DNA of 64,000 nt from Candidatus Hydrothermales bacterium. GTDB lineage: Bacteria > Hydrothermota > Hydrothermia > Hydrothermales > JAJRUZ01. Where the stretch lies: NCBI GenBank assembly GCA_039630575.1, contig JBCNUW010000002.1:76668-140667 (forward strand). Reading direction: 5' to 3'. This document shows positions 1-64,000 of the stretch, piece by piece. Within the stretch, counting starts at the first letter, position 1. Each line of letters begins with the position of its first letter. Below the pieces are notes generated by a model. The model made no database searches, was not told the origin of the DNA, and saw only the letters and a program-made list of their open reading frames with translations. The translations under genes and the position numbers were made by a program.

Positions 1-186
1 CTCATATTTAGGAGAAACAGAATCTGCTTTCCATTTAATTATTTCTTCTAAAGGAATATTATTTTTTTCTAATAATTCCTTTACTTTTTCACTGTATTTT
101 TTCAACCTCTTTTGCATTTCTTTGGGAGTTTTATATACTACAGGTGGCATAAACCCTTTTCTGTGAGCTATCTTAATCCTTATCAT
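1..186 (-). CDS. Hypothetical protein, partial; the N-terminal ~62 aa are visible and the gene runs off the left edge of the window
   Basis: ATG is the reverse complement of 184-186. The minus-strand reading frame is open to position 1 (MIRIKIAHRKGFMPPVVYKTPKEMQKRLKKYSEKVKELLEKNNIPLEEIIKWK...). It is co-directional with the McrB-like gene 136 nt upstream. No recognisable motif. Confidence 0.3.
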   Translation of the reverse strand, partial: MIRIKIAHRKGFMPPVVYKTPKEMQKRLKKYSEKVKELLEKNNIPLEEIIKWKADSVSPKYE

Positions 187-322
187 TTTTACCTCTTTTT
201 AGTTGAGTTTTTAAACTCTCTTCCTTTGCGGTAAAAATAAAATGTTATAAATATAACCATAAAGCAATATTCTATAGATTGTCAAAATTATTTAAATTAT
301 TTCCTTATTTACCTCTTTTCAA

Positions 323-2383
323 TCACAAATAACTCGCATAGCCATCGGTATAAAGTTTATAAAGCATTTCTAAAACCTTTCTGGCTGTATGGGGAAATTT
401 AAATTGTATTTTTTCCTTGTGTTGCTTTTCATATTTTTCTAAAAATTCATTTATGCCTAAAACATGATTTTTTTCTGTAATTTCCTTTATTTTTTTAATA
501 TTTTCTTCTTTTATTTCCTTTGTCTCTGGCTCCATACACCAATACAGCACCTTTAAAAGTGGTTCTTCAAGTTTTGCTCTATTTCCATGGAATTTGGGAA
601 GAACTTTCATTAAAATGGCAAGGTCAATTATTTCTTCGTCATTTTCAAAGGAGATTATACTTTCTTTCTTAGCTTCTATCGCATTTTTATAAAACAAAGC
701 AATTTCGTCAATAACACGATAGGCAAAATGAAGACCATAAGGTTCAAGGATTTGAGATAAATTTTTTAAATTTTCAAAATAAGGGAACGCTTCTATCGCT
801 TCTTTTATCCTATTTTTATCTGGATATGCCTTTAAAAATTTACCATTTAGTATAAAGTCGTCTTTAATTTTTTTGCTAATTTCCGTTATTGATTCCTTTT
901 CTTCTTTTTCCAAATTTTCTTTATATTTATCAAAATCAACTTCTTTGAATTCAATCGTGAATGCTCTATCTAAAACTTTTGGAGAAAACATAAAGGTTGT
1001 TTCATCAATATTTACGGTTCCAATAAAGTATAAATTTGGTGGAAGTTTTAAATCTATTATATTTTCTTTTGTGTTATAGCCTGCCTGTTCTAAGAGTTCA
1101 AATAGTTTCTTTTGTACTTCTTTTTGTTTATCAATATCTTTACCTGAAATTTGGATCTTAATTCCTTCTTTTGTAAAGCCATCTTCATCTCTTCCACTTT
1201 CAAGAACACTTAAAAATTCAGCAAAATAATATTCAACTCTTGCAAGGTTCATTTCGTCAAGGATTACAAAATATGGTAAAGCTTTATCTTTGTTTTCTTT
1301 ATAATCTATAATTGCCTCCAAAATAAATCTTAAGAACTGTGTCGGCTCTTCAAATCTATTCATAATTGGATTATAATACCCAAGCAATGATTTTGAATCT
1401 TTCCAATCAGGTCGGACGGAGAGGAAGAAAGATTTATTACCAAATATTTCAACAAAAATCTGTGCCATTTTAGTTTTTCCTATTCCAGATAATCCAGCAA
1501 GGATAACAAATCCTTTTGTTTTTAAGGCAGTGTAAAAAGAAGAGATTTGATTATTTTGAAAAAGGAATTTTTTACAACTAAAATATTCTTTTAATATGCT
1601 ATTCCCCATTTTATGGTGATTTTTATTTAAATTTAATTCTTTAAACACATTTTCAATTGTCCTCAGTATTCTTTCTATTTCCTCTTTTTCTTCTTCCCTT
1701 GTTATTGTTTTAAAAAGAGCTTTATGCTTTTCAATTGCTTTTCTCAAAATTTTATTAACATTTTCATTATCTATGTATATGAAAGTTTGTTTAACGGATA
1801 TTTGTTGCTTTTCTTCTTTTTTAGTTTTTGAATATACATCTTTAAAGTCATCTTCATCTAAAAATCCACCATAATGATAAAATCTTATCGCGTTTTCTTT
1901 TTTGCATTTCACACACAAAGGGATAGTTTTTACATTCTTTTTTTTCAATTCCGAAAGCCACTCCTTTTCTACTTTTTCAATTTCAATTTCTATCGGTTTT
2001 ATAAATTGGGGTTCGTACATAAACCCCACAATCCATTTTCTTTTTTCACCCATATTGAATTTTTCTCTTTCTATTTTAGGTACACCTCCTTGGACAATCC
2101 AAAAGAGAATTTTTACTTCTTCTTGAGGTTGTTTCCCTATTAAATGTTGAGCAAAGCTATATCTAAATCCATCTATCTCTAAGGAAGACGCGAAATTCCA
2201 ACTTTCAAAAGGAATAGGGGGTTCATATCCTGAGTATCCAAATCCGCCTGCTGTCCTTTCTGCCTCCTTTTTCAGTTCATCATAGTTATCAGGAAAACCT
2301 TCCCATAATTTTTCACCACACCAGGCTATTCGTACTACTATTCCCGCCTTTTCCTGCTTATTATTTTTCATCTTATCTTTCAT
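323..2383 (-). CDS. McrB-family AAA+ GTPase-like protein with a ~290-aa N-terminal region of unknown fold (type IV restriction-like)
   Basis: Walker A GLSGIGKT. Walker B and McrB-like segments YFVILDEMNLARVEYYFAEFLSVLE and NLYFIGTVNIDETT...SPKVLDRAF parallel McrB DEINRAN... / IIGTMNTADRS...D.ALRRRF. Start reassigned to the internal Met at 2383, which has AGGAGG 5 nt upstream; the ORF-track start at 2422 overlaps the upstream gene by 50 nt. Confidence 0.65.
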   Translation of the reverse strand: MKDKMKNNKQEKAGIVVRIAWCGEKLWEGFPDNYDELKKEAERTAGGFGYSGYEPPIPFESWNFASSLEIDGFRYSFAQHLIGKQPQEEVKILFWIVQGGVPKIEREKFNMGEKRKWIVGFMYEPQFIKPIEIEIEKVEKEWLSELKKKNVKTIPLCVKCKKENAIRFYHYGGFLDEDDFKDVYSKTKKEEKQQISVKQTFIYIDNENVNKILRKAIEKHKALFKTITREEEKEEIERILRTIENVFKELNLNKNHHKMGNSILKEYFSCKKFLFQNNQISSFYTALKTKGFVILAGLSGIGKTKMAQIFVEIFGNKSFFLSVRPDWKDSKSLLGYYNPIMNRFEEPTQFLRFILEAIIDYKENKDKALPYFVILDEMNLARVEYYFAEFLSVLESGRDEDGFTKEGIKIQISGKDIDKQKEVQKKLFELLEQAGYNTKENIIDLKLPPNLYFIGTVNIDETTFMFSPKVLDRAFTIEFKEVDFDKYKENLEKEEKESITEISKKIKDDFILNGKFLKAYPDKNRIKEAIEAFPYFENLKNLSQILEPYGLHFAYRVIDEIALFYKNAIEAKKESIISFENDEEIIDLAILMKVLPKFHGNRAKLEEPLLKVLYWCMEPETKEIKEENIKKIKEITEKNHVLGINEFLEKYEKQHKEKIQFKFPHTARKVLEMLYKLYTDGYASYL

Positions 2384-4001
2384 TTTTTCCTCCTTTTTCT
2401 GGCAGCATTTTACACCATCCAATTCCTTTTATATTATTTTTTAAAATTTCTTCTACATATTCCTTCAAATTTTGGAATTTTTTATTTTCTCCATTTTCTT
2501 TATAAAAATTGCTTTCTTTACCTGGATATAATATTATACATGCCTTTGTTTTTAAAGCATCTTTATAGGCATACATTTTAATTATGTTCCCGGTTTTTGG
2601 AAACTCTCCCTCTTTTTCTGCCTCTTCATACTCGTCTTTTTCATCTCTTTCTATTTGATATTCAAAAGCGAATTTAGCATCAAGAATTAATAGTAGATTT
2701 TTATTTTTATATATTGAAAAATCTGGTCTTAAAGGTAGGGTAGAATAACTTAAGGTGGTATATTGAGATTCTAGTTCGTATTCTTCTCCATTTAAGTCAA
2801 ATTTAAAATTAAGTCTAAAATTTTCTGGAATCTTTTTTTGAGGAATTATTTTAATTTCTTTCGCATTCAAAAGATTGCATAACTCCAAAGCGCACCAAAA
2901 CTCATAAAGTTCATAGACTTTTCTCAAATTTATTGCTTCCTCAATCCTTTCAAACGGTTTACTTGCAAAAAGATATTTTAAATAAAGAGTAAATAATTCT
3001 CTATAACCATCTCTCATCCTTAAAACTGTTGAAGTTTGAGGAAATATATAAAGTTCTCCAACTTCTTCCCATAACGGGTCTTTTAAAAAATCATCAATTA
3101 ACCCCTTTATTTCAATAATTTCTTTAAAGGTTTCCTTTTCAATTTTTGTAAATAAATTTTCAATATCTTGTGAAAGAATTTTAAGGAAATATAAAATGAA
3201 CCTATTTTCAGAATTATCAAGAGATTCATATTTTAAAGGTGATAAAACTTTTATTGGTGCATAATATTTTCCTTCAACTTCAAAACCGTAGCTTTCTGTT
3301 TGGTAAAGAAATTGTGGATTTGTTAAAATATTATAGATTGTGTCTGCATCAATTTCAGAAACTTTATTTATTTCAACAAATTCTTTTTCTTCTTTTAAAA
3401 TTCTATAGGGGTTTGCCCTTATTAAATTTAAAGCACTTTTAAGTTCTTCTTTATTATTTTTTAAAAAGAAAAATGTAAAAAGCGGAGTAGAATGTCTTGA
3501 AGAAATATAAGACGAGGGAGCAAAAGTAGGTGAGATTATATCAAATGGTAAAGCTGCAATATGCTCCCATATTGAAGAAACAATATTCTTATAAAATTTT
3601 GGGTAAAAAAGAGGGTCTTGTTCCTCTGTTTTTAATTTTTTAGAAATAACTTCAACAGGAATTGAAATTTTTTCACTATTTTTCTTTAAAATAATCTCCG
3701 ATTTTCCAATATAGTTTTTAAAAGGACAGTCTTTCGTTTTTGTTATTTTATTATTATTTTTATCTCTTACTATTTCAGTATTTCCAAATTTATCTAATTC
3801 CCATCCATTACTACTTTCAAACTCATAAATCCATAAGTTAGAAAATTTAGGATAATTTTTTAAATTAACTAATTCAATTTTACCTTTTAAAGTCCCGAGT
3901 ATTTCCCCTTTTTTCTCAATCTCTATTTCATTCTTAACTCCTTCTTTTCTTTTAAATTTGAAATCATTAAATTCAATCTCCTTTATATTAATTTCCCCCA
4001 T
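2373..4001 (-). CDS. McrC-like / DUF2357-like PD-(D/E)xK nuclease partner of the McrB-like GTPase
   Basis: Motif LRPDFSIYKNKNLLLILDAKFAF has the same PD...(14 aa)...D-A-K spacing as the E. coli McrC RPDIVI...VLDTKWK core. A downstream MYAYKDAL segment is also present. The gene overlaps the McrB-like gene on the same strand. Confidence 0.55.
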   Translation of the reverse strand: MGEINIKEIEFNDFKFKRKEGVKNEIEIEKKGEILGTLKGKIELVNLKNYPKFSNLWIYEFESSNGWELDKFGNTEIVRDKNNNKITKTKDCPFKNYIGKSEIILKKNSEKISIPVEVISKKLKTEEQDPLFYPKFYKNIVSSIWEHIAALPFDIISPTFAPSSYISSRHSTPLFTFFFLKNNKEELKSALNLIRANPYRILKEEKEFVEINKVSEIDADTIYNILTNPQFLYQTESYGFEVEGKYYAPIKVLSPLKYESLDNSENRFILYFLKILSQDIENLFTKIEKETFKEIIEIKGLIDDFLKDPLWEEVGELYIFPQTSTVLRMRDGYRELFTLYLKYLFASKPFERIEEAINLRKVYELYEFWCALELCNLLNAKEIKIIPQKKIPENFRLNFKFDLNGEEYELESQYTTLSYSTLPLRPDFSIYKNKNLLLILDAKFAFEYQIERDEKDEYEEAEKEGEFPKTGNIIKMYAYKDALKTKACIILYPGKESNFYKENGENKKFQNLKEYVEEILKNNIKGIGWCKMLPEKGGKNER

Positions 4002-4057
4002 TTAAATAAAATTAGATAGGAGAAAAAATTAAAAAAACAATTATATTTCAAACCTTT

Positions 4058-6784
4058 TTAACTTCTTCCTTCTATCTTCTCAATTCTTACTGCGCATGCC
4101 TTAAATTCAGGAATCCTTGCTACTGGATCTAAGATAGGATTTGTTAATATATTTGCATTTGTCTCTTTAAAATGAAAAGATATAAAAACAACTCCTTTTT
4201 TTGGTCTATCAGAAACTCTTGCATTTATTTCTATACTCCCTCTTCTACTTTTTACCCTTATAAGTTCCCCATCCTTTATATTCAATCTTTCAGCATCCTC
4301 TCTTGATATTTCTACATAATTTTTTGGTACAAAGGATTCAAGCGTTTTCACTCTTTTAGTTTCACTTCTTCCATGATAATGATAAAGAATTCTTCCTGTT
4401 GTTAGGATAAACGGATATTCTTCACAGGGCAATTCTTCTGACTCTATATATTCCACAGGGCTAAATATTGCTTTACCACTTGGTGTTTTAAATTTACCTC
4501 CCTCATAAAGTATTTCAGTTCCAGGATGATTTTCTGAAGGACAGGGCCATTGAATTCCGCCTCTTTCAAGTCTTTTATAGGTAATCCCTGCATAGGAAGG
4601 TGCAACCCTTCTTATCTCTTCCATAATTTCAAGAGGATTTTTATATTCCATTTTGTATCCCATTGCTTTGGCAATTAAAGATAAAATTTCCCAATCGTAT
4701 TTTGTTCCTTCTGGTTTTTCCCTTGCAGGTCTTATTAGTTGAACTCTTCTTTCAGTATTTGTAAATGTTCCATCCTTTTCATAAGCAGATGCAGCGGGAA
4801 GTATTACATGAGCAAGTTCTGCTGTCTCTGAAAGAAATATTTCCTGAACTACAATAAATTCAAGTTTTTTCAAAGCTTTTTCTAAAGTATTTAAATCTGG
4901 ATGTGTCATTAAAGGATTCCCACCCATAACATACATAGCTTTAATTTTTCCTTTTGAAATATAATGAGTAAGTTCTGAAACAAATATTCCAGGACTTGTA
5001 GGTAATTTAACATTCCATTCTTTTTCAAATTTCTCTATAACTAACTGATCTGTTATTCTTTGATTGCCAGGTAAATAAGTAGGTAGAGCTCCCATATCAC
5101 AGGCACCTTGAACATTTGCCTGTCCCCGCAGTGGCATAATTCCATTACCCTTACTTCCTATATGTCCTGTTAAAAGTGTAAGGTTTGCAATACTTAAAAC
5201 AGCATCTGTTCCTGTTGCATGCTGTGTTATTCCCATTGTATAGAAAATCATTGCTTTTTCAGCACTTCCATAGATTTCTGCTGCTTTTTCTATTAAATCT
5301 TTATCAACACCAGTAATTTTTGAAACAAGCTCAAGATCATACTTTGGAATAACTTTTAAGAATTCTTCAAAACCTTCTGTATTTTCTTCTATAAATTTTT
5401 TATTTACATATCCTTTATCTATTATCACTTTCATTATTCCATTTAAAAGTGCTACATCTGTTCCCGGATAATGTTGGATGTATATATCTGCATATTCAGC
5501 AAGGTTTATTCTTCTTGGGTCACATACAATAAGTTTTGCTCCATCCTTTTTATGCTTTTTAACTAATTGGGCAATAACAGGATGTGTTTCTGTCATATTT
5601 GAGCCTATCACAAACATAACCTCTGTATTTTTAATATCTTCAATAGGGTTTGTTGCAGCACCTGCACCGAGCACTTTACTAAGGGCAGCAACACTTGGTG
5701 CATGACATAATCTCGCACAGTTATCAATATTATTTGTTCCAATTACTGCACGAGCAAATTTCTGTAAAACATAATTATCTTCATTTGTGCATCTTGAAGA
5801 ACTAAGGAATGTTATTGAATCAGGACCATATCTTTCCTTAATTTCCTTTAATCTTTTTGCAACATAATTTATAGCCTCTTCCCATTCTATCTCTTTAAAA
5901 ATTCCATTTTCTTTTATAAGTGGCTTTGTTAATCTTTCGTTACTATTTGCATATTCAAATCCGTATCTACCTTTAACACAGAGCCTACCTTTATTAACTG
6001 GTGAATCTTCTTTTCCTTTAGCCATAACAATATTATTATTTTCATCAGTATAAAGAATAACTTCGCATCCCACACCGCAATAAGCACAAACTGTTTCTGT
6101 TTTTTTAAAGTGAAAAATTTTCCCTTTTCTTATCCTTGTTTTTTCAATTAAAGCACCTGTTGGGCAAGCTTGAACACATATCCCACAGAACTCGCACTCA
6201 GTATCTTCAATTGGTAATTCAAAAGGTGTATTTATTTTAGTTTTATAACCTCTACCTACAACGCTTATGGTATTAACTACCGCCATATTCTTACAAGCAT
6301 TTATGCACCTTCTACATAGGATACATTTTTCAGGATAAAATTTTATGAATGAATTTATCTCCCATGCTTTTGTTTCTTTATAAAAGATTTTTACTTTTTC
6401 AAAAAATCTACTATTTGAAATACTATATTTATAAGCAAGATCCTGTAAAAGGCAATCACCATCAGCCTCACAGGTTATACATTCGGGTAAATGGATTGAC
6501 AAAATAAATTCAAGGTTCATTTTTCTTACTTTATGAATTTTTTCACTATCTGTAATTATTTCCATTCCATCTTTTATTTCAGTTATACAGGCTCTTTGGA
6601 GACTTTTAAATCCTTTTATTTCAACAACACATATTCCACAACTTCCTTCTTCTGAAATTTCTTTTAAAAAGCAGAGTGTAGGAATAAAAATCCCTATTTT
6701 TTTACAAGCATCTACTATTTTTATGCCTTGAGGAAAAAGATATTCTTTACCATTTATCTTTACATTTATATATTTTTCATTCAT
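4058..6784 (-). CDS. fdhA: Formate dehydrogenase alpha subunit, molybdopterin-dependent, Cys-type (FdhA/FdsA-like)
   Basis: N-terminal 2Fe-2S (CGICVVEI). Several 4Fe-4S motifs (CITCEADGDC, CILCRRCINAC, CEFCGICVQACP). CAYCGVGC start of the molybdopterin oxidoreductase domain. RLCVKGRYGF at the Sec/Cys active-site position with no in-frame TGA. C-terminal molybdopterin dinucleotide-binding domain. 908 aa. Confidence 0.8.
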   Translation of the reverse strand: MNEKYINVKINGKEYLFPQGIKIVDACKKIGIFIPTLCFLKEISEEGSCGICVVEIKGFKSLQRACITEIKDGMEIITDSEKIHKVRKMNLEFILSIHLPECITCEADGDCLLQDLAYKYSISNSRFFEKVKIFYKETKAWEINSFIKFYPEKCILCRRCINACKNMAVVNTISVVGRGYKTKINTPFELPIEDTECEFCGICVQACPTGALIEKTRIRKGKIFHFKKTETVCAYCGVGCEVILYTDENNNIVMAKGKEDSPVNKGRLCVKGRYGFEYANSNERLTKPLIKENGIFKEIEWEEAINYVAKRLKEIKERYGPDSITFLSSSRCTNEDNYVLQKFARAVIGTNNIDNCARLCHAPSVAALSKVLGAGAATNPIEDIKNTEVMFVIGSNMTETHPVIAQLVKKHKKDGAKLIVCDPRRINLAEYADIYIQHYPGTDVALLNGIMKVIIDKGYVNKKFIEENTEGFEEFLKVIPKYDLELVSKITGVDKDLIEKAAEIYGSAEKAMIFYTMGITQHATGTDAVLSIANLTLLTGHIGSKGNGIMPLRGQANVQGACDMGALPTYLPGNQRITDQLVIEKFEKEWNVKLPTSPGIFVSELTHYISKGKIKAMYVMGGNPLMTHPDLNTLEKALKKLEFIVVQEIFLSETAELAHVILPAASAYEKDGTFTNTERRVQLIRPAREKPEGTKYDWEILSLIAKAMGYKMEYKNPLEIMEEIRRVAPSYAGITYKRLERGGIQWPCPSENHPGTEILYEGGKFKTPSGKAIFSPVEYIESEELPCEEYPFILTTGRILYHYHGRSETKRVKTLESFVPKNYVEISREDAERLNIKDGELIRVKSRRGSIEINARVSDRPKKGVVFISFHFKETNANILTNPILDPVARIPEFKACAVRIEKIEGRS

Positions 6785-8459
6785 GTTTTAAAGGGCATTT
6801 ATTTTCTTTTATATGAAATTCCCATTCTTCTTTAAATTCTTTAATAATATCTTTGATTACTTTTAAAGAGTTTTGACCAAGAGGGCAAAATGAAGAAAGT
6901 TCCATAGTTTCTGCTATTTCAAATAATATGTTAATGTCTTTTCTTTTCCCTTTTATTATATTTTTTATGATTTTTGACGCCTCATAAGTCCCAATTAAGC
7001 AAGGGATACACTTACCACAACTTTCCTCCATAAAAAATTCAATTATGTTCTCTGAAATACAAACTGAACACCTTTTATCATTTATTGCAATTATTGCTCC
7101 TGAACCAAAGGAAAGATTGGCTCTTGATAAAGATTCATAATCCATTTTTATATTAAGATAGGATGGTAATAAAAGATTTCCGGAAAGTCCACCAAGAATT
7201 AAAAATTTTAAATTTCCATCTTTTATACCACCTCCAATTTCTTTTATCACATACTCAAGAGAAGTTCCAAAAGGAATTTCACAAACTCCTTTAAAGTTTA
7301 AATCCCCTGAAAGACTTAATAGTATGCTTCCGTGATTTTTGTAAAAATCTGCTCCTTTTAAAATAATAATAGGTATATTTGCAAAGGTCTCAACATTGTT
7401 TATAAGAGTTGGTTTTCCAAAGAGTCCTTTTTCTGATGGATAGGGAGGTTTTCTTCTTGGTTCACCTCTTTTACCTTCTATTGACTCCATCAAAGCTGTT
7501 TCCTCTCCACATACATAACTTCCTCCACCTTTTATAATTTCAATATCAAAAGAAAAGTTGCTTCCATAGATATTTTTACCGAGAAATCCCTTTTCTTTTG
7601 CTTCATCTATTGCATTTTTTAATATTTTTAAACCACTCTCATATTCTCCTCTAATATAAATAAATCCTTTCTCTGCATCAACTGCATATCCTGCAATTAT
7701 CATCCCTTCAATAACTGAATGAGGATCATTTTCAATTAAAACTCTATCCTTAAATGTTCCAGGTTCTCCCTCATCGGCATTACATATAACAAATTTTGGT
7801 CTCTCTTTTTCCTTTTTTACAAATTCCCATTTTAATCCTGTTTTAAACCCTGCACCTCCTCTTCCTCTTAAATCTGCTTTTTTTATCTCTTCTATTATAG
7901 TTTCTCCTTCTCTTTTTAATGCTATTTCAAGTGCTTTATAACCTTCTCTTTTTAAATAATCTTCAATACTCAAAGGATTTATTTCGTAAACATTTCTTAA
8001 AATAAGTTTTCCATAAGGAGCAGAGATTGGAATCTTCAAAGGCATAGGCTCTTTTTCCTTAAATTCTTTAATTAAATAAGGTATTTTTTCACAAGTTACT
8101 TTTGGTATAAGAACATCATTTATCATAATTGAAGGAGAAAGAGAGCAGGCGCCTAAACAACTTGTGTATTCAAGGGTAAATTCGCCATCAGGTGTTGTGT
8201 TGCCAATTTCAATTTTAAGTAACTCCTTTAATTTTGAAATTATTTTATCCTTTCCTTCTAAGTGGCAGGAAAGGCTTTTACATACTCTTATAATATTTTT
8301 TCCTTTTGGTTTTGTATGAAATAAACTGTAGAAAGATAAAAACTCATAAAGGCTTGCTAATTTTTCTTTCCTTTCTTTTGCTATGATTTTTGCTTTTTCT
8401 TTTTCTACATATCCTTTTTCTTCATGAATTCTATTTATTAAAAATTTATTATCATCCAT
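6777..8459 (-). CDS. NuoE-NuoF fusion (24 kDa + 51 kDa NADH dehydrogenase-like subunit; FdsG/FdsB-like diaphorase)
   Basis: N-terminal thioredoxin-like 2Fe-2S segment (RVCKSLSCHLEG...CLGACSLSP). RGGAGFKTGLKW FMN/NADH site. C-terminal CGKCIPC 4Fe-4S. Overlaps fdhA by 8 nt. Confidence 0.8.
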   Translation of the reverse strand: MDDNKFLINRIHEEKGYVEKEKAKIIAKERKEKLASLYEFLSFYSLFHTKPKGKNIIRVCKSLSCHLEGKDKIISKLKELLKIEIGNTTPDGEFTLEYTSCLGACSLSPSIMINDVLIPKVTCEKIPYLIKEFKEKEPMPLKIPISAPYGKLILRNVYEINPLSIEDYLKREGYKALEIALKREGETIIEEIKKADLRGRGGAGFKTGLKWEFVKKEKERPKFVICNADEGEPGTFKDRVLIENDPHSVIEGMIIAGYAVDAEKGFIYIRGEYESGLKILKNAIDEAKEKGFLGKNIYGSNFSFDIEIIKGGGSYVCGEETALMESIEGKRGEPRRKPPYPSEKGLFGKPTLINNVETFANIPIIILKGADFYKNHGSILLSLSGDLNFKGVCEIPFGTSLEYVIKEIGGGIKDGNLKFLILGGLSGNLLLPSYLNIKMDYESLSRANLSFGSGAIIAINDKRCSVCISENIIEFFMEESCGKCIPCLIGTYEASKIIKNIIKGKRKDINILFEIAETMELSSFCPLGQNSLKVIKDIIKEFKEEWEFHIKENKCPLKHE

Positions 8460-9040
8460 GAGATTAGAAAGATTAAAATTGAAAAAATAAGTCCGAATTT
8501 TTTGTAAAACAAATTCACCTTTTTAATTTCTTTTGATAAAAAGTAATTATATAGAATTATTGCGAGGTTAAAAGTTATAAGTGAAAGCAAAAAAGCAATA
8601 CTTCCATTCACAAAGACATAATGAGTAATACCTGAAATCCCCCTTTTTACCCATCCTGAAACTTTTAAAATATATACTGCTGTAAGGGCAAACCCTAAAA
8701 AGCTAAAATAGGTTGAAAATAGAGGAATTAAAATACCTCTTAAATAAGGAATTAATGAGAATCCTATTTCAAAGAAAAGGGCTTCTATCATAACAGCAAC
8801 AAATTGGCAAAAGAATATTTTTGAATGAAGAAATTTAAAAGATAAAGCAATTAAACCAGTTATAATAGATATTCCCTTTTTATCATAAATCTTTCTTGAT
8901 AGAGTAAGAATTAAAATTCCATAGGCAAAAACAAAAGGAGATTTCATATTTACATTTAAAATTTTTAAAAGTTCCCATATCAAAACTTCTCCTATTCCCC
9001 ATAGAGAACCTGCCAGGAGAGAAACACTGATAAAATTCAT
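8438..9040 (-). CDS. Polytopic membrane protein, function unknown, first gene of the FDH cluster
   Basis: 200 aa, about 6 hydrophobic segments. Overlaps the nuoEF-like gene by 22 nt on the same strand. Confidence 0.45.
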   Translation of the reverse strand: MNFISVSLLAGSLWGIGEVLIWELLKILNVNMKSPFVFAYGILILTLSRKIYDKKGISIITGLIALSFKFLHSKIFFCQFVAVMIEALFFEIGFSLIPYLRGILIPLFSTYFSFLGFALTAVYILKVSGWVKRGISGITHYVFVNGSIAFLLSLITFNLAIILYNYFLSKEIKKVNLFYKKFGLIFSILIFLISWMIINF

Positions 9041-9127
9041 AGAAAAATTATAAAGAAAAAAAAGAAAAAATTAAAAATTTTGTATTTGAAACATGATTCC
9101 TAAAAAAAATTTGATTATAATATAAAT

Positions 9128-9475
9128 ATGGAATTTGCTTTAACATTTTTAGGTTTTGTCGCAGCTCTTTTAGGGATACTTCTTACATACATATGGAGAG
9201 CAAACGGAAAGATACAAAAGAGTATAATGGACAGCGTGAGGGAAATTATGGGGGCTGTAAAAGAAGTTGCCAATATGCAGAAGATATCTACTGAAATGCA
9301 TAAAACATCTATTGAGATGCATAAACAATCAATTGAGATGCACAAAACATCTATTGAGATGCAGAAGGCTGCGATGGAGATCCTTGAAAGAATTGAAAGG
9401 GGACAGGAAAGGATTGCTGAAATGTTACTTAATCAAACAAAAATTCTTGAGAGGATAGAAGGTAAGATCAAATAG
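9128..9475 (+). CDS. Small membrane-anchored coiled-coil protein with heptad repeats (MHKTSIE)x3-5
   Basis: N-terminal TM helix (ALTFLGFVAALLGILLTYIW), then EMHKTSIEMHKQSIEMHKTSIEMQK encoded by 21-nt tandem repeats at about 9286-9357. A TATAAT box at 9116-9121 lies immediately before the ATG, so the mRNA is possibly leaderless. Confidence 0.5.
   Translation: MEFALTFLGFVAALLGILLTYIWRANGKIQKSIMDSVREIMGAVKEVANMQKISTEMHKTSIEMHKQSIEMHKTSIEMQKAAMEILERIERGQERIAEMLLNQTKILERIEGKIK
9265..9369 (+). repeat. 21-bp tandem repeat (about 5 imperfect copies) inside the small coiled-coil ORF
   Basis: The 5-nt core ATGCA recurs at 9286, 9307, 9328 and 9349 with period 21, encoding a 7-aa heptad. Confidence 0.7.
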
Positions 9476-9486
9476 ATTTATAGTAA

Positions 9487-9752
9487 TTACACAAATCCCT
9501 GTAATTCAATTTTTTCTTTTAATTTTTTCAATTCCTTAACAAATTTAGGATGTTTATGTTCAAATTCCTTAATCAATTTTTCAGCAAAAATTTTGAATTT
9601 TTCATCGGTTGTGCGAATTCTTGGAATGACTTTATTTACAAGTGCGTCGTCGATATTTCCACCATATTTTATATAAATTCAAGATAAATTTCCTTTATAT
9701 AAAAAATTAATTATTTTTAAAATTAAAATTTCTGTGGCTTCATTGGGTTTCA
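9487..9752 (-). pseudogene. Small ORF (about 88 codons) interrupted by an in-frame TGA at 9679-9681; pseudogene or recoded gene
   Basis: On the minus strand, MKPNEATEILILKIINFLYKGNLS-TGA-IYIKYGGNIDDALVNKVIPRIRTTDEKFKIFAEKLIKEFEHKHPKFVKELKKLKEKIELQGFV-TAA reads in a single frame. TGA is a genuine stop elsewhere in the window, for example at the tsaC/purM junction. Confidence 0.3.
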
Positions 9753-9916
9753 TCACCAGAGATTTCAATATAACCCTATGTTTGTTATTTTTATCTAAAA
9801 CCTTTTTAGACTTTTTACCATTTTGAAGATCTTTTGATTTGATTTTTAATAATTTTTAATTTTTAAATGAAAACATTAAATCGCTGAAAAAGAAAATTCA
9901 CCTCCCATAACTAATA

Positions 9917-11869
9917 TTATCTTAAAATTTCAATTTTCCTTTTATCTTTTTCCCCTTTATCACTATTTAATACTAAAAAATAAATTCCTGATTTTAAAAA
10001 TTTTGTATTCAATAAATATTTATAAATTCCTTTGTCAAAATCTCTTTCAAATATTTTCAAAACTTTTGAACCTTTTATATCAAAAATTTCAAGAGTTGCT
10101 TTTCTTTTTGACGGGATTGAAAAAGTAATTTCTGCTATTTGAGAAATTATATTAGGTGAAATTTGAAGAAATCCAAACTTTTTTGAAGAATTTGATATTA
10201 ATGAAAAATTTGGTGGCAATTTTTCTTCTACTTTAACAGGCTGAATGCTTATCGCATCTTCAAGGATGAATAAATATAAATCAAGGTCATTACCTGTTAT
10301 ACTTGCATCTTCATTAACATCAACCCATAAGGCAGCCCATAAATCATAGATTCCATAAGGGGCATTATTAGGGACAATAAATTTTCTTGCTCTTGTGCTT
10401 GCACCTATAGGTAAAGTTACAAGCAAGTCATCTGGTGGGTCATCTATAAAACCTACATTGGGATTATAAAGTGAGGCACCGAGTAAGATGTTCCCATGCA
10501 TTTTCTCACAATAAGAATAAATGATATAATAAATTATAAAAGTATCACCGGGTTCAACTTGGTTTTGTGAAACACTAATTGAATTTATTTTCATTGGACT
10601 TGCAATATGCATATTCCCCGGTTCATAATAGTGGTTTATAATCCATTTCCATAATCTTCCTTGATTATATGCCCATCTTCTTGAACCCCATTGACACATT
10701 CCCCTTCCATGCCCATAGCAACTTGTTCCTGCACAAACAGGGTCTTCTATACATGGCCAGGTTGTCCCTGTCCCACTATATCCATCACCACATCCACAAT
10801 TATTATTTTCTGCTGAATATTCTGAACGAGCGTAGTTAGAATTTTTCTCAAGTAAAATTCCATTTGTTATATAAGCAGCAAGTGTGCAACTTGCATAAAT
10901 ATCATTTCCATCCCATACTTGACAACAGGTATTATCACATATATCATAATTTGGACTATAAGGATTTATTACATAATAAGTTCCATAACTTCTATAAGGA
11001 ATTGCACCAGCTCTTAATGTGTGTTGTCCCCATGAGGCAATCCATTCATCATCAAGCCCACTTGATACATAATATTCAAGACTCATGACAACTACATTAT
11101 AACAGGTCCAGCAACTACAAGGTTTACCCACTCTTATTGTAGGCGGTGGATCCAAAACAGTTCTTAAAATATTCTCTTCTATTTTACCTTCAAACTCACC
11201 TCTAAATTCATCTTTAGAAGGTAGATTTTCACCTGTCCCTTTTCCTCTTATTTCAGGTATTATTTCCTCGCCTATCCCTTTTTTCATTCTTATTTTTAAT
11301 ATTAAATTTTCTGGAATTAAAAGGATTTCTCTTTTTAAAGTTTTATAACCTTTAAGATTCAAAATTATCGTATCCCTTGGAACATCTTCAGGAGAAAGGT
11401 ACTCCTTTTCATGTACTTCTACCCAAAATTCAAATATTCCTTTTTCATCTGTTAGAGTTTTTAAATTTTTTCCCTTGAATATAACCTCTACATTTTTTAA
11501 AGGATTACCTCTTTCATCCGATACATATCCGCGGATTCCTGTTAATCCTTCTATTTCAGGAGGGAAAATGTTTTCTTTATTCAAAGGGGAAAGATAAACT
11601 ATAACTTTTAAATTTTCTTTTGGAGTTATGTAGAAATAAGTTTCAAGAGGAAGGTAATTTTCTGAATTAAATTGGAAACTGTATTTTCCTTCTGGTAAAG
11701 AAAAAACATGTTCCCCTTCTGTTTTTATTTTTAGTTTTAAATTTCCGTTCTTTAAAACTTTTATCTCACAGGGTATTGAATAACCTGTATAAGCATCTTC
11801 TATTTTAAAATGTATTATTCCTTCTGGTTGTTTTATACCCAAAAAGATTAAAATTAAAGATATACCCAT
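9917..11869 (-). CDS. Secreted SpoIID/LytB-domain protein with N-terminal carboxypeptidase-regulatory-like domains and a T9SS C-terminal sorting domain
   Basis: Signal peptide. CYGHGRGMCQWGSRRWA matches the SpoIID/LytB GHGxGMSQxGA motif. C-terminus ...LEIFDIKGSKVLKIF...GIYFLVLNSDKGEKDKRKIEILR is a Por_Secre_tail-like domain. GGGGAGG RBS. Confidence 0.6.
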   Translation of the reverse strand: MGISLILIFLGIKQPEGIIHFKIEDAYTGYSIPCEIKVLKNGNLKLKIKTEGEHVFSLPEGKYSFQFNSENYLPLETYFYITPKENLKVIVYLSPLNKENIFPPEIEGLTGIRGYVSDERGNPLKNVEVIFKGKNLKTLTDEKGIFEFWVEVHEKEYLSPEDVPRDTIILNLKGYKTLKREILLIPENLILKIRMKKGIGEEIIPEIRGKGTGENLPSKDEFRGEFEGKIEENILRTVLDPPPTIRVGKPCSCWTCYNVVVMSLEYYVSSGLDDEWIASWGQHTLRAGAIPYRSYGTYYVINPYSPNYDICDNTCCQVWDGNDIYASCTLAAYITNGILLEKNSNYARSEYSAENNNCGCGDGYSGTGTTWPCIEDPVCAGTSCYGHGRGMCQWGSRRWAYNQGRLWKWIINHYYEPGNMHIASPMKINSISVSQNQVEPGDTFIIYYIIYSYCEKMHGNILLGASLYNPNVGFIDDPPDDLLVTLPIGASTRARKFIVPNNAPYGIYDLWAALWVDVNEDASITGNDLDLYLFILEDAISIQPVKVEEKLPPNFSLISNSSKKFGFLQISPNIISQIAEITFSIPSKRKATLEIFDIKGSKVLKIFERDFDKGIYKYLLNTKFLKSGIYFLVLNSDKGEKDKRKIEILR

Positions 11870-12147
11870 TTTAGCCTCCCCTTTAAAATTTTATTTTATA
11901 AGTTTTGTATTTTTCTTTTGCCTTTTCTTCTATATTTGGTTAAACTGTTAAAAAAAAATTTGGTTTTGTATTTGTTCCCCTTTCATAAAATTTTCTTTTC
12001 TTTCTAAACCTATAAACATTATCAACTGTCCTTTTAAGTCTTAAATCTTATAAAAAGTGATTTCTACTTCACTTTTTTAATTCATTTATTACTTAATTTT
12101 AATTATAACGGATATGATCAGACATTTTAAAATCCTATCTATCTTAA

Positions 12148-12647
12148 TATCTTTTTTTAACTGTATTATTTGCCCAAAAAATTTGTCCAAGATGTAATAA
12201 TAAAGAATACTCTAAAGAATTTCAATGGTGTCCAAAATGTGGAATAAAATTTGAACTTAAAACAATAGAAGCTGATATAAAAATAGAAGGTTCAAGAGTA
12301 ACAATAACTTCAATTCCTACAGGTGCTGCTGTTTATATAAATAAGACATATAAAGCAAAAACACCTATTACAATAACACTTCCAAAAGGCAAACATACAG
12401 TAAAACTTACCCAAGTTATAAGAGCTTTAAAAGAAATTTTAATTAAAATATCACAAAAATGGAAAAAAACCTTCGGAGTAGTAATTCAGATGAAGGTTTT
12501 TCAATCATTCAGACAGAAGATGGTGGATACGCAATAACAGGAGAAACAGAATCTTTTGGTGCTGATTATAGTGATGTATGGGTTATAAAGTTAAAAAGAA
12601 ACTATTTATTTCTTTATTATAAACAAACAATCTTGCCACAATTGTAG
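12148..12647 (+). pseudogene. Decayed gene remnant: zinc ribbon + PEGA domain + DGGY-type repeat, no start codon, frameshifted
   Basis: The frame from 12148 has no ATG/GTG/TTG start: ...ICPRCNNKEYSKEFQWCPKCG...RVTITSIPTGAAVYINKTYKAKTPITITLPKGKHTVKL (PEGA-like). The reading continues in another frame from 12459 ([39 protein letters not shown]). The break is at an A7 homopolymer near 12465-12471. Confidence 0.4.
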
Positions 12648-12907
12648 TAATTTTTATCTCAAGTTTTTAAAATCTATCCTCATCAATTTCATTTTCTTCA
12701 AACCCTTTTTACTTTTTTTATTTCTTTGCTCATCAAACTTTCAATTTGCTTTCAAATAAATAAGTTTTTCTTCAATTTTTTTATCTACCATCTTTTCCCT
12801 CATTTCCTGATCTTAAGCTCTTTAGTAAGTGATTTTTAAATAATTCCCCGAATCCTTAACTTGATTAGTTTTGCTATGTCTTTATTTACTCTTTTATACT
12901 TAATTAA

Positions 12908-14164
12908 ATGTACAATTTAATTTTTTTCCTTTTTATTCCTTTTGAAAAATCAACTGTAAAAGTTCATCTCTCGAAAAACTATATCCTTTATAACCTTTAC
13001 TTTGTAAGAGAAAATGAATTTGAAATCTATAAACCATTTTATTTTAACCTAAAGGAGTTTTTGTATTTTAAAAAATTCAAGAATAGAATAACTCCCTATT
13101 ATATTAGATACGATTGGGATATAGGAATATACAAAAACTTTCCAAAATACTCTGTTAAGTTCTTTTTTAACCATGTTTGTAATCATGGACTTGACAATGA
13201 AGGAAAGGACAGAAGACAGTGGAATCAAATTGGATTTAAGTTGTCTTTTAAAAAAGAAAAATTTTATCTTTCTAATTCAATCGGTTATGTAACTTCACCT
13301 TTCGGACCAAAAAGAATTCACAACAATTATTACTGGATTTTTTCACATATTCTTGCTTATAAAAAGGATTATAAAAAACTTTCAATCATTTTTAAACTTG
13401 ATCTTACTGGATTCTATACATTAAAATCTTTGGTATATGAAAAAAACATTAAAATTTATCTTCAAAAAAACGAATTTTATTTTGGAGCCAACAAAGAAGT
13501 TAAATATGGTCTTTTAGGAAAAAACGATGAAAAATTTGTTTTTCAAAATATTTTTTGGGGCATATTTAAAAATATTGATAACCTTCACTTTCTGTACGGC
13601 TATTTTTTAAAAAACATAAAACATAGTTTTTTTTCAAAAACCCTTGTAAAATATAAAATTTTTAAAAATATAAAAATCTTACTTGACATAGAAACAGTTA
13701 GTTTCCCCAAAATGCAAAGACCAAGATTTGACGACTTTAAAATAGGCAATGAAATTGAATTAAAAAATTTAAAAATTACCCTTTATCACAGAGAAAGAAG
13801 GGATGACAATTTATTTGACGGTAAAACAGAAAAATATAAAAAACTTAAAATAAACTTTTTAAATCTATCTTTTGGATTTTCATTCGATAGAAAACACTAC
13901 CCTTTTTACCTATATACTAACTTATTCTTTGAAAAAAATCTCTACAAAAATAAAATATTCACTATCAAAAATATATCTTACATAACTTTTTTGATAGGAA
14001 AAAAAGAAAAAGGCTTTATTTTTGAAAATGGACCCTCTATTTCTATAGTTAAAAATAAAATACTCGGACTTTCATTTCTAATTAGAATAAGCACAGAAAA
14101 CGTTTTCTATAGCTACAGCTTCTTGGAAAAAAGAATATTTATATTCACTAATATTTTCAATTAA
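12908..14164 (+). CDS. Hypothetical K/F/Y/N-rich protein, possibly an outer-membrane beta-barrel
   Basis: 418 aa with alternating aromatic/hydrophilic stretches and no recognisable catalytic motif. 55 nt upstream of the large activase gene on the same strand. Confidence 0.35.
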   Translation: MYNLIFFLFIPFEKSTVKVHLSKNYILYNLYFVRENEFEIYKPFYFNLKEFLYFKKFKNRITPYYIRYDWDIGIYKNFPKYSVKFFFNHVCNHGLDNEGKDRRQWNQIGFKLSFKKEKFYLSNSIGYVTSPFGPKRIHNNYYWIFSHILAYKKDYKKLSIIFKLDLTGFYTLKSLVYEKNIKIYLQKNEFYFGANKEVKYGLLGKNDEKFVFQNIFWGIFKNIDNLHFLYGYFLKNIKHSFFSKTLVKYKIFKNIKILLDIETVSFPKMQRPRFDDFKIGNEIELKNLKITLYHRERRDDNLFDGKTEKYKKLKINFLNLSFGFSFDRKHYPFYLYTNLFFEKNLYKNKIFTIKNISYITFLIGKKEKGFIFENGPSISIVKNKILGLSFLIRISTENVFYSYSFLEKRIFIFTNIFN

Positions 14165-14219
14165 AATTAAATCACAAATTTGAAAAAAAGAAAAAAAATT
14201 TTTTAAAATACAAAACAAC

Positions 14220-17200
14220 ATGAGAAAAATTGGAATTGACATAGGCAATCTATACCTAAAAGCAGTAAAAGTTGAAGATAATAAAATAAAAGAAAAATTA
14301 ATGATTTTCCATAAAAAAGAGGTAATTCCCATTCTAAAGGAATTTCTAAAAGACAAAGATTTTTGTATAGGATTTACAGGCTCTTTTATAAAAGAATATC
14401 CTCCAGATTTCCCATACTTTGAGGAAGTGAAATCGCTTATCTTCTCAGTCAAAAAACTTTACCCTTTTGTAAAGTATATTTTTGATATAGGAGCAAATTC
14501 ATCAAAAATTATAGAAATTGATGAAAATGGAAATTTAAAAAATATTTACAAAAACTATCTATGTGCTGCAGGAACAGGAACATTCTTTGACCAGCAGATA
14601 AAAAGACTTTCCCTATCGTATGAAGAAATTGAAAATTGGAATATTCCTATAAATAACATTCCCCCAATAGCTTCAAGATGCACAGTCTTTGCAAAAACAG
14701 ATTTAATTAATAGACAACAGGAAGGATATTCAAAAAAAGAAATATGGGCAGGCCTATGCAAAAGTCTAAGTAAAGGAATTTTAAATTCTCTCTTAAAAGG
14801 GAAAAAGATAGACGGTAAATTAATACTTGCAGGCGGTTTATCAAAAAACAAATTTTTTGTTAACTATTTAAAAGAAGAGTTAAAAGATTTTTTGATAGAA
14901 AGTGAACTATCTCCTTTTCTCGGTGCAATAGGCGCAGCTTTTTTATCAGATATAAAATTTAACAAAGACTTTATTTTCCATTTAGAAAATTCCTTAAAAG
15001 AAAAAAAACATAAAAAAATAAGTAGAGCCCCTCAACTTACGCTTTTGAAAAGTAAACACATAGAAAAAAAAGATTTTCACGAAGAAGAAATTGACGGTGT
15101 TGAAGTAAGAATTTACAACATAAAAGAAAACCAGGAGTTAAACGTTTATTTTGGTATAGATATAGGATCTACAAGTACAAAATGCGTTTTAATGGATGAA
15201 AACTACACAATTCTTATTGATCTTTACACAAGAACAAAGGGCGAACCTATCAAAGCTACAAAAAAAATTCTTGAAACAATACTAAAAATTAAAGAAAAAT
15301 TCAATTTAAAAATAAACATCATCGGCTGCGGAACAACAGGCTCTGGCAGAAAAATTGTAGGTGAGTTCATTGGTGCCGATATAATTGTAAATGAAATCAC
15401 AGCCCATGCAAAAGGCGCTTTAAAAGTTCACAAAGATGCAGAAGTCATATTTGAAATAGGTGGCCAAGATTCAAAATATATAAGACTTAAAAATGGGAAA
15501 GTATATGAATGCAACATGAATTACATCTGCTCAGCAGGAACTGGCTCATTTATCGAAGAAGAGGCAAACAAATTGGGATTTAATATAAAAGAACTGGGAG
15601 ATCTGCTAAAAGATATTTCTCCACCCCAAATCGGTGAAAGATGCACAGTATTCATGGATCAAGACATTGAAAAACTTCTTTCTTTAGGTTTTACAAAAGA
15701 AGAGGTTATGGGTGCCTGTATATATTCAATTGCCCATAATTATTTAAATAAGGTTGTTGGAAAGAAATATATTCCAAAAGGAAAGATAATCTTTCAAGGA
15801 GCAACTGCAAGAAATAAAGCCCTTGTTGCCGCCTTTGAAAAAATATGCGACAGAGAAATTGTTGTCTCCCCATACTCTCATATTATGGGTGCCTATGGAA
15901 CCGCTATAATCTTAAAGGAAAATTTAAAAGACAAAACAAAATTTAAAGGATTTGAAATAAAAGATGAAGAAGAAAAAATCTGGTATGAAAATTGTATTCT
16001 TTGTGAGAATAAATGTAAAATAACCTATTTAAAAAGTAAAGACAAAGTTGTTTCTTTCGGCTATCAATGTGGAAGAGAACCCGATGATAATAAAAAGAGA
16101 GAAAGAGAAGAAATCTCCCTTTTTAATTTTTATAAAAACGAAGCTTTTAAACTCTCCCAATCCAAAAACAATTTAAAAATATATATTCCAAGAATTTTAT
16201 CCTCCTACTCCTTATTTCCACTTTACAAAACATTTCTTGAAAATCTCGGATATAAAGTTTTAGTCTCTAAACACCCAGATAGAGAAAGTATTGAAAAGGG
16301 AAAAGAATTATCTTCTTCTGAATTCTGTTTACCTGTAAAAGTTTCTTTTGGACTTATATCAGAAATTCTTGATAAAGATGCTTTAATATTTTTACCTTGG
16401 ATAATAAACTATCCTTCAAAAGATAAAGGTTATAATTATTTTTGTCCCTATGTGGAATCAGGTGCGGGTTATATTTTTTCAACTTTTAAATCAAAAGGTA
16501 TAAAGGAAGAAAAATTTTTAACACCTGTATTTGATTTTCTTTTCCCGGGAAATTTATACAAGTATTTTGAAAAGTTGGGTATTAATAAAAATAAAGTAAA
16601 AAAGGCTTTAAAAGAAGGAATTAAAGCTCAAAAAATATTTGAAGAAAAAATTAAAAGGGAAAAAGAAAAAATTTTACAAGAGATTAGAGATAAAAATAAA
16701 AAATTTATTGTTCTTTTTGGTAGACCTTATATAATATTCTGTGATAGTTTAAACCTTTTAATACCTTTAAAGTTTGCAAATATGGGCCTAAAAGTTATCC
16801 CTTGGAATTTTCTTGCAGGAGAAGAAAGTGAAATTCCAATAAAGAATATGTACTGGTATTATGGAAAAAGAGTAATTGAAGTTGCAGAATTCATAAAGGA
16901 TAAAGAAAATCTTTTCCCTGTTTATCTTTCCTGTTTTTCCTGTGGACCTGACTCTTTTTTACTTTCTTATCTTGAAGAAATTTTTAAAGATAAACCCTTT
17001 TTAATTCTTGAACTTGATGAGCACGGAGGAGAAGCAGTATTTCAAACAAGACTTGAAGCCTTTTACGATGTGATAAAAGATTATAAACAGGATAAAAAAA
17101 TCTTTCATATTTCAAAAGAACTTGAGAGAAAAGATATATATTCAAGAACAATATGGATTCCATCTATGCACCCAGAAGGTGCACGTCTATTTGCTGCAAG

Positions 17201-18287
17201 CTTTAGGAGGTTTGGACTTAAGGCAAAGGCGCTTCCCTTATCTGATGAAGAACATCTAAATACCGGAAAGAAGTTCTTAAGAGGTTCTGAATGCCTCCCA
17301 TGTGCACTTACTCTTGGAACATTTATTTATGAAATCAAAAAAGAAGAAAATGATAAACACACACTTTTTATGCCAACTTCAAGTGGTCCATGCAGGTTTG
17401 GTCAGTATGCAAATCTTCATAAAATTATATTTGAAAGAGAAAAAATGGATGTAGAAATACTTTCACCAAATTCCTACAATGCCTATGAAGGTTTACCAAA
17501 AGAATTAAGAAAATTTTTGTGGACCACAATACTAATATTTGATTCACTTTTAAAAGCAAGAAATAGAGTAAGACCTTATGAGAAAAATAAAGGAGAAACA
17601 GATAGAATTTATTTTGATTCAATAAACAGGATGGAAGAGATAATTGAAAGTGGAGAAGATCCTTATTTATGTTTAGAAGAATGTTTTAATAATTTTTCAA
17701 AAATAGAAAGAGAAAATGTTAAAAAGCCCCTTGTAGGTATAGTTGGTGAAATATATGTAAGGTTAGATCCCTTTTCAAATGATGATGTTATTCAATCTGT
17801 TGAAAAATGCTCCTGTGAAGCCTGGCTTTCACCGGTTTCAGAGTGGATATGGTATACTGATTTTACAGCAAGATGGAGAGCAAAAAATAAAAGAAATTTG
17901 AAAGAATATTTGATAACACTCTTAAAGAATAGATTTTTTAGAGAAATTGAAGAAAAAATTTATGAAATAACAAAAGATGTGATAGGAGATAGAAAAGAGC
18001 CTGAAATTGACGAAATTATGAAAAAAGTAGAAGAATTTATTCCTTATAATTTTGGAACTGAAGCACCTTTAACTATTGGAAGAGCGATTATTTTTAAAGA
18101 GCAAGGAGCAAAAGCAGTTATAAATGTCTCTCCTTTCACTTGTATGCCTGGAAATATTTCTCAAGCCTTTTCTCATTTTATTTCCTCTAAAATAAATATT
18201 CCGTTTATAAACATTTTCTATGATGGACAAAAAGGGAGTAACGAAGACCTTGAAATATTTTTAAGAAATCTTGTTACATCTGAATAA
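14220..18287 (+). CDS. Double BadF/BadG/BcrA/BcrD-type (ASKHA) CoA-enzyme activase fused to a 2-hydroxyacyl-CoA dehydratase-like C-terminal domain (1355 aa)
   Basis: Two activase modules: GIDIGNLYLKAV...CAAGTGTFFDQQ, and GIDIGSTSTKCVL...CSAGTGSFIEEE with GGQDSKYI. The long C-terminal region is the fused dehydratase-like domain, assigned from the architecture of known activase-dehydratase fusion proteins. Confidence 0.7.
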   Translation: MRKIGIDIGNLYLKAVKVEDNKIKEKLMIFHKKEVIPILKEFLKDKDFCIGFTGSFIKEYPPDFPYFEEVKSLIFSVKKLYPFVKYIFDIGANSSKIIEIDENGNLKNIYKNYLCAAGTGTFFDQQIKRLSLSYEEIENWNIPINNIPPIASRCTVFAKTDLINRQQEGYSKKEIWAGLCKSLSKGILNSLLKGKKIDGKLILAGGLSKNKFFVNYLKEELKDFLIESELSPFLGAIGAAFLSDIKFNKDFIFHLENSLKEKKHKKISRAPQLTLLKSKHIEKKDFHEEEIDGVEVRIYNIKENQELNVYFGIDIGSTSTKCVLMDENYTILIDLYTRTKGEPIKATKKILETILKIKEKFNLKINIIGCGTTGSGRKIVGEFIGADIIVNEITAHAKGALKVHKDAEVIFEIGGQDSKYIRLKNGKVYECNMNYICSAGTGSFIEEEANKLGFNIKELGDLLKDISPPQIGERCTVFMDQDIEKLLSLGFTKEEVMGACIYSIAHNYLNKVVGKKYIPKGKIIFQGATARNKALVAAFEKICDREIVVSPYSHIMGAYGTAIILKENLKDKTKFKGFEIKDEEEKIWYENCILCENKCKITYLKSKDKVVSFGYQCGREPDDNKKREREEISLFNFYKNEAFKLSQSKNNLKIYIPRILSSYSLFPLYKTFLENLGYKVLVSKHPDRESIEKGKELSSSEFCLPVKVSFGLISEILDKDALIFLPWIINYPSKDKGYNYFCPYVESGAGYIFSTFKSKGIKEEKFLTPVFDFLFPGNLYKYFEKLGINKNKVKKALKEGIKAQKIFEEKIKREKEKILQEIRDKNKKFIVLFGRPYIIFCDSLNLLIPLKFANMGLKVIPWNFLAGEESEIPIKNMYWYYGKRVIEVAEFIKDKENLFPVYLSCFSCGPDSFLLSYLEEIFKDKPFLILELDEHGGEAVFQTRLEAFYDVIKDYKQDKKIFHISKELERKDIYSRTIWIPSMHPEGARLFAASFRRFGLKAKALPLSDEEHLNTGKKFLRGSECLPCALTLGTFIYEIKKEENDKHTLFMPTSSGPCRFGQYANLHKIIFEREKMDVEILSPNSYNAYEGLPKELRKFLWTTILIFDSLLKARNRVRPYEKNKGETDRIYFDSINRMEEIIESGEDPYLCLEECFNNFSKIERENVKKPLVGIVGEIYVRLDPFSNDDVIQSVEKCSCEAWLSPVSEWIWYTDFTARWRAKNKRNLKEYLITLLKNRFFREIEEKIYEITKDVIGDRKEPEIDEIMKKVEEFIPYNFGTEAPLTIGRAIIFKEQGAKAVINVSPFTCMPGNISQAFSHFISSKINIPFINIFYDGQKGSNEDLEIFLRNLVTSE

Positions 18288-19290
18288 GTTCTTTATTATA
18301 AGCAAATATACTGAAGATTCCACCAGTATGTAAAAATAAAATTTTTTTAAACTCTTTTGACTCATTCAGCATACCATAAAAAGCTTTACCTGTGTAAACA
18401 GGATCTAAGATTATTCCGTAATTTTCTGAAATTTTCTTAATCAATTCAATTTCTTCTTTATAAGGAATTCCGTATCCTTCACCTATATATCCATCTACAA
18501 GTTCAATATCTGAAGGGGATATCTCTATTGGTAAATTGTATTTTTTAATTGCCTTTTCACATATATCTTCAATTTTTCCTTTAAAGAATTTAATAGAATC
18601 ACAAACAATGATACCAACAAGCCTTATATCTAAATTAAGTAGTTTCTTGCCAATTAAAAGACCTGCATAAGTTCCACCTGATCCAACTGCTAAATATATG
18701 GCTTCGATTTTTTCTTTTTTAATAAATTCTTTCATTTCATCCATACATTCAACATATCCAAGGCATCCAACTTCATTTGAGGCTCCTTCAGGAATTATGT
18801 AAGGTTTTTTATCTTTCTTTTTTAAATCTTCTGCAACTTCTTCAAGTATTTCATTTATCCTTTCTTTATATTCATTGTAACTTACATACTTTATTTTTGC
18901 TCCAAAAAGGTAATCAAGAAGTAAGTTCCCTTGATATTCCGTAGGTTCTCCTCTTAAAACAAGATGAACCTCAAAACCTTCTCTTTTACCTGCATAAGCA
19001 GTAGCTCTACAGTGGTTTGACTGCAATCCACCACAGGTAATTAAAGTATCACATTCTTTTTCTTTAGCATCAAATATAGCATATTCAAGTTTTCTTATTT
19101 TATTTCCAGAAGTTATAAGTCCTGTATAGTCATCTCTTTTAATATACACTTTAGCATTATTCCATAGATTTTCTAACAATTCTATCTTTGTAGGTTTCCA
19201 TGCAAGATTTATTTTTCGTTTTTTTAATTTTTCAAAAATCTTTTTCATGGTAATATTATAATCAAAATGTTTTAATTTTTTAAATTTCAA
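18274..19290 (-). CDS. dcyD: PLP-dependent D-cysteine desulfhydrase / ACC deaminase family protein
   Basis: YIKRDDYTGLITSGNKIRKLEY...GGLQSNHCRATAYAGKREG is typical of the ACC deaminase/DcyD fold-type II family. Convergent with the activase gene and overlaps it by 14 nt. Confidence 0.75.
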   Translation of the reverse strand: MKFKKLKHFDYNITMKKIFEKLKKRKINLAWKPTKIELLENLWNNAKVYIKRDDYTGLITSGNKIRKLEYAIFDAKEKECDTLITCGGLQSNHCRATAYAGKREGFEVHLVLRGEPTEYQGNLLLDYLFGAKIKYVSYNEYKERINEILEEVAEDLKKKDKKPYIIPEGASNEVGCLGYVECMDEMKEFIKKEKIEAIYLAVGSGGTYAGLLIGKKLLNLDIRLVGIIVCDSIKFFKGKIEDICEKAIKKYNLPIEISPSDIELVDGYIGEGYGIPYKEEIELIKKISENYGIILDPVYTGKAFYGMLNESKEFKKILFLHTGGIFSIFAYNKELIQM

Positions 19291-19722
19291 TCATGTTAGT
19301 TTCTAAATCAAAAAATTTGAAATGGAGAAAGGCTTTTAGTTTTTTAAATTGTTAGATTCTAAAACAAAAATAATAAAAAACACTTCTCCACCTCTAAAAG
19401 TTAAAAAACTTTTCTTAAACTTATGTAAGCTTTTCTATTATACAAATTTAAATCTTTTAATCAAAATTATCTTTAAAAAAGTGTCTGAAAAAACTTTCAA
19501 TTTTTAAAATTATTACTATACAATAAAATTTCTAAAAAATAAATTTAAAAATATGAAAATTAATTTTTGTTTTTGAATATAGCAAAACTCTAAAGAATTA
19601 GTTTGAAAAAATTTATGGTTAAAATTTAAAATTTTTATATATTAAAAACCATGATTCCTAATTGTGAATAAAGAGTAAGCAAATATGATAATTTTAAGCT
19701 TATTCTTGTTGAGAGAAAGAAT

Positions 19723-20523
19723 ATGTTTTATTCATTATCCACATTTACTTATCTTATAACTCTAATTTTTATTATATCGTTAGTATATTTATATTTGATC
19801 CAAAAAATTAGGGAAAAGGGAATTATATTTAAATTTTTTTTAGGAATTCTACTAATTGTATATTCTTTCTATACAGGCTTTTTTATAGGGGTTATGGTTT
19901 TTTCTCCAGAGGGAGGTTTAAAAATTAGTATTATTTTTGGCAACATCCTTTCTTTTTCTATAATTCTCCAAAGAGGAACAGTATTCTTAATAGAATATTT
20001 TAAATTTAAAAATGTTTTATCTCACTACTTCAAAAAAGAAAAAGTTTTAATCTCCTATAACAATTACATAGCAATGAAAAAACTTGCAGAAAATTATGTG
20101 AAGATGGGAGAATACGAAAAGGCAAAAAAGATACTTAAAGAAACTTTAGAAAACATAAAAGAAGAATCAATTAAAATGAATTTAAATATGGAAATAGATA
20201 ATCTTGAAGCTTTTTTGAGATCAATAAAATCAGAGGAAAAAAAGGTTTGTAAATTTTGTAAAAATGAAATTTTTAAAGATAGTATAATATGTAATTTTTG
20301 TGAAAAAGTTCAATATCCAATATCACCCTACATTTTTTTTAAAGAATTATTTAAAATAAATCCGAGGATTTTTATTGTCATTCCTTTATTCTTTTTTTTC
20401 ATTTCTCTTACGATTAAATTTTCTTTAGCATTTTCCTACATATTTCTTTTCCTCGCCTTATATTTTCTGATTTATAATCCATTTGGAGATTTAAAAGTCC
20501 CATCAAAAGAGGAATTTGATTAA
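19723..20523 (+). CDS. Membrane protein with TPR-like segment and a CxxC...CxxC zinc-ribbon motif
   Basis: Several TM segments at both ends. CKFCKNEIFKDSIICNFCEK. Confidence 0.4.
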   Translation: MFYSLSTFTYLITLIFIISLVYLYLIQKIREKGIIFKFFLGILLIVYSFYTGFFIGVMVFSPEGGLKISIIFGNILSFSIILQRGTVFLIEYFKFKNVLSHYFKKEKVLISYNNYIAMKKLAENYVKMGEYEKAKKILKETLENIKEESIKMNLNMEIDNLEAFLRSIKSEEKKVCKFCKNEIFKDSIICNFCEKVQYPISPYIFFKELFKINPRIFIVIPLFFFFISLTIKFSLAFSYIFLFLALYFLIYNPFGDLKVPSKEEFD

Positions 20524-20820
20524 AATTAAAATCTATTTATACCCTAAACATTGAGAATTTCCATAAGTGGGTTTATAGATTGGTCTTACCAATAAATTTT
20601 TAAAAGTGCTCAATCACCTTCATACCAAAAATAATGTTGATTTTCTTCCATGAAATTTTACGTGTTCTTTGAAATTCATGCATTAAATTAAAAATTTATT
20701 TAAAGTCCCATAAATTAATAACTCAATTTATAAATCCCCTGCGGTTACTTATATGAGTCTTTACGATCCAAATTTAAAAATTTATTTTTCTTAATCATCT
20801 TTTTTAAATTAAACTAGGAC

Positions 20821-20849
20821 TTGAAATTTATAAAAAATTAAATTATAAT
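20821..20849 (+). promoter_or_regulatory. Sigma70-type promoter of the 5S rRNA gene (TTGAAA-17 nt-TATAAT)
   Basis: TTGAAA at 20821-20826, a 17-nt spacer, TATAAT at 20844-20849. The 5S 5' end lies about 5 nt downstream. Confidence 0.6.
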
Positions 20850-20853
20850 ATAA

Positions 20854-20973
<120 letters not shown>

Positions 20974-20984
20974 TAAATTTAAAA

Positions 20985-21554
20985 TCAGTTTGGGGGAGTT
21001 AGAAATGTATAGATTCCTGCCCCTGTTAAAACCCAAAGAATTTCGGCTGGAACCCTGCCTAGAAGGAGAGCAAAAATAAAATCCCTTAAATTTACTCCGA
21101 TAAATCCAGCAAAATAACACAATAGATCCTTCGGTAGACCAGGTAGAGGAAGTAAAAAAAGTATTGAAAGCCAGAGAAAACTTTTTGATTTTATTTTTTC
21201 TCTATATTTCTCTAACCTCTCAAATTTTTTTAATTTTAAAAATTTTTTCTCCCCTACTCTACCAAGAAAAAATCCTAAAAGGGACCCCAAAAAGTTTCCA
21301 AGAAGTGCAAGAAAAATTCCAGGTATAAAACCATAAAAAAAGCCTATAAGAAAGGGAAATATTTGACCAGGTAAAGGAGCAACTATTACCTGAAAAGAGT
21401 GAAAAAAAATCAATAGTACAGGACCCAAAACCCCAGCCCGATTTACTATCTCTATCACTCTTGCTTTATTATAAGGATATAACAAGACCAAAATGGATAC
21501 TATAAAAATTATAAGGAGTACAGTTGCAAAAAAAATAAAAAACCTTTTTAACAT
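20985..21554 (-). CDS. DedA/TVP38/SNARE-associated family membrane protein
   Basis: Contains a VIVAPLPGQ segment of the kind conserved in DedA/TVP38 proteins. Multiple TM segments. Confidence 0.7.
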   Translation of the reverse strand: MLKRFFIFFATVLLIIFIVSILVLLYPYNKARVIEIVNRAGVLGPVLLIFFHSFQVIVAPLPGQIFPFLIGFFYGFIPGIFLALLGNFLGSLLGFFLGRVGEKKFLKLKKFERLEKYREKIKSKSFLWLSILFLLPLPGLPKDLLCYFAGFIGVNLRDFIFALLLGRVPAEILWVLTGAGIYTFLTPPN

Positions 21555-21664
21555 CTTCTTTAATTAAATAATAAGTCAAAAAATTTTAAAATATCTCTCT
21601 AAAGACAAAAATATTTTTAAAAAAGTTAAGATTTAAGTTATAATAATAAACCCAAAAAGATAAA

Positions 21665-22072
21665 ATGGGCTTTATAAAGTGGGACGAAAAATTTTCTACA
21701 GGTGTTGAGCAAATTGATGATCAGCATAAAAAATTTGTGGAAATTATTAATGAGCTACACAACGCAATGAAACAAGGAAAAGGAAAAGAAATTGTTAAAA
21801 AGATTCTAAATGAGCTTAAAAGCTATTCGGTATATCATTTTAAAACCGAAGAAACTTACATGACTAAATATAAATATCAGGAATATCAAGAACATAAAAA
21901 TGATCACGAATTTTTCAAAACTAAAGTTAAAGAATTATTAGATAAAGATGAAAAAGGGTATCTTGGACTCAGCATTGAAACTTTAAACTTCATGAAGAAT
22001 TGGCTAATAAAACATATACTCACCACAGATAAAAAGTTAGCAAATATCTTGTTACAAAAATCGGATCAATAA
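21665..22072 (+). CDS. Bacteriohemerythrin (hemerythrin-like metal-binding protein)
   Basis: W..F..G...IDDQHK, HF..EE..M......HK..H, WL.KHI..TD, i.e. the His/Asp iron ligands of hemerythrin, in 135 aa. Confidence 0.75.
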   Translation: MGFIKWDEKFSTGVEQIDDQHKKFVEIINELHNAMKQGKGKEIVKKILNELKSYSVYHFKTEETYMTKYKYQEYQEHKNDHEFFKTKVKELLDKDEKGYLGLSIETLNFMKNWLIKHILTTDKKLANILLQKSDQ

Positions 22073-23280
22073 GACTTTCTTGTAAAAGAAAGCGAAATTC
22101 CTAAAAGAATACTGTTTATAATAAAATTAGTTCCACCATAGGAGAAAAATGTAAGAGGGATACCTGTTAATGGTAATAGACCTAAAACGCCTCCAATATT
22201 TACAAAAAAAGCGTAGAAAATAGACGAAAAAGTTCCGAGAACAAAAAAAGCCTCAAAGCCTTCTTTTTCTTTACTCAAATTTAAAATTGAGCTAAGTAAG
22301 AAAAAGTAAAGCAAGATTAAAAAAAGTGATCCCAAAAATCCAAATTCTTCAGCAAAGGATGCAAAGGCAAAATCAGAATATGCCTGTGGTAAAAAGGCAA
22401 GAGACTTATGTGAACCTTTCAAAAAACCTTTACCTAAAATACCACCTGAACCAATGGCGAGCTTGCCTTGCAAAACTTGCCAACCTGCACCTTTTGGATC
22501 CTCTGCCGGATTTAAAAAATACTTCAGTCTTTTTCGCTGATACTCCTTTAAAAGATTATTATACACAAATGGAACTGTTAAACCTGGTAGCAAAATAGCA
22601 ATCGAGAGTAAAATTCTATCAAATGCCTTAAAACTTTTAATAAAAAAAACTAACAAAAGCGATAAAGTAGAAAATATGAAAAAACTTATAAAATTAAGGG
22701 AGGAAATAATTGATAAAGACGAAAATATATAAAATAATTTCACGCCAACGCTAAAATTCAAAACAAAAATATAAACACCAAAAAGAAAAATATAAAAGAA
22801 AGCAGATCCAAGATCAGGTTCTACTAAAACTAAAGAAAATGGAATAAGGTAGAGAAAAAACATTTTGAATGACTCAAAATAATCTCTCTTTTTAATAAGT
22901 GAACAGTTCAATGAATAAAAATAAATCAGAAAAGGCTTCACTGCATCTGAAACCTGAAATGAAAAATTACCTATACGAAGCCACCTTTTTATACCTTCTT
23001 CCTTAACAAGAACTAAAACAAGAAGAAAAATACTGATTAAAAAGAATAAATAATAAAACTCTCTCCACTTTGGTAAATTTATCTTGCTAAAAAAGATTAA
23101 TAAAGAAAAACCAAGTATAAAGTAAACAAGGTGCCTTAAAAATAAATGTCCTCCAAAAGAACGTGAAATTGAAAAAATATTCAATATACCTAAAAAGGAA
23201 ATAAGTAAATATATAATTAAAACTCTATTGTAAACTTTTAAGATATTTTTCATTAAGCCAATTAACCACCTTTCCAGCAA
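22066..23280 (-). CDS. rodA: Peptidoglycan glycosyltransferase RodA (SEDS family)
   Basis: FtsW/RodA signature region LAIGSGGILGKGFLKGSHKSLAFLPQAYSDFAFASFAEEFG. Lies downstream of mrdA within the mreBCD-mrdA array. The true start is probably an internal Met, because the ORF overlaps mrdA by 56 nt. Confidence 0.8.
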   Translation of the reverse strand: MLERWLIGLMKNILKVYNRVLIIYLLISFLGILNIFSISRSFGGHLFLRHLVYFILGFSLLIFFSKINLPKWREFYYLFFLISIFLLVLVLVKEEGIKRWLRIGNFSFQVSDAVKPFLIYFYSLNCSLIKKRDYFESFKMFFLYLIPFSLVLVEPDLGSAFFYIFLFGVYIFVLNFSVGVKLFYIFSSLSIISSLNFISFFIFSTLSLLLVFFIKSFKAFDRILLSIAILLPGLTVPFVYNNLLKEYQRKRLKYFLNPAEDPKGAGWQVLQGKLAIGSGGILGKGFLKGSHKSLAFLPQAYSDFAFASFAEEFGFLGSLFLILLYFFLLSSILNLSKEKEGFEAFFVLGTFSSIFYAFFVNIGGVLGLLPLTGIPLTFFSYGGTNFIINSILLGISLSFTRKSY

Positions 23281-24832
23281 TTGGAGCAGCTATCTCACCT
23301 CCCATACCAATATTCTCAACAATCACATAAACTGTAAATTTTGGATCATCAAAGGGGAAAAAACAAGCAAACTGAGCATGATCCTTACCAAAGGGATTTT
23401 GTGCTGTTCCTGTCTTACCCACAATCTTCAAACCTGGAACATAACTCAACCTTCCTGTTCCCTCTTCACCGTGCACCACTTTTAAAAGTGCTTTTTTTAA
23501 AATTCTTATGTTCTCCTTTTTGAAAGGTAATTCAACTTCTTCCACCTTTAAATCCTTTAAAAGAAAAGGGGAAGGTGCTTTCCCATCACAAGCAATTAAA
23601 GAAAATAAAAATGCTATCTGTAGTGGAGTCATAAGAATTTCTCCCTGACCAATTCCAAGATTTAAAACATTCCCCTCACCAAATCCATACTTCCCATATT
23701 TTTTAATATAAAAGTTAAAATCTGGCCTAAATCCATTTTTCTCTTCAAACAAGTCAATCCCTGTCTTTTCAAAGATTTTTAATTTTTCTAGGTAACTTAA
23801 AAATCTTTTTAAACCAATCCTTCTTGAAATTTCATAAAAATAAACATCACAAGAAACTTCTATAGCCTTAAAGAAATTCACAAAACCATGTCCCTCTTTT
23901 TTCCAATCCTTAAAAACTCTGTTACCAAATCTATATACTCCATCACAATTTATAGTTTTGTTTGTATCAATTAAATTCTCTTCAAGAGCTATTAAAGCTG
24001 TGATAACCTTAAAAATACTACCTGGCGGATATAAACCCTGAATACACCTGTTTAAAAGTGGATGGAGAGAATCGTTTACAACTTTCGAAAGTTCTTCCTT
24101 TTCAGTTTTCCCTGTAAGATAATTTAAGTTATATGCGGGTTTTGAATATAAAGCTAAAACTTCTCCAGATTTTGGATTCATAACAACACATGCGCCCTTA
24201 TTAAAAGGTTTAAAGAGAGAATCAATAAACCTCCCAAGCTCCATATCAAGATTAACAGTTATATCTCTACCATCGATAGGCTCTAGTGGAGGTCTTGTCT
24301 CCCTATTATAAACTCTTCCTTTCACATCCATTAAAAGAAATTTATAACCATCTGAGCCTCTTAAAATATCATCATAAAATTTTTCCAATCCCACTTTTCC
24401 AATCCTTAATAATGGATCTATCCCTCTTTCTACATCCTTTTTATCAGGAAGACCTGTATAACCTATAGTTTGAGCAAAAATATTTTCAAAGGGATAATAC
24501 CTATATAGTAAAGCATAAACATTAAAAAGTTTTGAAGAATCAGGATCCTCTAAATATCTAATAACCTCCTCCATTTGAACATCTTCTTTATACAAAGAGT
24601 CTCCTTTTAATAATCTGAAGCCTGTTCGCCAATAAGATACTATTATTCCGTTTCTATCTAAAATTTTACCTCTTTTGGAAGGAAGTCTTATCTTCTTTGA
24701 TTTTATCTCAATTGCTTTTTTTTCAAAAAATTCTCCCTTTAAAACTTGATAATCAAAAAGTTTTAAAAAAAACAAAAAAAATGAAAAAATTAAAAATGAA
24801 TTTAAAACTTTAATACTAAAATCCTTTTCCAT
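23225..24832 (-). CDS. mrdA: Penicillin-binding protein 2 (elongasome transpeptidase)
   Basis: SIFK (SxxK), SCD (SxN/D) and KTGTA (KTG) motifs. Position between mreD and rodA. Confidence 0.85.
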   Translation of the reverse strand: MEKDFSIKVLNSFLIFSFFLFFLKLFDYQVLKGEFFEKKAIEIKSKKIRLPSKRGKILDRNGIIVSYWRTGFRLLKGDSLYKEDVQMEEVIRYLEDPDSSKLFNVYALLYRYYPFENIFAQTIGYTGLPDKKDVERGIDPLLRIGKVGLEKFYDDILRGSDGYKFLLMDVKGRVYNRETRPPLEPIDGRDITVNLDMELGRFIDSLFKPFNKGACVVMNPKSGEVLALYSKPAYNLNYLTGKTEKEELSKVVNDSLHPLLNRCIQGLYPPGSIFKVITALIALEENLIDTNKTINCDGVYRFGNRVFKDWKKEGHGFVNFFKAIEVSCDVYFYEISRRIGLKRFLSYLEKLKIFEKTGIDLFEEKNGFRPDFNFYIKKYGKYGFGEGNVLNLGIGQGEILMTPLQIAFLFSLIACDGKAPSPFLLKDLKVEEVELPFKKENIRILKKALLKVVHGEEGTGRLSYVPGLKIVGKTGTAQNPFGKDHAQFACFFPFDDPKFTVYVIVENIGMGGEIAAPIAGKVVNWLNEKYLKSLQ

Positions 24833-25206
24833 GGTATCGAATGAACAAAGGAAAATAATACAAAAGTGAAAAAAAAGAAATAGAAGCCTTTTAAAAAGAT
24901 TAACGGACTAAATATTAGAATATTTCTTAAAAGTTGCGTAATGAAAATTGTAAAATTAATCTTATTTTTAAAGTAGTAATATAACATAAAAGTTACAATT
25001 AAAAAAAAAGTTAAAGGAACTTCTGAAAAATAATCATAAAAAACTCCAAAAATAAATAAATAAATAAAACTTAATGGTCTAACATCATCAATAACTATAA
25101 GAAACATAACAATTAAAGAAATATCTAAAGGTAAGTAAGGAAAAAAAATTTTTGATACAGGTAGTATGAAAAAAAGATTAAAAACAAAAATTAAGAAATT
25201 AATCAT
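24802..25206 (-). CDS. mreD: Rod shape-determining protein MreD
   Basis: Small polytopic membrane protein between mreC and mrdA. Confidence 0.6.
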   Translation of the reverse strand: MINFLIFVFNLFFILPVSKIFFPYLPLDISLIVMFLIVIDDVRPLSFIYLFIFGVFYDYFSEVPLTFFLIVTFMLYYYFKNKINFTIFITQLLRNILIFSPLIFLKGFYFFFFTFVLFSFVHSIPWKRILVLKF

Positions 25207-25862
25207 GGTCTAGGTGGAACAACATAATAAAAACAATACTTTTCCGGTTTCCATAAAGGAGATACATATATTTCAAAAAAAATTTCTCCCTTTTTTTCTA
25301 CTATACTATCTACAATAAAAGCTGGTATACCACTAGGAAAATTTTCTGTAATACCACTTGTATATAAAGTATCACCTTTGTTTATCTCACCCCAAGAAGG
25401 ATAAAAATAAACAATTCCAAACCTCCCACCGGTTCCCTGATATATTGATAAAATGTTATACTTTGAAATTAAGGAACACTTAAAATCCTCATTGAAAACA
25501 GTTTTAACTTTTAAAAAGTTTTTGTTAACCTCCAAAACTTTACCAACTAAAGCACCTTCTGTTACAACTACATCTCCCTTTTGCCCCTCTCCCTTTAAGA
25601 TAAGATTTTTTGGATAGGGAAAATCATCATAATAAACCGGAAAATTAACAAAAAGGGGAACCTCATGTTTTTTTAATTTAAATTTTAAACCCTCGAGTTT
25701 TTTCTCTCTAATATATAAAAAGGAATGAATTTCGTTATAAATATAAAAGTAAGGATAATAAATATAATTCTCAATTTTTTCATCAATAAAGGTTCTAATT
25801 TTTTTATTAAATGTCAAAAGTGAAAAAAACAATAAAAAGAAAAAATAAAGAAACTTACTCAA
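25203..25862 (-). CDS. mreC: Rod shape-determining protein MreC
   Basis: N-terminal TM/coiled region, then beta-rich repeats GDVVVTEGALVGKVLEV...GDTLYTSGITENFPSGIPAFIVDSIV. Synteny with mreB. Confidence 0.8.
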   Translation of the reverse strand: MSKFLYFFFLLFFSLLTFNKKIRTFIDEKIENYIYYPYFYIYNEIHSFLYIREKKLEGLKFKLKKHEVPLFVNFPVYYDDFPYPKNLILKGEGQKGDVVVTEGALVGKVLEVNKNFLKVKTVFNEDFKCSLISKYNILSIYQGTGGRFGIVYFYPSWGEINKGDTLYTSGITENFPSGIPAFIVDSIVEKKGEIFFEIYVSPLWKPEKYCFYYVVPPRP

Positions 25863-26907
25863 ATATTCTTTTTCTTTCTCTTAAAAGAACCTTCTCATAA
25901 ATTTCAAGGTTGTCAATGATTTTTCCTGCTCCCCTCACTACACATGTCCTTGGATCATCCGCAACTCTTACAGGAAGACCTGTAGCCTCCTGAATTAAAA
26001 TATCTAAGTTCCTAAGTAAAGCACCACCTCCTGTTAGATAAATTCCTCTATCGATTATATCTGAAGAAAGCTCTGGTGGCGTCTTGTCAAGAGCCTTTTT
26101 TGTTGAATCTATTATTTGAGCAAGAGGTTCTTTTAGAGCCTCTCTCACCTCGCTAGATGTTATCTTAATAGTCCGAGGAATTCCCTTTACTAAATCTCTT
26201 CCCCTTACTTCCATCTCTCTTTCATCGCCAATTGGTAAACAGTTCCCAATTTCAATTTTAATTCTTTCAGCAGTTTGATCACCAATCAAAACATTATATT
26301 TCTTTTTAACATACTCTATAATCGATTCGTCTAACTCATCTCCAGCAACTCGTGTTGAAACATTTGAAACAATTCCATTTAGAGCAATCACAGCAATCTC
26401 AGTAGTTCCACCTCCAATATCTATTACCATATTTCCAACAGGCTCTGAAATAGGAAGACCAATTCCAACTGCTGCAGCAATCGGTTCAGCCACAAGAAAA
26501 ACGTCCCTTGCACCTGCATGAATTGCTGAATCCCTTACTGCTCTAATCTCTACCTCAGTTATCCCAGATGGAACACATATGAGAATTTTTGGATGCAAAA
26601 ATAAAGACTTTTTAGTTACCTTAGTTATAAAATAATGAAGCATCTCCTGAACTAAAGCAAAATCTGCTATAACACCATCTTTCATCGGTCTTCTAGCAAC
26701 AATCTCACCTGGAGTTTTACCTAGCATCTTCTTAGCCTCACTTCCCACAGCTATGACTTTTCCTGATTCTTTCTCAACAGCAACTACCGAAGGTTCATCC
26801 AAAACAATTCCTTTTTCTTTTAAATAAATCAAAGTAGTTGCAGTACCAAGATCAATAGCTATCTCATTACCAAGAAAAAAATCAAAAAACTTGAAAAAAT
26901 TTTTCAC
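25855..26907 (-). CDS. mreB: Rod shape-determining protein MreB (actin homolog)
   Basis: IAIDLGTATTLIY, DGVIADF, DIGGGTTEIAVI and the RNLDILIQEATGLPV...DPRTCVVRG C-terminal segment are typical of MreB. Confidence 0.9.
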   Translation of the reverse strand: MKNFFKFFDFFLGNEIAIDLGTATTLIYLKEKGIVLDEPSVVAVEKESGKVIAVGSEAKKMLGKTPGEIVARRPMKDGVIADFALVQEMLHYFITKVTKKSLFLHPKILICVPSGITEVEIRAVRDSAIHAGARDVFLVAEPIAAAVGIGLPISEPVGNMVIDIGGGTTEIAVIALNGIVSNVSTRVAGDELDESIIEYVKKKYNVLIGDQTAERIKIEIGNCLPIGDEREMEVRGRDLVKGIPRTIKITSSEVREALKEPLAQIIDSTKKALDKTPPELSSDIIDRGIYLTGGGALLRNLDILIQEATGLPVRVADDPRTCVVRGAGKIIDNLEIYEKVLLRERKRIFE

Positions 26908-26919
26908 GTTAATTAATAT

Positions 26920-27120
26920 TTAATAATTTTTTCCAAATTTTTCCCTTAAAATTGTTTTAACTCTCGCAATATCTCTTTTAAATTTTCTAATCTCAGTGGG
27001 CTTCTCAATACTACCCAACACCTTCTTTGTTCTTAACTCAAATAATTTCTCTTTTAATTCTTTTAAAATTCTTAATAGTTCTTCTTGATCAAGTTCTCTA
27101 AGTTCAGAAGCCTTCACCAT
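26920..27120 (-). CDS. rpmC: 50S ribosomal protein L29
   Basis: 66 aa, [30 protein letters not shown]... Confidence 0.85.
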
Positions 27121-27533
27121 CCTCCCTCCCTTTGAGTAACAAATCTTGTTTTTATTGGCAACTTATGAGAAGCCAGTTCGAAAGCCCTTCTTGCAACATC
27201 CTCTGAAACACCAGCAAGTTCAAAAAGAATCCTACCTCTTTTTACAACAGCTACATAATGATCAACATTTCCCTTACCCTTTCCCATCCTGGTCTCTGCT
27301 GGCTTTTTGGAAACGGGTTTATCAGGAAATATCCTTATCCACAATTTACCACCTTTTTTTAAATACCTACCAATAGCTAACCTACATGCTTCAATTTGAT
27401 TTGCTTTAATCCAGGCAGACTCAAGTGCTTTTAAACCATACTCTCCAAAAGCAAGATAACATCCATCAATCGCTTTTCCTTTCCTCCTTCCTCTATGTTG
27501 TTTTCTATATTTCATTCTTTTAGGTTGAAGCAT
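27114..27533 (-). CDS. rplP: 50S ribosomal protein L16
   Basis: [21 protein letters not shown]... N-terminus. Confidence 0.9.
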
Positions 27534-27535
27534 AT

Positions 27536-28192
27536 TTAAACCTCCTCAATTTCAGGTTTTTCAAGAATATCACCTTTATATATCCAAACTTTAACACCTA
27601 TTGTTCCATACCTTGTAAAAGAAGTAGAAAAACCATAATCAATATCTGCCCTTATAGTCTGTAAAGGAACTCTACCCTGCATATACCCTTCCTTTCTTGC
27701 CAATTCTGCTCCTTGAAGTCTTCCTTTACATTGAACTTTTATTCCTTTTGCCCCCATTCTTAAAGCCTGTGAAACAGCCCTCTTCATGGCTCTCCTGTGA
27801 GAAACCTGCTGCTCTATTCTCCTTGCAATACCATCCGCAACAAGCTGAGCATCTAGTTCCGGAACTCTTATTTCCTGAACATGAATAGTTATATTTTCGT
27901 TTTTTAAAAGTGTGGAAAGTTCTTTTTTTACAAGTTCTATTTCCTTTCCCTTTTGTCCGATTACCATACCCGGAGAAGCAGTATAAACTGTGACAGTTAT
28001 TTGATCACCAGCTCTATCAATGATAACATCAGAAATTCTTGCATCCTTATATCTCTCTCTTAAATAAGTCCTAATTTTATTATCCTCATCAAAATATTTC
28101 ACATACTCAGCTCTCCTATCTGCAAACCAGTGTGCCTTCCAATCTTTATTTATACCAAGCCTAAAACCATAAGGATGAACTTTTTGACCCAT
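27536..28192 (-). CDS. rpsC: 30S ribosomal protein S3
   Basis: [24 protein letters not shown]... with KH domain. Confidence 0.9.
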
Positions 28193-28545
28193 TACTTTAC
28201 CTCCTCCACCACAACTGTAAAATGAGCTGTATGTCTTCTTGCAATTCTTGGTGCTCCTCTAAATCCTGGTCTTAGGATTCTCCAAGTGGAACCTTTATCA
28301 ACTTTACAAACTTTAACCATCAAGTTATTAAAATCAACGTCATCAAACTTTATACCCTTTTTTATTGCCCAGGAATTGCAAGCAGATTTTACTGCTTTGT
28401 AAAGTAATTTTGCCGGTTTTTTTGTAAGAAAATACAAAGTATCTAAAGCCTCTTTAGCAGTTTTTCCTCTTATAGCTTCACATATCCTCTTTGATTTTTT
28501 AAAAGATGTTCTCAGATACCTTATCCTGGCAACTCCCTCAACCAT
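28192..28545 (-). CDS. rplV: 50S ribosomal protein L22
   Basis: Start reassigned to the internal Met (MVEGVARIRYLRTSFKKSKRICEAIRGK...). The 30-aa N-terminal extension in the ORF track overlaps rpsS and is not L22-like. Confidence 0.85.
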   Translation of the reverse strand: MVEGVARIRYLRTSFKKSKRICEAIRGKTAKEALDTLYFLTKKPAKLLYKAVKSACNSWAIKKGIKFDDVDFNNLMVKVCKVDKGSTWRILRPGFRGAPRIARRHTAHFTVVVEEVK

Positions 28546-28546
28546 T

Positions 28547-28834
28547 TTATCCCTCCTTTTTTGCTTCCTTTTCCCTCTGACCCTTGTGTCCTCTAAATGT
28601 GCGTGTTGGTGAAAACTCACCAAGTTTATGACCAACCATTAATTCTGTTATATATACTGGAATGAACTTCCTTCCATTGTGCACCTGTATTGTTAAACCT
28701 ACCATCTCAGGAATAACAGTGCTTCTTCTTGAATATGTTTTTATGGGAGTTACATCACCTTTTTGTTTTGCTTCCAAAATTTTTTTTAAAAGTTTTGGAT
28801 CAACATAAACTCCCTTTTTACTTGATCTGGGCAT
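28547..28834 (-). CDS. rpsS: 30S ribosomal protein S19
   Basis: [19 protein letters not shown]...[29 protein letters not shown]. Confidence 0.9.
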
Positions 28835-28836
28835 AA

Positions 28837-29658
28837 TTATTTTCTCCTTTTTATTATGAATCTACTTGAAACTTTTCTTGGATTTCTTGTTTTCTTACCT
28901 TTTGTGATTTTTCCCCACGGAGTTTTTGGAATTTTCCCTTTTGTTCTTCCTTCACCTCCACCATGAGGGTGATCACATGGGTTCATTGCTGTACCCCTCA
29001 CATGAGGTTTTTTACCCATCCATCTAATTCTACCTGCCTTACCTATTATTATGTTTTCATTATCAAGATTTGAAACTCTTCCTATGGTAGCTAATGATTT
29101 CTGATTTATAAGTCTTATTTCTCCCGAGGGTAGTTGAACATGAGCATACTTTCCCTCCTTTGCTAAAATAATAGCAGCACTTCCGGCAGATCTTACTAAT
29201 TTACCACCCCTACCTGGAATAAGCTCTATGTTGTGAATTTCCATTCCCTCTGGAATTTCTGAGAGTGGTAAAGCATTACCAATTTTCAAAGGAGAACCTG
29301 AACCAGAAACCACCTCATCACCGACCTTTAAACCTTCTGGAGCTAAAATATATCTTTTTTCACCATCCTTATAACATAATAGTGCTATTCTTGCCGTTCT
29401 ATTAGGATCATACTCAATACTTAAAACCTTCGCAGGTATACCAAACTTTTCTCTTTTAAAATCAATAATCCTATATTGCCTTTTGTGACCACCACCTCTA
29501 AACCGAACCGTTATCCTACCATAATTGTTTCTACCAGCTTTCTTTTTAAGTGGTAAAGTTAAGCTTTTTTCAGGTTCTGTTTTTGTAATCTCCTCAAATG
29601 TATAACCTGTCATAAACCTCCTTGAAGGTGTATAAGCTTTATACCTTTTTATACCCAT
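28837..29658 (-). CDS. rplB: 50S ribosomal protein L2
   Basis: [13 protein letters not shown]...[20 protein letters not shown]. Confidence 0.9.
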
Positions 29659-29670
29659 ATCACACCCCCT

Positions 29671-29964
29671 CTACATTCCTTCATATAAAGGTATTGTTTC
29701 ACCTTCTTTTAATTTTACATACGCCTTTTTCCATGAGGATGTTCTACCGTATAGTCGATGTCTTAGCCTTTTTGGCTTAGATTTAACATTGAGAGTTCTT
29801 ACTTTTTCAACTTTTACCTTATATAAATTTTCAATTGCCCATTTAATTTCTTTTTTATTTGCATCTTTCCTTACTTTAAAAATATAGTAATTAGATTTTT
29901 CTCTTAAAAATGTTCCTTTTTCAGTTATAAGCGGTGAAATTATAATATCATAAGGACTTTTCAC
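29671..29964 (-). CDS. rplW: 50S ribosomal protein L23
   Basis: 97 aa, ISPLITEK...FKVRKDANKKEIKWAIENLYKVKVEKVRTLN. Confidence 0.85.
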   Translation of the reverse strand: MKSPYDIIISPLITEKGTFLREKSNYYIFKVRKDANKKEIKWAIENLYKVKVEKVRTLNVKSKPKRLRHRLYGRTSSWKKAYVKLKEGETIPLYEGM

Positions 29965-30595
29965 TTTTTAATCCTCCTCTTACTTCTAAAAATTCATTTA
30001 GACCTTCATCTGAAAAAATTATATATTTAGAATTTAATACATCATATGCGTTCACATCTTTTGCTCTTTTGCATTCAACTTTTTCAATATTTTTAAATGC
30101 TAAAAAACTTTTCCTTTCAGAATCAGCAAACAATAAAATAACCTTTTTATCAGTCAACCCAAGACTGTTTATTACTTTTTCCCCTTCTTTTGTTTTTAGT
30201 GTTAAATCCTTAACACCAGTTAATACTTTAACTCTCTCATCCCTTGCTCTATCACTTAAAGCAATATACAGTGCTTTTAATTTAACTTTATAAGGTAAAC
30301 TTATTGAAAAATCCCTTGGTTTAGGACCAAAAACAACTCCTCCCTTTCTCCATATTGGGGATCTAATTGAACCATGCCTTGCCCAACCTGTATGCTTCTG
30401 TGGCCAAGGTTTCCTCCCGCCTCCACTCACTTCTCCCCTTGTCTTTGTATTTGCAGTACCTGCTCTCTTCCTTGATAAGTAATACCTTGTTACAAGCCAA
30501 AGTAAATGCAAGTTAGGTTTTAAATTGAATATATAAGATGGTAACTCTCTTTCACCAATTTCTTTTCCTGTTATGTCAAAAACCTTTGCCTTCAT
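29948..30595 (-). CDS. rplD: 50S ribosomal protein L4
   Basis: TKTRGEVSGGGRKPWPQKHTGWARHGSIRSPIWRKGGVVFGPKPRDF. Confidence 0.9.
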   Translation of the reverse strand: MKAKVFDITGKEIGERELPSYIFNLKPNLHLLWLVTRYYLSRKRAGTANTKTRGEVSGGGRKPWPQKHTGWARHGSIRSPIWRKGGVVFGPKPRDFSISLPYKVKLKALYIALSDRARDERVKVLTGVKDLTLKTKEGEKVINSLGLTDKKVILLFADSERKSFLAFKNIEKVECKRAKDVNAYDVLNSKYIIFSDEGLNEFLEVRGGLKSEKSL

Positions 30596-31239
30596 TTCTG
30601 TTTTACTCTTTTAGGACTCCTAATAATAACTATTGATCCATTAGGACCAGGAACCGATCCCTTTAATCCTATTATCTTATTTTCTGTATCAACATATACA
30701 ACCTTTAAGTTATGAATGGTCTCTCTTTCATTTCCATAATGACCAGCCATCTTTTTCCCTTTCCAAACTCTCCCGGGATCTGTTGTTTGGCCAATTGAAC
30801 CAGGTCTTCTATGAGACATTGATCCATGAGAAGCTGGACCACCAGCGAAATTCCATCTTTTCACTACACCAGAAAAACCTCTACCTTTGGTAAATCCAAT
30901 AACATCTACAGTCTCTTCAGTCTGAAAGATTGAAGGTGATAGTTCAGAACCAACTCCAAAAATTTGTGAATCAAATTCACCCCTTATCTCTTTTATCAAT
31001 TCAGCAGGATATTCCTCTCTATCCCCAAAAACTTTTTTTAATTCACCTAAAAGAGGTCTTTTTATCCTTTTAACCTTCTTTTTACCAATACAAAGCTTTA
31101 CTGCTGAATAACCATCCTTTTCTTTAGTTCGAACTCCCAGAACATATACGTTATCTACATGTAAAAGTGTACATGGAATGATACTTTCCTTATAAGGAAT
31201 TCTTGTCATTCCAATTTTTCTTGCCAAAAGAGCTTTCAT
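30592..31239 (-). CDS. rplC: 50S ribosomal protein L3
   Basis: KIGMTRI...GFTKGRGFSGVVKRWNFAGGPASHGS. Confidence 0.9.
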   Translation of the reverse strand: MKALLARKIGMTRIPYKESIIPCTLLHVDNVYVLGVRTKEKDGYSAVKLCIGKKKVKRIKRPLLGELKKVFGDREEYPAELIKEIRGEFDSQIFGVGSELSPSIFQTEETVDVIGFTKGRGFSGVVKRWNFAGGPASHGSMSHRRPGSIGQTTDPGRVWKGKKMAGHYGNERETIHNLKVVYVDTENKIIGLKGSVPGPNGSIVIIRSPKRVKQK

Positions 31240-31559
31240 TTTTCAACACTCACTTCAATTTTTACATCAACACCAGCTGGGAGATCAAGCTTTGACAGCT
31301 TCTCAACTGTTTCCTGAGTTGGATTTATTATCTCTATTAATCTTTTATGGACAGAATAAAAAAACTGTTCTCTTGAGGTTTTATGAACAAAGGGACTTCT
31401 TATTACACTTATTAATGTTTTCTTTGTAGGTAATGGAATGGGACCCCTAACATCAGCTCCTGTTCCCCGAGCTGTTAAAGCAATCCTTTTTGCTGATTTT
31501 TCAATGAGCCTAGGGTCAAAACTCTTTAACTTTATCCTTATCTTTTCAGTTAATGGCAT
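31236..31559 (-). CDS. rpsJ: 30S ribosomal protein S10
   Basis: IRIKLKSFDPRLIEKSAKRIALTARGTGADVRGPIPLPTKK. Confidence 0.9.
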   Translation of the reverse strand: MPLTEKIRIKLKSFDPRLIEKSAKRIALTARGTGADVRGPIPLPTKKTLISVIRSPFVHKTSREQFFYSVHKRLIEIINPTQETVEKLSKLDLPAGVDVKIEVSVEK

Positions 31560-31565
31560 ATCTTC

Positions 31566-32780
31566 TTAATCTATGATATCTGTTATTACTCCTGCACCAA
31601 CTGTTTTTCCGCCTTCTCTTATAGCAAACCGAAGTTCCTTCTCCATTGCAACAGGGTACATAAGCTCAACCTCAAGATTAACATGATCACCAGGCATAAC
31701 CATTTCTCTCCCTTCTGGAAGTTTTATTGAACCTGTGACATCTGTTGTTCTAAAATAAAATTGAGGCTTATAACCTGTAAAGAAAGGAGTATGTCTTCCT
31801 CCTTCCTCTTTTGTAAGAACATAAACCTGTGCCCTAAATTTTGTGTGGGGTGTAATAGTGTTGGGTTTTGCAAGAACCATTCCTCTTTCAACCTCGTCCT
31901 TACCTATTCCTCTTAAAAGAATACCCACATTATCTCCTGCTCTTGCCTCATCAAGTACCTTTCTAAACATTTCAACAGATGTAGCTACGGTTTTTCGAGT
32001 GGGTCCAAAACCAACAATCTCTACCTCATCTCCAGGCTTTAAAGTTCCTCTTTCAACTCTTCCTGTTACTACTGTTCCTCTACCAGTAATTGAGAAAACA
32101 TCTTCAATAGCCATTAAAAAGGGTCTATCTATTTCTCTTATAGGATCTGGAATATAATTATCCATTGCATCTATTAACTCCCAAATTTTACCACAATGTT
32201 CACATTCCCTCTTACCACATCCACACCTCATTGCATTTAAAGCACTACCTCTTATAACAGGAACCTCATTTCCTGGAAACTCGTATTTTTTCAAAAGATC
32301 TCTCACCTCTTCTTCAACAAGATCTACTATCTCAGGATCATCTACTGCATCTACCTTGTTAATAAATACAACTATATAAGGCACGTTTACCTGTCTTGCC
32401 AAAAGAACATGTTCTCTTGTCTGCGGCATAACTGAATCAACAGCTGAAACTACCAAAATAGAACCATCCATTTGAGCAGCACCTGTTATCATGTTCTTTA
32501 TATAGTCATGATGACCAGGACAATCGATATGGGCATAATGTCTTTTCTCTGACTCATACTCTACATGAGCAAGATTAACGGTTAAAATCTTAGTTTCATC
32601 CCTTCTAAAAAGCTTAACATCAGCCTTTGCTACCTGCTCATACTCCTGCTCAACAGCAAGACCATGCTTGGAAAGTACTTTTGTAATAGCAGAAGTCAAA
32701 GTAGTCTTACCATGGTCAATGTGACCTATCGTACCCACATTAACATGCGTCTTCTTTCTTTCAAATTTAGGTTTACTCAT
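31566..32780 (-). CDS. tuf: Elongation factor Tu, with a Cys4 insertion in domain I
   Basis: [23 protein letters not shown] and the other G-motifs. Start reassigned to [10 protein letters not shown] at 32780; the 16-aa extension in the ORF track is translated 5'-UTR containing the GGTTCAAATCC motif. Insertion [13 protein letters not shown] sits where E. coli has EGDAEWEAK. Confidence 0.9.
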
Positions 32781-32865
32781 TTTAAAAATATAACTTTCCA
32801 GGGATTTGAACCCATTGGGTCCTTTCAAAATAATTTTAAAATTTTAAAATAATAATTTAATTATT

Positions 32866-34914
32866 TTAATATAAAAATTCTTTTTTTTCAAGTTTAGCTT
32901 CTCTAAATGAACTAACCTTCATCCAAATTCCTGCCTTTCCTTTTGTGTGTGATCTTAAAACAGTAACATATCCAAAAGTATTTTTAAGGGGCATCTCAGC
33001 AACTATTTTTATAATGTCAAAACCTTGTAAAATATCCTTTTCTATTATTTCTGCTTCTCGCTGCATGAGATCCTGAATCACATTCCCGATAAATTCGTGT
33101 GGCACAGTTATCTCTAAATAAGAATAGGGTTCAAGTAATACGGGTTCCGAAGTTTTTATCAATTCTTTTCCAGCCTCATGTATTGCTAATCTCAAACCTA
33201 ATGGAGTTGTTCTTTCTATATTATATACTCTTTTAAGAATCATTTTTACATCTATTAACGGGTAACCTGCTATTACACCAAAATCAAGAAGCTCTTTCAT
33301 AGAGCTATAAGCCACTTCTTTCAACTCTCCTTCTAAATTCAAGTTTTCATCTATCAAAATTTCGTTTCTCATAGAGCTTCTTATTGGTTCAACTTTTAAT
33401 AGTACTTTACCGTACTGTTCCTCTCCACCTATATTTTTCTTGATTTCTTTTATAATTTCTCCACTTATACTTATACTCTCCCTATAATGAACCTGAGGTT
33501 TTAATGCTCTAAAATCTAATTTATGGTCTCTTTTTAACCTATCCAATATAATCTCAAGATGAAGCTCTCCCATTCCTGATATTATAATTTGACCGGTTTC
33601 CTCGTCAATTTTTAAATTAAAGGTTGGATCCTCTTCTACCATCCATTTTAATCTTTCCTCTATTTTTTTGAAATCTTTTGAAGAAATTGGCTCTATAGCC
33701 TGTGAAACTACGGGTTCAGGAAAAAGCATCTCTTCATATAAAATTGAGTGTTCATGTGAACAAATAGTGTCTCCAGTCTTTATTTCTTTTGGACCTACTA
33801 TTCCAACTATTTCACCACATATAGCTTCCCTTATTGCGTTTTTTTTATTTGCATGAAGTCTGTAGAGACGTTGAATTCTTGTAACTTCATTTGTTCTTGG
33901 ATTATATATCTTCTCCCCTTGAGAAATTTTTCCTGAATATATTCTTACATAACACAACTTACCCATATCTTCAAAAATTTGAACCTTAAAAACAACTCCA
34001 CTAAAATGGTCATTTGGATCAGGATTTCTAAAAATTTCATTTCTAGTTAAAGGATCTATCCCTCTTATTTTTCCTCTATCAATTGGAGATGGCAAATATT
34101 CACAGATTGCATCTAAAAGTGGTTGAATACCTTTGTTTTTTAAGGCTGAACCAATCAAAACTGGTAAAAATCTTTTCTCTAAAACTCCCTTTCTTATCGC
34201 ATTGTTAACTTTAAAAGAGTTTACAAAGCCCTTTTCATAATATTCATCTGCAATACTCTCATCTATTTCCGAAAGAGTTATAATCATATCTTCATAATAA
34301 TTTTTAGCATCTTCCTTTAGACTATCTATCGGTAAAAAAGAATATTCGATTCCTAATTCATCTTTATCCCAGAGTATTTTTTTATTTTCAACAAAGTGAA
34401 AAACACCTAAAAATTGAGTTTCCAAACCAACTGGCCATTCAAGTAAAAGAGGTTTAATTTTAAATTTTTTTTCAATTTGATTCAAAACTTTTAAGTGGTC
34501 AGCACCCTGTCTATCCATTTTATTTATGAAAGCTATTCTCGGTACATTAAACTTTTCAGCTTGTCTCCATATTGTCTCAGATTGTGGTTCAACTCCCTCT
34601 ACTGCTGAAAAGATTATCACAAGACCGTCAAGAATTCTCATAGACCTTTCAACCTCTACTGTAAAATCTACATGTCCAGGTGTATCAACAATGTGTATTA
34701 GGTAATTTTTCCATTCGCAAAAAGTTGCAGCAGCCTGAATTGTAATTCCTCTCTCTTTCTCCTGAATCATATAGTCCATTGTGGCTGTACCCTCATCCAC
34801 CTCACCCATTCTATGTATCCTATGAGTATAAAAAAGAATCCTCTCAGTAGTTGTAGTTTTACCTGCATCTATATGAGCAGCAAAACCGATATTACGTATT
34901 TTACTTATGTCCAT
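32866..34914 (-). CDS. fusA: Elongation factor G
   Basis: NIGFAAHIDAGKTTTTERILFYT, DTPGHVDFTVEVERS, NKMDR. 682 aa, located between rpsG and tuf. Confidence 0.9.
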   Translation of the reverse strand: MDISKIRNIGFAAHIDAGKTTTTERILFYTHRIHRMGEVDEGTATMDYMIQEKERGITIQAAATFCEWKNYLIHIVDTPGHVDFTVEVERSMRILDGLVIIFSAVEGVEPQSETIWRQAEKFNVPRIAFINKMDRQGADHLKVLNQIEKKFKIKPLLLEWPVGLETQFLGVFHFVENKKILWDKDELGIEYSFLPIDSLKEDAKNYYEDMIITLSEIDESIADEYYEKGFVNSFKVNNAIRKGVLEKRFLPVLIGSALKNKGIQPLLDAICEYLPSPIDRGKIRGIDPLTRNEIFRNPDPNDHFSGVVFKVQIFEDMGKLCYVRIYSGKISQGEKIYNPRTNEVTRIQRLYRLHANKKNAIREAICGEIVGIVGPKEIKTGDTICSHEHSILYEEMLFPEPVVSQAIEPISSKDFKKIEERLKWMVEEDPTFNLKIDEETGQIIISGMGELHLEIILDRLKRDHKLDFRALKPQVHYRESISISGEIIKEIKKNIGGEEQYGKVLLKVEPIRSSMRNEILIDENLNLEGELKEVAYSSMKELLDFGVIAGYPLIDVKMILKRVYNIERTTPLGLRLAIHEAGKELIKTSEPVLLEPYSYLEITVPHEFIGNVIQDLMQREAEIIEKDILQGFDIIKIVAEMPLKNTFGYVTVLRSHTKGKAGIWMKVSSFREAKLEKKEFLY

Positions 34915-34982
34915 TTGGCCAATTTTTGGAATTTAATTTTAAAAAAATTAACTTTTTCTTTTAAAAAAAAATTTTATACTTT

Positions 34983-35450
34983 TTACCATCTAAAGTGTGC
35001 AAAGGCTCTGTTTGCCTCTGCCATTTTGTGGGTATTTTCTCTTATCTTAACTGCTCCGCCTTCATTATTTGCAGCACTTATTAACTCCTTTGCCAACTTC
35101 TCTATCATTCCTCTTTCTCCTCTCTCTCGCGCTGATTTTATAATCCATTTTATAGCAAGAGAAACTTGCCTTTTCGGTCTTACCTCAACTGGCACCTGAT
35201 AGGTAGCTCCTCCAACTCTCCTCGGTCTCACCTCAAGAGTAGGCTTTACATTCTCTATTGCTTTTTCAAAAACTTTTAATGGATCTTCACCTGTAAGATC
35301 TTGAATTCTCTTCATTGCATTATAAAATATTTTCATCGCAATACTTTTTTTACCATCCCACATCAAGTTGTTAATAAACTTCATAACAAGGGGTGAATTA
35401 TAAATAGGATCTGTTGGTATTTTTCTTTCAGGTGCTCTTCTTCTTCTCAT
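34983..35450 (-). CDS. rpsG: 30S ribosomal protein S7
   Basis: [19 protein letters not shown]...[21 protein letters not shown]. Confidence 0.9.
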
Positions 35451-35455
35451 ATTTT

Positions 35456-35836
35456 TTAACCCTCCTTCTTTTTCCTTTTAGTACCATAAAGACTTCTTGA
35501 ACTTGCCCTATTTGCCACACCTGCACAATCATAAACTCCTCTAACTATATGATACTTTACTCCAGGTAAATCTTTTACTCTCCCTCCTCTAACAAGAACG
35601 ACTGAGTGTTCTTGAAGGTTGTGCCCTTCTCCCGGTATGTAGGCAATCACCTCTCTACCATTCGAAAGTCTCACTTTAGCTACCTTCCTTAAAGCTGAGT
35701 TTGGTTTTTTGGGGCTAGTTGTATATACACGTATACAAACTCCTCTTTTTTGTGGACATGATTCAAGAGCAATACTTTTAGATTTTTTTCTCTTCTTTTT
35801 TCTTTTATGTCGTATAATTTGGTTTATAGTAGGCAT
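35456..35836 (-). CDS. rpsL: 30S ribosomal protein S12
   Basis: [15 protein letters not shown]...[59 protein letters not shown]. Confidence 0.9.
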
Positions 35837-36350
35837 TAATTTTTTTAAAATGCTATTTTTATTATGGATTTGAACCGAAATTTAATATAATTATAAAAGT
35901 TAAAAAGAAAAAAATCAAATAATTTTATAATTTTATAACATTTTAGACTGATTAAAATATTACTTTAAAGGTTCGTAATGTATAATTCCTTAAACATTTA
36001 AAACTTTTTTAAAGAACATGATAAATTAACATTCACAATCTTACTTTGTAATAAATAAACAAAAACAAATTTTTCCTAATATGAATCTACAGATTACTTT
36101 CTCAACTCTTACATAAAACTTTCTTTGGATTTAATTAGATTATGATCATTAAAAACTATGATCTATTTTCATACAAAGTTTACAAGGTAACATCTTAAAC
36201 TCATCTCATCTAACTTTTTTTACTTTCCTATCTTTGTCGGAGTTCTATCAGCGATTTTTACACTTCAGAGTTCGAATAAAATATCTAAAATAAGTAAGTT
36301 CCCTTTAACTTTTGACTTACATCATTCTTTTATTATAAACATCAAAACAA

Positions 36351-36379
36351 TTGAAAATTCTGAAAATTTCATTTATAAT
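36351..36379 (+). promoter_or_regulatory. Sigma70-type promoter of tRNA-Thr (TTGAAA-17 nt-TATAAT)
   Basis: TTGAAA at 36351-36356, a 17-nt spacer, TATAAT at 36374-36379. The tRNA 5' end is at 36388. Confidence 0.6.
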
Positions 36380-36387
36380 AGAAAACT

Positions 36388-36460
36388 GCCCGCGTAGCTC
36401 AGGCGGTAGAGCACTTCCTTGGTAAGGAAGAGGCCGCCGGTTCGAGTCCGGCCGCGGGCT
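36388..36460 (+). tRNA. tRNA-Thr (anticodon GGT), no encoded CCA
   Basis: Cloverleaf: acceptor GCCCGCG/CGCGGGC. D-arm GCTC-AGGCGGTA-GAGC. Anticodon arm CTTCC-TTGGTAA-GGAAG, giving GGT. T-arm GCCGG-TTCGAGT-CCGGC. Discriminator T. Confidence 0.85.
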
Positions 36461-36473
36461 TTTAAATTAAAAA

Positions 36474-37559
36474 TTGGAACTGAAAACTCCCAAGAAAAGC
36501 TTTAGAAAAGCTCTTGAAGTACTTAAAAAAGGAGGAGTTATAGCTATACCAACTGACACAGTTTCAGGACTTGTAACACCATATTGGTCTCAAGAGGGAG
36601 TTAAAAGAATCTTTTCTATTAAAAAAAGAGAAAGTGAAAAAACTCTTGGTCTTTTTATCTCTCAATCAAAAGAACTTAGACTCTTTACAAAAAACATAAC
36701 AGAAACAAGAAAAAGATTGATACATAACTTGTGGCCAGGATCTATATCTCTTTTATTTAAAGCAAAAGAAAATTTACCTGAATATATTGTCCATAGAGAA
36801 AAAAAAACAGTATCTGTTAGAATCCCAAATCATCCTGTTCCACTTTCCCTTTGCAGTTTAGCAGGACCTCTTGTACAAACTTCAGTTAATATCTCTGGTC
36901 ATAAAGAAATAAATGATTATGAAGAGATTGAAAAAAAATTTGGTAAATATGTTGATTTTGTTTATCCTCAAAACTCTTATGGAAATTCTGCCTCAACAAT
37001 TCTTGACGTATCCAAATATCCCTTTTTGTTATTACGAAAAGGACCTATAGGTATAACTCAGATTGAAAGTTTGCTTTTAAAAAAAATAAAAATTTCAAAA
37101 TCCATCAAAACAAACATCCTATTTGTTTGCAGTGGAAACACATGTAGATCTCCAATGGCTATGGGTATAATGTATTCACTTTTAAAACAAAATCTAAGGG
37201 ATTTGGTAAATATTAAATCAGCAGGAGTTGACACAATAGATGGACTTTTAATTGCTGAAAATACACTTAAAGTACTTGAGAAGGTATACAACTTAGATCT
37301 CAGTTACTATAGAACTAGGAAACTAAAAAAAGATGATCTTGAATGGGCAGACTTCATTTATGTTATGGAAAAAAAACACTTAAGAGAAATTCAAAAAATG
37401 GGATTTTATGAAAAAGCAAAACTGTTAAACCTCATAGATGGATTTAAAGATATACCTGACCCATTCGGTAAGGACTATAGCTACTATCTTTATGTATCAA
37501 AACTAATTGAAAAAAATATAAAATTGATTGTTAAAGAAATAGAGTATAGATACTCATGA
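36474..37559 (+). CDS. Fusion protein: L-threonylcarbamoyladenylate synthase (YrdC/TsaC domain) + low-molecular-weight protein phosphatase (LMW-PTP/arginine phosphatase-like)
   Basis: N-terminal GGVIAIPTDTVSGLV (YrdC PTDTVYGL motif). C-terminal ILFVCSGNTCRSPMAMGIMY (CX5R P-loop of LMW-PTP) with a downstream DP motif. Starts with TTG directly after the tRNA. Stop TGA overlaps the purM ATG. Confidence 0.7.
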   Translation: MELKTPKKSFRKALEVLKKGGVIAIPTDTVSGLVTPYWSQEGVKRIFSIKKRESEKTLGLFISQSKELRLFTKNITETRKRLIHNLWPGSISLLFKAKENLPEYIVHREKKTVSVRIPNHPVPLSLCSLAGPLVQTSVNISGHKEINDYEEIEKKFGKYVDFVYPQNSYGNSASTILDVSKYPFLLLRKGPIGITQIESLLLKKIKISKSIKTNILFVCSGNTCRSPMAMGIMYSLLKQNLRDLVNIKSAGVDTIDGLLIAENTLKVLEKVYNLDLSYYRTRKLKKDDLEWADFIYVMEKKHLREIQKMGFYEKAKLLNLIDGFKDIPDPFGKDYSYYLYVSKLIEKNIKLIVKEIEYRYS

Positions 37560-38521
37560 GGTATAAAGAAGCTGGGGTAGATCTTAAAAAAGCCGAAAGT
37601 GTTTCAAAAATTTTTAAAATAATAACAAAACAAAAGGAAAGATTTTCAGGTATATTTGATCTTGGAGACTATTTTGTTGCTGCTACATGTGATGGAGTAG
37701 GTACTAAAACTCAAGTGGCAAGAATTGCCCGTAAATTTGAAGTTCTTGGTGAAGATATAGTGAATCACTCGGTAAATGATCTTTTATGTCAAGGTGCAAA
37801 ACCTATTTTTTTCCTAGATTATATTGCTTCATCAAGCCTTGATTTGAGAGTTGTAAGAAAAATAGCAAAAGGAATATTAAAAGCCCTTAGAGAGAACGGA
37901 AATATAGCACTTTTAGGTGGAGAAACTGCAGAAATGCCAGACATATATAATAAAAACGAGTGGGACATAGTTGGTTTTTGTGTTGGGCTTTTAAAAAAAG
38001 AGAATCTATTACCAAAAAAAATCAAAAAGGGAGATTTACTTTTAGGCTTACCATCAAATGGACTTCATACAAATGGGTACTCACTTGCACGTAAAGTTCT
38101 TTTAAAAAAATATGATTTAAATAAAAAATTTGAAGGAAAAACACTTAAAAGTCTTTTACTTAAGCCACATAAAAGTTATTTCAAGATACTTTATCCTCTT
38201 ATAGAAAAAAAACTTATAAAGGGTTTAGCTCATATAACTGGAGGTGGTATAGAAGGAAATCTAAAGAGAATTTTGCCAAATAGCTTAGGTTTTGATATAG
38301 ATATAAGAGATGTAGAAAAACCCATAATTTTTGAGATAATTCAAAAAGAAGGAAATGTTCCTTATGATGAAATGCTAAAGGTATTCAATTTAGGAATAGG
38401 AATGATTGTAGTTATAGATGTAAAGGAATTAGAAAATATAAAAAATTTTTTGATAAAAAAAGGGGAAAAATTTTACATAATTGGTGAAATAACAAAAGGG
38501 AGAAAAAGAGTTATATTTTGA
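37556..38521 (+). CDS. purM: Phosphoribosylformylglycinamidine cyclo-ligase (AIR synthetase)
   Basis: YKEAGVDLKKAE...ATCDGVGTKTQVA...GGETAEMPD, typical of PurM. Confidence 0.85.
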   Translation: MRYKEAGVDLKKAESVSKIFKIITKQKERFSGIFDLGDYFVAATCDGVGTKTQVARIARKFEVLGEDIVNHSVNDLLCQGAKPIFFLDYIASSSLDLRVVRKIAKGILKALRENGNIALLGGETAEMPDIYNKNEWDIVGFCVGLLKKENLLPKKIKKGDLLLGLPSNGLHTNGYSLARKVLLKKYDLNKKFEGKTLKSLLLKPHKSYFKILYPLIEKKLIKGLAHITGGGIEGNLKRILPNSLGFDIDIRDVEKPIIFEIIQKEGNVPYDEMLKVFNLGIGMIVVIDVKELENIKNFLIKKGEKFYIIGEITKGRKRVIF

Positions 38522-38545
38522 GAATTATAAAAAAGGAGGAAAAAA

Positions 38546-40969
38546 ATGACTGAGAGGCTGATTAATGCACCTATAGAAGAGGAAATGTCAACAAGTTATA
38601 TCGACTATGCGATGAGTGTAATTGTAGGTAGAGCTCTTCCTGATGTGAGAGATGGATTAAAACCTGTTCACAGAAGAATTTTATACTCAATGTACGAATC
38701 AGGTCTTTTACCAACAAAACCGTTCAAAAAAAGCGCAACAGTAGTTGGTGATGTACTTGGTAAATTTCATCCCCATGGGGATATGGCTGTTTACGATGCT
38801 CTTGTAAGAATGGCACAAGACTTCTCACTTAGATATCCACTGATTGAAGGTCAGGGAAATTTCGGTTCTATTGATGGAGATCCTCCAGCAGCATATAGAT
38901 ACACTGAAGTAAGGCTTTCAAAGATAGCTCTGGAAATGCTTAAAGATTTAGATAAAAACACTGTTGATTTTGTGCCAAATTTCGATGGGAGGTTAAAAGA
39001 ACCTGTTGTTTTACCATCACTTTTACCAAACTTGCTTGTAAATGGCTCAACAGGAATAGCTGTAGGAATGTCAACTAATATACCACCCCATAACTTATCT
39101 GAAACCGTTGATGCACTTATATATTTAATCGACAACCCAGATTGTAAAGACGAAGATCTATTCGAAATTATAAAAGGACCCGACTTTCCTACAGGAGGTT
39201 TGATATTAGGTAAAAAGGGGATACATGATTACTTTAAGATTGGAAGGGGACAAATAGTAATTAGAGGTAAATACTATATTGAAGAAAAGGGCAGAAAGAA
39301 AATTATATTTACTGAAATTCCTTATCTTGTAAACAAAGCAAGCTTACTTGAAAGAATTGCAGATCTTATAAGAGATAAAAAAATAGAAGGTATACAGGAT
39401 TTAAGGGATGAATCAGATAGAGATGGTTTAAGAATTGTAATTGAACTTAAAAAGAACATTTCTGAGAAACTTATCTTAAATCAACTTTTTAAATACACAC
39501 AGCTTCAGGATAGATTTAATGTAATTATGTTGAGCCTTGTTGAAAATGAACCAAAAGTTTTATCTTTAAGAGAAATTTTAAACTACTATCTTAGACACAG
39601 AGAGGAGGTTACAAGAAGGAAAACAGAATTTTTACTTAAGAAAGCTCAGGAAAGAGCCCATATTTTAGATGGTCTTAAAGTTGCTTTAAAAAACATCGAT
39701 GAAGTTATCAAAATAATTAAACACTCAAAAGATCCAAAAGAAGCAGGTGAAAAGTTGAGAAAAGTTTATAAACTTACAGAATTACAGACTCAGGCAATAT
39801 TAGAAATGAGACTACAAACTCTTACAAAACTCGAAATTTCAAAAATTGAGGAAGAGTATGAGAAAATAATTAAGGATATTCAGAAGTATAAAAGAATTTT
39901 AGAGGAAAGAAAAATTCTCTTTGAGGAAATAAAAAAAGAATTAATTGAACTAAAGGAAAAACACGGAGATAAAAGAAAAACAGAGATCTTAGATCAGGAA
40001 CCAGAGGAAATTGACATCGAAAGTTTAATCAAAAAAGAAAAAATTCTTATTTTACTTTCAAAAAATGGTTATATAAAAAGGATACAAGGTTCATATTTAA
40101 AAACAAAGTCAAGGGGAACTCAAGGTCAAAAAGGAGTTCTGTTAGATGAGGATGACTTTCCGGAGGATGTTTTTTATTCTTTTTCCCATGATTATGTGCT
40201 TTTTGTATCAAATAAAGGAAAAGTTTACTCTTTAAAAGCCTATGAAATTCCTGAGAGTGGGTTAAGAGGTAAGGGAAAACCTGTAAATACAATTCTTAAT
40301 TTACCAGATGGAGAGAAAATTGTCGATATGATCCCAATATCAGAATTCAAAAAGGGTGTTTATCTTTTTCTTATAACAAGAAAAGGTATAATTAAAAAAA
40401 CTGACATTGAACTTTTTAAAAATGCTGGAAAAAGAGGTATCACAGGTCAAATCCTAAAGGAAAAAGATGAGACAATAAAAGGTTTACTTGTAACAGATGA
40501 AGATGAAGTTATTCTCTTAAAGGAAAACGGTCTTGCATCGAGAATAATATCAAAAGCAGTAAGACCCATGGGAAGGTCGAGTTATGGAATAATAGGAATA
40601 AAAACCAGCGATGCCGAATGTATATCAGGAGCTGTAATAAAGGAAAATACCACCATTCTTGTTGTAACAGAAAAGGGTTACGGTAAAAGATTTAAACCAG
40701 AGGAAATTCCAGCAAAAGGAAGAGGTGCTAAGGGTGTAATTGTACAAAAGGTAAATGAAAAAACTGGAAAAGCTATTTGGTTAAAAGCCTTTGATGATAA
40801 AGATCATCTTGTATTGCTAACAAGTTCATCAAAACTATTAAGACAAAAAGTAGAAGAAATTCCTTTAATTTCAAGAGCAACAAGAGGTGTAAGGCTTATA
40901 AAAGTAGAGAAGGAAGATAAGGTTGTTGGTTGTGCAAAAATTCCTTATGAGGAGGAAATGGATGTTTAA
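38546..40969 (+). CDS. gyrA: DNA gyrase subunit A (type IIA topoisomerase A subunit; ParC not formally excluded)
   Basis: [29 protein letters not shown], active-site region [28 protein letters not shown]...EVRLSKIA. Degenerate GyrA-box-like [11 protein letters not shown]-terminal beta-pinwheel repeats. AAGGAGG RBS. Confidence 0.8.
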
Positions 40970-41579
40970 CATAATTACTTTTTTTCTATTATCGATTAGC
41001 CCAATTAGAGGTGCTCTTTTATCTTTAATTGTTCCTGGTCTTGGACTTAGGCAAATGGGCGAAGATAGGTTGTTTTTAAGTATGGTAGCTGGAGAATTGA
41101 CGCTATTTTCTTTCTACATTTATGATTTTAAAACTAAAGGAGAAATAAGAGAAAGTTACAAGAAATTTGCCTATGAAAATGCTTCAGCTTTCCCTGGAAC
41201 CGATGATGAAAGGTATTGGAGTGCTGTTGAAAATTATTATAGTTATGAATTCTATTACGAATATCTTTTAAGAGAAGCAAGATCTTTGTATCCTGATGAA
41301 CCTTTAAGGTGGGAAAATTATGCTAATGCCAATTCTGTTGCATACAAATGGGCTTGGAAAGATACAACTTCATGGGATGCATTTCTGCATAAAAGAGAAA
41401 AAGAAAGAAGAATAGAATCGAGAATGAAAATTCTTCAGGGATTTGTAATTACCTACCACTTATTTTCTGCGATATACACTTTTGTCTATATTAAGAAAAA
41501 GAAAATAAACTTTCAAATAGAGGGAGAAATCGAGCCATCACAAGATAAGGCCTACCTAAAATTTACTTTCAAGTTCTAA
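40962..41579 (+). CDS. Hypothetical membrane/periplasmic protein
   Basis: N-terminal hydrophobic segment [29 protein letters not shown]. No known motif. Start chosen at the Met overlapping the gyrA stop by 8 nt instead of the longer ORF-track start. Confidence 0.4.
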
Positions 41580-41583
41580 AGAT

Positions 41584-42129
41584 TTGTATTACATAAAAAG
41601 GGAAGAATGGTTAAAAAAAAGTATAACAGAAAGGATAAAGAATGTTAATATAAAACCTATTGTTATCATTCACCATACAGCAACACCAAAAAAGGAATAT
41701 CAGGGGGATATCAATTATTTAGATAGGATTCACAGAGAGAAAGGTTTCATAATGATCGGTTATCATTTTATTATAGCTCCTGATGGTAAAGTATTTGAAG
41801 GAAGAAAGATTAACGAGGAGGGAGCTCATACAAAGAGGTTTAACAGCTTTTTAGGAATTGCATTAATTGGAAACTTTGAGGAAGAGGAAATGGAAAAAAG
41901 GCAGTTATTTTCCCTATTAAATTTTATGAGTTATTTAGAAAAGATTTTTTTTATAAATAAATTTTCTTTTCACTTTATGCTGAATGAAAAAACTTTATGT
42001 GGAAAAAAAATTTTTGACAAGTTAGTGAAAAATAGAAATAAAAGAGTGTTTAAATTTCCAGATGATTTGTTTTATAATTTAATAGGTTCAAATCCATTTA
42101 CAGAAGATTTTAGTAAAAGGAGGGACTAA
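41584..42129 (+). CDS. N-acetylmuramoyl-L-alanine amidase (Amidase_2/PGRP fold)
   Basis: IVIIHHTATP, GYHFIIAPDGKVFEGR and EGAHTKRFNSFLGIALIGNF match the zinc-binding His/Cys region of AmpD/AmiD-type amidases. Confidence 0.7.
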   Translation: MYYIKREEWLKKSITERIKNVNIKPIVIIHHTATPKKEYQGDINYLDRIHREKGFIMIGYHFIIAPDGKVFEGRKINEEGAHTKRFNSFLGIALIGNFEEEEMEKRQLFSLLNFMSYLEKIFFINKFSFHFMLNEKTLCGKKIFDKLVKNRNKRVFKFPDDLFYNLIGSNPFTEDFSKRRD

Positions 42130-42130
42130 T

Positions 42131-43066
42131 ATGAAGGAAAAAGTATTCATAATAGGAGCAGGCTATGTTGGAGCTGAGTGTGCAAATGATTTAGCACTTA
42201 AGGACTTCTGTGATATAGTTTTGATTGACATTCTTGAGGGGATCCCTCAGGGTAAATCTCTTGATATGACCCATTCAAACCCTATCAGGTATGTATCACC
42301 AAATATAAGGGGTCAAAATAGTTACGATGGAATAGAAGAAGCAAAAGTAGTTGTTATAACAGCAGGAGTTCCAAGAAAGCCCGGAATGACAAGAGAAGAA
42401 TTACTTGATATCAATTTTAATATTGTTAAAAGTGTTACAGAGGAAATAAAAAAAAGAAATAAAAAAGCAATATTAATAGTAGTTACAAATCCACTTGATG
42501 CAATGACCTACGCAGCTTATAGAATTTCTGGGTTTGAAAGGGAAAGAGTGATAGGAATGGCTGGTGTTCTTGATTCAACAAGGTTTAGAGCTTTCATTGC
42601 TATGGAACTTGGAGTTGCCTATGAAGATGTTTCTGCAATAACACTTGGGACACATGGTGATTTAATGGTTCCTCTACCAAGGTATGCAACAGTAGGAGGA
42701 ATACCTGTGAGTCATTTAATACCTAAAGAAAAATTGGATTCAATCGTTGATAGAACAAGAAAAGCTGGAACTGAAATTGTATCTCTTTTAAAAACAGGTA
42801 GTGCTTATTATGGTCCTGGAACCTCAACAGCTATAATGGTTGAATCAATAATCAAAGATAAAAAAAGAGTACTTTCAGCATCAGTTCTTTTAAAAGGAGA
42901 ATATGGTATTAATGATATTTTTGTTGGAGTTCCTGTAATTTTAGGAGAAAAAGGAGTTGAAAAGGTTATTGAAATGAAACTTGAACCAGAGGAACTTGAA
43001 GCTCTTAAAAAATCTGCAGAACATGTTAAAAAAATGCAGGAAGAAATTGATGCTAAATTGAAATAG
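42131..43066 (+). CDS. mdh: Malate dehydrogenase (LDH-like MDH)
   Basis: IIGAGYVGAECA Rossmann motif. AGVPRKPGMTREELL. VVTNPLDAMTY. LGTHGDLMVP. AAGGAGG RBS. Confidence 0.85.
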   Translation: MKEKVFIIGAGYVGAECANDLALKDFCDIVLIDILEGIPQGKSLDMTHSNPIRYVSPNIRGQNSYDGIEEAKVVVITAGVPRKPGMTREELLDINFNIVKSVTEEIKKRNKKAILIVVTNPLDAMTYAAYRISGFERERVIGMAGVLDSTRFRAFIAMELGVAYEDVSAITLGTHGDLMVPLPRYATVGGIPVSHLIPKEKLDSIVDRTRKAGTEIVSLLKTGSAYYGPGTSTAIMVESIIKDKKRVLSASVLLKGEYGINDIFVGVPVILGEKGVEKVIEMKLEPEELEALKKSAEHVKKMQEEIDAKLK

Positions 43067-43170
43067 CTTTAAAAACTTAAAAAGGGGGTAAATTAAATTT
43101 TCAGCTAAAATCTAGAAGATTAACTTTTTTATAAGCATTCTTGAATTTATCTTATATAATTAATTTCTGC

Positions 43171-43347
43171 CTATTTAAACTTAAAGAGAAGTCCAAAAGG
43201 TATTAGCACCAGATAACCTAAAACAAGAAATATTACCGAAAATGTTTTATCTCCAAACCAGAGAAATATAAATCCTATTAAGGCAGAGATTATACCTAAA
43301 ATGATAAGAATGTAATTTTCTTTTTTATAAGGTAATGTATTTTTCAT
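43171..43347 (-). CDS. Small two-TM membrane protein (58 aa), not in the ORF track
   Basis: Minus-strand ORF MKNTLPYKKENYILIILGIISALIGFIFLWFGDKTFSVIFLVLGYLVLIPFGLLFKFK. Lies 33 nt downstream of the LpoA-like gene. Confidence 0.3.
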   Translation of the reverse strand: MKNTLPYKKENYILIILGIISALIGFIFLWFGDKTFSVIFLVLGYLVLIPFGLLFKFK

Positions 43348-43379
43348 TTATTTATTTTAAGCAAAAAATAGTTAATTTA

Positions 43380-45005
43380 TCAAAATTCAATAGGTTCAAA
43401 TTTTTTTCCTTTAATTTTATAAAACTTTATATTTTCTATACTTTTTCCAAAGAGGTAAAATTTGAAAGATCCTTTAAAATATGTTAAATTTTTTAAAAAA
43501 TTTATTAAAGCGAATGATCCTGTTATGTTTTTTTCAAGGGTATAATTTAAAATGCTTCCAATATCGTAGCCAATATAGGCAGTTTCACTTGGGTAATCAC
43601 CATATTTTGATTTAAATTCAAGAATAAACTTTTCAGATACCGAATTATCCCATATTCCGGCACTGGCAAAAATTACCCTTTCTTCAACATATCTATTAGA
43701 TTTGATGGCAAAATCTTCTGTTGTAAACTTTCCAGTTGTCAATATTTTTGACTTTAATCCCTTAAAAACAATCTGAGAAGAAAGAGAGAGAAGTGACTCT
43801 TCTGTTCCTGATGGGAAAACAATAACATCAGGTCCAAGTGTATCCTGAAAAAAATTAATAATTTGATCAATTTTACTCTGAAAATCGAGTGAATCAATTG
43901 AAAAAAAAAGATAAAAGACTTTATTCCTTTTCTCAAATAAGTCTATTAATAAAGAAGTAATACTCTCCCCTTCTTCAGTAATGGGCAAAAGAGCACATAT
44001 TTTATTTATATTGTTAGGAATAATATACCTTTCTATAATCGCTTTTATCTCAAGATAAAGTGAATTTGAAAGAGTTATTATATTTTCACCGTATTCACAG
44101 GCTCTTATATAAGAAAGTGCAGGAACTATAAATACTTTATCCCTTTTTTTTGCAAAATAAGGAAGAGCCAAATAAAAACTTTTGCTCAAAAGAGGCCCTA
44201 TCAGAATCTTAAAATCATAATTATAACCAATATGATCTTCGAGTAGTTTATATGTATATAATGGATCCTCTCTTGTATCAAAAACATTATAGTTTTTGTA
44301 TTTAAAGGATAGTTCAAAACCTCTTAAAAATTCTTTTCCCAATAAACTGTCTGGTCCAGATAGGGGAAGATATATAAAAATTTCTTTTAATGTTCTCGAC
44401 TTAAAAAAAGGATCCAATCTTTTTTTTGTGTAAATTTCTTCAATTTCTTTAGTTTTTTCATGTTCAGGAACCTCTTCTTTCAAAATTTCAAAAATTTCTT
44501 CTTGAGCCTTTACATCTCCCTCTTGTCTTGCCTTTTCAAAGGCTATAAAAAGGATATTTGGATAAATTTCAAGATCTTTAAGCTTACTAATATTTTTTAA
44601 TATTTCTCTGAGGGACAATTTTTTCGAAAGTTCAAGGATTTTATTCTCAGCTTCCTTAAAATAAGGAGAATCTCTAAATTTTAAAATAGCTAAATAACTT
44701 TCGAAGGCTCTCACTAAAAAATTAATTTTTTCATAACTTTTTGCAAGCATATATAGAACTTGCACTCTATACTCGCTCTCATGGTAATTACTAAGGAATA
44801 TATTAGAATAAACAATTACAGAATCACTTTTTTCAAGAGAATATAAAACATAGATAAAAAGATAATCAATCTTTTCACTCTTTTCACCTTTTCTAATCAA
44901 ATTTCTTATTTCTTTTTCTGCTTCTTTCATTCTATTTGCCTTGATCAAATCAATAATTTTAAACTCACTTTGATTTAAAAGTAATAACAATAAAAAAGGT
45001 ATCAT
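43380..45005 (-). CDS. LpoA/LppC-like protein: N-terminal TPR-like helical domain + C-terminal periplasmic-binding-protein type I-like domain
   Basis: Signal-like N-terminus. Helical TPR-like repeats in aa 20-200. C-terminal ~330 aa has a LivJ-like alpha/beta pattern (inferred from architecture, not a sharp motif). Confidence 0.35.
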   Translation of the reverse strand: MIPFLLLLLLNQSEFKIIDLIKANRMKEAEKEIRNLIRKGEKSEKIDYLFIYVLYSLEKSDSVIVYSNIFLSNYHESEYRVQVLYMLAKSYEKINFLVRAFESYLAILKFRDSPYFKEAENKILELSKKLSLREILKNISKLKDLEIYPNILFIAFEKARQEGDVKAQEEIFEILKEEVPEHEKTKEIEEIYTKKRLDPFFKSRTLKEIFIYLPLSGPDSLLGKEFLRGFELSFKYKNYNVFDTREDPLYTYKLLEDHIGYNYDFKILIGPLLSKSFYLALPYFAKKRDKVFIVPALSYIRACEYGENIITLSNSLYLEIKAIIERYIIPNNINKICALLPITEEGESITSLLIDLFEKRNKVFYLFFSIDSLDFQSKIDQIINFFQDTLGPDVIVFPSGTEESLLSLSSQIVFKGLKSKILTTGKFTTEDFAIKSNRYVEERVIFASAGIWDNSVSEKFILEFKSKYGDYPSETAYIGYDIGSILNYTLEKNITGSFALINFLKNLTYFKGSFKFYLFGKSIENIKFYKIKGKKFEPIEF

Positions 45006-45016
45006 TTAAATTAAAA

Positions 45017-45047
45017 GCCCCTCCCAAGAAGAAATAAAGGGAGGGGC
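45017..45047 (-). terminator. Rho-independent terminator (9-bp GC stem) after the BNR/T9SS gene
   Basis: GCCCCTCCC-aagaagaaataaa-GGGAGGGGC is a perfect 9-bp stem. On the minus-strand transcript the stem is followed by TTTTAATTT. Confidence 0.7.
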
Positions 45048-45078
45048 CTTTTATAAATCTCTAAACTTCTGCTATTTT

Positions 45079-46803
45079 CTATTCAGTAACAACAAGTTTT
45101 AAATTACCCTGGATATCTCCCTTATATTTCAAGAAGTATATTCCAGATTTGAGGTTAGAAACCTTTATTTCGTTATTTCCTTCTTTAACGGATACGGTTT
45201 TAGATGTAATTCTCTTTCCTGATACATCAAAAATATCAAATACCATTTTTCCATTTAAAGGTGATACAAATCTGATAGCTCCTTTATCAAAAACATTTCC
45301 ATTAAAGGTTAGCTTGTTCAAAACTAATTTATCCTTTGAGCTTTCGAAAATACTCGTAACTGGAATATAACCTGTTAAAATATAAGTAGGTACTGTTCCG
45401 CCAAGTGCATAAGTGTTATAATGAATATCAAGTCCCGCATTTGCACCATCCCATGCTCTTGGAACATTGAAGAGAAGCCATAATTTATAATCATTTGAAG
45501 GAGTAAATACATGCTTTATTGTGTGAACTTTATGTTCAATCTTATCATCTGTAGGTTGATTTGCCTCGTCTCTTGTAATGTTATATGGCGCAGACCAAGT
45601 AGCTCCACCATCAAGTGAATATTTTACATAGACATCAGTCCACCCATACCTACGATTAGGAACATAATCAATTGTATGGTATGCAACATAAGTAACGAAG
45701 AGTATGTTGCGAACATGATCAATTGTAAGTTCAATATTTGCAAAAAATGTTAAATCATCAGGGTCTATAATTGTATAGGTTGCTGTAGGTGTAACAAGAT
45801 AAGCACCATTCCCAGAGACAAATGTATCAGTCCCAAAAACTATCGGATTTGTAAAGTAACATGTAGTTGTCAAAAGTGCCATAGGTGTTGTTGAATTAAG
45901 AAGGGCAAAATCCCAGTAATTTACATACCAAAGATAATCAACAATATAATCTATTCCTTGAAATCTAAAAGTATCAACTGGGACATTAAAATAAAGGGGA
46001 ATACTTGTCCATGTAGCTCCATCGTCATTAGATACTTTAACAGTATCTGGTCCTACAAGAGCTGCAAGTGTCCCACCCAAATAATCCATTAGCCATACAT
46101 CTCCAGGGTGGTTTGGGAAAAGTGTAGCTGGAGGGTCAGGATCAATAAAAGCAAGTCTCCACCACCAATGAGTGAAGTAGTTATTATCTTGACCTACAAG
46201 AAAATTAACAAAATTTCCCATATCGTTTGAGGCATTTCCAAAACTCCTATATCCTACAAATCCAGGAGTCTGAATGAAGTAGGTATAAATATTTCCTTGT
46301 GGTAAAGCACCATCAGATGGAACTGTAGAAATAGCACCTTCATAAGGTGTTCTAACTGTAGAGTATGTTAGAATAAAAGTGTCACTGTTACCCATCCATG
46401 GACCTACATTCGGATATCTTCCGGCTCCATCTATATTGTATGGCCATATTCTTGTCCAAGTGTTCCCACCATCTTGAGAAAAAACAAGAGCTAAACGTCC
46501 TGTTCCAGGATAAGCAGGGTTATCAGATAATCTTCTATAAGTGAAAAATACACAGGATTGATCAGGTGATGTATTTATTGGTTTTGGTGCTGTATACAAA
46601 GTTGAATACTGATTGGGCATAGTATCTATATAAGCAATAGGTATTGTAGGATACGTCGGAAGTGCGGAAGGATAGATATCTGAAGTATTTTTAAAATCCT
46701 CCCGATCAATTATTAAATGATCCTTTACAATAGGTCTTATGGTTCCTGCAAACAGAAATCCTACAAGAAAAACAGTCAGTAGTACTTTTTTATTTTTACT
46801 CAT
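45079..46803 (-). CDS. Secreted BNR/Asp-box repeat protein with T9SS C-terminal sorting domain
   Basis: Signal peptide. Asp-boxes SQDGGNTWT, SNDDGATWT, SLDGGATWS. C-terminus ...VFDIFDVSGKRI...SGIYFLKYKGDIQGNLKLVVTE (Por_Secre_tail). Confidence 0.7.
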   Translation of the reverse strand: MSKNKKVLLTVFLVGFLFAGTIRPIVKDHLIIDREDFKNTSDIYPSALPTYPTIPIAYIDTMPNQYSTLYTAPKPINTSPDQSCVFFTYRRLSDNPAYPGTGRLALVFSQDGGNTWTRIWPYNIDGAGRYPNVGPWMGNSDTFILTYSTVRTPYEGAISTVPSDGALPQGNIYTYFIQTPGFVGYRSFGNASNDMGNFVNFLVGQDNNYFTHWWWRLAFIDPDPPATLFPNHPGDVWLMDYLGGTLAALVGPDTVKVSNDDGATWTSIPLYFNVPVDTFRFQGIDYIVDYLWYVNYWDFALLNSTTPMALLTTTCYFTNPIVFGTDTFVSGNGAYLVTPTATYTIIDPDDLTFFANIELTIDHVRNILFVTYVAYHTIDYVPNRRYGWTDVYVKYSLDGGATWSAPYNITRDEANQPTDDKIEHKVHTIKHVFTPSNDYKLWLLFNVPRAWDGANAGLDIHYNTYALGGTVPTYILTGYIPVTSIFESSKDKLVLNKLTFNGNVFDKGAIRFVSPLNGKMVFDIFDVSGKRITSKTVSVKEGNNEIKVSNLKSGIYFLKYKGDIQGNLKLVVTE

Positions 46804-46858
46804 TTAAAACCTCCTTTTTTTTAGGGAATTGAACCCTTCTTTGTTTTTTATATTATAT

Positions 46859-47743
46859 CTAATCATTCATAAGCTCTTCAATCTTTAAAAGAATTTTCAG
46901 ATGTGAAGATGGGTCAAAAGGGTCATCAGGATAATCTATCCAACCTGATAACTTTAACACATCAACTGCATTTGCGTAAAGTCCTTCTTTAAAGTAAACA
47001 TAAGCAGCTGCTCCAAGTATGTTAGTGAATTTAATAAAAGGATAGTGAGGAAAATAGAAAGCCCTACTTCTTTTTGCAAGTGAATAGAGATATTCAGCAG
47101 ACAAAGATCTTTTATCTTGAGCAAGATAAATCAAACCAATCCCTGCCCATGCCCAGAAGAATATATCGTCTGTTGGACTTTGAGGTTTATAATAGGTATA
47201 GTCAATATAAGTTACAGTATCAGGTGGTGTCCCTTTAAAATAAACAAGAGTATCATCAAAATAAATTGGGCTGTGAACATCAGCTGGTGCTTCGATAACA
47301 TTTGCGATCCATACTATATTCCTCTTTTTTGTCTTTATCGCCCAAGTGGCTCCGTAAGGTAAAGACTGTGGCCTTATAACAGTAGCTACTTCCTTAAACC
47401 TTCTCTCGACAAGAGATATTCCGTCAATTGCAAGTATAAGAGAAAAATAAGAAAGAGCCGAAGATAGATCATAATCCTTTTTTGAAATTAAAGTATAACC
47501 TTTACCAAGTAAAGCTTCTCTATCACGTAGATTCAAAGTTATAAGAGAATCAAACCAGAATTCTGCAACATCAAATTCTCCCCTATCATAATAATCCCAA
47601 GCCCTCTGAAGTATAAGATCCCTCGAGGGTTCTGCCTCAAATTCAGGTTCTTCTTTCTTACATGACATAAGAAAATATATTATTGAAAAAAACACAAAAA
47701 GATATTTTATTTTTTTCATTTTCCCCTCCTTATTTTGTATCAA
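46859..47743 (-). CDS. Lipoprotein with TPR-like repeats
   Basis: Signal peptide with lipobox-like LMSC. Helical repeats. Confidence 0.45.
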   Translation of the reverse strand: MIQNKEGKMKKIKYLFVFFSIIYFLMSCKKEEPEFEAEPSRDLILQRAWDYYDRGEFDVAEFWFDSLITLNLRDREALLGKGYTLISKKDYDLSSALSYFSLILAIDGISLVERRFKEVATVIRPQSLPYGATWAIKTKKRNIVWIANVIEAPADVHSPIYFDDTLVYFKGTPPDTVTYIDYTYYKPQSPTDDIFFWAWAGIGLIYLAQDKRSLSAEYLYSLAKRSRAFYFPHYPFIKFTNILGAAAYVYFKEGLYANAVDVLKLSGWIDYPDDPFDPSSHLKILLKIEELMND

Positions 47744-50700
47744 AAACTATAAGCTTTTTCTTTATCACTGAAAAGCCCTTTATATCAGCCTTTATAAAGT
47801 ACACTCCATGTGAAGGAAACATTAAGTTAAACTCATAAATTCCAGGTTCTCTTTCTCCATCAATTATATCATAAACTTTTCTTCCCGTTGAATTATAAAT
47901 TGACAATTTTACATCTGTCTTTATGGGGACATAAAGCAAAACTTTACCCTCATCCCTTTTCAAAAGATGATCTACTTTCAATATTGGATAGCTCTTTACA
48001 CTTCCGCCAGTCCTTACCTGGTAAATACCAAAAGCATTTGTCTCAAATACAAATTTCCCTTCAGATCTCTCTACAAATCCCTCCACAGGAACCCATCCGA
48101 ACTCCTCATCATATCTAAATATTCCTGTTCCCTCAGTCAACAATGAAGGATCAATAATTTCTACAACAAAAGTATGAGCCAACTTTTTACCTCTACTTCC
48201 TACCATGAAAACATCAGATTTTCCCTCCTTTGAACCTGGCACAATAATATCTACAGCCTCTTTGTTAATCTTTGAAAGTGTTAAGAATAAATTATTTACA
48301 TTAGATGGAAACCTCAATTTCACTGAACCATCCGAAGAGGCATATACACCACCTCCTTCAACATAATATGTGGGAACTGGAAGAACAACATCAACTCCGT
48401 TACCAGTTGTATCTTCAACATATGCAGTAAAAGTGTAAATTGTCGATTTCCTTAAAAGTTCTTTTGATGTGGTATAAAAGGCTATAGGAGCAGCACCTGC
48501 CAAGTTGGTAAGATTCTCATCTCGAATTAGAGTTCTTCCTGCCTCAGATATTTTAAGAATTACTCCTTCCTCCCTTGCATCCTTAAAGATTTTTCTTCTG
48601 TTCCACACATATACATCAACAAAATTGTCAATTATTGGATTTTGCAAGACTATCATAATTGGATAAGGAGCTTCAGTATCCCTACCCCTTGCAGTACTGT
48701 AAACTCTTCTTGGATCTTTATTTATTACAACTATTTTTTGCCTTTTAACTGTTTGGTTGTCACAAAGACATATGGAGTAGATATTTTTAGAAGAGTCAAT
48801 AGGGAAAAGTCTGTTAACTTCAATTGTAGTATCAATAATATTACCTTGAGCATCTCTTACAAATACATACCTCACATCATAAACTTCTATATAAGTAATC
48901 CAGTTACCTTGCCTATCGTAATAAGAAGCCTCGTCTGATACACTTAATTTAAGTGTATGTTTTTTAGCATCTGGGTTGTGTCTATAGATTATGTAAGAAA
49001 ATGGTTCCTGTTGTATAAAACCATACCTTTCCAAAACAGTAGCTTCCTCACGTGGAAAAGTATTTATTAATCTAAAGTAGTAATCTTTATTGTCTCCAAA
49101 GACCCTATCTATAGCATTCGCTAAAGCCCAGGAAGTTATGTATGGATTAAATCTCTTCCATGTTCTTGATGTATCATCAAAAAGCTCTCTGATTTTTGTT
49201 AATCCGTATCTTTCTTTTATATATTCAAAAAGTGTAAATACTCTTGCTGTGCTAAATTCATTTGCCTCAGGTTCACCAAGTCCATGATACTTTGAAATAT
49301 TAAACATGTTTACATTTGTTCCTGTCGAATCGTAATATGAAGAAAGATCAAAAAGTCCGGGAACTCCAGTTATCAAAGGATTATTATAAAGAATAGAGTC
49401 TGTCCTTGATTTATAATTAGCAACAAGAAGTGCAGCTAAAGCTTTTCTTACAAGCTTATCCTCGTTAGGTTTTAAAACAAAAAGTCCCCTGTTAACAAAT
49501 TGATAATTAAATACAAACTTCTTTGCTATATCAGTAAGTGAAAGAAAACCACCAACTTTTCCAAGCATTTCAAAACCAACCTTCACATATATGGCATCCT
49601 TTAAATCCTGAAGCGGCTCTGAGTGTTTATCATGAAGGGTAAAAAGTGTAACAGGCATAATATCTGAAGGTGTGTATGGAGGGCTAGCATGATCATCGGG
49701 GGGAGTAACAAGATAAGGATTTATAACAAAATGAATATAAGATTCTGGGTACTCCCTCCCAAAATAGTTTCTAAACATTGACTTAATTTCCTCTAAGTCT
49801 ATATATAAAGTATCAGTAAACAAATTTTTAAAGGAATTCACAAAAGCATTAACAATTTCATCAGCTACATTAACACCTATTAATTTTGAAGATTCTGGAT
49901 TCTGTGGATCATACTTTTCATCAATTCCAGGATTGAAGTTCCAAACATAATTTCCACCACCAATATCCTTTAAATAAAATAGACCAGCCTCACAAGCATA
50001 CCATAACCTGTTATAGACATCAGGCTCAATATCAAAACCATTTAAAGCACCGTAATTTTTAAATACATCTAAACCTTTAGTAAAATGATTACCAAGATCA
50101 TCATATACACCTTCACCTTTAATTACTGCGAAGTAAGTCCCTATACCAGGATAACTACCACTAGGCTTTTCAGTTACCGAGAGAACATTCTTTCCTGAAA
50201 ATGAGGTTATAGGTGTAAAGGTTAAACCGTTATCAACAGAATAGTATGCACCATCAGTTGTTGCAAGATATATCCTTGCACCCGGTACTCCAGTCCCTTT
50301 AAGAGAATTAATTTTATAGTCATTGACCTGTGTCCAACTCGTTCCATCCCATCTAAAAAGACCTGAAGGAGTAACAGCAAGGATAAAAGAACTTGTTGCA
50401 TAAAGAATTTTAACCGAATCGTTCAGATTTCCAACTCTATTCCATTTTAAATAATACTCTAACCTTCTTTTTACTGTATCCCCCCTCATAAAAACAATAG
50501 TATCAAGTTTGCTGAAATAGACTCCTTCAGTTGTTCCTACGTAAACAAAAGTATCAACCTTACCAACCACAAGGGAAACTGATAGAGTCTTAATTGGATT
50601 TTTGACCAATGTGTCAATTAGTGTATTGTAAGGTAAAGTATCATTAATGTTATCCTTGAAAACAAAATTCTCCCTTAGTAATGAATCTAACGTTATGCTG

Positions 50701-51173
50701 TAAATTTTAATTTTTCCATCTGAAGAGACACCATATATTAGCTCAGGAGAAGGTATATACACAGCTCCTGTTCTTCTATAAGATAAAGAAAAATCAACAA
50801 TACCTTCTTCAAGTGGTCTTGAGAAAGCAAGCAAATTTGTATTATCTAAACTTGCAGTTCTGTAAACACCAAAACCGTCTACAAGCAACCATCCATATTT
50901 TCTCTGAGGAAGAGTTCCTGAAATTCTGTTTATCTTAAACTTTTTTACCGGAATTTTGTCATAGGGAGTCCATACACAAAAACGTAACTTCTTTAAATCT
51001 CCTCCTTCTTCGTAAGTAACTGAATCAATGTGTCTTAAAATTATGTTATCTTCATAGAAAGCAAGGGTAATTCCCCATCTTAGAAAAATTTGATTCTTAC
51101 TTTCCCCAGGAGTGTATGAAGCAAAGAGTCCAGAGAGAAAAAGTGTTAATAAAAGAAAAATCTTATTTTTCAT
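47730..51173 (-). CDS. Large secreted protein (1147 aa) with T9SS C-terminal sorting domain
   Basis: Signal peptide. C-terminus ...LSIYNSTGRKVYDIIDGEREPGIYEF...GVYFIKADIKGFSVIKKKLIVFDTK. AGGAGG RBS. Confidence 0.6.
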   Translation of the reverse strand: MKNKIFLLLTLFLSGLFASYTPGESKNQIFLRWGITLAFYEDNIILRHIDSVTYEEGGDLKKLRFCVWTPYDKIPVKKFKINRISGTLPQRKYGWLLVDGFGVYRTASLDNTNLLAFSRPLEEGIVDFSLSYRRTGAVYIPSPELIYGVSSDGKIKIYSITLDSLLRENFVFKDNINDTLPYNTLIDTLVKNPIKTLSVSLVVGKVDTFVYVGTTEGVYFSKLDTIVFMRGDTVKRRLEYYLKWNRVGNLNDSVKILYATSSFILAVTPSGLFRWDGTSWTQVNDYKINSLKGTGVPGARIYLATTDGAYYSVDNGLTFTPITSFSGKNVLSVTEKPSGSYPGIGTYFAVIKGEGVYDDLGNHFTKGLDVFKNYGALNGFDIEPDVYNRLWYACEAGLFYLKDIGGGNYVWNFNPGIDEKYDPQNPESSKLIGVNVADEIVNAFVNSFKNLFTDTLYIDLEEIKSMFRNYFGREYPESYIHFVINPYLVTPPDDHASPPYTPSDIMPVTLFTLHDKHSEPLQDLKDAIYVKVGFEMLGKVGGFLSLTDIAKKFVFNYQFVNRGLFVLKPNEDKLVRKALAALLVANYKSRTDSILYNNPLITGVPGLFDLSSYYDSTGTNVNMFNISKYHGLGEPEANEFSTARVFTLFEYIKERYGLTKIRELFDDTSRTWKRFNPYITSWALANAIDRVFGDNKDYYFRLINTFPREEATVLERYGFIQQEPFSYIIYRHNPDAKKHTLKLSVSDEASYYDRQGNWITYIEVYDVRYVFVRDAQGNIIDTTIEVNRLFPIDSSKNIYSICLCDNQTVKRQKIVVINKDPRRVYSTARGRDTEAPYPIMIVLQNPIIDNFVDVYVWNRRKIFKDAREEGVILKISEAGRTLIRDENLTNLAGAAPIAFYTTSKELLRKSTIYTFTAYVEDTTGNGVDVVLPVPTYYVEGGGVYASSDGSVKLRFPSNVNNLFLTLSKINKEAVDIIVPGSKEGKSDVFMVGSRGKKLAHTFVVEIIDPSLLTEGTGIFRYDEEFGWVPVEGFVERSEGKFVFETNAFGIYQVRTGGSVKSYPILKVDHLLKRDEGKVLLYVPIKTDVKLSIYNSTGRKVYDIIDGEREPGIYEFNLMFPSHGVYFIKADIKGFSVIKKKLIVFDTK

Positions 51174-51186
51174 CTTTTAACCTCCT

Positions 51187-52176
51187 TTAATATATAAAAT
51201 TTAAAGAAAGTCTATGAACAAAAGGTAATATACCCATATCATTGAAAGAATAACTCAATTTTAAAGCTCCAAATTTAATTTTTGTATTAAGACCAAAACC
51301 TAAGGAAAATCCACCTTCATCAAACTTCTCCTCTATCACTCTTTCACCAATTAAAAGGAAATATCCTGTCGAAAAATAAAAATTATTGAAATCAAACTTT
51401 ATACCACAATGAAAACTTTCATTATAATCTGTTGGATGCAAAAGTTCAAAGGTGCTTGTTATTTTTAAAAACTTTGAAGTATAGGGATCAACGGCTAGAC
51501 CTAACCTGAAAGTCGTGGGCAAAGGATAACTTGTATAAAACCTTTTATACTCATTCATCTGACCACCTTCATATAAATACTGAATATACTCACCAGAAGG
51601 CTTTAAGTCTGGCCCCAAATTTACAAAAGCCATTCCTAACCTGATTGTATAAAGTCCTGTATTGAAAACTGTTCCAGCATCAAAGGCTACACCCCTTGTT
51701 TTTGAGATTGAACCATAATTTTCTCCCACATACTTTATAGAAACTCCTGAAGCAAATCTATCTGTGAAATATCTTGAATAATTTAAACCAACCTGATAAG
51801 CATTGTAATTAAAAGTTTTACCCGTGGGACCCTCGACTGTCCACTCCTCCATATCTCCAGAGAAAAACCCTGAAACAAAGAATCCAAAATTCCCGTAAAA
51901 TCCCTGACTTTTAACAATTGAGATATAAGGAACTCTTGCATCTTCAAACCACATTGTATAACCTGTATATAACTCTAAACCCTTAACATCTGCTGTTCCT
52001 GAAGGATTCCAAAATACACTTGAAGCACCACTTGAAATAGCAGTATAGGCACCGCCCATTCCCATAGCCTCAGGAAGAAGAGGTATTGATAAAAAATCTG
52101 CTCCTACATTGCCCACCTTTTGCTGAGCATAAATAATCGTTAGTAAGGAAATAAATACTAATAAAAATTTTTTCAT
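51187..52176 (-). CDS. PorV/PorQ (LptO)-like outer-membrane beta-barrel, T9SS-associated
   Basis: Signal peptide, then GADFLSIPLLPEAMGMGGAYTAISSGASSVFWNPSG, resembling the PorV/PorQ N-terminal FL.I..ARA.AMGGA....WNPAG signature. Ends in an aromatic residue. About 330 aa. Confidence 0.5.
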   Translation of the reverse strand: MKKFLLVFISLLTIIYAQQKVGNVGADFLSIPLLPEAMGMGGAYTAISSGASSVFWNPSGTADVKGLELYTGYTMWFEDARVPYISIVKSQGFYGNFGFFVSGFFSGDMEEWTVEGPTGKTFNYNAYQVGLNYSRYFTDRFASGVSIKYVGENYGSISKTRGVAFDAGTVFNTGLYTIRLGMAFVNLGPDLKPSGEYIQYLYEGGQMNEYKRFYTSYPLPTTFRLGLAVDPYTSKFLKITSTFELLHPTDYNESFHCGIKFDFNNFYFSTGYFLLIGERVIEEKFDEGGFSLGFGLNTKIKFGALKLSYSFNDMGILPFVHRLSLNFIY

Positions 52177-52190
52177 TTAAAACCTCCCTT

Positions 52191-54299
52191 TTAGTCAAGT
52201 ATTACAAATTTTCCTATCTTTGTCTTACCCTCAGGTGTCTCAATCTTGTAATAATAAAATCCAGAAGATACTTTAACATTATTTTCATTTAGAAGATCCC
52301 AAGATTCAGTTCCTGTCAAATTGTTATGGTTTAAAAGCTTCACAAGCTTTCCACTTGCTGTGAATATATAAATCTTACATATTGGAGGAAGATTCTGAAA
52401 TTCAATCTTGCTGTAAAGTTCTGTTGCTGACCATTTTGCTGAACCTACGAAAGGATTTGGAACTACCTTAACATTCGAAAGATCACCCTCTTCAGCAGGC
52501 TCAGTTGTAATATAAAGAGGTATAGCACTACCATCCGGCCCTTTTTTGTAGTTTGTCTTTGGAGATTCAAGAGAATCCACATCCATAGCAGTTACAACAT
52601 AAAAGTAAGGAAAACCAACTTGAGCTGTTGTATCAACAAATGTGTGAGAAATATTTCCAAATAGATCTCTCTTAACCTCTGCTAAAAGTGTAAATCCCCT
52701 GGGTTCAAATACACTTCTATATACTCTATAAAGCAGAAAATCTGGTATGCCTTTTAATGGATCTACATAAACCTCTGCAGAGTTGTCCCATACAAGCAAA
52801 ACGCCCTTTTTGGTAAGCTGATACTTAAGGAGAGGAGTAGGAGGTGGTATTGGAATTTTCCAATGATCATCCTTTGCAGGGTCAAGTTTTGGTGGAGTAG
52901 GATGAGCAGGATCACCGGGATTCCCAGCATAATATGCTCTATAAGCCCATTCAAGAGTGTGTCTTGCACCCCTTAAAAAGCCTCTTCCCCAATAGTCGTC
53001 CATACCACCATTCAATCCTTGACCCACTCCAGCAATCCAAACAAATTTCAGTGTATCTCCACTTTTCAAAGTATAGGGTCCTACGGTATTTAAGAATCTG
53101 TAATCAAATTCCGCAGCATTAAGATCATTTGGATGTGGAGCATATCTATAATTCTGTGTAGCAGGGTGTTTACCCTTCATATATCTATACCTATCAAGAT
53201 CTGTTCCAGGGTCAGATTCCCAGTTCCACCACTGATGGGAAAAAGGTCTAATTATTCTACAGGTATCACCATTTTCTACCCATATAGAATCTGAAGGTGC
53301 TGGAGGCGCATAAATAAAAGCGCCAAAGTTGTAACCTGCAGACCTACCTCCTTCTTCACCAGTATCATCTCCAGGGACTGCAGGATCATCTGCATCGTAA
53401 ATATAACTCATGCCATAAGGAATCAGATAACCCGAAACTGTATCATAAGTTCCATCAGGCTTTTTTACTGGTATTTTTGAAACACAAGTTGTAAAATTAA
53501 CATGCTCCATTTCGTGATCACCCCAAATAAAGTAATCATCAGGTATCCCATCTGAAAATTCTATATAACCATCCTCTTGTCCATAAAAGCTTACCTTATC
53601 CACATTAGGTGGGAATCTAAAATTAGGACTCCACTCATTTGCTGTCCATCCCGAAAAGTGTACAAGATCATCTATATGAGGCTCACTTGCATCTGCTCCA
53701 GAAACATCACAATCATACCACATACCAACAAAGAATGAATCAAGTTGATCACCTATTCCTGGAATATCAGATGAGTCCTTATCAAAAGTTATATACATCT
53801 CATACGCGATAAAATCATTGTAAGGATCATTAGGCCAAGTTAATACTCTCCATAATACTTTTACCCCAAGATGTCTACCAGGACTGTTTCTTGGATTTGA
53901 TTTGGCATCATTATAGACAACAACAATATCAAAAACTGACTTTCCAGGACCAAGATAGTCTTTAAAGTTTATCTGTGAATTCCATTCATTTGCTGTATAA
54001 TCAGACTGAGTAACATAATATTCTCCCCTAACTTTTGCTCCAACCAAGAAGTAAGCAAGCCAAAGGTAATAATTATTTACAGCTGCACCACCTGGCCAAG
54101 TAAAACCCCAAAGATTAGCTGCAGCTTCCCCACCTAAAAATCCATAATTACTCATCCAGTTCCAAGCCTCAGGAATTGTCTGGTTATATATGGCCCTCGG
54201 ACCCTTAAATATTGTGATATCTTTTCTTTCAGGAGCAAGCTTATGAAAAGAAAAAAGGTTAAAAGATAAAAGTATTGTAAAAATGAAGAACTTCTTCAT
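52191..54299 (-). CDS. Secreted protein (702 aa) with FN3-like segment and T9SS C-terminal sorting domain
   Basis: Signal peptide. C-terminus VVPNPFVG...KIYIFTASGKLVKLL...SGFYYYKIETPEGKTKIGKFVILD is a canonical Por_Secre_tail. GGGAGG RBS. Confidence 0.65.
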   Translation of the reverse strand: MKKFFIFTILLSFNLFSFHKLAPERKDITIFKGPRAIYNQTIPEAWNWMSNYGFLGGEAAANLWGFTWPGGAAVNNYYLWLAYFLVGAKVRGEYYVTQSDYTANEWNSQINFKDYLGPGKSVFDIVVVYNDAKSNPRNSPGRHLGVKVLWRVLTWPNDPYNDFIAYEMYITFDKDSSDIPGIGDQLDSFFVGMWYDCDVSGADASEPHIDDLVHFSGWTANEWSPNFRFPPNVDKVSFYGQEDGYIEFSDGIPDDYFIWGDHEMEHVNFTTCVSKIPVKKPDGTYDTVSGYLIPYGMSYIYDADDPAVPGDDTGEEGGRSAGYNFGAFIYAPPAPSDSIWVENGDTCRIIRPFSHQWWNWESDPGTDLDRYRYMKGKHPATQNYRYAPHPNDLNAAEFDYRFLNTVGPYTLKSGDTLKFVWIAGVGQGLNGGMDDYWGRGFLRGARHTLEWAYRAYYAGNPGDPAHPTPPKLDPAKDDHWKIPIPPPTPLLKYQLTKKGVLLVWDNSAEVYVDPLKGIPDFLLYRVYRSVFEPRGFTLLAEVKRDLFGNISHTFVDTTAQVGFPYFYVVTAMDVDSLESPKTNYKKGPDGSAIPLYITTEPAEEGDLSNVKVVPNPFVGSAKWSATELYSKIEFQNLPPICKIYIFTASGKLVKLLNHNNLTGTESWDLLNENNVKVSSGFYYYKIETPEGKTKIGKFVILD

Positions 54300-54314
54300 C
54301 TTTTACCTCCTTTT

Positions 54315-57300
54315 TTAAAATCCACCAATTTGAACATAGAAACCTATTCTTGTCTGTCTCCTTGCAGACCATACACCAATGTTTTTGACCTCACCCTCAG
54401 GATCACCAAACTGATCGTACCAATTTTCATCTTCGATGCTAACTAAGTTTCTATAGTTAAATATGTTATAAATATCCACGAAAAGTTGTAAGTTTCCTTT
54501 ACCTCTTAGTAAAGGAAAGTTCTTATAAATTCTTAAGTCAGCATCTTTTGTAGATGGAAGTCTCCTTGCATTTATTAGTTCAATAGCATCCCTCTCTGAC
54601 CTAATAGGAGGTGTCCATGGATAACCTGAACCGTAACTGTATTGAAGTGAAATACCATAGTCAGAAAGCCTTAAAAACTTCCTATTCTTTGGAACTATCC
54701 AGGAAATAACTGCATTTATAGTATGGGTCTGATCCCAATCAAGAGGAGATTCCCTTGGAGGAAGAGGATAACCTAGCCACTGCCAATAATAACCTAAATA
54801 TGGAGAAGAGAAGGAACCTCTTGCCACCTGGAATGTATAGTTTATATTAAGTGAAAGATAGGGTATAAAGGTTCCAGCAGGTCTTTTAATTATCTCTATT
54901 TCAATTCCCCTTGAAGAACCATAGTCCTCATTATAAAAAGTTGTAACATTAGTTAAAGGATCTACTTTATAAAACTTTGTTCTTGCCCAATTCTGGATAT
55001 CCTTGTAGAATGCAGTAACATCTACAATAAATTCAGGCGTGAATCCATGCTTAACCCCAAGTTCATAAGAAACTGTTTTTTCTGGCTTAAGTTTTGGATT
55101 ACCAATTATGGGGAAAGCACCTGTTACTACGTAATTAAAGTTTGTCTGATTATATGATGGAATCTGATAATAGTGCCCATAGGTAAAATGCAAAACATCC
55201 CTTTCAGTAATAGGATGAGATACACCAATTCTTGGAGAAACAATCCAGTAAGGCTTTGTATTCTCAGCTACTGAAAAGTATTTAACACCATACACAGGAT
55301 CAACTACAAAGGCATCCTGTGGTCTTGTCTCAAGAATAGGTGAATAATAACCATCATTATCTATATAATCAAACCTTACACCAACTCTTGCGTACATTCC
55401 TTCCATTTCAATTTTATCTCTCAAAAAGAAGGCAAACTGATAAGGCTTTACCTTATGAGCATTCAACCAATCAACAAAGGTATAAGTAGTATCAAAAGAT
55501 CTCCTTGAAAGTGGAGGATTAACCATCTGAAGATAAATATTTCCTCCTGAGGCAAAATCAACATCATAGACCATAAGGTTAATCCTCTTAAACTCAGCTC
55601 CCATCAGAATCTCATGTCCAGGAGCAGTTTTAGTTTTCTTTGTGAGCTGAGCTGTCATCTTCCAAGATAGGGTAAAGTGATTGTTTCTTAAATAACCCCA
55701 TTGATCCCTCTCAAAATTATGGGGATAAGGTAAATAAAGGTTACCAACAGATAAAATTGTCCTTCTTATTTGTGAACCTGGTGGTAGAAAACTCATTCTT
55801 TGAGTTTCAAAAAATCTCCAATCTAGCTGTAAAGGATAAGGATAGTATACTCCTTGCATATCTACAAAAGTATCTATACTTCCATCTGGAAGTACCACTT
55901 CAATTACATCAAAATCTTGAACAAAACTCTGACCCCATCCGTATCTGTTTAGGGGGGCATTCATATCTGTTGGCCACCATTGAGGATGTGCTGCACTCTG
56001 TCCAGGATAAAAACCATAGACAAAATCTTCCCACCAGAAGAACGGAAGTTCTACATAACCTTCTTTCTCATTAACATTAAAATTCTCCCTCTTTAAATTT
56101 GTCATCTTTGCTATAGAGTCAATTCCATACCAATAATTAGGATCTATAACCCATGTACCTCTAACAGGGTCATAATAAACTCTCTTAAAGTAATCGATAT
56201 CTATTTCAGCGAATCCATCAAGATCTCTATCATCAAAATCGTCTACACCATCTTTATCCATATCTTCAAATATATTTCTCTTTTGAGACCTCTGGAAAAA
56301 CCCAAAGTTTATCTCGTTCATATATTTCTGAGCTACAAGCCAGTTTATACCACCAGAGAAACTCGTCAAATACCTATGAAACTCAAAACTTAAATCAGGT
56401 AATAGTCTAAATTGAGGATCATAAACTCCAAATCTTTCAAACCTGTAAAAACCTGTAAAATAAAGAAGAAGATAAAGTGAAGGTCTTACATCCAATCTCC
56501 ATGAAAGACCGTAGTTTTTTATCCTCTTTTTCTCATCAGCATAAACTGGAAATCTTCCCTTGTGAGTAATGTAATCACCACTTATCAGAAAGCTTGCAGC
56601 CTCTCTCCTCATAAAGGGAATGGGACCAGATAGAGAAAATTCATTTAATATTTCATCCCTTCTGTGTCTTTTTCCTTTAGTAGTTCCCATATCCTTATTT
56701 ATACCAAGCAGGAAATCCCTGATATAGTCTCCCCTTTCTACATTAAAGAAACTATTAATACCTTCTCCGAGAAAACTTAAATTCGTTGTTGAAAATCTAT
56801 ATTCTGAACTGTATTTATCCCCTCCACCTTTTGTAACAACATTTATCATACCTCCTGCAGCACTTCCTTGATCAACGTCAAATCCACCAGTTGAAACACC
56901 TGCTTCCTCCATTGCAAGAAGTGGTATTCCAGGAGCTGTAAAGGCTGTAAATGGATCCCTTACCTCAACACCATTTACAACATAAACAACCTCATCAGGT
57001 CTTGATCCCCTTATGTGCAACCCTCCCCTTTCCACAACACCCACAGAAATCTCAACAACACCTTGAATACTCATTACAGGAATGTTAGCCACTTCCTCTT
57101 TCTTCATAATTTTTCTTGATTCTGGAAGATCAGCTCTTATTAGCTCTTCTTTTGCCTCTACAACAATAGGTGGAACCTCAACAGTAGTTGGTTTTAAGGC
57201 AACATTCACCTCAACAGTTCTATCGGCTTCTACAGCAACACCTTTTATAATACTCGGCTGATATCCCGCATAGGTCACTTCAATATCATATTTACCAGGT

Positions 57301-57503
57301 GGAACTTTTAAGATGACAAAATATCCTTGGTCATCAGTATATGTTCCCATTTGGGTTCCAACTATTTTTACGATTGCGAAGGGGAGACCCTCTCCGGTCG
57401 TTGCATCAGTGACACGACCGGAAATTTTTCCTGTAGTTCCTGCCCACAGGATACTTACTAAAAATCCTGCAAGCAGGAAACTGCACATTATTTTTAACCT
57501 CAT
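54315..57503 (-). CDS. SusC/RagA-like TonB-dependent outer-membrane receptor (carboxypeptidase-regulatory-like N-domain + plug + 22-strand barrel)
   Basis: GKISGRVTDATTGEGLPFAIVKIVGT...GYFVIL (CarbopepD_reg-like). Plug region IQGVVEISVGVV...GVEVRDPFTAF. 1062 aa. Terminal ...YVQIGGF. GGAGGG RBS. Confidence 0.7.
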   Translation of the reverse strand: MRLKIMCSFLLAGFLVSILWAGTTGKISGRVTDATTGEGLPFAIVKIVGTQMGTYTDDQGYFVILKVPPGKYDIEVTYAGYQPSIIKGVAVEADRTVEVNVALKPTTVEVPPIVVEAKEELIRADLPESRKIMKKEEVANIPVMSIQGVVEISVGVVERGGLHIRGSRPDEVVYVVNGVEVRDPFTAFTAPGIPLLAMEEAGVSTGGFDVDQGSAAGGMINVVTKGGGDKYSSEYRFSTTNLSFLGEGINSFFNVERGDYIRDFLLGINKDMGTTKGKRHRRDEILNEFSLSGPIPFMRREAASFLISGDYITHKGRFPVYADEKKRIKNYGLSWRLDVRPSLYLLLYFTGFYRFERFGVYDPQFRLLPDLSFEFHRYLTSFSGGINWLVAQKYMNEINFGFFQRSQKRNIFEDMDKDGVDDFDDRDLDGFAEIDIDYFKRVYYDPVRGTWVIDPNYWYGIDSIAKMTNLKRENFNVNEKEGYVELPFFWWEDFVYGFYPGQSAAHPQWWPTDMNAPLNRYGWGQSFVQDFDVIEVVLPDGSIDTFVDMQGVYYPYPLQLDWRFFETQRMSFLPPGSQIRRTILSVGNLYLPYPHNFERDQWGYLRNNHFTLSWKMTAQLTKKTKTAPGHEILMGAEFKRINLMVYDVDFASGGNIYLQMVNPPLSRRSFDTTYTFVDWLNAHKVKPYQFAFFLRDKIEMEGMYARVGVRFDYIDNDGYYSPILETRPQDAFVVDPVYGVKYFSVAENTKPYWIVSPRIGVSHPITERDVLHFTYGHYYQIPSYNQTNFNYVVTGAFPIIGNPKLKPEKTVSYELGVKHGFTPEFIVDVTAFYKDIQNWARTKFYKVDPLTNVTTFYNEDYGSSRGIEIEIIKRPAGTFIPYLSLNINYTFQVARGSFSSPYLGYYWQWLGYPLPPRESPLDWDQTHTINAVISWIVPKNRKFLRLSDYGISLQYSYGSGYPWTPPIRSERDAIELINARRLPSTKDADLRIYKNFPLLRGKGNLQLFVDIYNIFNYRNLVSIEDENWYDQFGDPEGEVKNIGVWSARRQTRIGFYVQIGGF

Positions 57504-57520
57504 ATAAACCCTCCTTGCTC

Positions 57521-58129
57521 TTATTTTGTTAATCTAAATATAAAAGGAATAACAACCCTAACTGAAACTGGTATACCTGCCTGTTTGGCAGGTTTAAATA
57601 AACATTGAAGGGCAGCCCTTTCTACAGGCTCCCTAAATATTTCATTATCAACAAAAATCTTTTCTATTTTAACAACCCTACCATCTGGTCCAACTATCAC
57701 AAGAACCTTTGCAGTTCCCTGTATCCCTAACTTTCTTGCAACCTCAGGATACTCTGGCTCAACCTTTTTTATCAATACAGGCTTTTCTTCAACCTCAAAC
57801 TCATTAAATACTTGACCTGGCTCTGGTAAAGGTATATCAATTTCTACATCACCTGCTGTACCCTCTTGTATCGTTTCCTGAACATTTTCTTCCTCTTCCT
57901 CCTCTGCCTCCTCAATTTCTACAGGCAATTTAGGCTTTGGTGGTGGTTGAGGAAGCTGAATCTCCTCGAGCTTTTCTTGAATATTTTCCATAAGTATGTC
58001 TCTTTGCCCTCTTGATACATAAGGATTTACACTGACCTTCACCCCTAAAAACAATACTATAAAAAGAATAAAGGTCAGTGAAAGAGCTATTTGGGTAATA
58101 AGATCCCCTTTTTCTCTTGGATCAAACAT
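57521..58129 (-). CDS. tonB: Energy transducer TonB
   Basis: N-terminal TM. Pro/Glu-rich linker PQPPPKPKLPVEIEEAEEEEEE. C-terminal TonB domain EPEYPEVARKLGIQGTAKVLVIVGPDGRV. Confidence 0.75.
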   Translation of the reverse strand: MFDPREKGDLITQIALSLTFILFIVLFLGVKVSVNPYVSRGQRDILMENIQEKLEEIQLPQPPPKPKLPVEIEEAEEEEEENVQETIQEGTAGDVEIDIPLPEPGQVFNEFEVEEKPVLIKKVEPEYPEVARKLGIQGTAKVLVIVGPDGRVVKIEKIFVDNEIFREPVERAALQCLFKPAKQAGIPVSVRVVIPFIFRLTK

Positions 58130-58172
58130 AATTTATTTTAGGAAATTAAATTGTTATTTTTCAACAAAAAAA

Positions 58173-58586
58173 TCATTTTTTTTCAAAATCAGTTCTGAAA
58201 CTTATTCTCAAAGCTTTTGCCTCTCTTAAAGACTCAGTTACCATATTTACATATTTATATTTAACCCTTTTATCTGCCATTATCATTGTTAAAAGCTGAG
58301 GATCTTCAAACATGAGCCTTCTAAATTCCTTTTCTATATAACTTGTATCTACTGGTAAATCATGAACAAAAATATCACCATTGGAAGATATCCATATGTA
58401 AGCTAAATGTTTATGCTTCTTTATCCTTTGCGTTTGTTCAGCCTGAGGAAACTGAATAACCTTAAGTCCCCTTTCTTTCCTAAAAACAGTTGTTAACATA
58501 AAAAATATTATAAGAAGAAAGGCTATATCAGCCATTGAAGCAGTAGGTATAACTACCTTCGGCTTAGCTATTTTCTCTATTTTCAT
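58173..58586 (-). CDS. exbD: Biopolymer transport protein ExbD/TolR
   Basis: ADIAFLLIIFFMLTTVF TM, then periplasmic domain. 137 aa. Confidence 0.75.
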   Translation of the reverse strand: MKIEKIAKPKVVIPTASMADIAFLLIIFFMLTTVFRKERGLKVIQFPQAEQTQRIKKHKHLAYIWISSNGDIFVHDLPVDTSYIEKEFRRLMFEDPQLLTMIMADKRVKYKYVNMVTESLREAKALRISFRTDFEKK

Positions 58587-59089
58587 ATTTCCTCCCCTAT
58601 TCCTTTAATTGAAATCTTTCTCGGTATTTTCTCATCATCGTCCAAAATACCATTTCTATTTTTATCAAGAAGACCCCTTTTCCACATTATTGAATCAACT
58701 TCTTCATAGGAGAGCAAAACTTCATCAAATACATCTATCATAATATTATAAACTGAATTGACATTTGTTTTAATAAAGATAACTATTTTATCTGGATTGT
58801 TAAGTATTTCATTTTTAATCTTCTCTCTTAACATGCTAAAGGGAGTTTCAGTGAGTTCTTCCTTAAAGAAAATTTTCCCCTCAGGATTTATAAATATAGA
58901 TAAGAGATTTTCCTTTTTAATTTTTATTACCCTTTCCTCTGACTTTTCTGGCAAAATAATCTTTAAACCTCTATCTCTTGAAAATATAGTGGTGACCATA
59001 AAGAATATGATAAGTAAAAAGGCTATGTCAGCCATTGAGGCAGTTGGTATCTCTGCCTCGTACTTAAATCTACCCTTAAAAAGTGACAT
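58583..59089 (-). CDS. exbD: Biopolymer transport protein ExbD/TolR (second copy)
   Basis: ADIAFLLIIFFMVTTIF. 168 aa. Confidence 0.75.
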   Translation of the reverse strand: MSLFKGRFKYEAEIPTASMADIAFLLIIFFMVTTIFSRDRGLKIILPEKSEERVIKIKKENLLSIFINPEGKIFFKEELTETPFSMLREKIKNEILNNPDKIVIFIKTNVNSVYNIMIDVFDEVLLSYEEVDSIMWKRGLLDKNRNGILDDDEKIPRKISIKGIGEEI

Positions 59090-59093
59090 AATT

Positions 59094-59759
59094 TTATTTT
59101 ACTTTAGTTTCAAGAACATATTCAATTAAAGTGTTTGCTGCTTCCTCCATTTCTCTTGAAAAAGCATTAATCCTTGAGGAAAAAAAGGTGTGAAAAATTG
59201 CAACTGGTGCTGCTATTAAAAGACCTGTAGCAGTTGTAATTAGAGCTTCAGAAATTCCTGCAGCTACAAGAGTTGGCTCAACTTCTCCAGCCGCTGCTAC
59301 TGCTTGAAAGGCTCTAATCATACCTGTTACTGTTCCTAAAAATCCTAAAATAGGAGCTATAGTTGTAAAGGAAGCAAGCCAAAGCATACCCCTATCAAGG
59401 AAAGCAAGCTCAGTTGTTGCTCTCCTTGCAACATTTTCTTCTATTATTTCCTTAGAATTTCCTGCTTTCTCAAGAACAGCCTGACAGATTTTTGAAACAA
59501 CAGAAGTATTCCTTGAGCAATAGTCCATTGCTTCCGACAAACCACTAGTTTCAATCAAATCAATAACATCAACAACAAATCTTCTTGGATTTGTTCTTAA
59601 CCTAAAAAGAGTATAAAACCTTTCAATAATTATCACAACAGATAATATAGCAACAAGCAGTAAAAGCCACATTACTCCTCCACCCTTATGGAAATAGTCT
59701 ACAAGACTTTCTATTACTCCTTGCTGGCCTATTATTAAAGTTGTTAAAATTCCACTCAT
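59094..59759 (-). CDS. exbB: MotA/TolQ/ExbB proton channel protein
   Basis: Three TM segments with the conserved C-terminal TM2/TM3 region ...APILGFLGTVTGMIRAF... Confidence 0.8.
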   Translation of the reverse strand: MSGILTTLIIGQQGVIESLVDYFHKGGGVMWLLLLVAILSVVIIIERFYTLFRLRTNPRRFVVDVIDLIETSGLSEAMDYCSRNTSVVSKICQAVLEKAGNSKEIIEENVARRATTELAFLDRGMLWLASFTTIAPILGFLGTVTGMIRAFQAVAAAGEVEPTLVAAGISEALITTATGLLIAAPVAIFHTFFSSRINAFSREMEEAANTLIEYVLETKVK

Positions 59760-59805
59760 TTTAATTTAAATTGTTTTTGTGGAATTGAACCCTTTACAGA
59801 GTCTA

Positions 59806-60156
59806 TCATCTCGAAACCCAATAAAGATAGATGGATGTTGCTAAAAATGAAAAAAGAGACCCTAATAAAAAAAACAAATTCTCAAAAAAACTAAGCTGAA
59901 AAGAATTCAAAATAATTTCAAAAAGTTCAAAACCAGCTACCTTTAATCTTGGATAAACAAAAACAATTTTATAAAAATGAATTATAGAAGCAAGAAGAAG
60001 AAAAAAAGCCCCGATTAACGGAAAAACAGTAAGAAATTTTGGTTTTCTCAAAAGCATTAGCATTCTTGAAAGTATACCAGAAAAATAAAAAAGTGAAAAA
60101 ACAAATAAAAGAGTCCCAATAAAAAATAGAATTTCTGCCCTTATATCAAATTTCAT
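59806..60156 (-). CDS. Small polytopic membrane protein (116 aa)
   Basis: About 4 hydrophobic segments. Co-directional with and downstream of ftsE. Confidence 0.4.
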   Translation of the reverse strand: MKFDIRAEILFFIGTLLFVFSLFYFSGILSRMLMLLRKPKFLTVFPLIGAFFLLLASIIHFYKIVFVYPRLKVAGFELFEIILNSFQLSFFENLFFLLGSLFSFLATSIYLYWVSR

Positions 60157-60500
60157 CTTTTAAATCCTCCTTTTACCACATTTAGAAAACTCCTTAAACT
60201 TATAAAGGTTAAAAGCGAACCAATAAAAAATAAACCATAACAAATTAAGCTCTCAAGTGGAGTCAATTTCACTTTACCCTGAAAAGCTGAATAAAGGGAA
60301 AATATTCCGTAAAGAAAAAGACCAGTTGGAGCTATCATTATGAAAAACCAACCAGTTTTAAGTTTTAAAACCTTTTCAAATCTCCTTGCAATTATTCCGG
60401 TAAACACAAAGGAAACCCAAAGTAAGAATATAGCAAAAAGTAATATATAATTTGAAAATCTTATATATAAAAACTCTTGCTGAGGTGTTAAATCAAACAT
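60153..60500 (-). CDS. Small polytopic membrane protein (115 aa)
   Basis: 3-4 hydrophobic segments. Immediately downstream of ftsE, where ftsX would be expected. Confidence 0.4.
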   Translation of the reverse strand: MFDLTPQQEFLYIRFSNYILLFAIFLLWVSFVFTGIIARRFEKVLKLKTGWFFIMIAPTGLFLYGIFSLYSAFQGKVKLTPLESLICYGLFFIGSLLTFISLRSFLNVVKGGFKR

Positions 60501-60543
60501 AACTTATTTTAACAAATTTTTAACAGAAATTTCAAATAAAAAA

Positions 60544-61221
60544 TCATCTTTCTTCCCTTTTTATTTTTCCAAACTCCATATGAATTATCCTCTTTACTTT
60601 AATTTTCTCAATCAAAGAGTAATTATGAGTAGCCATTAGGATTGTAGTCCCCTTTGAATGAATTTCTTGGAGATGGTACATTATTTCCTCCTGAGCACCT
60701 GGATCTATGTTTCCAGTTGGTTCATCAGCTATAAGTATTACCGGCTCCCTTATAAGAGCTCTTGCTATTGCTAACTTTTGCTTTTCACCTCCAGAAAGTT
60801 CATATACGCTCTTTTCAGCTTTTGAAAGCATTCCAAGATTATATAGTATACTTAAAGCTTTTTCCCTTGCCTTTCTTGAGGTTTCACCTGTTGCCTCAAG
60901 GGCAAGTGATACGTTTGAAAGGGCATTCCTATCAGATAAAAGCTTAAAGTCCTGAAAAATTATACCTATTCTTCTTCTCAAAAAATTTATTTCATTTCTT
61001 TTAATATATCTTGAAGAAAAGTTAAGAACCCTCACTTCACCCTCATCAGGAAACTCAGCCATGTAAATATGTCTTAAAAGTGTTGTTTTCCCAGCACCTG
61101 TTGGACCAACAATAAAAACAAATTCTCCCTTTTTTATCTCCAAATTCACATCATGAAGTGCCCTAAATCTTCCCTCGTAAACCTTTGAAACCTTTATACA
61201 CTGCACTACCACATCCATCAC
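60544..61221 (-). CDS. ftsE: Cell-division ABC transporter ATP-binding protein FtsE
   Basis: GPTGAGKTTLL, FLRRRIGIIFQDFKLL, LSGGEKQKLAIARAL, ILIADEPTGNID, MATHN. 225 aa. Confidence 0.8.
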   Translation of the reverse strand: MMDVVVQCIKVSKVYEGRFRALHDVNLEIKKGEFVFIVGPTGAGKTTLLRHIYMAEFPDEGEVRVLNFSSRYIKRNEINFLRRRIGIIFQDFKLLSDRNALSNVSLALEATGETSRKAREKALSILYNLGMLSKAEKSVYELSGGEKQKLAIARALIREPVILIADEPTGNIDPGAQEEIMYHLQEIHSKGTTILMATHNYSLIEKIKVKRIIHMEFGKIKREER

Positions 61222-62795
61222 ATTCTTAAAGGTGCGGTTATACCCATAGAGTTTAAGGTAAATTTTAATAAATTTTTGAGAGATTTTACAAGAAAAAGTC
61301 TTTTTTGTGTTCTATATGAATCTTTTTCATCAACAATTCTTTCAGATTGATAAAAGGAATGAAAAAGAGAGGAAATTTCAATCAACTTGTTAGGAAGAAT
61401 ATGGGTGTAAAAGTTTTTGGAAATTTTATGGTAAATATTCTGGATCAAAAAGATTTTCTTTAAAATCTCTCTTTCTTTTTTATCAACATCAAATTTTTTT
61501 GGAATTTTAAAATTATTAAAACCCTTTTTAATTGCAAATTCAATAACCTGATTTGCTCTTGCATGGGCATACTGAACATAATATAGTGGATTATCAATAC
61601 TCATTTTTTTTGCCACTTCAAGATCAAAATCAAGTGGTGATGAAGGTGCGCGTAAAAGTAAAAAAAACCTTGCGGCATCTTTACCAACCTCTTTAATCAA
61701 ATCATCAAGAGAATAAATTTCACCCTTTCTTTTGCTCATCCTAACAATTTCATTTCCTCTTTTTAAATTTACCTGTTGAACAATTAGAACTTTAAAATTC
61801 TCAAAAGATAAAACCTTTAAAGCACTTTCCATCCTTTTTATGTAACCGTGATGATCAGGGCCCCATAAATTAATTAAATAAGTGTAACCTCTTTTTATTT
61901 TTGAAAGGTGATAGGCTATATCGATAGCAAAATAAGTATATTCTCCATCTGATTTTACAAGAACTCTGTCTTTTTCGTCGCCAAAAATTGTGCTTTTAAA
62001 AAATAAGGCACCGTTCTCCATATAGGTGTAATTGCTTAATTTTTTTAAAACTTCATTTACAAAACCACTTTTTCTTATTTCACTTTCATAATAAAAATTT
62101 TTAAATTCTGTTTTAAACCTTTTTAGTGATCTTTTTTGCATTCTTATTATTTCTTTTAAAACAAATTCTCTTATATTTAAGTTCAAATTTTTTTTAACAT
62201 ATTGCATAGCTAATTTTTTTAAATATTCACCGTGATAACCCTCTTCAGGAATTTGAAAATCTTCTCCCTTTATCTCTTTAATTCTTTCTAGCATAGAAAT
62301 CTCAAGTAGGTCAATTTGTTTTCCCTCATCATTACAATAGTATTCAGAATCACATTCAAATCCTGTGATTTTAAAGGATTTGCAGAGTAGATCTCCTATA
62401 CAAGCAGCCCTTGCATTTGCCACATTGAGGGGACCTGTTGGATTTGCTGAAATATACTCAATTAAAACTTTTCCATCTTTTTTTCCTCCCCTAAAGAACC
62501 TTGATGGATTTTTAAATAAAATTTTAATAGAATCAATCAAAAGTTTATCACTAATTTTTATATTAATAAATCCATTTATAAATTCTACTTTTTCAAAAAA
62601 ATCTATTTCTCTGAGATCTTTCAGTATTTTTTCAACTTTTGTTTTGCCTTCACTTAGAATTTCAAAGGCAGGAAAAGAAATATCAGCATCAATTCCCTTT
62701 ACCTCTGGTTCAAAAACTTCTAAGTTAATCTTTTTTTCTAAATTATTTTGAACTATTTTCTTTATAAGATCTTCAACCTCTAAAAGTCGTGTCAT
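61218..62795 (-). CDS. argS: Arginine--tRNA ligase with non-canonical HIGH motif (NVAN)
   Basis: EYISANPTGPLNVANARAACIGD aligns with the ArgS SANPTGPLHxGHAR box. YCNDEGKQI, DHHGYIKRM and MSKRKG (KMSK) are present. 525 aa. Confidence 0.8.
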   Translation of the reverse strand: MTRLLEVEDLIKKIVQNNLEKKINLEVFEPEVKGIDADISFPAFEILSEGKTKVEKILKDLREIDFFEKVEFINGFINIKISDKLLIDSIKILFKNPSRFFRGGKKDGKVLIEYISANPTGPLNVANARAACIGDLLCKSFKITGFECDSEYYCNDEGKQIDLLEISMLERIKEIKGEDFQIPEEGYHGEYLKKLAMQYVKKNLNLNIREFVLKEIIRMQKRSLKRFKTEFKNFYYESEIRKSGFVNEVLKKLSNYTYMENGALFFKSTIFGDEKDRVLVKSDGEYTYFAIDIAYHLSKIKRGYTYLINLWGPDHHGYIKRMESALKVLSFENFKVLIVQQVNLKRGNEIVRMSKRKGEIYSLDDLIKEVGKDAARFFLLLRAPSSPLDFDLEVAKKMSIDNPLYYVQYAHARANQVIEFAIKKGFNNFKIPKKFDVDKKEREILKKIFLIQNIYHKISKNFYTHILPNKLIEISSLFHSFYQSERIVDEKDSYRTQKRLFLVKSLKNLLKFTLNSMGITAPLRM

Positions 62796-63123
62796 ATTTT
62801 ATTTTTCTACTATTTTCATAAAGGGATTCAATATCATAGAAAGCTCTTGTTTTTTCATCAAAAATGTGAACTACTATATCTCCAGCATCAACAAGAACCC
62901 ACTTACCGTTTTCATAACCTTCAATATGGTGGATTTTGATTCCCCTTTTCTTTAATTTAGTCTCAATCTCTTCAGCAATTGCTCTGGCGTGGTCCTCTGA
63001 TAAAGATGTTGCCAAAATAAAATAATCACATATTCCCATTAGTAAATTTCTAACATCAATAATAAGAATATCCTCTCCCTTTTTATTATAAATAAGTTCT
63101 GATATATACTTTACTATTTCCAA
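62773..63123 (-). CDS. rsfS: Ribosome silencing factor RsfS (Iojap family)
   Basis: KGEDILIIDVRNLLMGICDYFILATSLSEDHARAIAEEI...DIVVHIF. Confidence 0.8.
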   Translation of the reverse strand: MEIVKYISELIYNKKGEDILIIDVRNLLMGICDYFILATSLSEDHARAIAEEIETKLKKRGIKIHHIEGYENGKWVLVDAGDIVVHIFDEKTRAFYDIESLYENSRKIKYDTTFRG

Positions 63124-63524
63124 ATTAAAAGTAAATCTTTAAAAATTTTTTTATAATCTTTACCAATCACAAGAGAAACATCGGTTAACTTCTGAGGATC
63201 AGGATCAAAATCTAACCTTTTGATGCCTGTAAATTTGGCTAAAACTTTTGCATACCTTTTATCAGGACTTACTCTCTCGATAATCACAGTTTTAGATAAA
63301 GTATCAGAAGCATTATCAAATCTTATAACATCGAATCCTCTTCTTCTTAATTCCATGGATATAACTCTTGCAAGGTGCATCTCTCCGGTGGCATTCAAAA
63401 CTTCAACCCTTACTTCTGATGGTTTTATGTTTTCTCTTTTAGAACAAGAAAGTAATGTTGTTAAGATCAAAAAAAGTATCTTAAACATCTTTAATTTTAA
63501 ATTCAAAACAGTTCTTTTTTCCAC
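63114..63524 (-). CDS. LytR_C (LytR/CpsA/Psr C-terminal) domain lipoprotein
   Basis: Signal/lipobox LLSCS. VRVEVLNATGEMHLARVISMELRRRGFDV is typical of the LytR_C domain. Confidence 0.55.
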   Translation of the reverse strand: MEKRTVLNLKLKMFKILFLILTTLLSCSKRENIKPSEVRVEVLNATGEMHLARVISMELRRRGFDVIRFDNASDTLSKTVIIERVSPDKRYAKVLAKFTGIKRLDFDPDPQKLTDVSLVIGKDYKKIFKDLLLIWK

Positions 63525-64000
63525 TTTTCTTCAATTTCTCTTTTTAAATTTTCATCTTCAGCTAATATGAAAGCCCTTTTAAAATAAAGATCCTTTTTTT
63601 CCCTGGAAGATATAACAGCTGCCCTCAAAAGCATCTTAGCTGCTTGATTTCTATTCACCTTAAAACTTTCAGCAGCCTTTTCATAAAACGAAATAGCTTT
63701 ACTATTATTTCCTTTAAATTCTTCTCTTTGAGCTAAAAAGTAATAAACATAGGGATCATCAGTAATATTTAATTTAACTAAGTAATCTATTAATGTATCA
63801 AGGAGAAAAATGTTTCTTTCAAAAATTGCTATCTCTCCAAGCTTTATAATTGCTTTGTAAGAAATTGAATCATTACCAGAGATCAAGTCTTTAAAGAATA
63901 CACTTGCCTCTTTTGTTTTACCTCTTTTAAGGTAAAAATCACCAAGTTTTAAAAAAAACTCTCTTCCAGTTTCATTATTTTTTATCTCAAAATCTTTTAG
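63503..64000 (-). CDS. TPR-repeat protein, partial (continues past the right window edge)
   Basis: The ORF-track start at 63886 is a TTG inside a longer open frame (...FFKDLISGNDSIS...). TPR-like helical content. Confidence 0.5.
   Translation of the reverse strand, partial: LKDFEIKNNETGREFFLKLGDFYLKRGKTKEASVFFKDLISGNDSISYKAIIKLGEIAIFERNIFLLDTLIDYLVKLNITDDPYVYYFLAQREEFKGNNSKAISFYEKAAESFKVNRNQAAKMLLRAAVISSREKKDLYFKRAFILAEDENLKREIEEKWKKELF

Follow-up and report, generated by a model that had tools for sequence, protein, structure and literature searches.

Among described outer-membrane systems, those nearest to the locus reported here are the SusC/SusD nutrient-uptake pair of Bacteroidota, together with RagA/RagB, BtuB/BtuG and the utilisomes, and the PorQ-PorZ and PorV-PorU pairs of the Porphyromonas gingivalis T9SS attachment complex, in which the PorZ and PorU tails are retained (PMC11285876). 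Type-B CTD cargo and PorP/SprF-like barrels provide a precedent for a tail and its cognate barrel being encoded by adjacent genes (PMC9143113, PMC12618676). Oar, in Myxococcus xanthus, is a TonB-dependent transporter required for secretion of the protease PopC (PMC6434023). BamG, in the Bacteroidota BAM complex, is a 14-stranded FadL-family barrel that packs tightly against a larger one and uses its extracellular loops to hold a surface protein (PMC12578637). The locus studied here belongs to an outer-membrane module that is conserved widely and has not been described before, probably the non-Bacteroidota counterpart of the SusC/SusD pair.

The window, a stretch of 64,000 nucleotides, comes from Candidatus Hydrothermales (WOR-3), a non-canonical lineage as a sequence-only reading had supposed. 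That reading had described ten consecutive minus-strand genes at positions 45079-59759, and all ten ORFs are there at the coordinates it gave (Table 1). Pfam and NCBIfam profile matches bear out its gene identities, including a complete Ton set. From 5' to 3', the genes encode ExbB, two ExbD, TonB, a TonB-dependent receptor (TBDR), a 702-aa protein that we name p702, a PorV/PorQ-family barrel, a 1147-aa protein, a TPR lipoprotein and a 574-aa protein. The gaps are, in order, 4, -4, 43, 17, 15, 14, 13, -14 and 55 nt; the spacing thus goes from overlaps (4 nt for exbD/exbD) up to 55 nt, and not from 13 to 73 nt as had been reported. The gap of -14 assumes a TTG start for the lipoprotein, and becomes +10 with ATG 47719, which is the likely start. 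The tight co-directional run does not begin with these ten genes but extends further upstream, with two small membrane proteins, ftsE and argS. The two membrane proteins (116 and 115 aa) keep their position upstream of exbB in close WOR-3 relatives (L001, L008, L009, L019 and L029); a family search gives no assignment for them, and their membership in the unit is uncertain. At the other end, the strong terminator proposed after the last gene is a genuine hairpin, GGCCCCTCCC...GGGAGGGGC followed by TTTTAATTT (z = -2.65), which a consensus scan overlooked because its loop has 13 nt. Within the cluster, terminator-like matches are no more frequent than chance predicts (15 against 9.9 +/- 3.7 expected). 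A riboswitch search found none, and in the unit we find no CAZyme, active peptidase or regulator, and no inner-membrane transporter or periplasmic or cytoplasmic enzymes.

Table 1. Features of the cluster and its flanks, in window coordinates.
Feature	Coordinates	Strand	Evidence or remark
Two small polytopic membrane proteins (116 + 115 aa)	59806..60500	-	directly upstream of exbB
ExbB, 221 aa, Ton-motor proton-channel subunit	59094..59759	-	PF01618 98 bits
ExbD paralogue 1, 168 aa	58583..59089	-	PF02472 70 bits
ExbD paralogue 2, 137 aa	58173..58586	-	PF02472 77 bits; 4-nt overlap with ExbD paralogue 1
TonB, 202 aa	57521..58129	-	PF03544 (TonB_C) 52 bits; TIGR01352 36 bits, cut-off 27
TBDR, 1062 aa, first triad member	54315..57503	-	PF13620 67 bits; PF00593 90 bits
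p702, 702 aa, second triad member	52191..54299	-	signal peptide, supersandwich, Fn3, special tail
Galactose-mutarotase-like beta-supersandwich, p702 residues ~35-480	52860..54197	-	
Fibronectin type III (Fn3), p702 residues ~485-600	52500..52847	-	Foldseek Fn3 pairs; HMM match to 3mpc
p702-type T9SS C-terminal domain, p702 residues ~611-702	52194..52469	-	
PorV/PorQ-family barrel, 329 aa, third triad member	51187..52176	-	NF033709 151 bits, cut-off 90
1147-aa accessory protein	47730..51173	-	profile of 40 orthologues against PDB sequences
Lugdulysin-like (peptidase M30) domain, 1147-aa residues ~430-700	49074..49886	-	without HExxH
TPR lipoprotein, 294 aa from TTG	46859..47743	-	lipobox FLMS|C, then KKEEPE
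574-aa accessory protein, BNR/Asp-box propeller-like body	45079..46803	-	TIGR04183 29.6 bits
Ordinary type-A tail of 574-aa protein, residues ~500-574	45082-45306	-	
Intrinsic terminator, end of run	~45015..45050	-	13-bp G+C-rich stem, then T-run; -25 kcal/mol

The TBDR has a signal peptide, a CarboxypepD_reg N-terminal extension, a TonB-box-like motif (PPIVVEAKE), a plug and a large barrel. The Plug model is weak (18.8 bits, cut-off 23.9); TBDR orthologues keep the TonB-box-like motif and an RGGR plug motif across phyla. The SusC/RagA architecture ascribed to this receptor holds for its SusC-like N-terminal domain and does not extend to the SusC model, which it fails (50 bits, cut-off 368) and for which the best match among 40 TBDR orthologues has an E-value of only 1e-26. 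Against the Oar-type barrel model PF25183 it scores 29.4 bits (cut-off 30), a cut-off that the L091 receptor exceeds.

The SusD place is taken by a different partner, as the sequence-only reading had remarked: p702 is there, and neither the TPR lipoprotein nor any other neighbour matches SusD models. Structure prediction of the cargo, which that reading had suggested as a check, gives a good AlphaFold2 model for p702 (pLDDT 88, pTM 0.85) and a poor one for the 1147-aa protein (pLDDT 47), which we left out of the analysis. From the former, p702 is confidently predicted to combine a galactose-mutarotase-like supersandwich, an Fn3 domain and a PorZ-like tail. The PDB entry 3mpc, matched by the p702 HMM, is an Fn3-like protein. 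The supersandwich fold is also known in non-carbohydrate settings, such as the YidC periplasmic domain. With a mean pairwise identity of 0.43, p702 is the most conserved protein of the module; its family alignment has 35 invariant columns, many of them Asp, Glu, His and Trp, and the tail is its best-conserved part.

The proposal of three T9SS tails finds support in TIGR04183 (cut-off 23) for the 574-aa protein and for p702 (25.8 bits); the 1147-aa protein stays below at 20.0 bits, though all 40 of its orthologues match PF18962. There are indeed three tails and one barrel, but describing them as cargo interleaved with a shuttle understates that p702 has a tail class of its own, linked to barrel and receptor, while the other two bear ordinary type-A tails. 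In sequence and in the model, the p702 tail is nearest to the uncleaved PorZ and PorU tails, and against the type-B model TIGR04131 it scores 15.6 bits (cut-off 35). Tail HMMs cleanly tell the p702-type class apart from the ordinary type-A class (scores of 85 against 20 bits and of 16 against 73 bits). In independent metagenome loci, a PorV-like gene follows 53 of 72 p702-type genes and 0 of 31 ordinary-tail genes, and a TBDR gene precedes 38 of 50 and 0 of 19, respectively. The p702-type tail is a distinct class, linked exclusively to the PorV-like gene and the receptor. That barrel is 14-stranded and FadL-type, and its earlier description as PorV/PorQ-like agrees with the NF033709 match. Its scores of 66 bits for PorQ (cut-off 220) and 43 bits for PorV (cut-off 250) place it in neither equivalog, and all 43 orthologues likewise match the family without reaching either equivalog; weak PorP matches occur in only 3 of the 43.

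Conservation of gene order across several phyla upholds the view that these genes form one functional unit. Across 80 species genomes (WOR-3/Hydrothermota, Calditrichota, KSB1, Marinimicrobia and others), the order TBDR, p702, PorV-like, 1147-type, TPR lipoprotein, 574-type is found in essentially every locus with enough DNA, with the TBDR gene directly upstream of the p702 homologue in nearly all. A p702 relative is encoded in 195 species genomes, mostly in single copy, and module content is identical across phyla and habitats, from hot springs to ocean. TBDR, p702 and the PorV-like barrel are an evolutionary unit and the slowly evolving core: mean identities are 0.39 for the TBDR and 0.35 for the barrel, against 0.21-0.22 for the other three proteins, and the triad is duplicated en bloc in L024, L051 and L087. 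Of 44 independent metagenome loci that have flanking sequence to either side, 37 have the TBDR directly before and the PorV-like gene directly after; the full triad is missing at the other seven. Distant relatives from a library-wide search (P0259, P0239) show the same triad arrangement, and the broader family includes many triads without 1147- or 574-type genes. The Ton genes share the operon with the module here and in L005 and L091, a linkage confined to the WOR-3 clade and a few others; most phyla have the module without them, and they therefore lie outside the universal core. The ExbB matches the TolQ and ExbB NCBIfam models, yet under their equivalog cut-offs, and the TonB has an N-terminal membrane helix, a Pro/Glu-rich linker and a TonB_C domain.

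The accessory proteins evolve faster. The 1147-aa protein (mean pairwise identity 0.21) has a signal peptide, a Ycf48/BNR/PorZ-like propeller region, an M30-like domain, Ig-like domains and a type-A tail. Its profile matches lugdulysin (7bb9/7bb8; E 1e-32, 270 positions). The zinc-binding HExxH of this domain is absent in all 40 orthologues, which makes it a pseudoenzyme, and in the window copy the downstream Glu is missing as well. Pfam and NCBIfam recognise no catalytic domains among the ~120 orthologues scanned. In the 40 orthologues of the TPR lipoprotein, the lipobox Cys28 is invariant and the N-terminal TPR pair conserved, and 27 have at least 2 acidic residues within six positions after that Cys. 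The BNR repeats claimed for the 574-aa protein are sub-threshold in the window (22.9 bits) and detected in 9 of 36 orthologues; matches in the family include BNR, BNR_2, Reelin-B and occasionally CBM_56. Overall, the observation of the sequence-only reading is confirmed and its interpretation partly supported.

Our preferred reading, held tentatively and at somewhat less than even confidence, is that the cluster encodes a complex for TonB-dependent uptake, with a dedicated PorV paralogue holding its surface partner. p702 would be carried over the outer membrane by type IX secretion, by means of its tail, which would remain uncleaved on the cognate PorV-like barrel, on the model of PorZ on PorQ and of type-B cargo on PorP-like barrels. 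p702 would thereby be kept beside or above the receptor, and its supersandwich domain, of a carbohydrate-binding type, could catch the ligand and pass it to the receptor for import powered by the co-encoded ExbB-ExbD2-TonB motor. The physical complex, tail retention, import direction and ligand are all what we infer here; the only hint of a glycan-containing polymer comes from the folds. The propeller/pseudoprotease protein, the BNR protein and the TPR lipoprotein, itself possibly surface-exposed, may be fast-evolving accessory binders, like the extra surface proteins of Bacteroides utilisomes. The principle would be that of SusC/SusD (or RagA/RagB, BtuB/BtuG), with tail-to-barrel anchoring in place of lipid anchoring. 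Several observations weigh against the uptake complex. With neither an active enzyme nor a regulator in the unit, there is no pointer to a specific nutrient, and an invariant, mostly single-copy module would be expected of a housekeeping machine just as much as of a transporter of one universal substrate. Three tail-bearing proteins face a single PorV-like barrel, which leaves the anchoring of the other two unaccounted for; the loci without the full triad, solitary p702-like proteins such as P0195 and the supersandwich of YidC also count against it.

The PorV/PorQ family of the barrel, with PorQ as its best equivalog match, and a p702 tail nearest to PorZ and PorU also suit a local T9SS attachment or sorting complex, equivalent to PorU/PorV/PorZ/PorQ, that processes or anchors cargo and has the receptor as an associated barrel. 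Its parts would be the PorV-like barrel, the PorZ-like-tailed protein, a PorU-sized protein with propeller and protease-like domains, and the BNR-propeller protein. At 702 and 1147 aa, the two proteins are close in size to PorZ (776 aa) and PorU (1158 aa), the 1147-type profile has a weak match (E 1e-5) to the propeller region of PorZ, the 1147-aa protein includes a domain derived from a protease, and single-copy, invariant conservation across phyla is expected of a machine. We consider this unlikely: the protease-like domain has no metal ligands in any of the 40 orthologues and is of M30 type where PorU is C25, p702 has no propellers, the PorU and PorZ models are unmatched outside the tail, triads without 1147- or 574-type genes are many, and the strict receptor pairing and the Ton genes are left unexplained. 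Just as unlikely in our view is a conventional polysaccharide or protein utilisation locus, in which the three tail-bearing proteins are secreted degradative enzymes and the receptor imports the products. The fold of p702 is one commonly seen in carbohydrate-active enzymes and in aldose epimerases, in which it performs catalysis, and the invariant acidic, His and Trp residues, the BNR and CBM_56 matches and the protease-derived domain agree with such a locus. Against these stand the lack of recognised catalytic domains, the inactivation of the sole protease-like domain, and a unit that has no regulator, inner-membrane transporter or periplasmic or cytoplasmic enzymes and whose content is constant across phyla and habitats rather than substrate-dependent. 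The utilisation-type locus that the sequence-only reading proposed fails further, as a Bacteroidota-type PUL, on the SusC model and the missing SusD, and an invariant module is at odds with PUL diversification.

A CarboxypepD_reg-type TBDR could also act in export, as Oar does, secreting the neighbouring tail-bearing proteins with Ton energy while the PorV-like barrel receives them on the surface. Architecture and size agree (NTE PF13620, plug, 22-strand-type barrel; 1062 against 1061 aa), PF25183 is nearly reached, Ton genes lie in the cluster as at the Oar locus, and after the receptor gene there is always that of the partner. We think this quite improbable, as a dedicated route is already known for T9SS-type tails, further tail-bearing proteins are encoded in the genome away from receptors, one of them at 9917-11869, Ton genes are missing from the module in most phyla, and the architecture is common to all SusC-like importers (PMC6434023). 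We assign the lowest probability to a structural surface assembly (a coat, adhesin platform or envelope tether) with the receptor-like barrel as membrane anchor only. By mass, the products are predicted to consist mainly of extracellular beta-rich domains (Fn3, Ig-like, propellers), and no substrate clue or riboswitch was found. T9SS cargo builds surface layers in some Bacteroidota. The conserved TonB-box-like motif and plug and the recurrent Ton linkage, on the other hand, argue for an energised, gated barrel.

Compared with the known systems, the M30-like domain is homologous to that of lugdulysin and hyicolysin over ~270 residues, and differs in its lost zinc site and in being set between a propeller-like region and Ig-like domains, with a T9SS tail. 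Oar shares the domain architecture and length of the receptor and has its own ExbB/ExbD/TonB set encoded alongside, but its locus has no PorV-like barrel and no tail-bearing partner. BamG offers the likeness of a FadL-type barrel holding a surface protein beside a larger barrel, as proposed here; unlike ours, it is of the FadL/Toluene_X branch, holds a lipoprotein, and is part of an assembly machinery and not of a transporter. With the type-B CTD systems, the module shares a special tail class whose gene adjoins that of its own outer-membrane barrel, which serves as shuttle and surface anchor and sets the final destination (here proposed). Our barrel is however of the PorV/PorQ family, the tail is divergent type-A-like, and the protein that bears it seems to be destined for a TonB-dependent receptor. 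PorQ-PorZ and PorV-PorU likewise pair a PorV/PorQ-family barrel with a secreted protein, whose tail, retained in their case, is similar to that of p702, whereas our barrel stays under both equivalog scores, p702 has neither beta-propellers nor peptidase, and the genes of the pair are linked to that of a TonB-dependent receptor, in lineages outside Bacteroidota. Relative to SusC/SusD-type systems, the receptor fails the SusC/RagA model, the partner combines supersandwich and Fn3 domains with a secretion tail and is neither a lipoprotein nor of TPR/SusD fold, a PorV-family barrel is a third obligatory gene, there are no enzymes or regulators, and genomes mostly have one invariant copy instead of many diversified loci. 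Shared with them are the large TonB-dependent barrel with a CarboxypepD_reg extension, the surface-partner gene after the receptor gene, duplication of the pair as a unit, and further surface proteins encoded downstream.

A triad of genes is conserved as a genetic unit in several phyla: the 1062-aa TonB-dependent receptor, the 702-aa partner protein p702 (a signal peptide, a predicted supersandwich, Fn3 and a special T9SS C-terminal tail) and a 329-aa PorV-like barrel. The sequence-only reading had taken the whole cluster as one unit. Its genes are indeed syntenic across phyla, which excludes chance adjacency, but the core is the triad, and the Ton set is a lineage-specific addition outside it, because linkage of exbB-exbD-exbD-tonB to the module is confined to the WOR-3 clade, Fermentibacter and a single metagenome lineage. 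What precedes the module in Marinimicrobia, Calditrichota and KSB1 is tig-clpP-clpX. Homologues of p702 occur in WOR-3, Marinimicrobia, Fermentibacter, KSB1 and LCP-89, and the six-gene order (receptor, p702, PorV-like barrel, a tail-bearing protein of 900-1700 aa, TPR lipoprotein, BNR/tail-bearing protein) is identical in a WOR-3 relative, a Marinimicrobia genome and another large contig. A scan with one genome per species finds a p702 relative encoded by 195 genomes; among the best 80 of these loci, to which only two assemblies contribute two copies, the six-gene order is held wherever the contig is long enough. The carrier genomes include the complete records OY843751.1 and CP070758.1. The taxon labels are the submitters' and include WOR-3, Hydrothermota, Caldipriscus, Calditrichota, KSB1, Neomarinimicrobiota and Gemmatimonadota. 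Some module contigs are deposited as Thermotogota, Actinomycetota, Cytophagia and even Woesearchaeota (L030/L036/L037, L057, L066, L072), likely through binning or labelling errors.

The p702 family far exceeds this orthologous group in size. When 1.84 billion representative proteins are searched exhaustively with a profile, 1,312 clusters, counted at 50% identity, reach E <= 1e-30 and 6,440 reach E <= 1e-10. For each of two distant members taken from the profile list, the neighbours are a CarboxypepD_reg-type receptor on one side and a PorV-like barrel on the other, and one of these triads has a GWxTD protein and exbB-exbD-exbD-tonB downstream. We also collected 80 further metagenome loci in a scan seeded with a divergent subfamily, the closer subset of a 27-sequence alignment of distant relatives. 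When there is DNA on both sides, a receptor directly before and a PorV-like gene directly after are found in 37/44 of them. Three loci (L024, L051, L087) carry an additional tandem copy of receptor, partner and PorV-like barrel alone, in which the partner, about 1000-1100 aa long, resembles p702 chiefly in its tail and in a few motifs. In L118, L119 and L152, three p702-like paralogues stand in tandem behind a single receptor, and the DNA at hand contains no PorV-like gene. GWxTD-domain proteins stand beside triads in L005, L091, L098, L105 and L061, lineages without the genes for the 1147-type protein, the lipoprotein and the 574-type protein, which points to an alternative accessory set. Domains fused to the larger p702 paralogues and distant relatives show no consistent pattern (two dockerin, one CBM_56 and one weak M6 match). 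The gene of the 1427-aa protein of L088, a third distant member, adjoins neither a receptor nor a PorV-like gene, and therefore the supersandwich domain is used outside the triad too.

In the window, all ten minus-strand ORFs lie where the sequence-only reading had placed them, and the ORFs, HMM scans and hairpin bear out its ten-gene cluster with minor corrections. The tight spacing holds as well, with an actual range from a 4-nt overlap to 55 nt in place of 13-73 nt, and the terminator after the final gene is found as a hairpin with a T-run. Terminator-like matches within the cluster are not above shuffled expectation. Upstream, the same-strand run goes on with the genes of two small membrane proteins, then ftsE and argS. 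The overlapping pair of membrane-protein genes in the table is kept directly upstream of exbB in WOR-3 relatives (L001, L008, L009, L019, L029), and its products may be additional Ton-associated subunits. The gene for the 541-aa protein has its ATG only about 10 nt past the terminator T-run; it also follows the module in close WOR-3 relatives (L001, L002, L009) and not in other phyla. Candidatus Hydrothermales, the label of the metagenome-assembled genome that contains the window, is the WOR-3 lineage, placed by current NCBI taxonomy under Caldifarciminales, and the 1147-aa protein of the cluster is 100% identical to MEN3043853.1.

Coordinates of the cluster and other features of the window, and of three proteins encoded at homologous loci
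Sequence	Position	Strand	Feature	Details
Window	323-4001	minus	McrBC-like restriction pair	699-aa AAA/STAND-type NTPase; 542-aa second member with DUF2357 (152 bits) and PD-(D/E)XK nuclease domain
Window	4058-8459	minus	Fused NuoE-NuoF protein (560 aa), then formate dehydrogenase alpha subunit (908 aa)	Alpha subunit with NuoG/HoxU-like N-terminal extension; resembles a soluble NAD-linked formate dehydrogenase or an electron-bifurcating module
Window	9917-11869	minus	650-aa protein	PEGA/CarboxypepD_reg-like and SpoIID/LytB peptidoglycan-lytic domains; T9SS type-A tail (30 bits)
Window	14220-18287	plus	1355-aa protein	Two CoA_E_activ (acyl-CoA dehydratase activase) ATPase modules, 278 bits; double activase type
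Window	20856-20972	plus	Lone 5S rRNA gene	112 bits; between protein-coding ORFs
Window	43380-45005	minus	541-aa protein	Helical repeat N-terminus, weak Peripla_BP_6 match; LpoA-like layout
Window	~45015-45050		Intrinsic terminator	After last gene; 13-bp G+C-rich hairpin and T-run, -25 kcal/mol
Window	45079-59759	minus	Ten-gene cluster	
Window	59806-60500	minus	Two overlapping genes	115-116-aa polytopic membrane proteins, no family
L005	13185-15729		GWxTD-domain protein	
L091	11370-12923		GWxTD-domain protein	
L088	4741-9024		1427-aa protein	Same genome as L025; p702-type supersandwich at C-terminal end

The Ton genes encode ExbB (PF01618, 98 bits), two ExbD proteins (PF02472, 70 and 77 bits) and a TonB_C protein (52 bits), all above Pfam thresholds in HMM scans and within one operon. 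All of them score below the E. coli-type equivalog cut-offs, with similar scores from the TolQ/TolR models; the scans find no Pal, TolA or TolB in the cluster. The receptor combines an N-terminal CarboxypepD_reg domain (PF13620, 67 bits) with a barrel (PF00593, 90.5 bits against a cut-off of 27) and a plug (PF07715) that is sub-threshold in the window copy, at 18.8 bits against 23.9, and recorded without a weak mark in the orthologues of L005, L007, L089 and L091. In 47 receptor orthologues, a TonB-box-like motif, vVVEAkrPlIqkD, and the RGGR of the plug are conserved, and with its barrel and a plug with TonB box the receptor is a TonB-dependent transporter. It is not the SusC-type receptor that had been proposed: the SusC/RagA model TIGR04056 gives 50 bits against a cut-off of 368, in an alignment limited to the N-terminal domain (the best match among 40 orthologues has E 1e-26), and the gene that follows is p702, not a susD/ragB-family lipoprotein. 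The CarboxypepD_reg extension, plug and barrel are shared with the Oar subclass of these transporters (PMC6434023), and the Oar-type barrel model PF25183 falls narrowly below its cut-off (29.4 bits against 30). As a possible pointer to the receptor substrate we also sought a riboswitch. There is none before the receptor, and the Rfam matches in the window are limited to 5S rRNA and tRNA. The 5S rRNA gene is without 16S or 23S rRNA genes in the 64-kb window.

The barrel belongs to the PorV/PorQ family NF033709 (151 bits against a cut-off of 90), which 43/43 of its orthologues match at E <= 0.001, judged by E-value and not by the cut-off. It stays far under the equivalogs PorV (NF033710, 43 of 250 bits), PorQ (NF033711, 66 of 220) and PorV2 (NF052325, 33 of 325), against which the orthologues reach 9e-32, 5e-39 and 1e-27 at best in E-value. 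Over 40-47 orthologous loci, mean pairwise identity is 0.39 for the receptor, 0.43 for p702 and 0.35 for the barrel, and 0.21, 0.21 and 0.22 for the three accessory families downstream, the 1147-type protein, the TPR lipoprotein and the 574-type protein. Identities correlate highly among all six families (0.81-0.95), a result that we do not use as evidence of interaction because shared phylogeny raises all of these values.

A direct word-based search with the 1147-aa protein returns close relatives and propeller and tail matches only, and a structure prediction from 8 sequences is poor (pLDDT 47). Distant homology comes from a profile of 40 orthologues from syntenic loci, which matches lugdulysin, an M30 zinc metalloprotease (7bb9), with E 1e-32 over some 270 positions (406-677 of the profile). 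The zinc-binding motif HExxH is found in 0/40 orthologues; the window copy has NYQFV in its place and also lacks the downstream glutamate. The M30-like domain is an ancient pseudoprotease. It is flanked by a region resembling Ycf48/BNR/PorZ propellers and by Ig-like domains, and the protein has no match to the PorU model NF033707. The 574-type proteins bear BNR repeats, which are sub-threshold in the window copy. In 40 orthologues of the TPR lipoprotein (294 aa), the lipobox cysteine is invariant and a TPR pair lies at the N-terminus. We discarded a SusD-like identity for it, as none of these orthologues has a SusD match at E <= 0.1. In 27/40 of them, at least two of the six positions after the cysteine are acidic. 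PMC12578637 quotes this pattern as a rule of thumb for lipoproteins exported to the surface in Bacteroidota; here it is no more than suggestive of a surface location.

Three proteins of the cluster had been read as carrying T9SS C-terminal domains. By TIGR04183 (cut-off 23) this stands for p702 (25.8 bits) and the 574-aa protein (29.6 bits); the 1147-aa protein falls short of the cut-off in the window copy, at 20.0, though 40/40 of its orthologues match the PF18962 tail. In the window the tail is the sole Pfam or NCBIfam match of p702, whose body is modelled as a supersandwich plus Fn3 on a fold match to the galactose-mutarotase-like supersandwich. The type-B tail model TIGR04131 gives it 15.6 bits of the required 35. 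The C-terminal domain is the most conserved part of p702 (0.49 identity versus 0.42 in the body). Invariant in p702 are D196, D211, D254, H355, W357 and the motifs DCDV, PHIDDLV and WWNWESD. The 1147- and 574-type tails have their matches among FlgD-Ig-like domains and among the tails of gingipain and Flavobacterium cargo, which are cleaved. Two tail HMMs, p702-type and ordinary type-A, separate the two classes cleanly in an independent metagenome set, with medians of 85 and 20 bits for p702-type tails and of 16 and 73 bits for ordinary type-A tails. Genes with p702-type tails have a PorV-like gene directly downstream in 53/72 cases and a receptor directly upstream in 38/50, against 0/31 and 0/19 for ordinary tails; the loci were chosen for p702-like genes, and therefore the contrast within loci is valid and the absolute fractions are not population estimates. 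Tails of the p702 type make up a class of their own, tied to a PorV-family barrel.

Our tentative preference, at a little under an even chance, is that p702 is held at the receptor by its cognate barrel and is a partner in TonB-driven import. The tail would carry p702 through the type IX route and then stay bound to the PorV-like barrel. This anchoring would set the supersandwich domain at the receptor as a ligand-binding partner, and accessory binding would fall to the three fast-evolving proteins. A supersandwich of carbohydrate-enzyme type, BNR repeats and a pseudoprotease of peptide-binding type hint at a ligand that contains glycan. Of the T9SS core, no gldK/L/M/N or sprA (sov) gene occurs within the 64-kb window; T9SS genes are reported in several non-Bacteroidota FCB phyla, among which WOR-3 is not named (PMC11285876). 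Scavenging of muropeptides came under consideration because they sustain a Marinimicrobia isolate (PMC11652737) and because the window encodes a tail-bearing SpoIID-like protein. As a substrate they stayed no more than an idea: PMC11652737 does not mention an outer-membrane system, and genes for cell-wall synthesis are present in WOR-3 itself. The SpoIID-like protein is unusual as a surface-directed cell-wall-cleaving enzyme, and could act on the walls of other cells.

The invariance of the module and its resemblances to PorZ, PorU and PorQ would match a machine for T9SS attachment or sorting, a reading that the dead M30 domain, a p702 devoid of propellers and the strict receptor pairing make unlikely. 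PorZ has two beta-propellers and an uncleaved tail, and p702 matches it in the tail alone; the PorU sortase (NF033707) is a C25-type peptidase, to which p702 aligns via the tail region only (model positions 988-1093). PorU and PorZ are T9SS components that keep their tails uncleaved (PMC11285876). The utilisation-type locus of the sequence-only reading fares no better. As a PUL in the Bacteroidota sense it falls away, with no susC/susD pair, CAZymes or sensor/regulator in the cluster or the orthologous loci, and a conventional utilisation locus bearing enzymes is improbable given about 120 orthologues with no recognised catalytic domain and the same gene content across habitats. We give little credence to TonB-dependent export of the Oar kind (PMC6434023), which the common architecture and linked Ton genes would favour and which would be needless for proteins with T9SS tails. 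It is likewise a long shot that the receptor is a TonB-energised exporter or insertase, passing the p702-type protein straight to its cognate barrel, for self-contained secretion as well as display independent of SprA/GldKLMN. A purely structural surface assembly conflicts with the conserved TonB box and seems scarcely credible.

Feeding in Bacteroidota relies centrally on TonB-dependent transporters with surface partners. To our knowledge, these partners have so far been lipoproteins, and the principle seemed limited to Bacteroidota. An import partner held by a barrel, as we favour for p702, suggests that other FCB-group phyla, abundant uncultured groups including Marinimicrobia, Calditrichota, KSB1 and WOR-3, have a different solution to the same problem, in which a secretion tail delivers the partner and a PorV-type barrel of its own holds it. 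A further suggestion is that PorV paralogues and subtypes of tail serve as address labels by which cargo reaches given outer-membrane sites, here a transporter. The NCBI names of these proteins are 'hypothetical' or 'T9SS type A sorting domain-containing', and naming the unit would better annotate many environmental genomes. For T9SS and transporter researchers, the triad would be a defined complex to purify.

We found no description of the receptor-partner-barrel unit in full text, within an incomplete coverage of the literature that makes an earlier mention elsewhere possible. A tail retained on a barrel likens the proposed arrangement to PorZ-PorQ. Cargo tails on PorV are found in 8GLJ/8GLK. 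Type-B cargo on PorP-like barrels is likewise encoded side by side with them (PMC9143113, PMC12618676), and BamG, a FadL-type barrel that keeps a surface protein alongside a larger barrel, is a structural precedent (PMC12578637). Complexes of a transporter with a surface partner are already known, as is the anchoring of T9SS cargo from tail to barrel; what is new is the combination of both, the tail class and the phyletic range.
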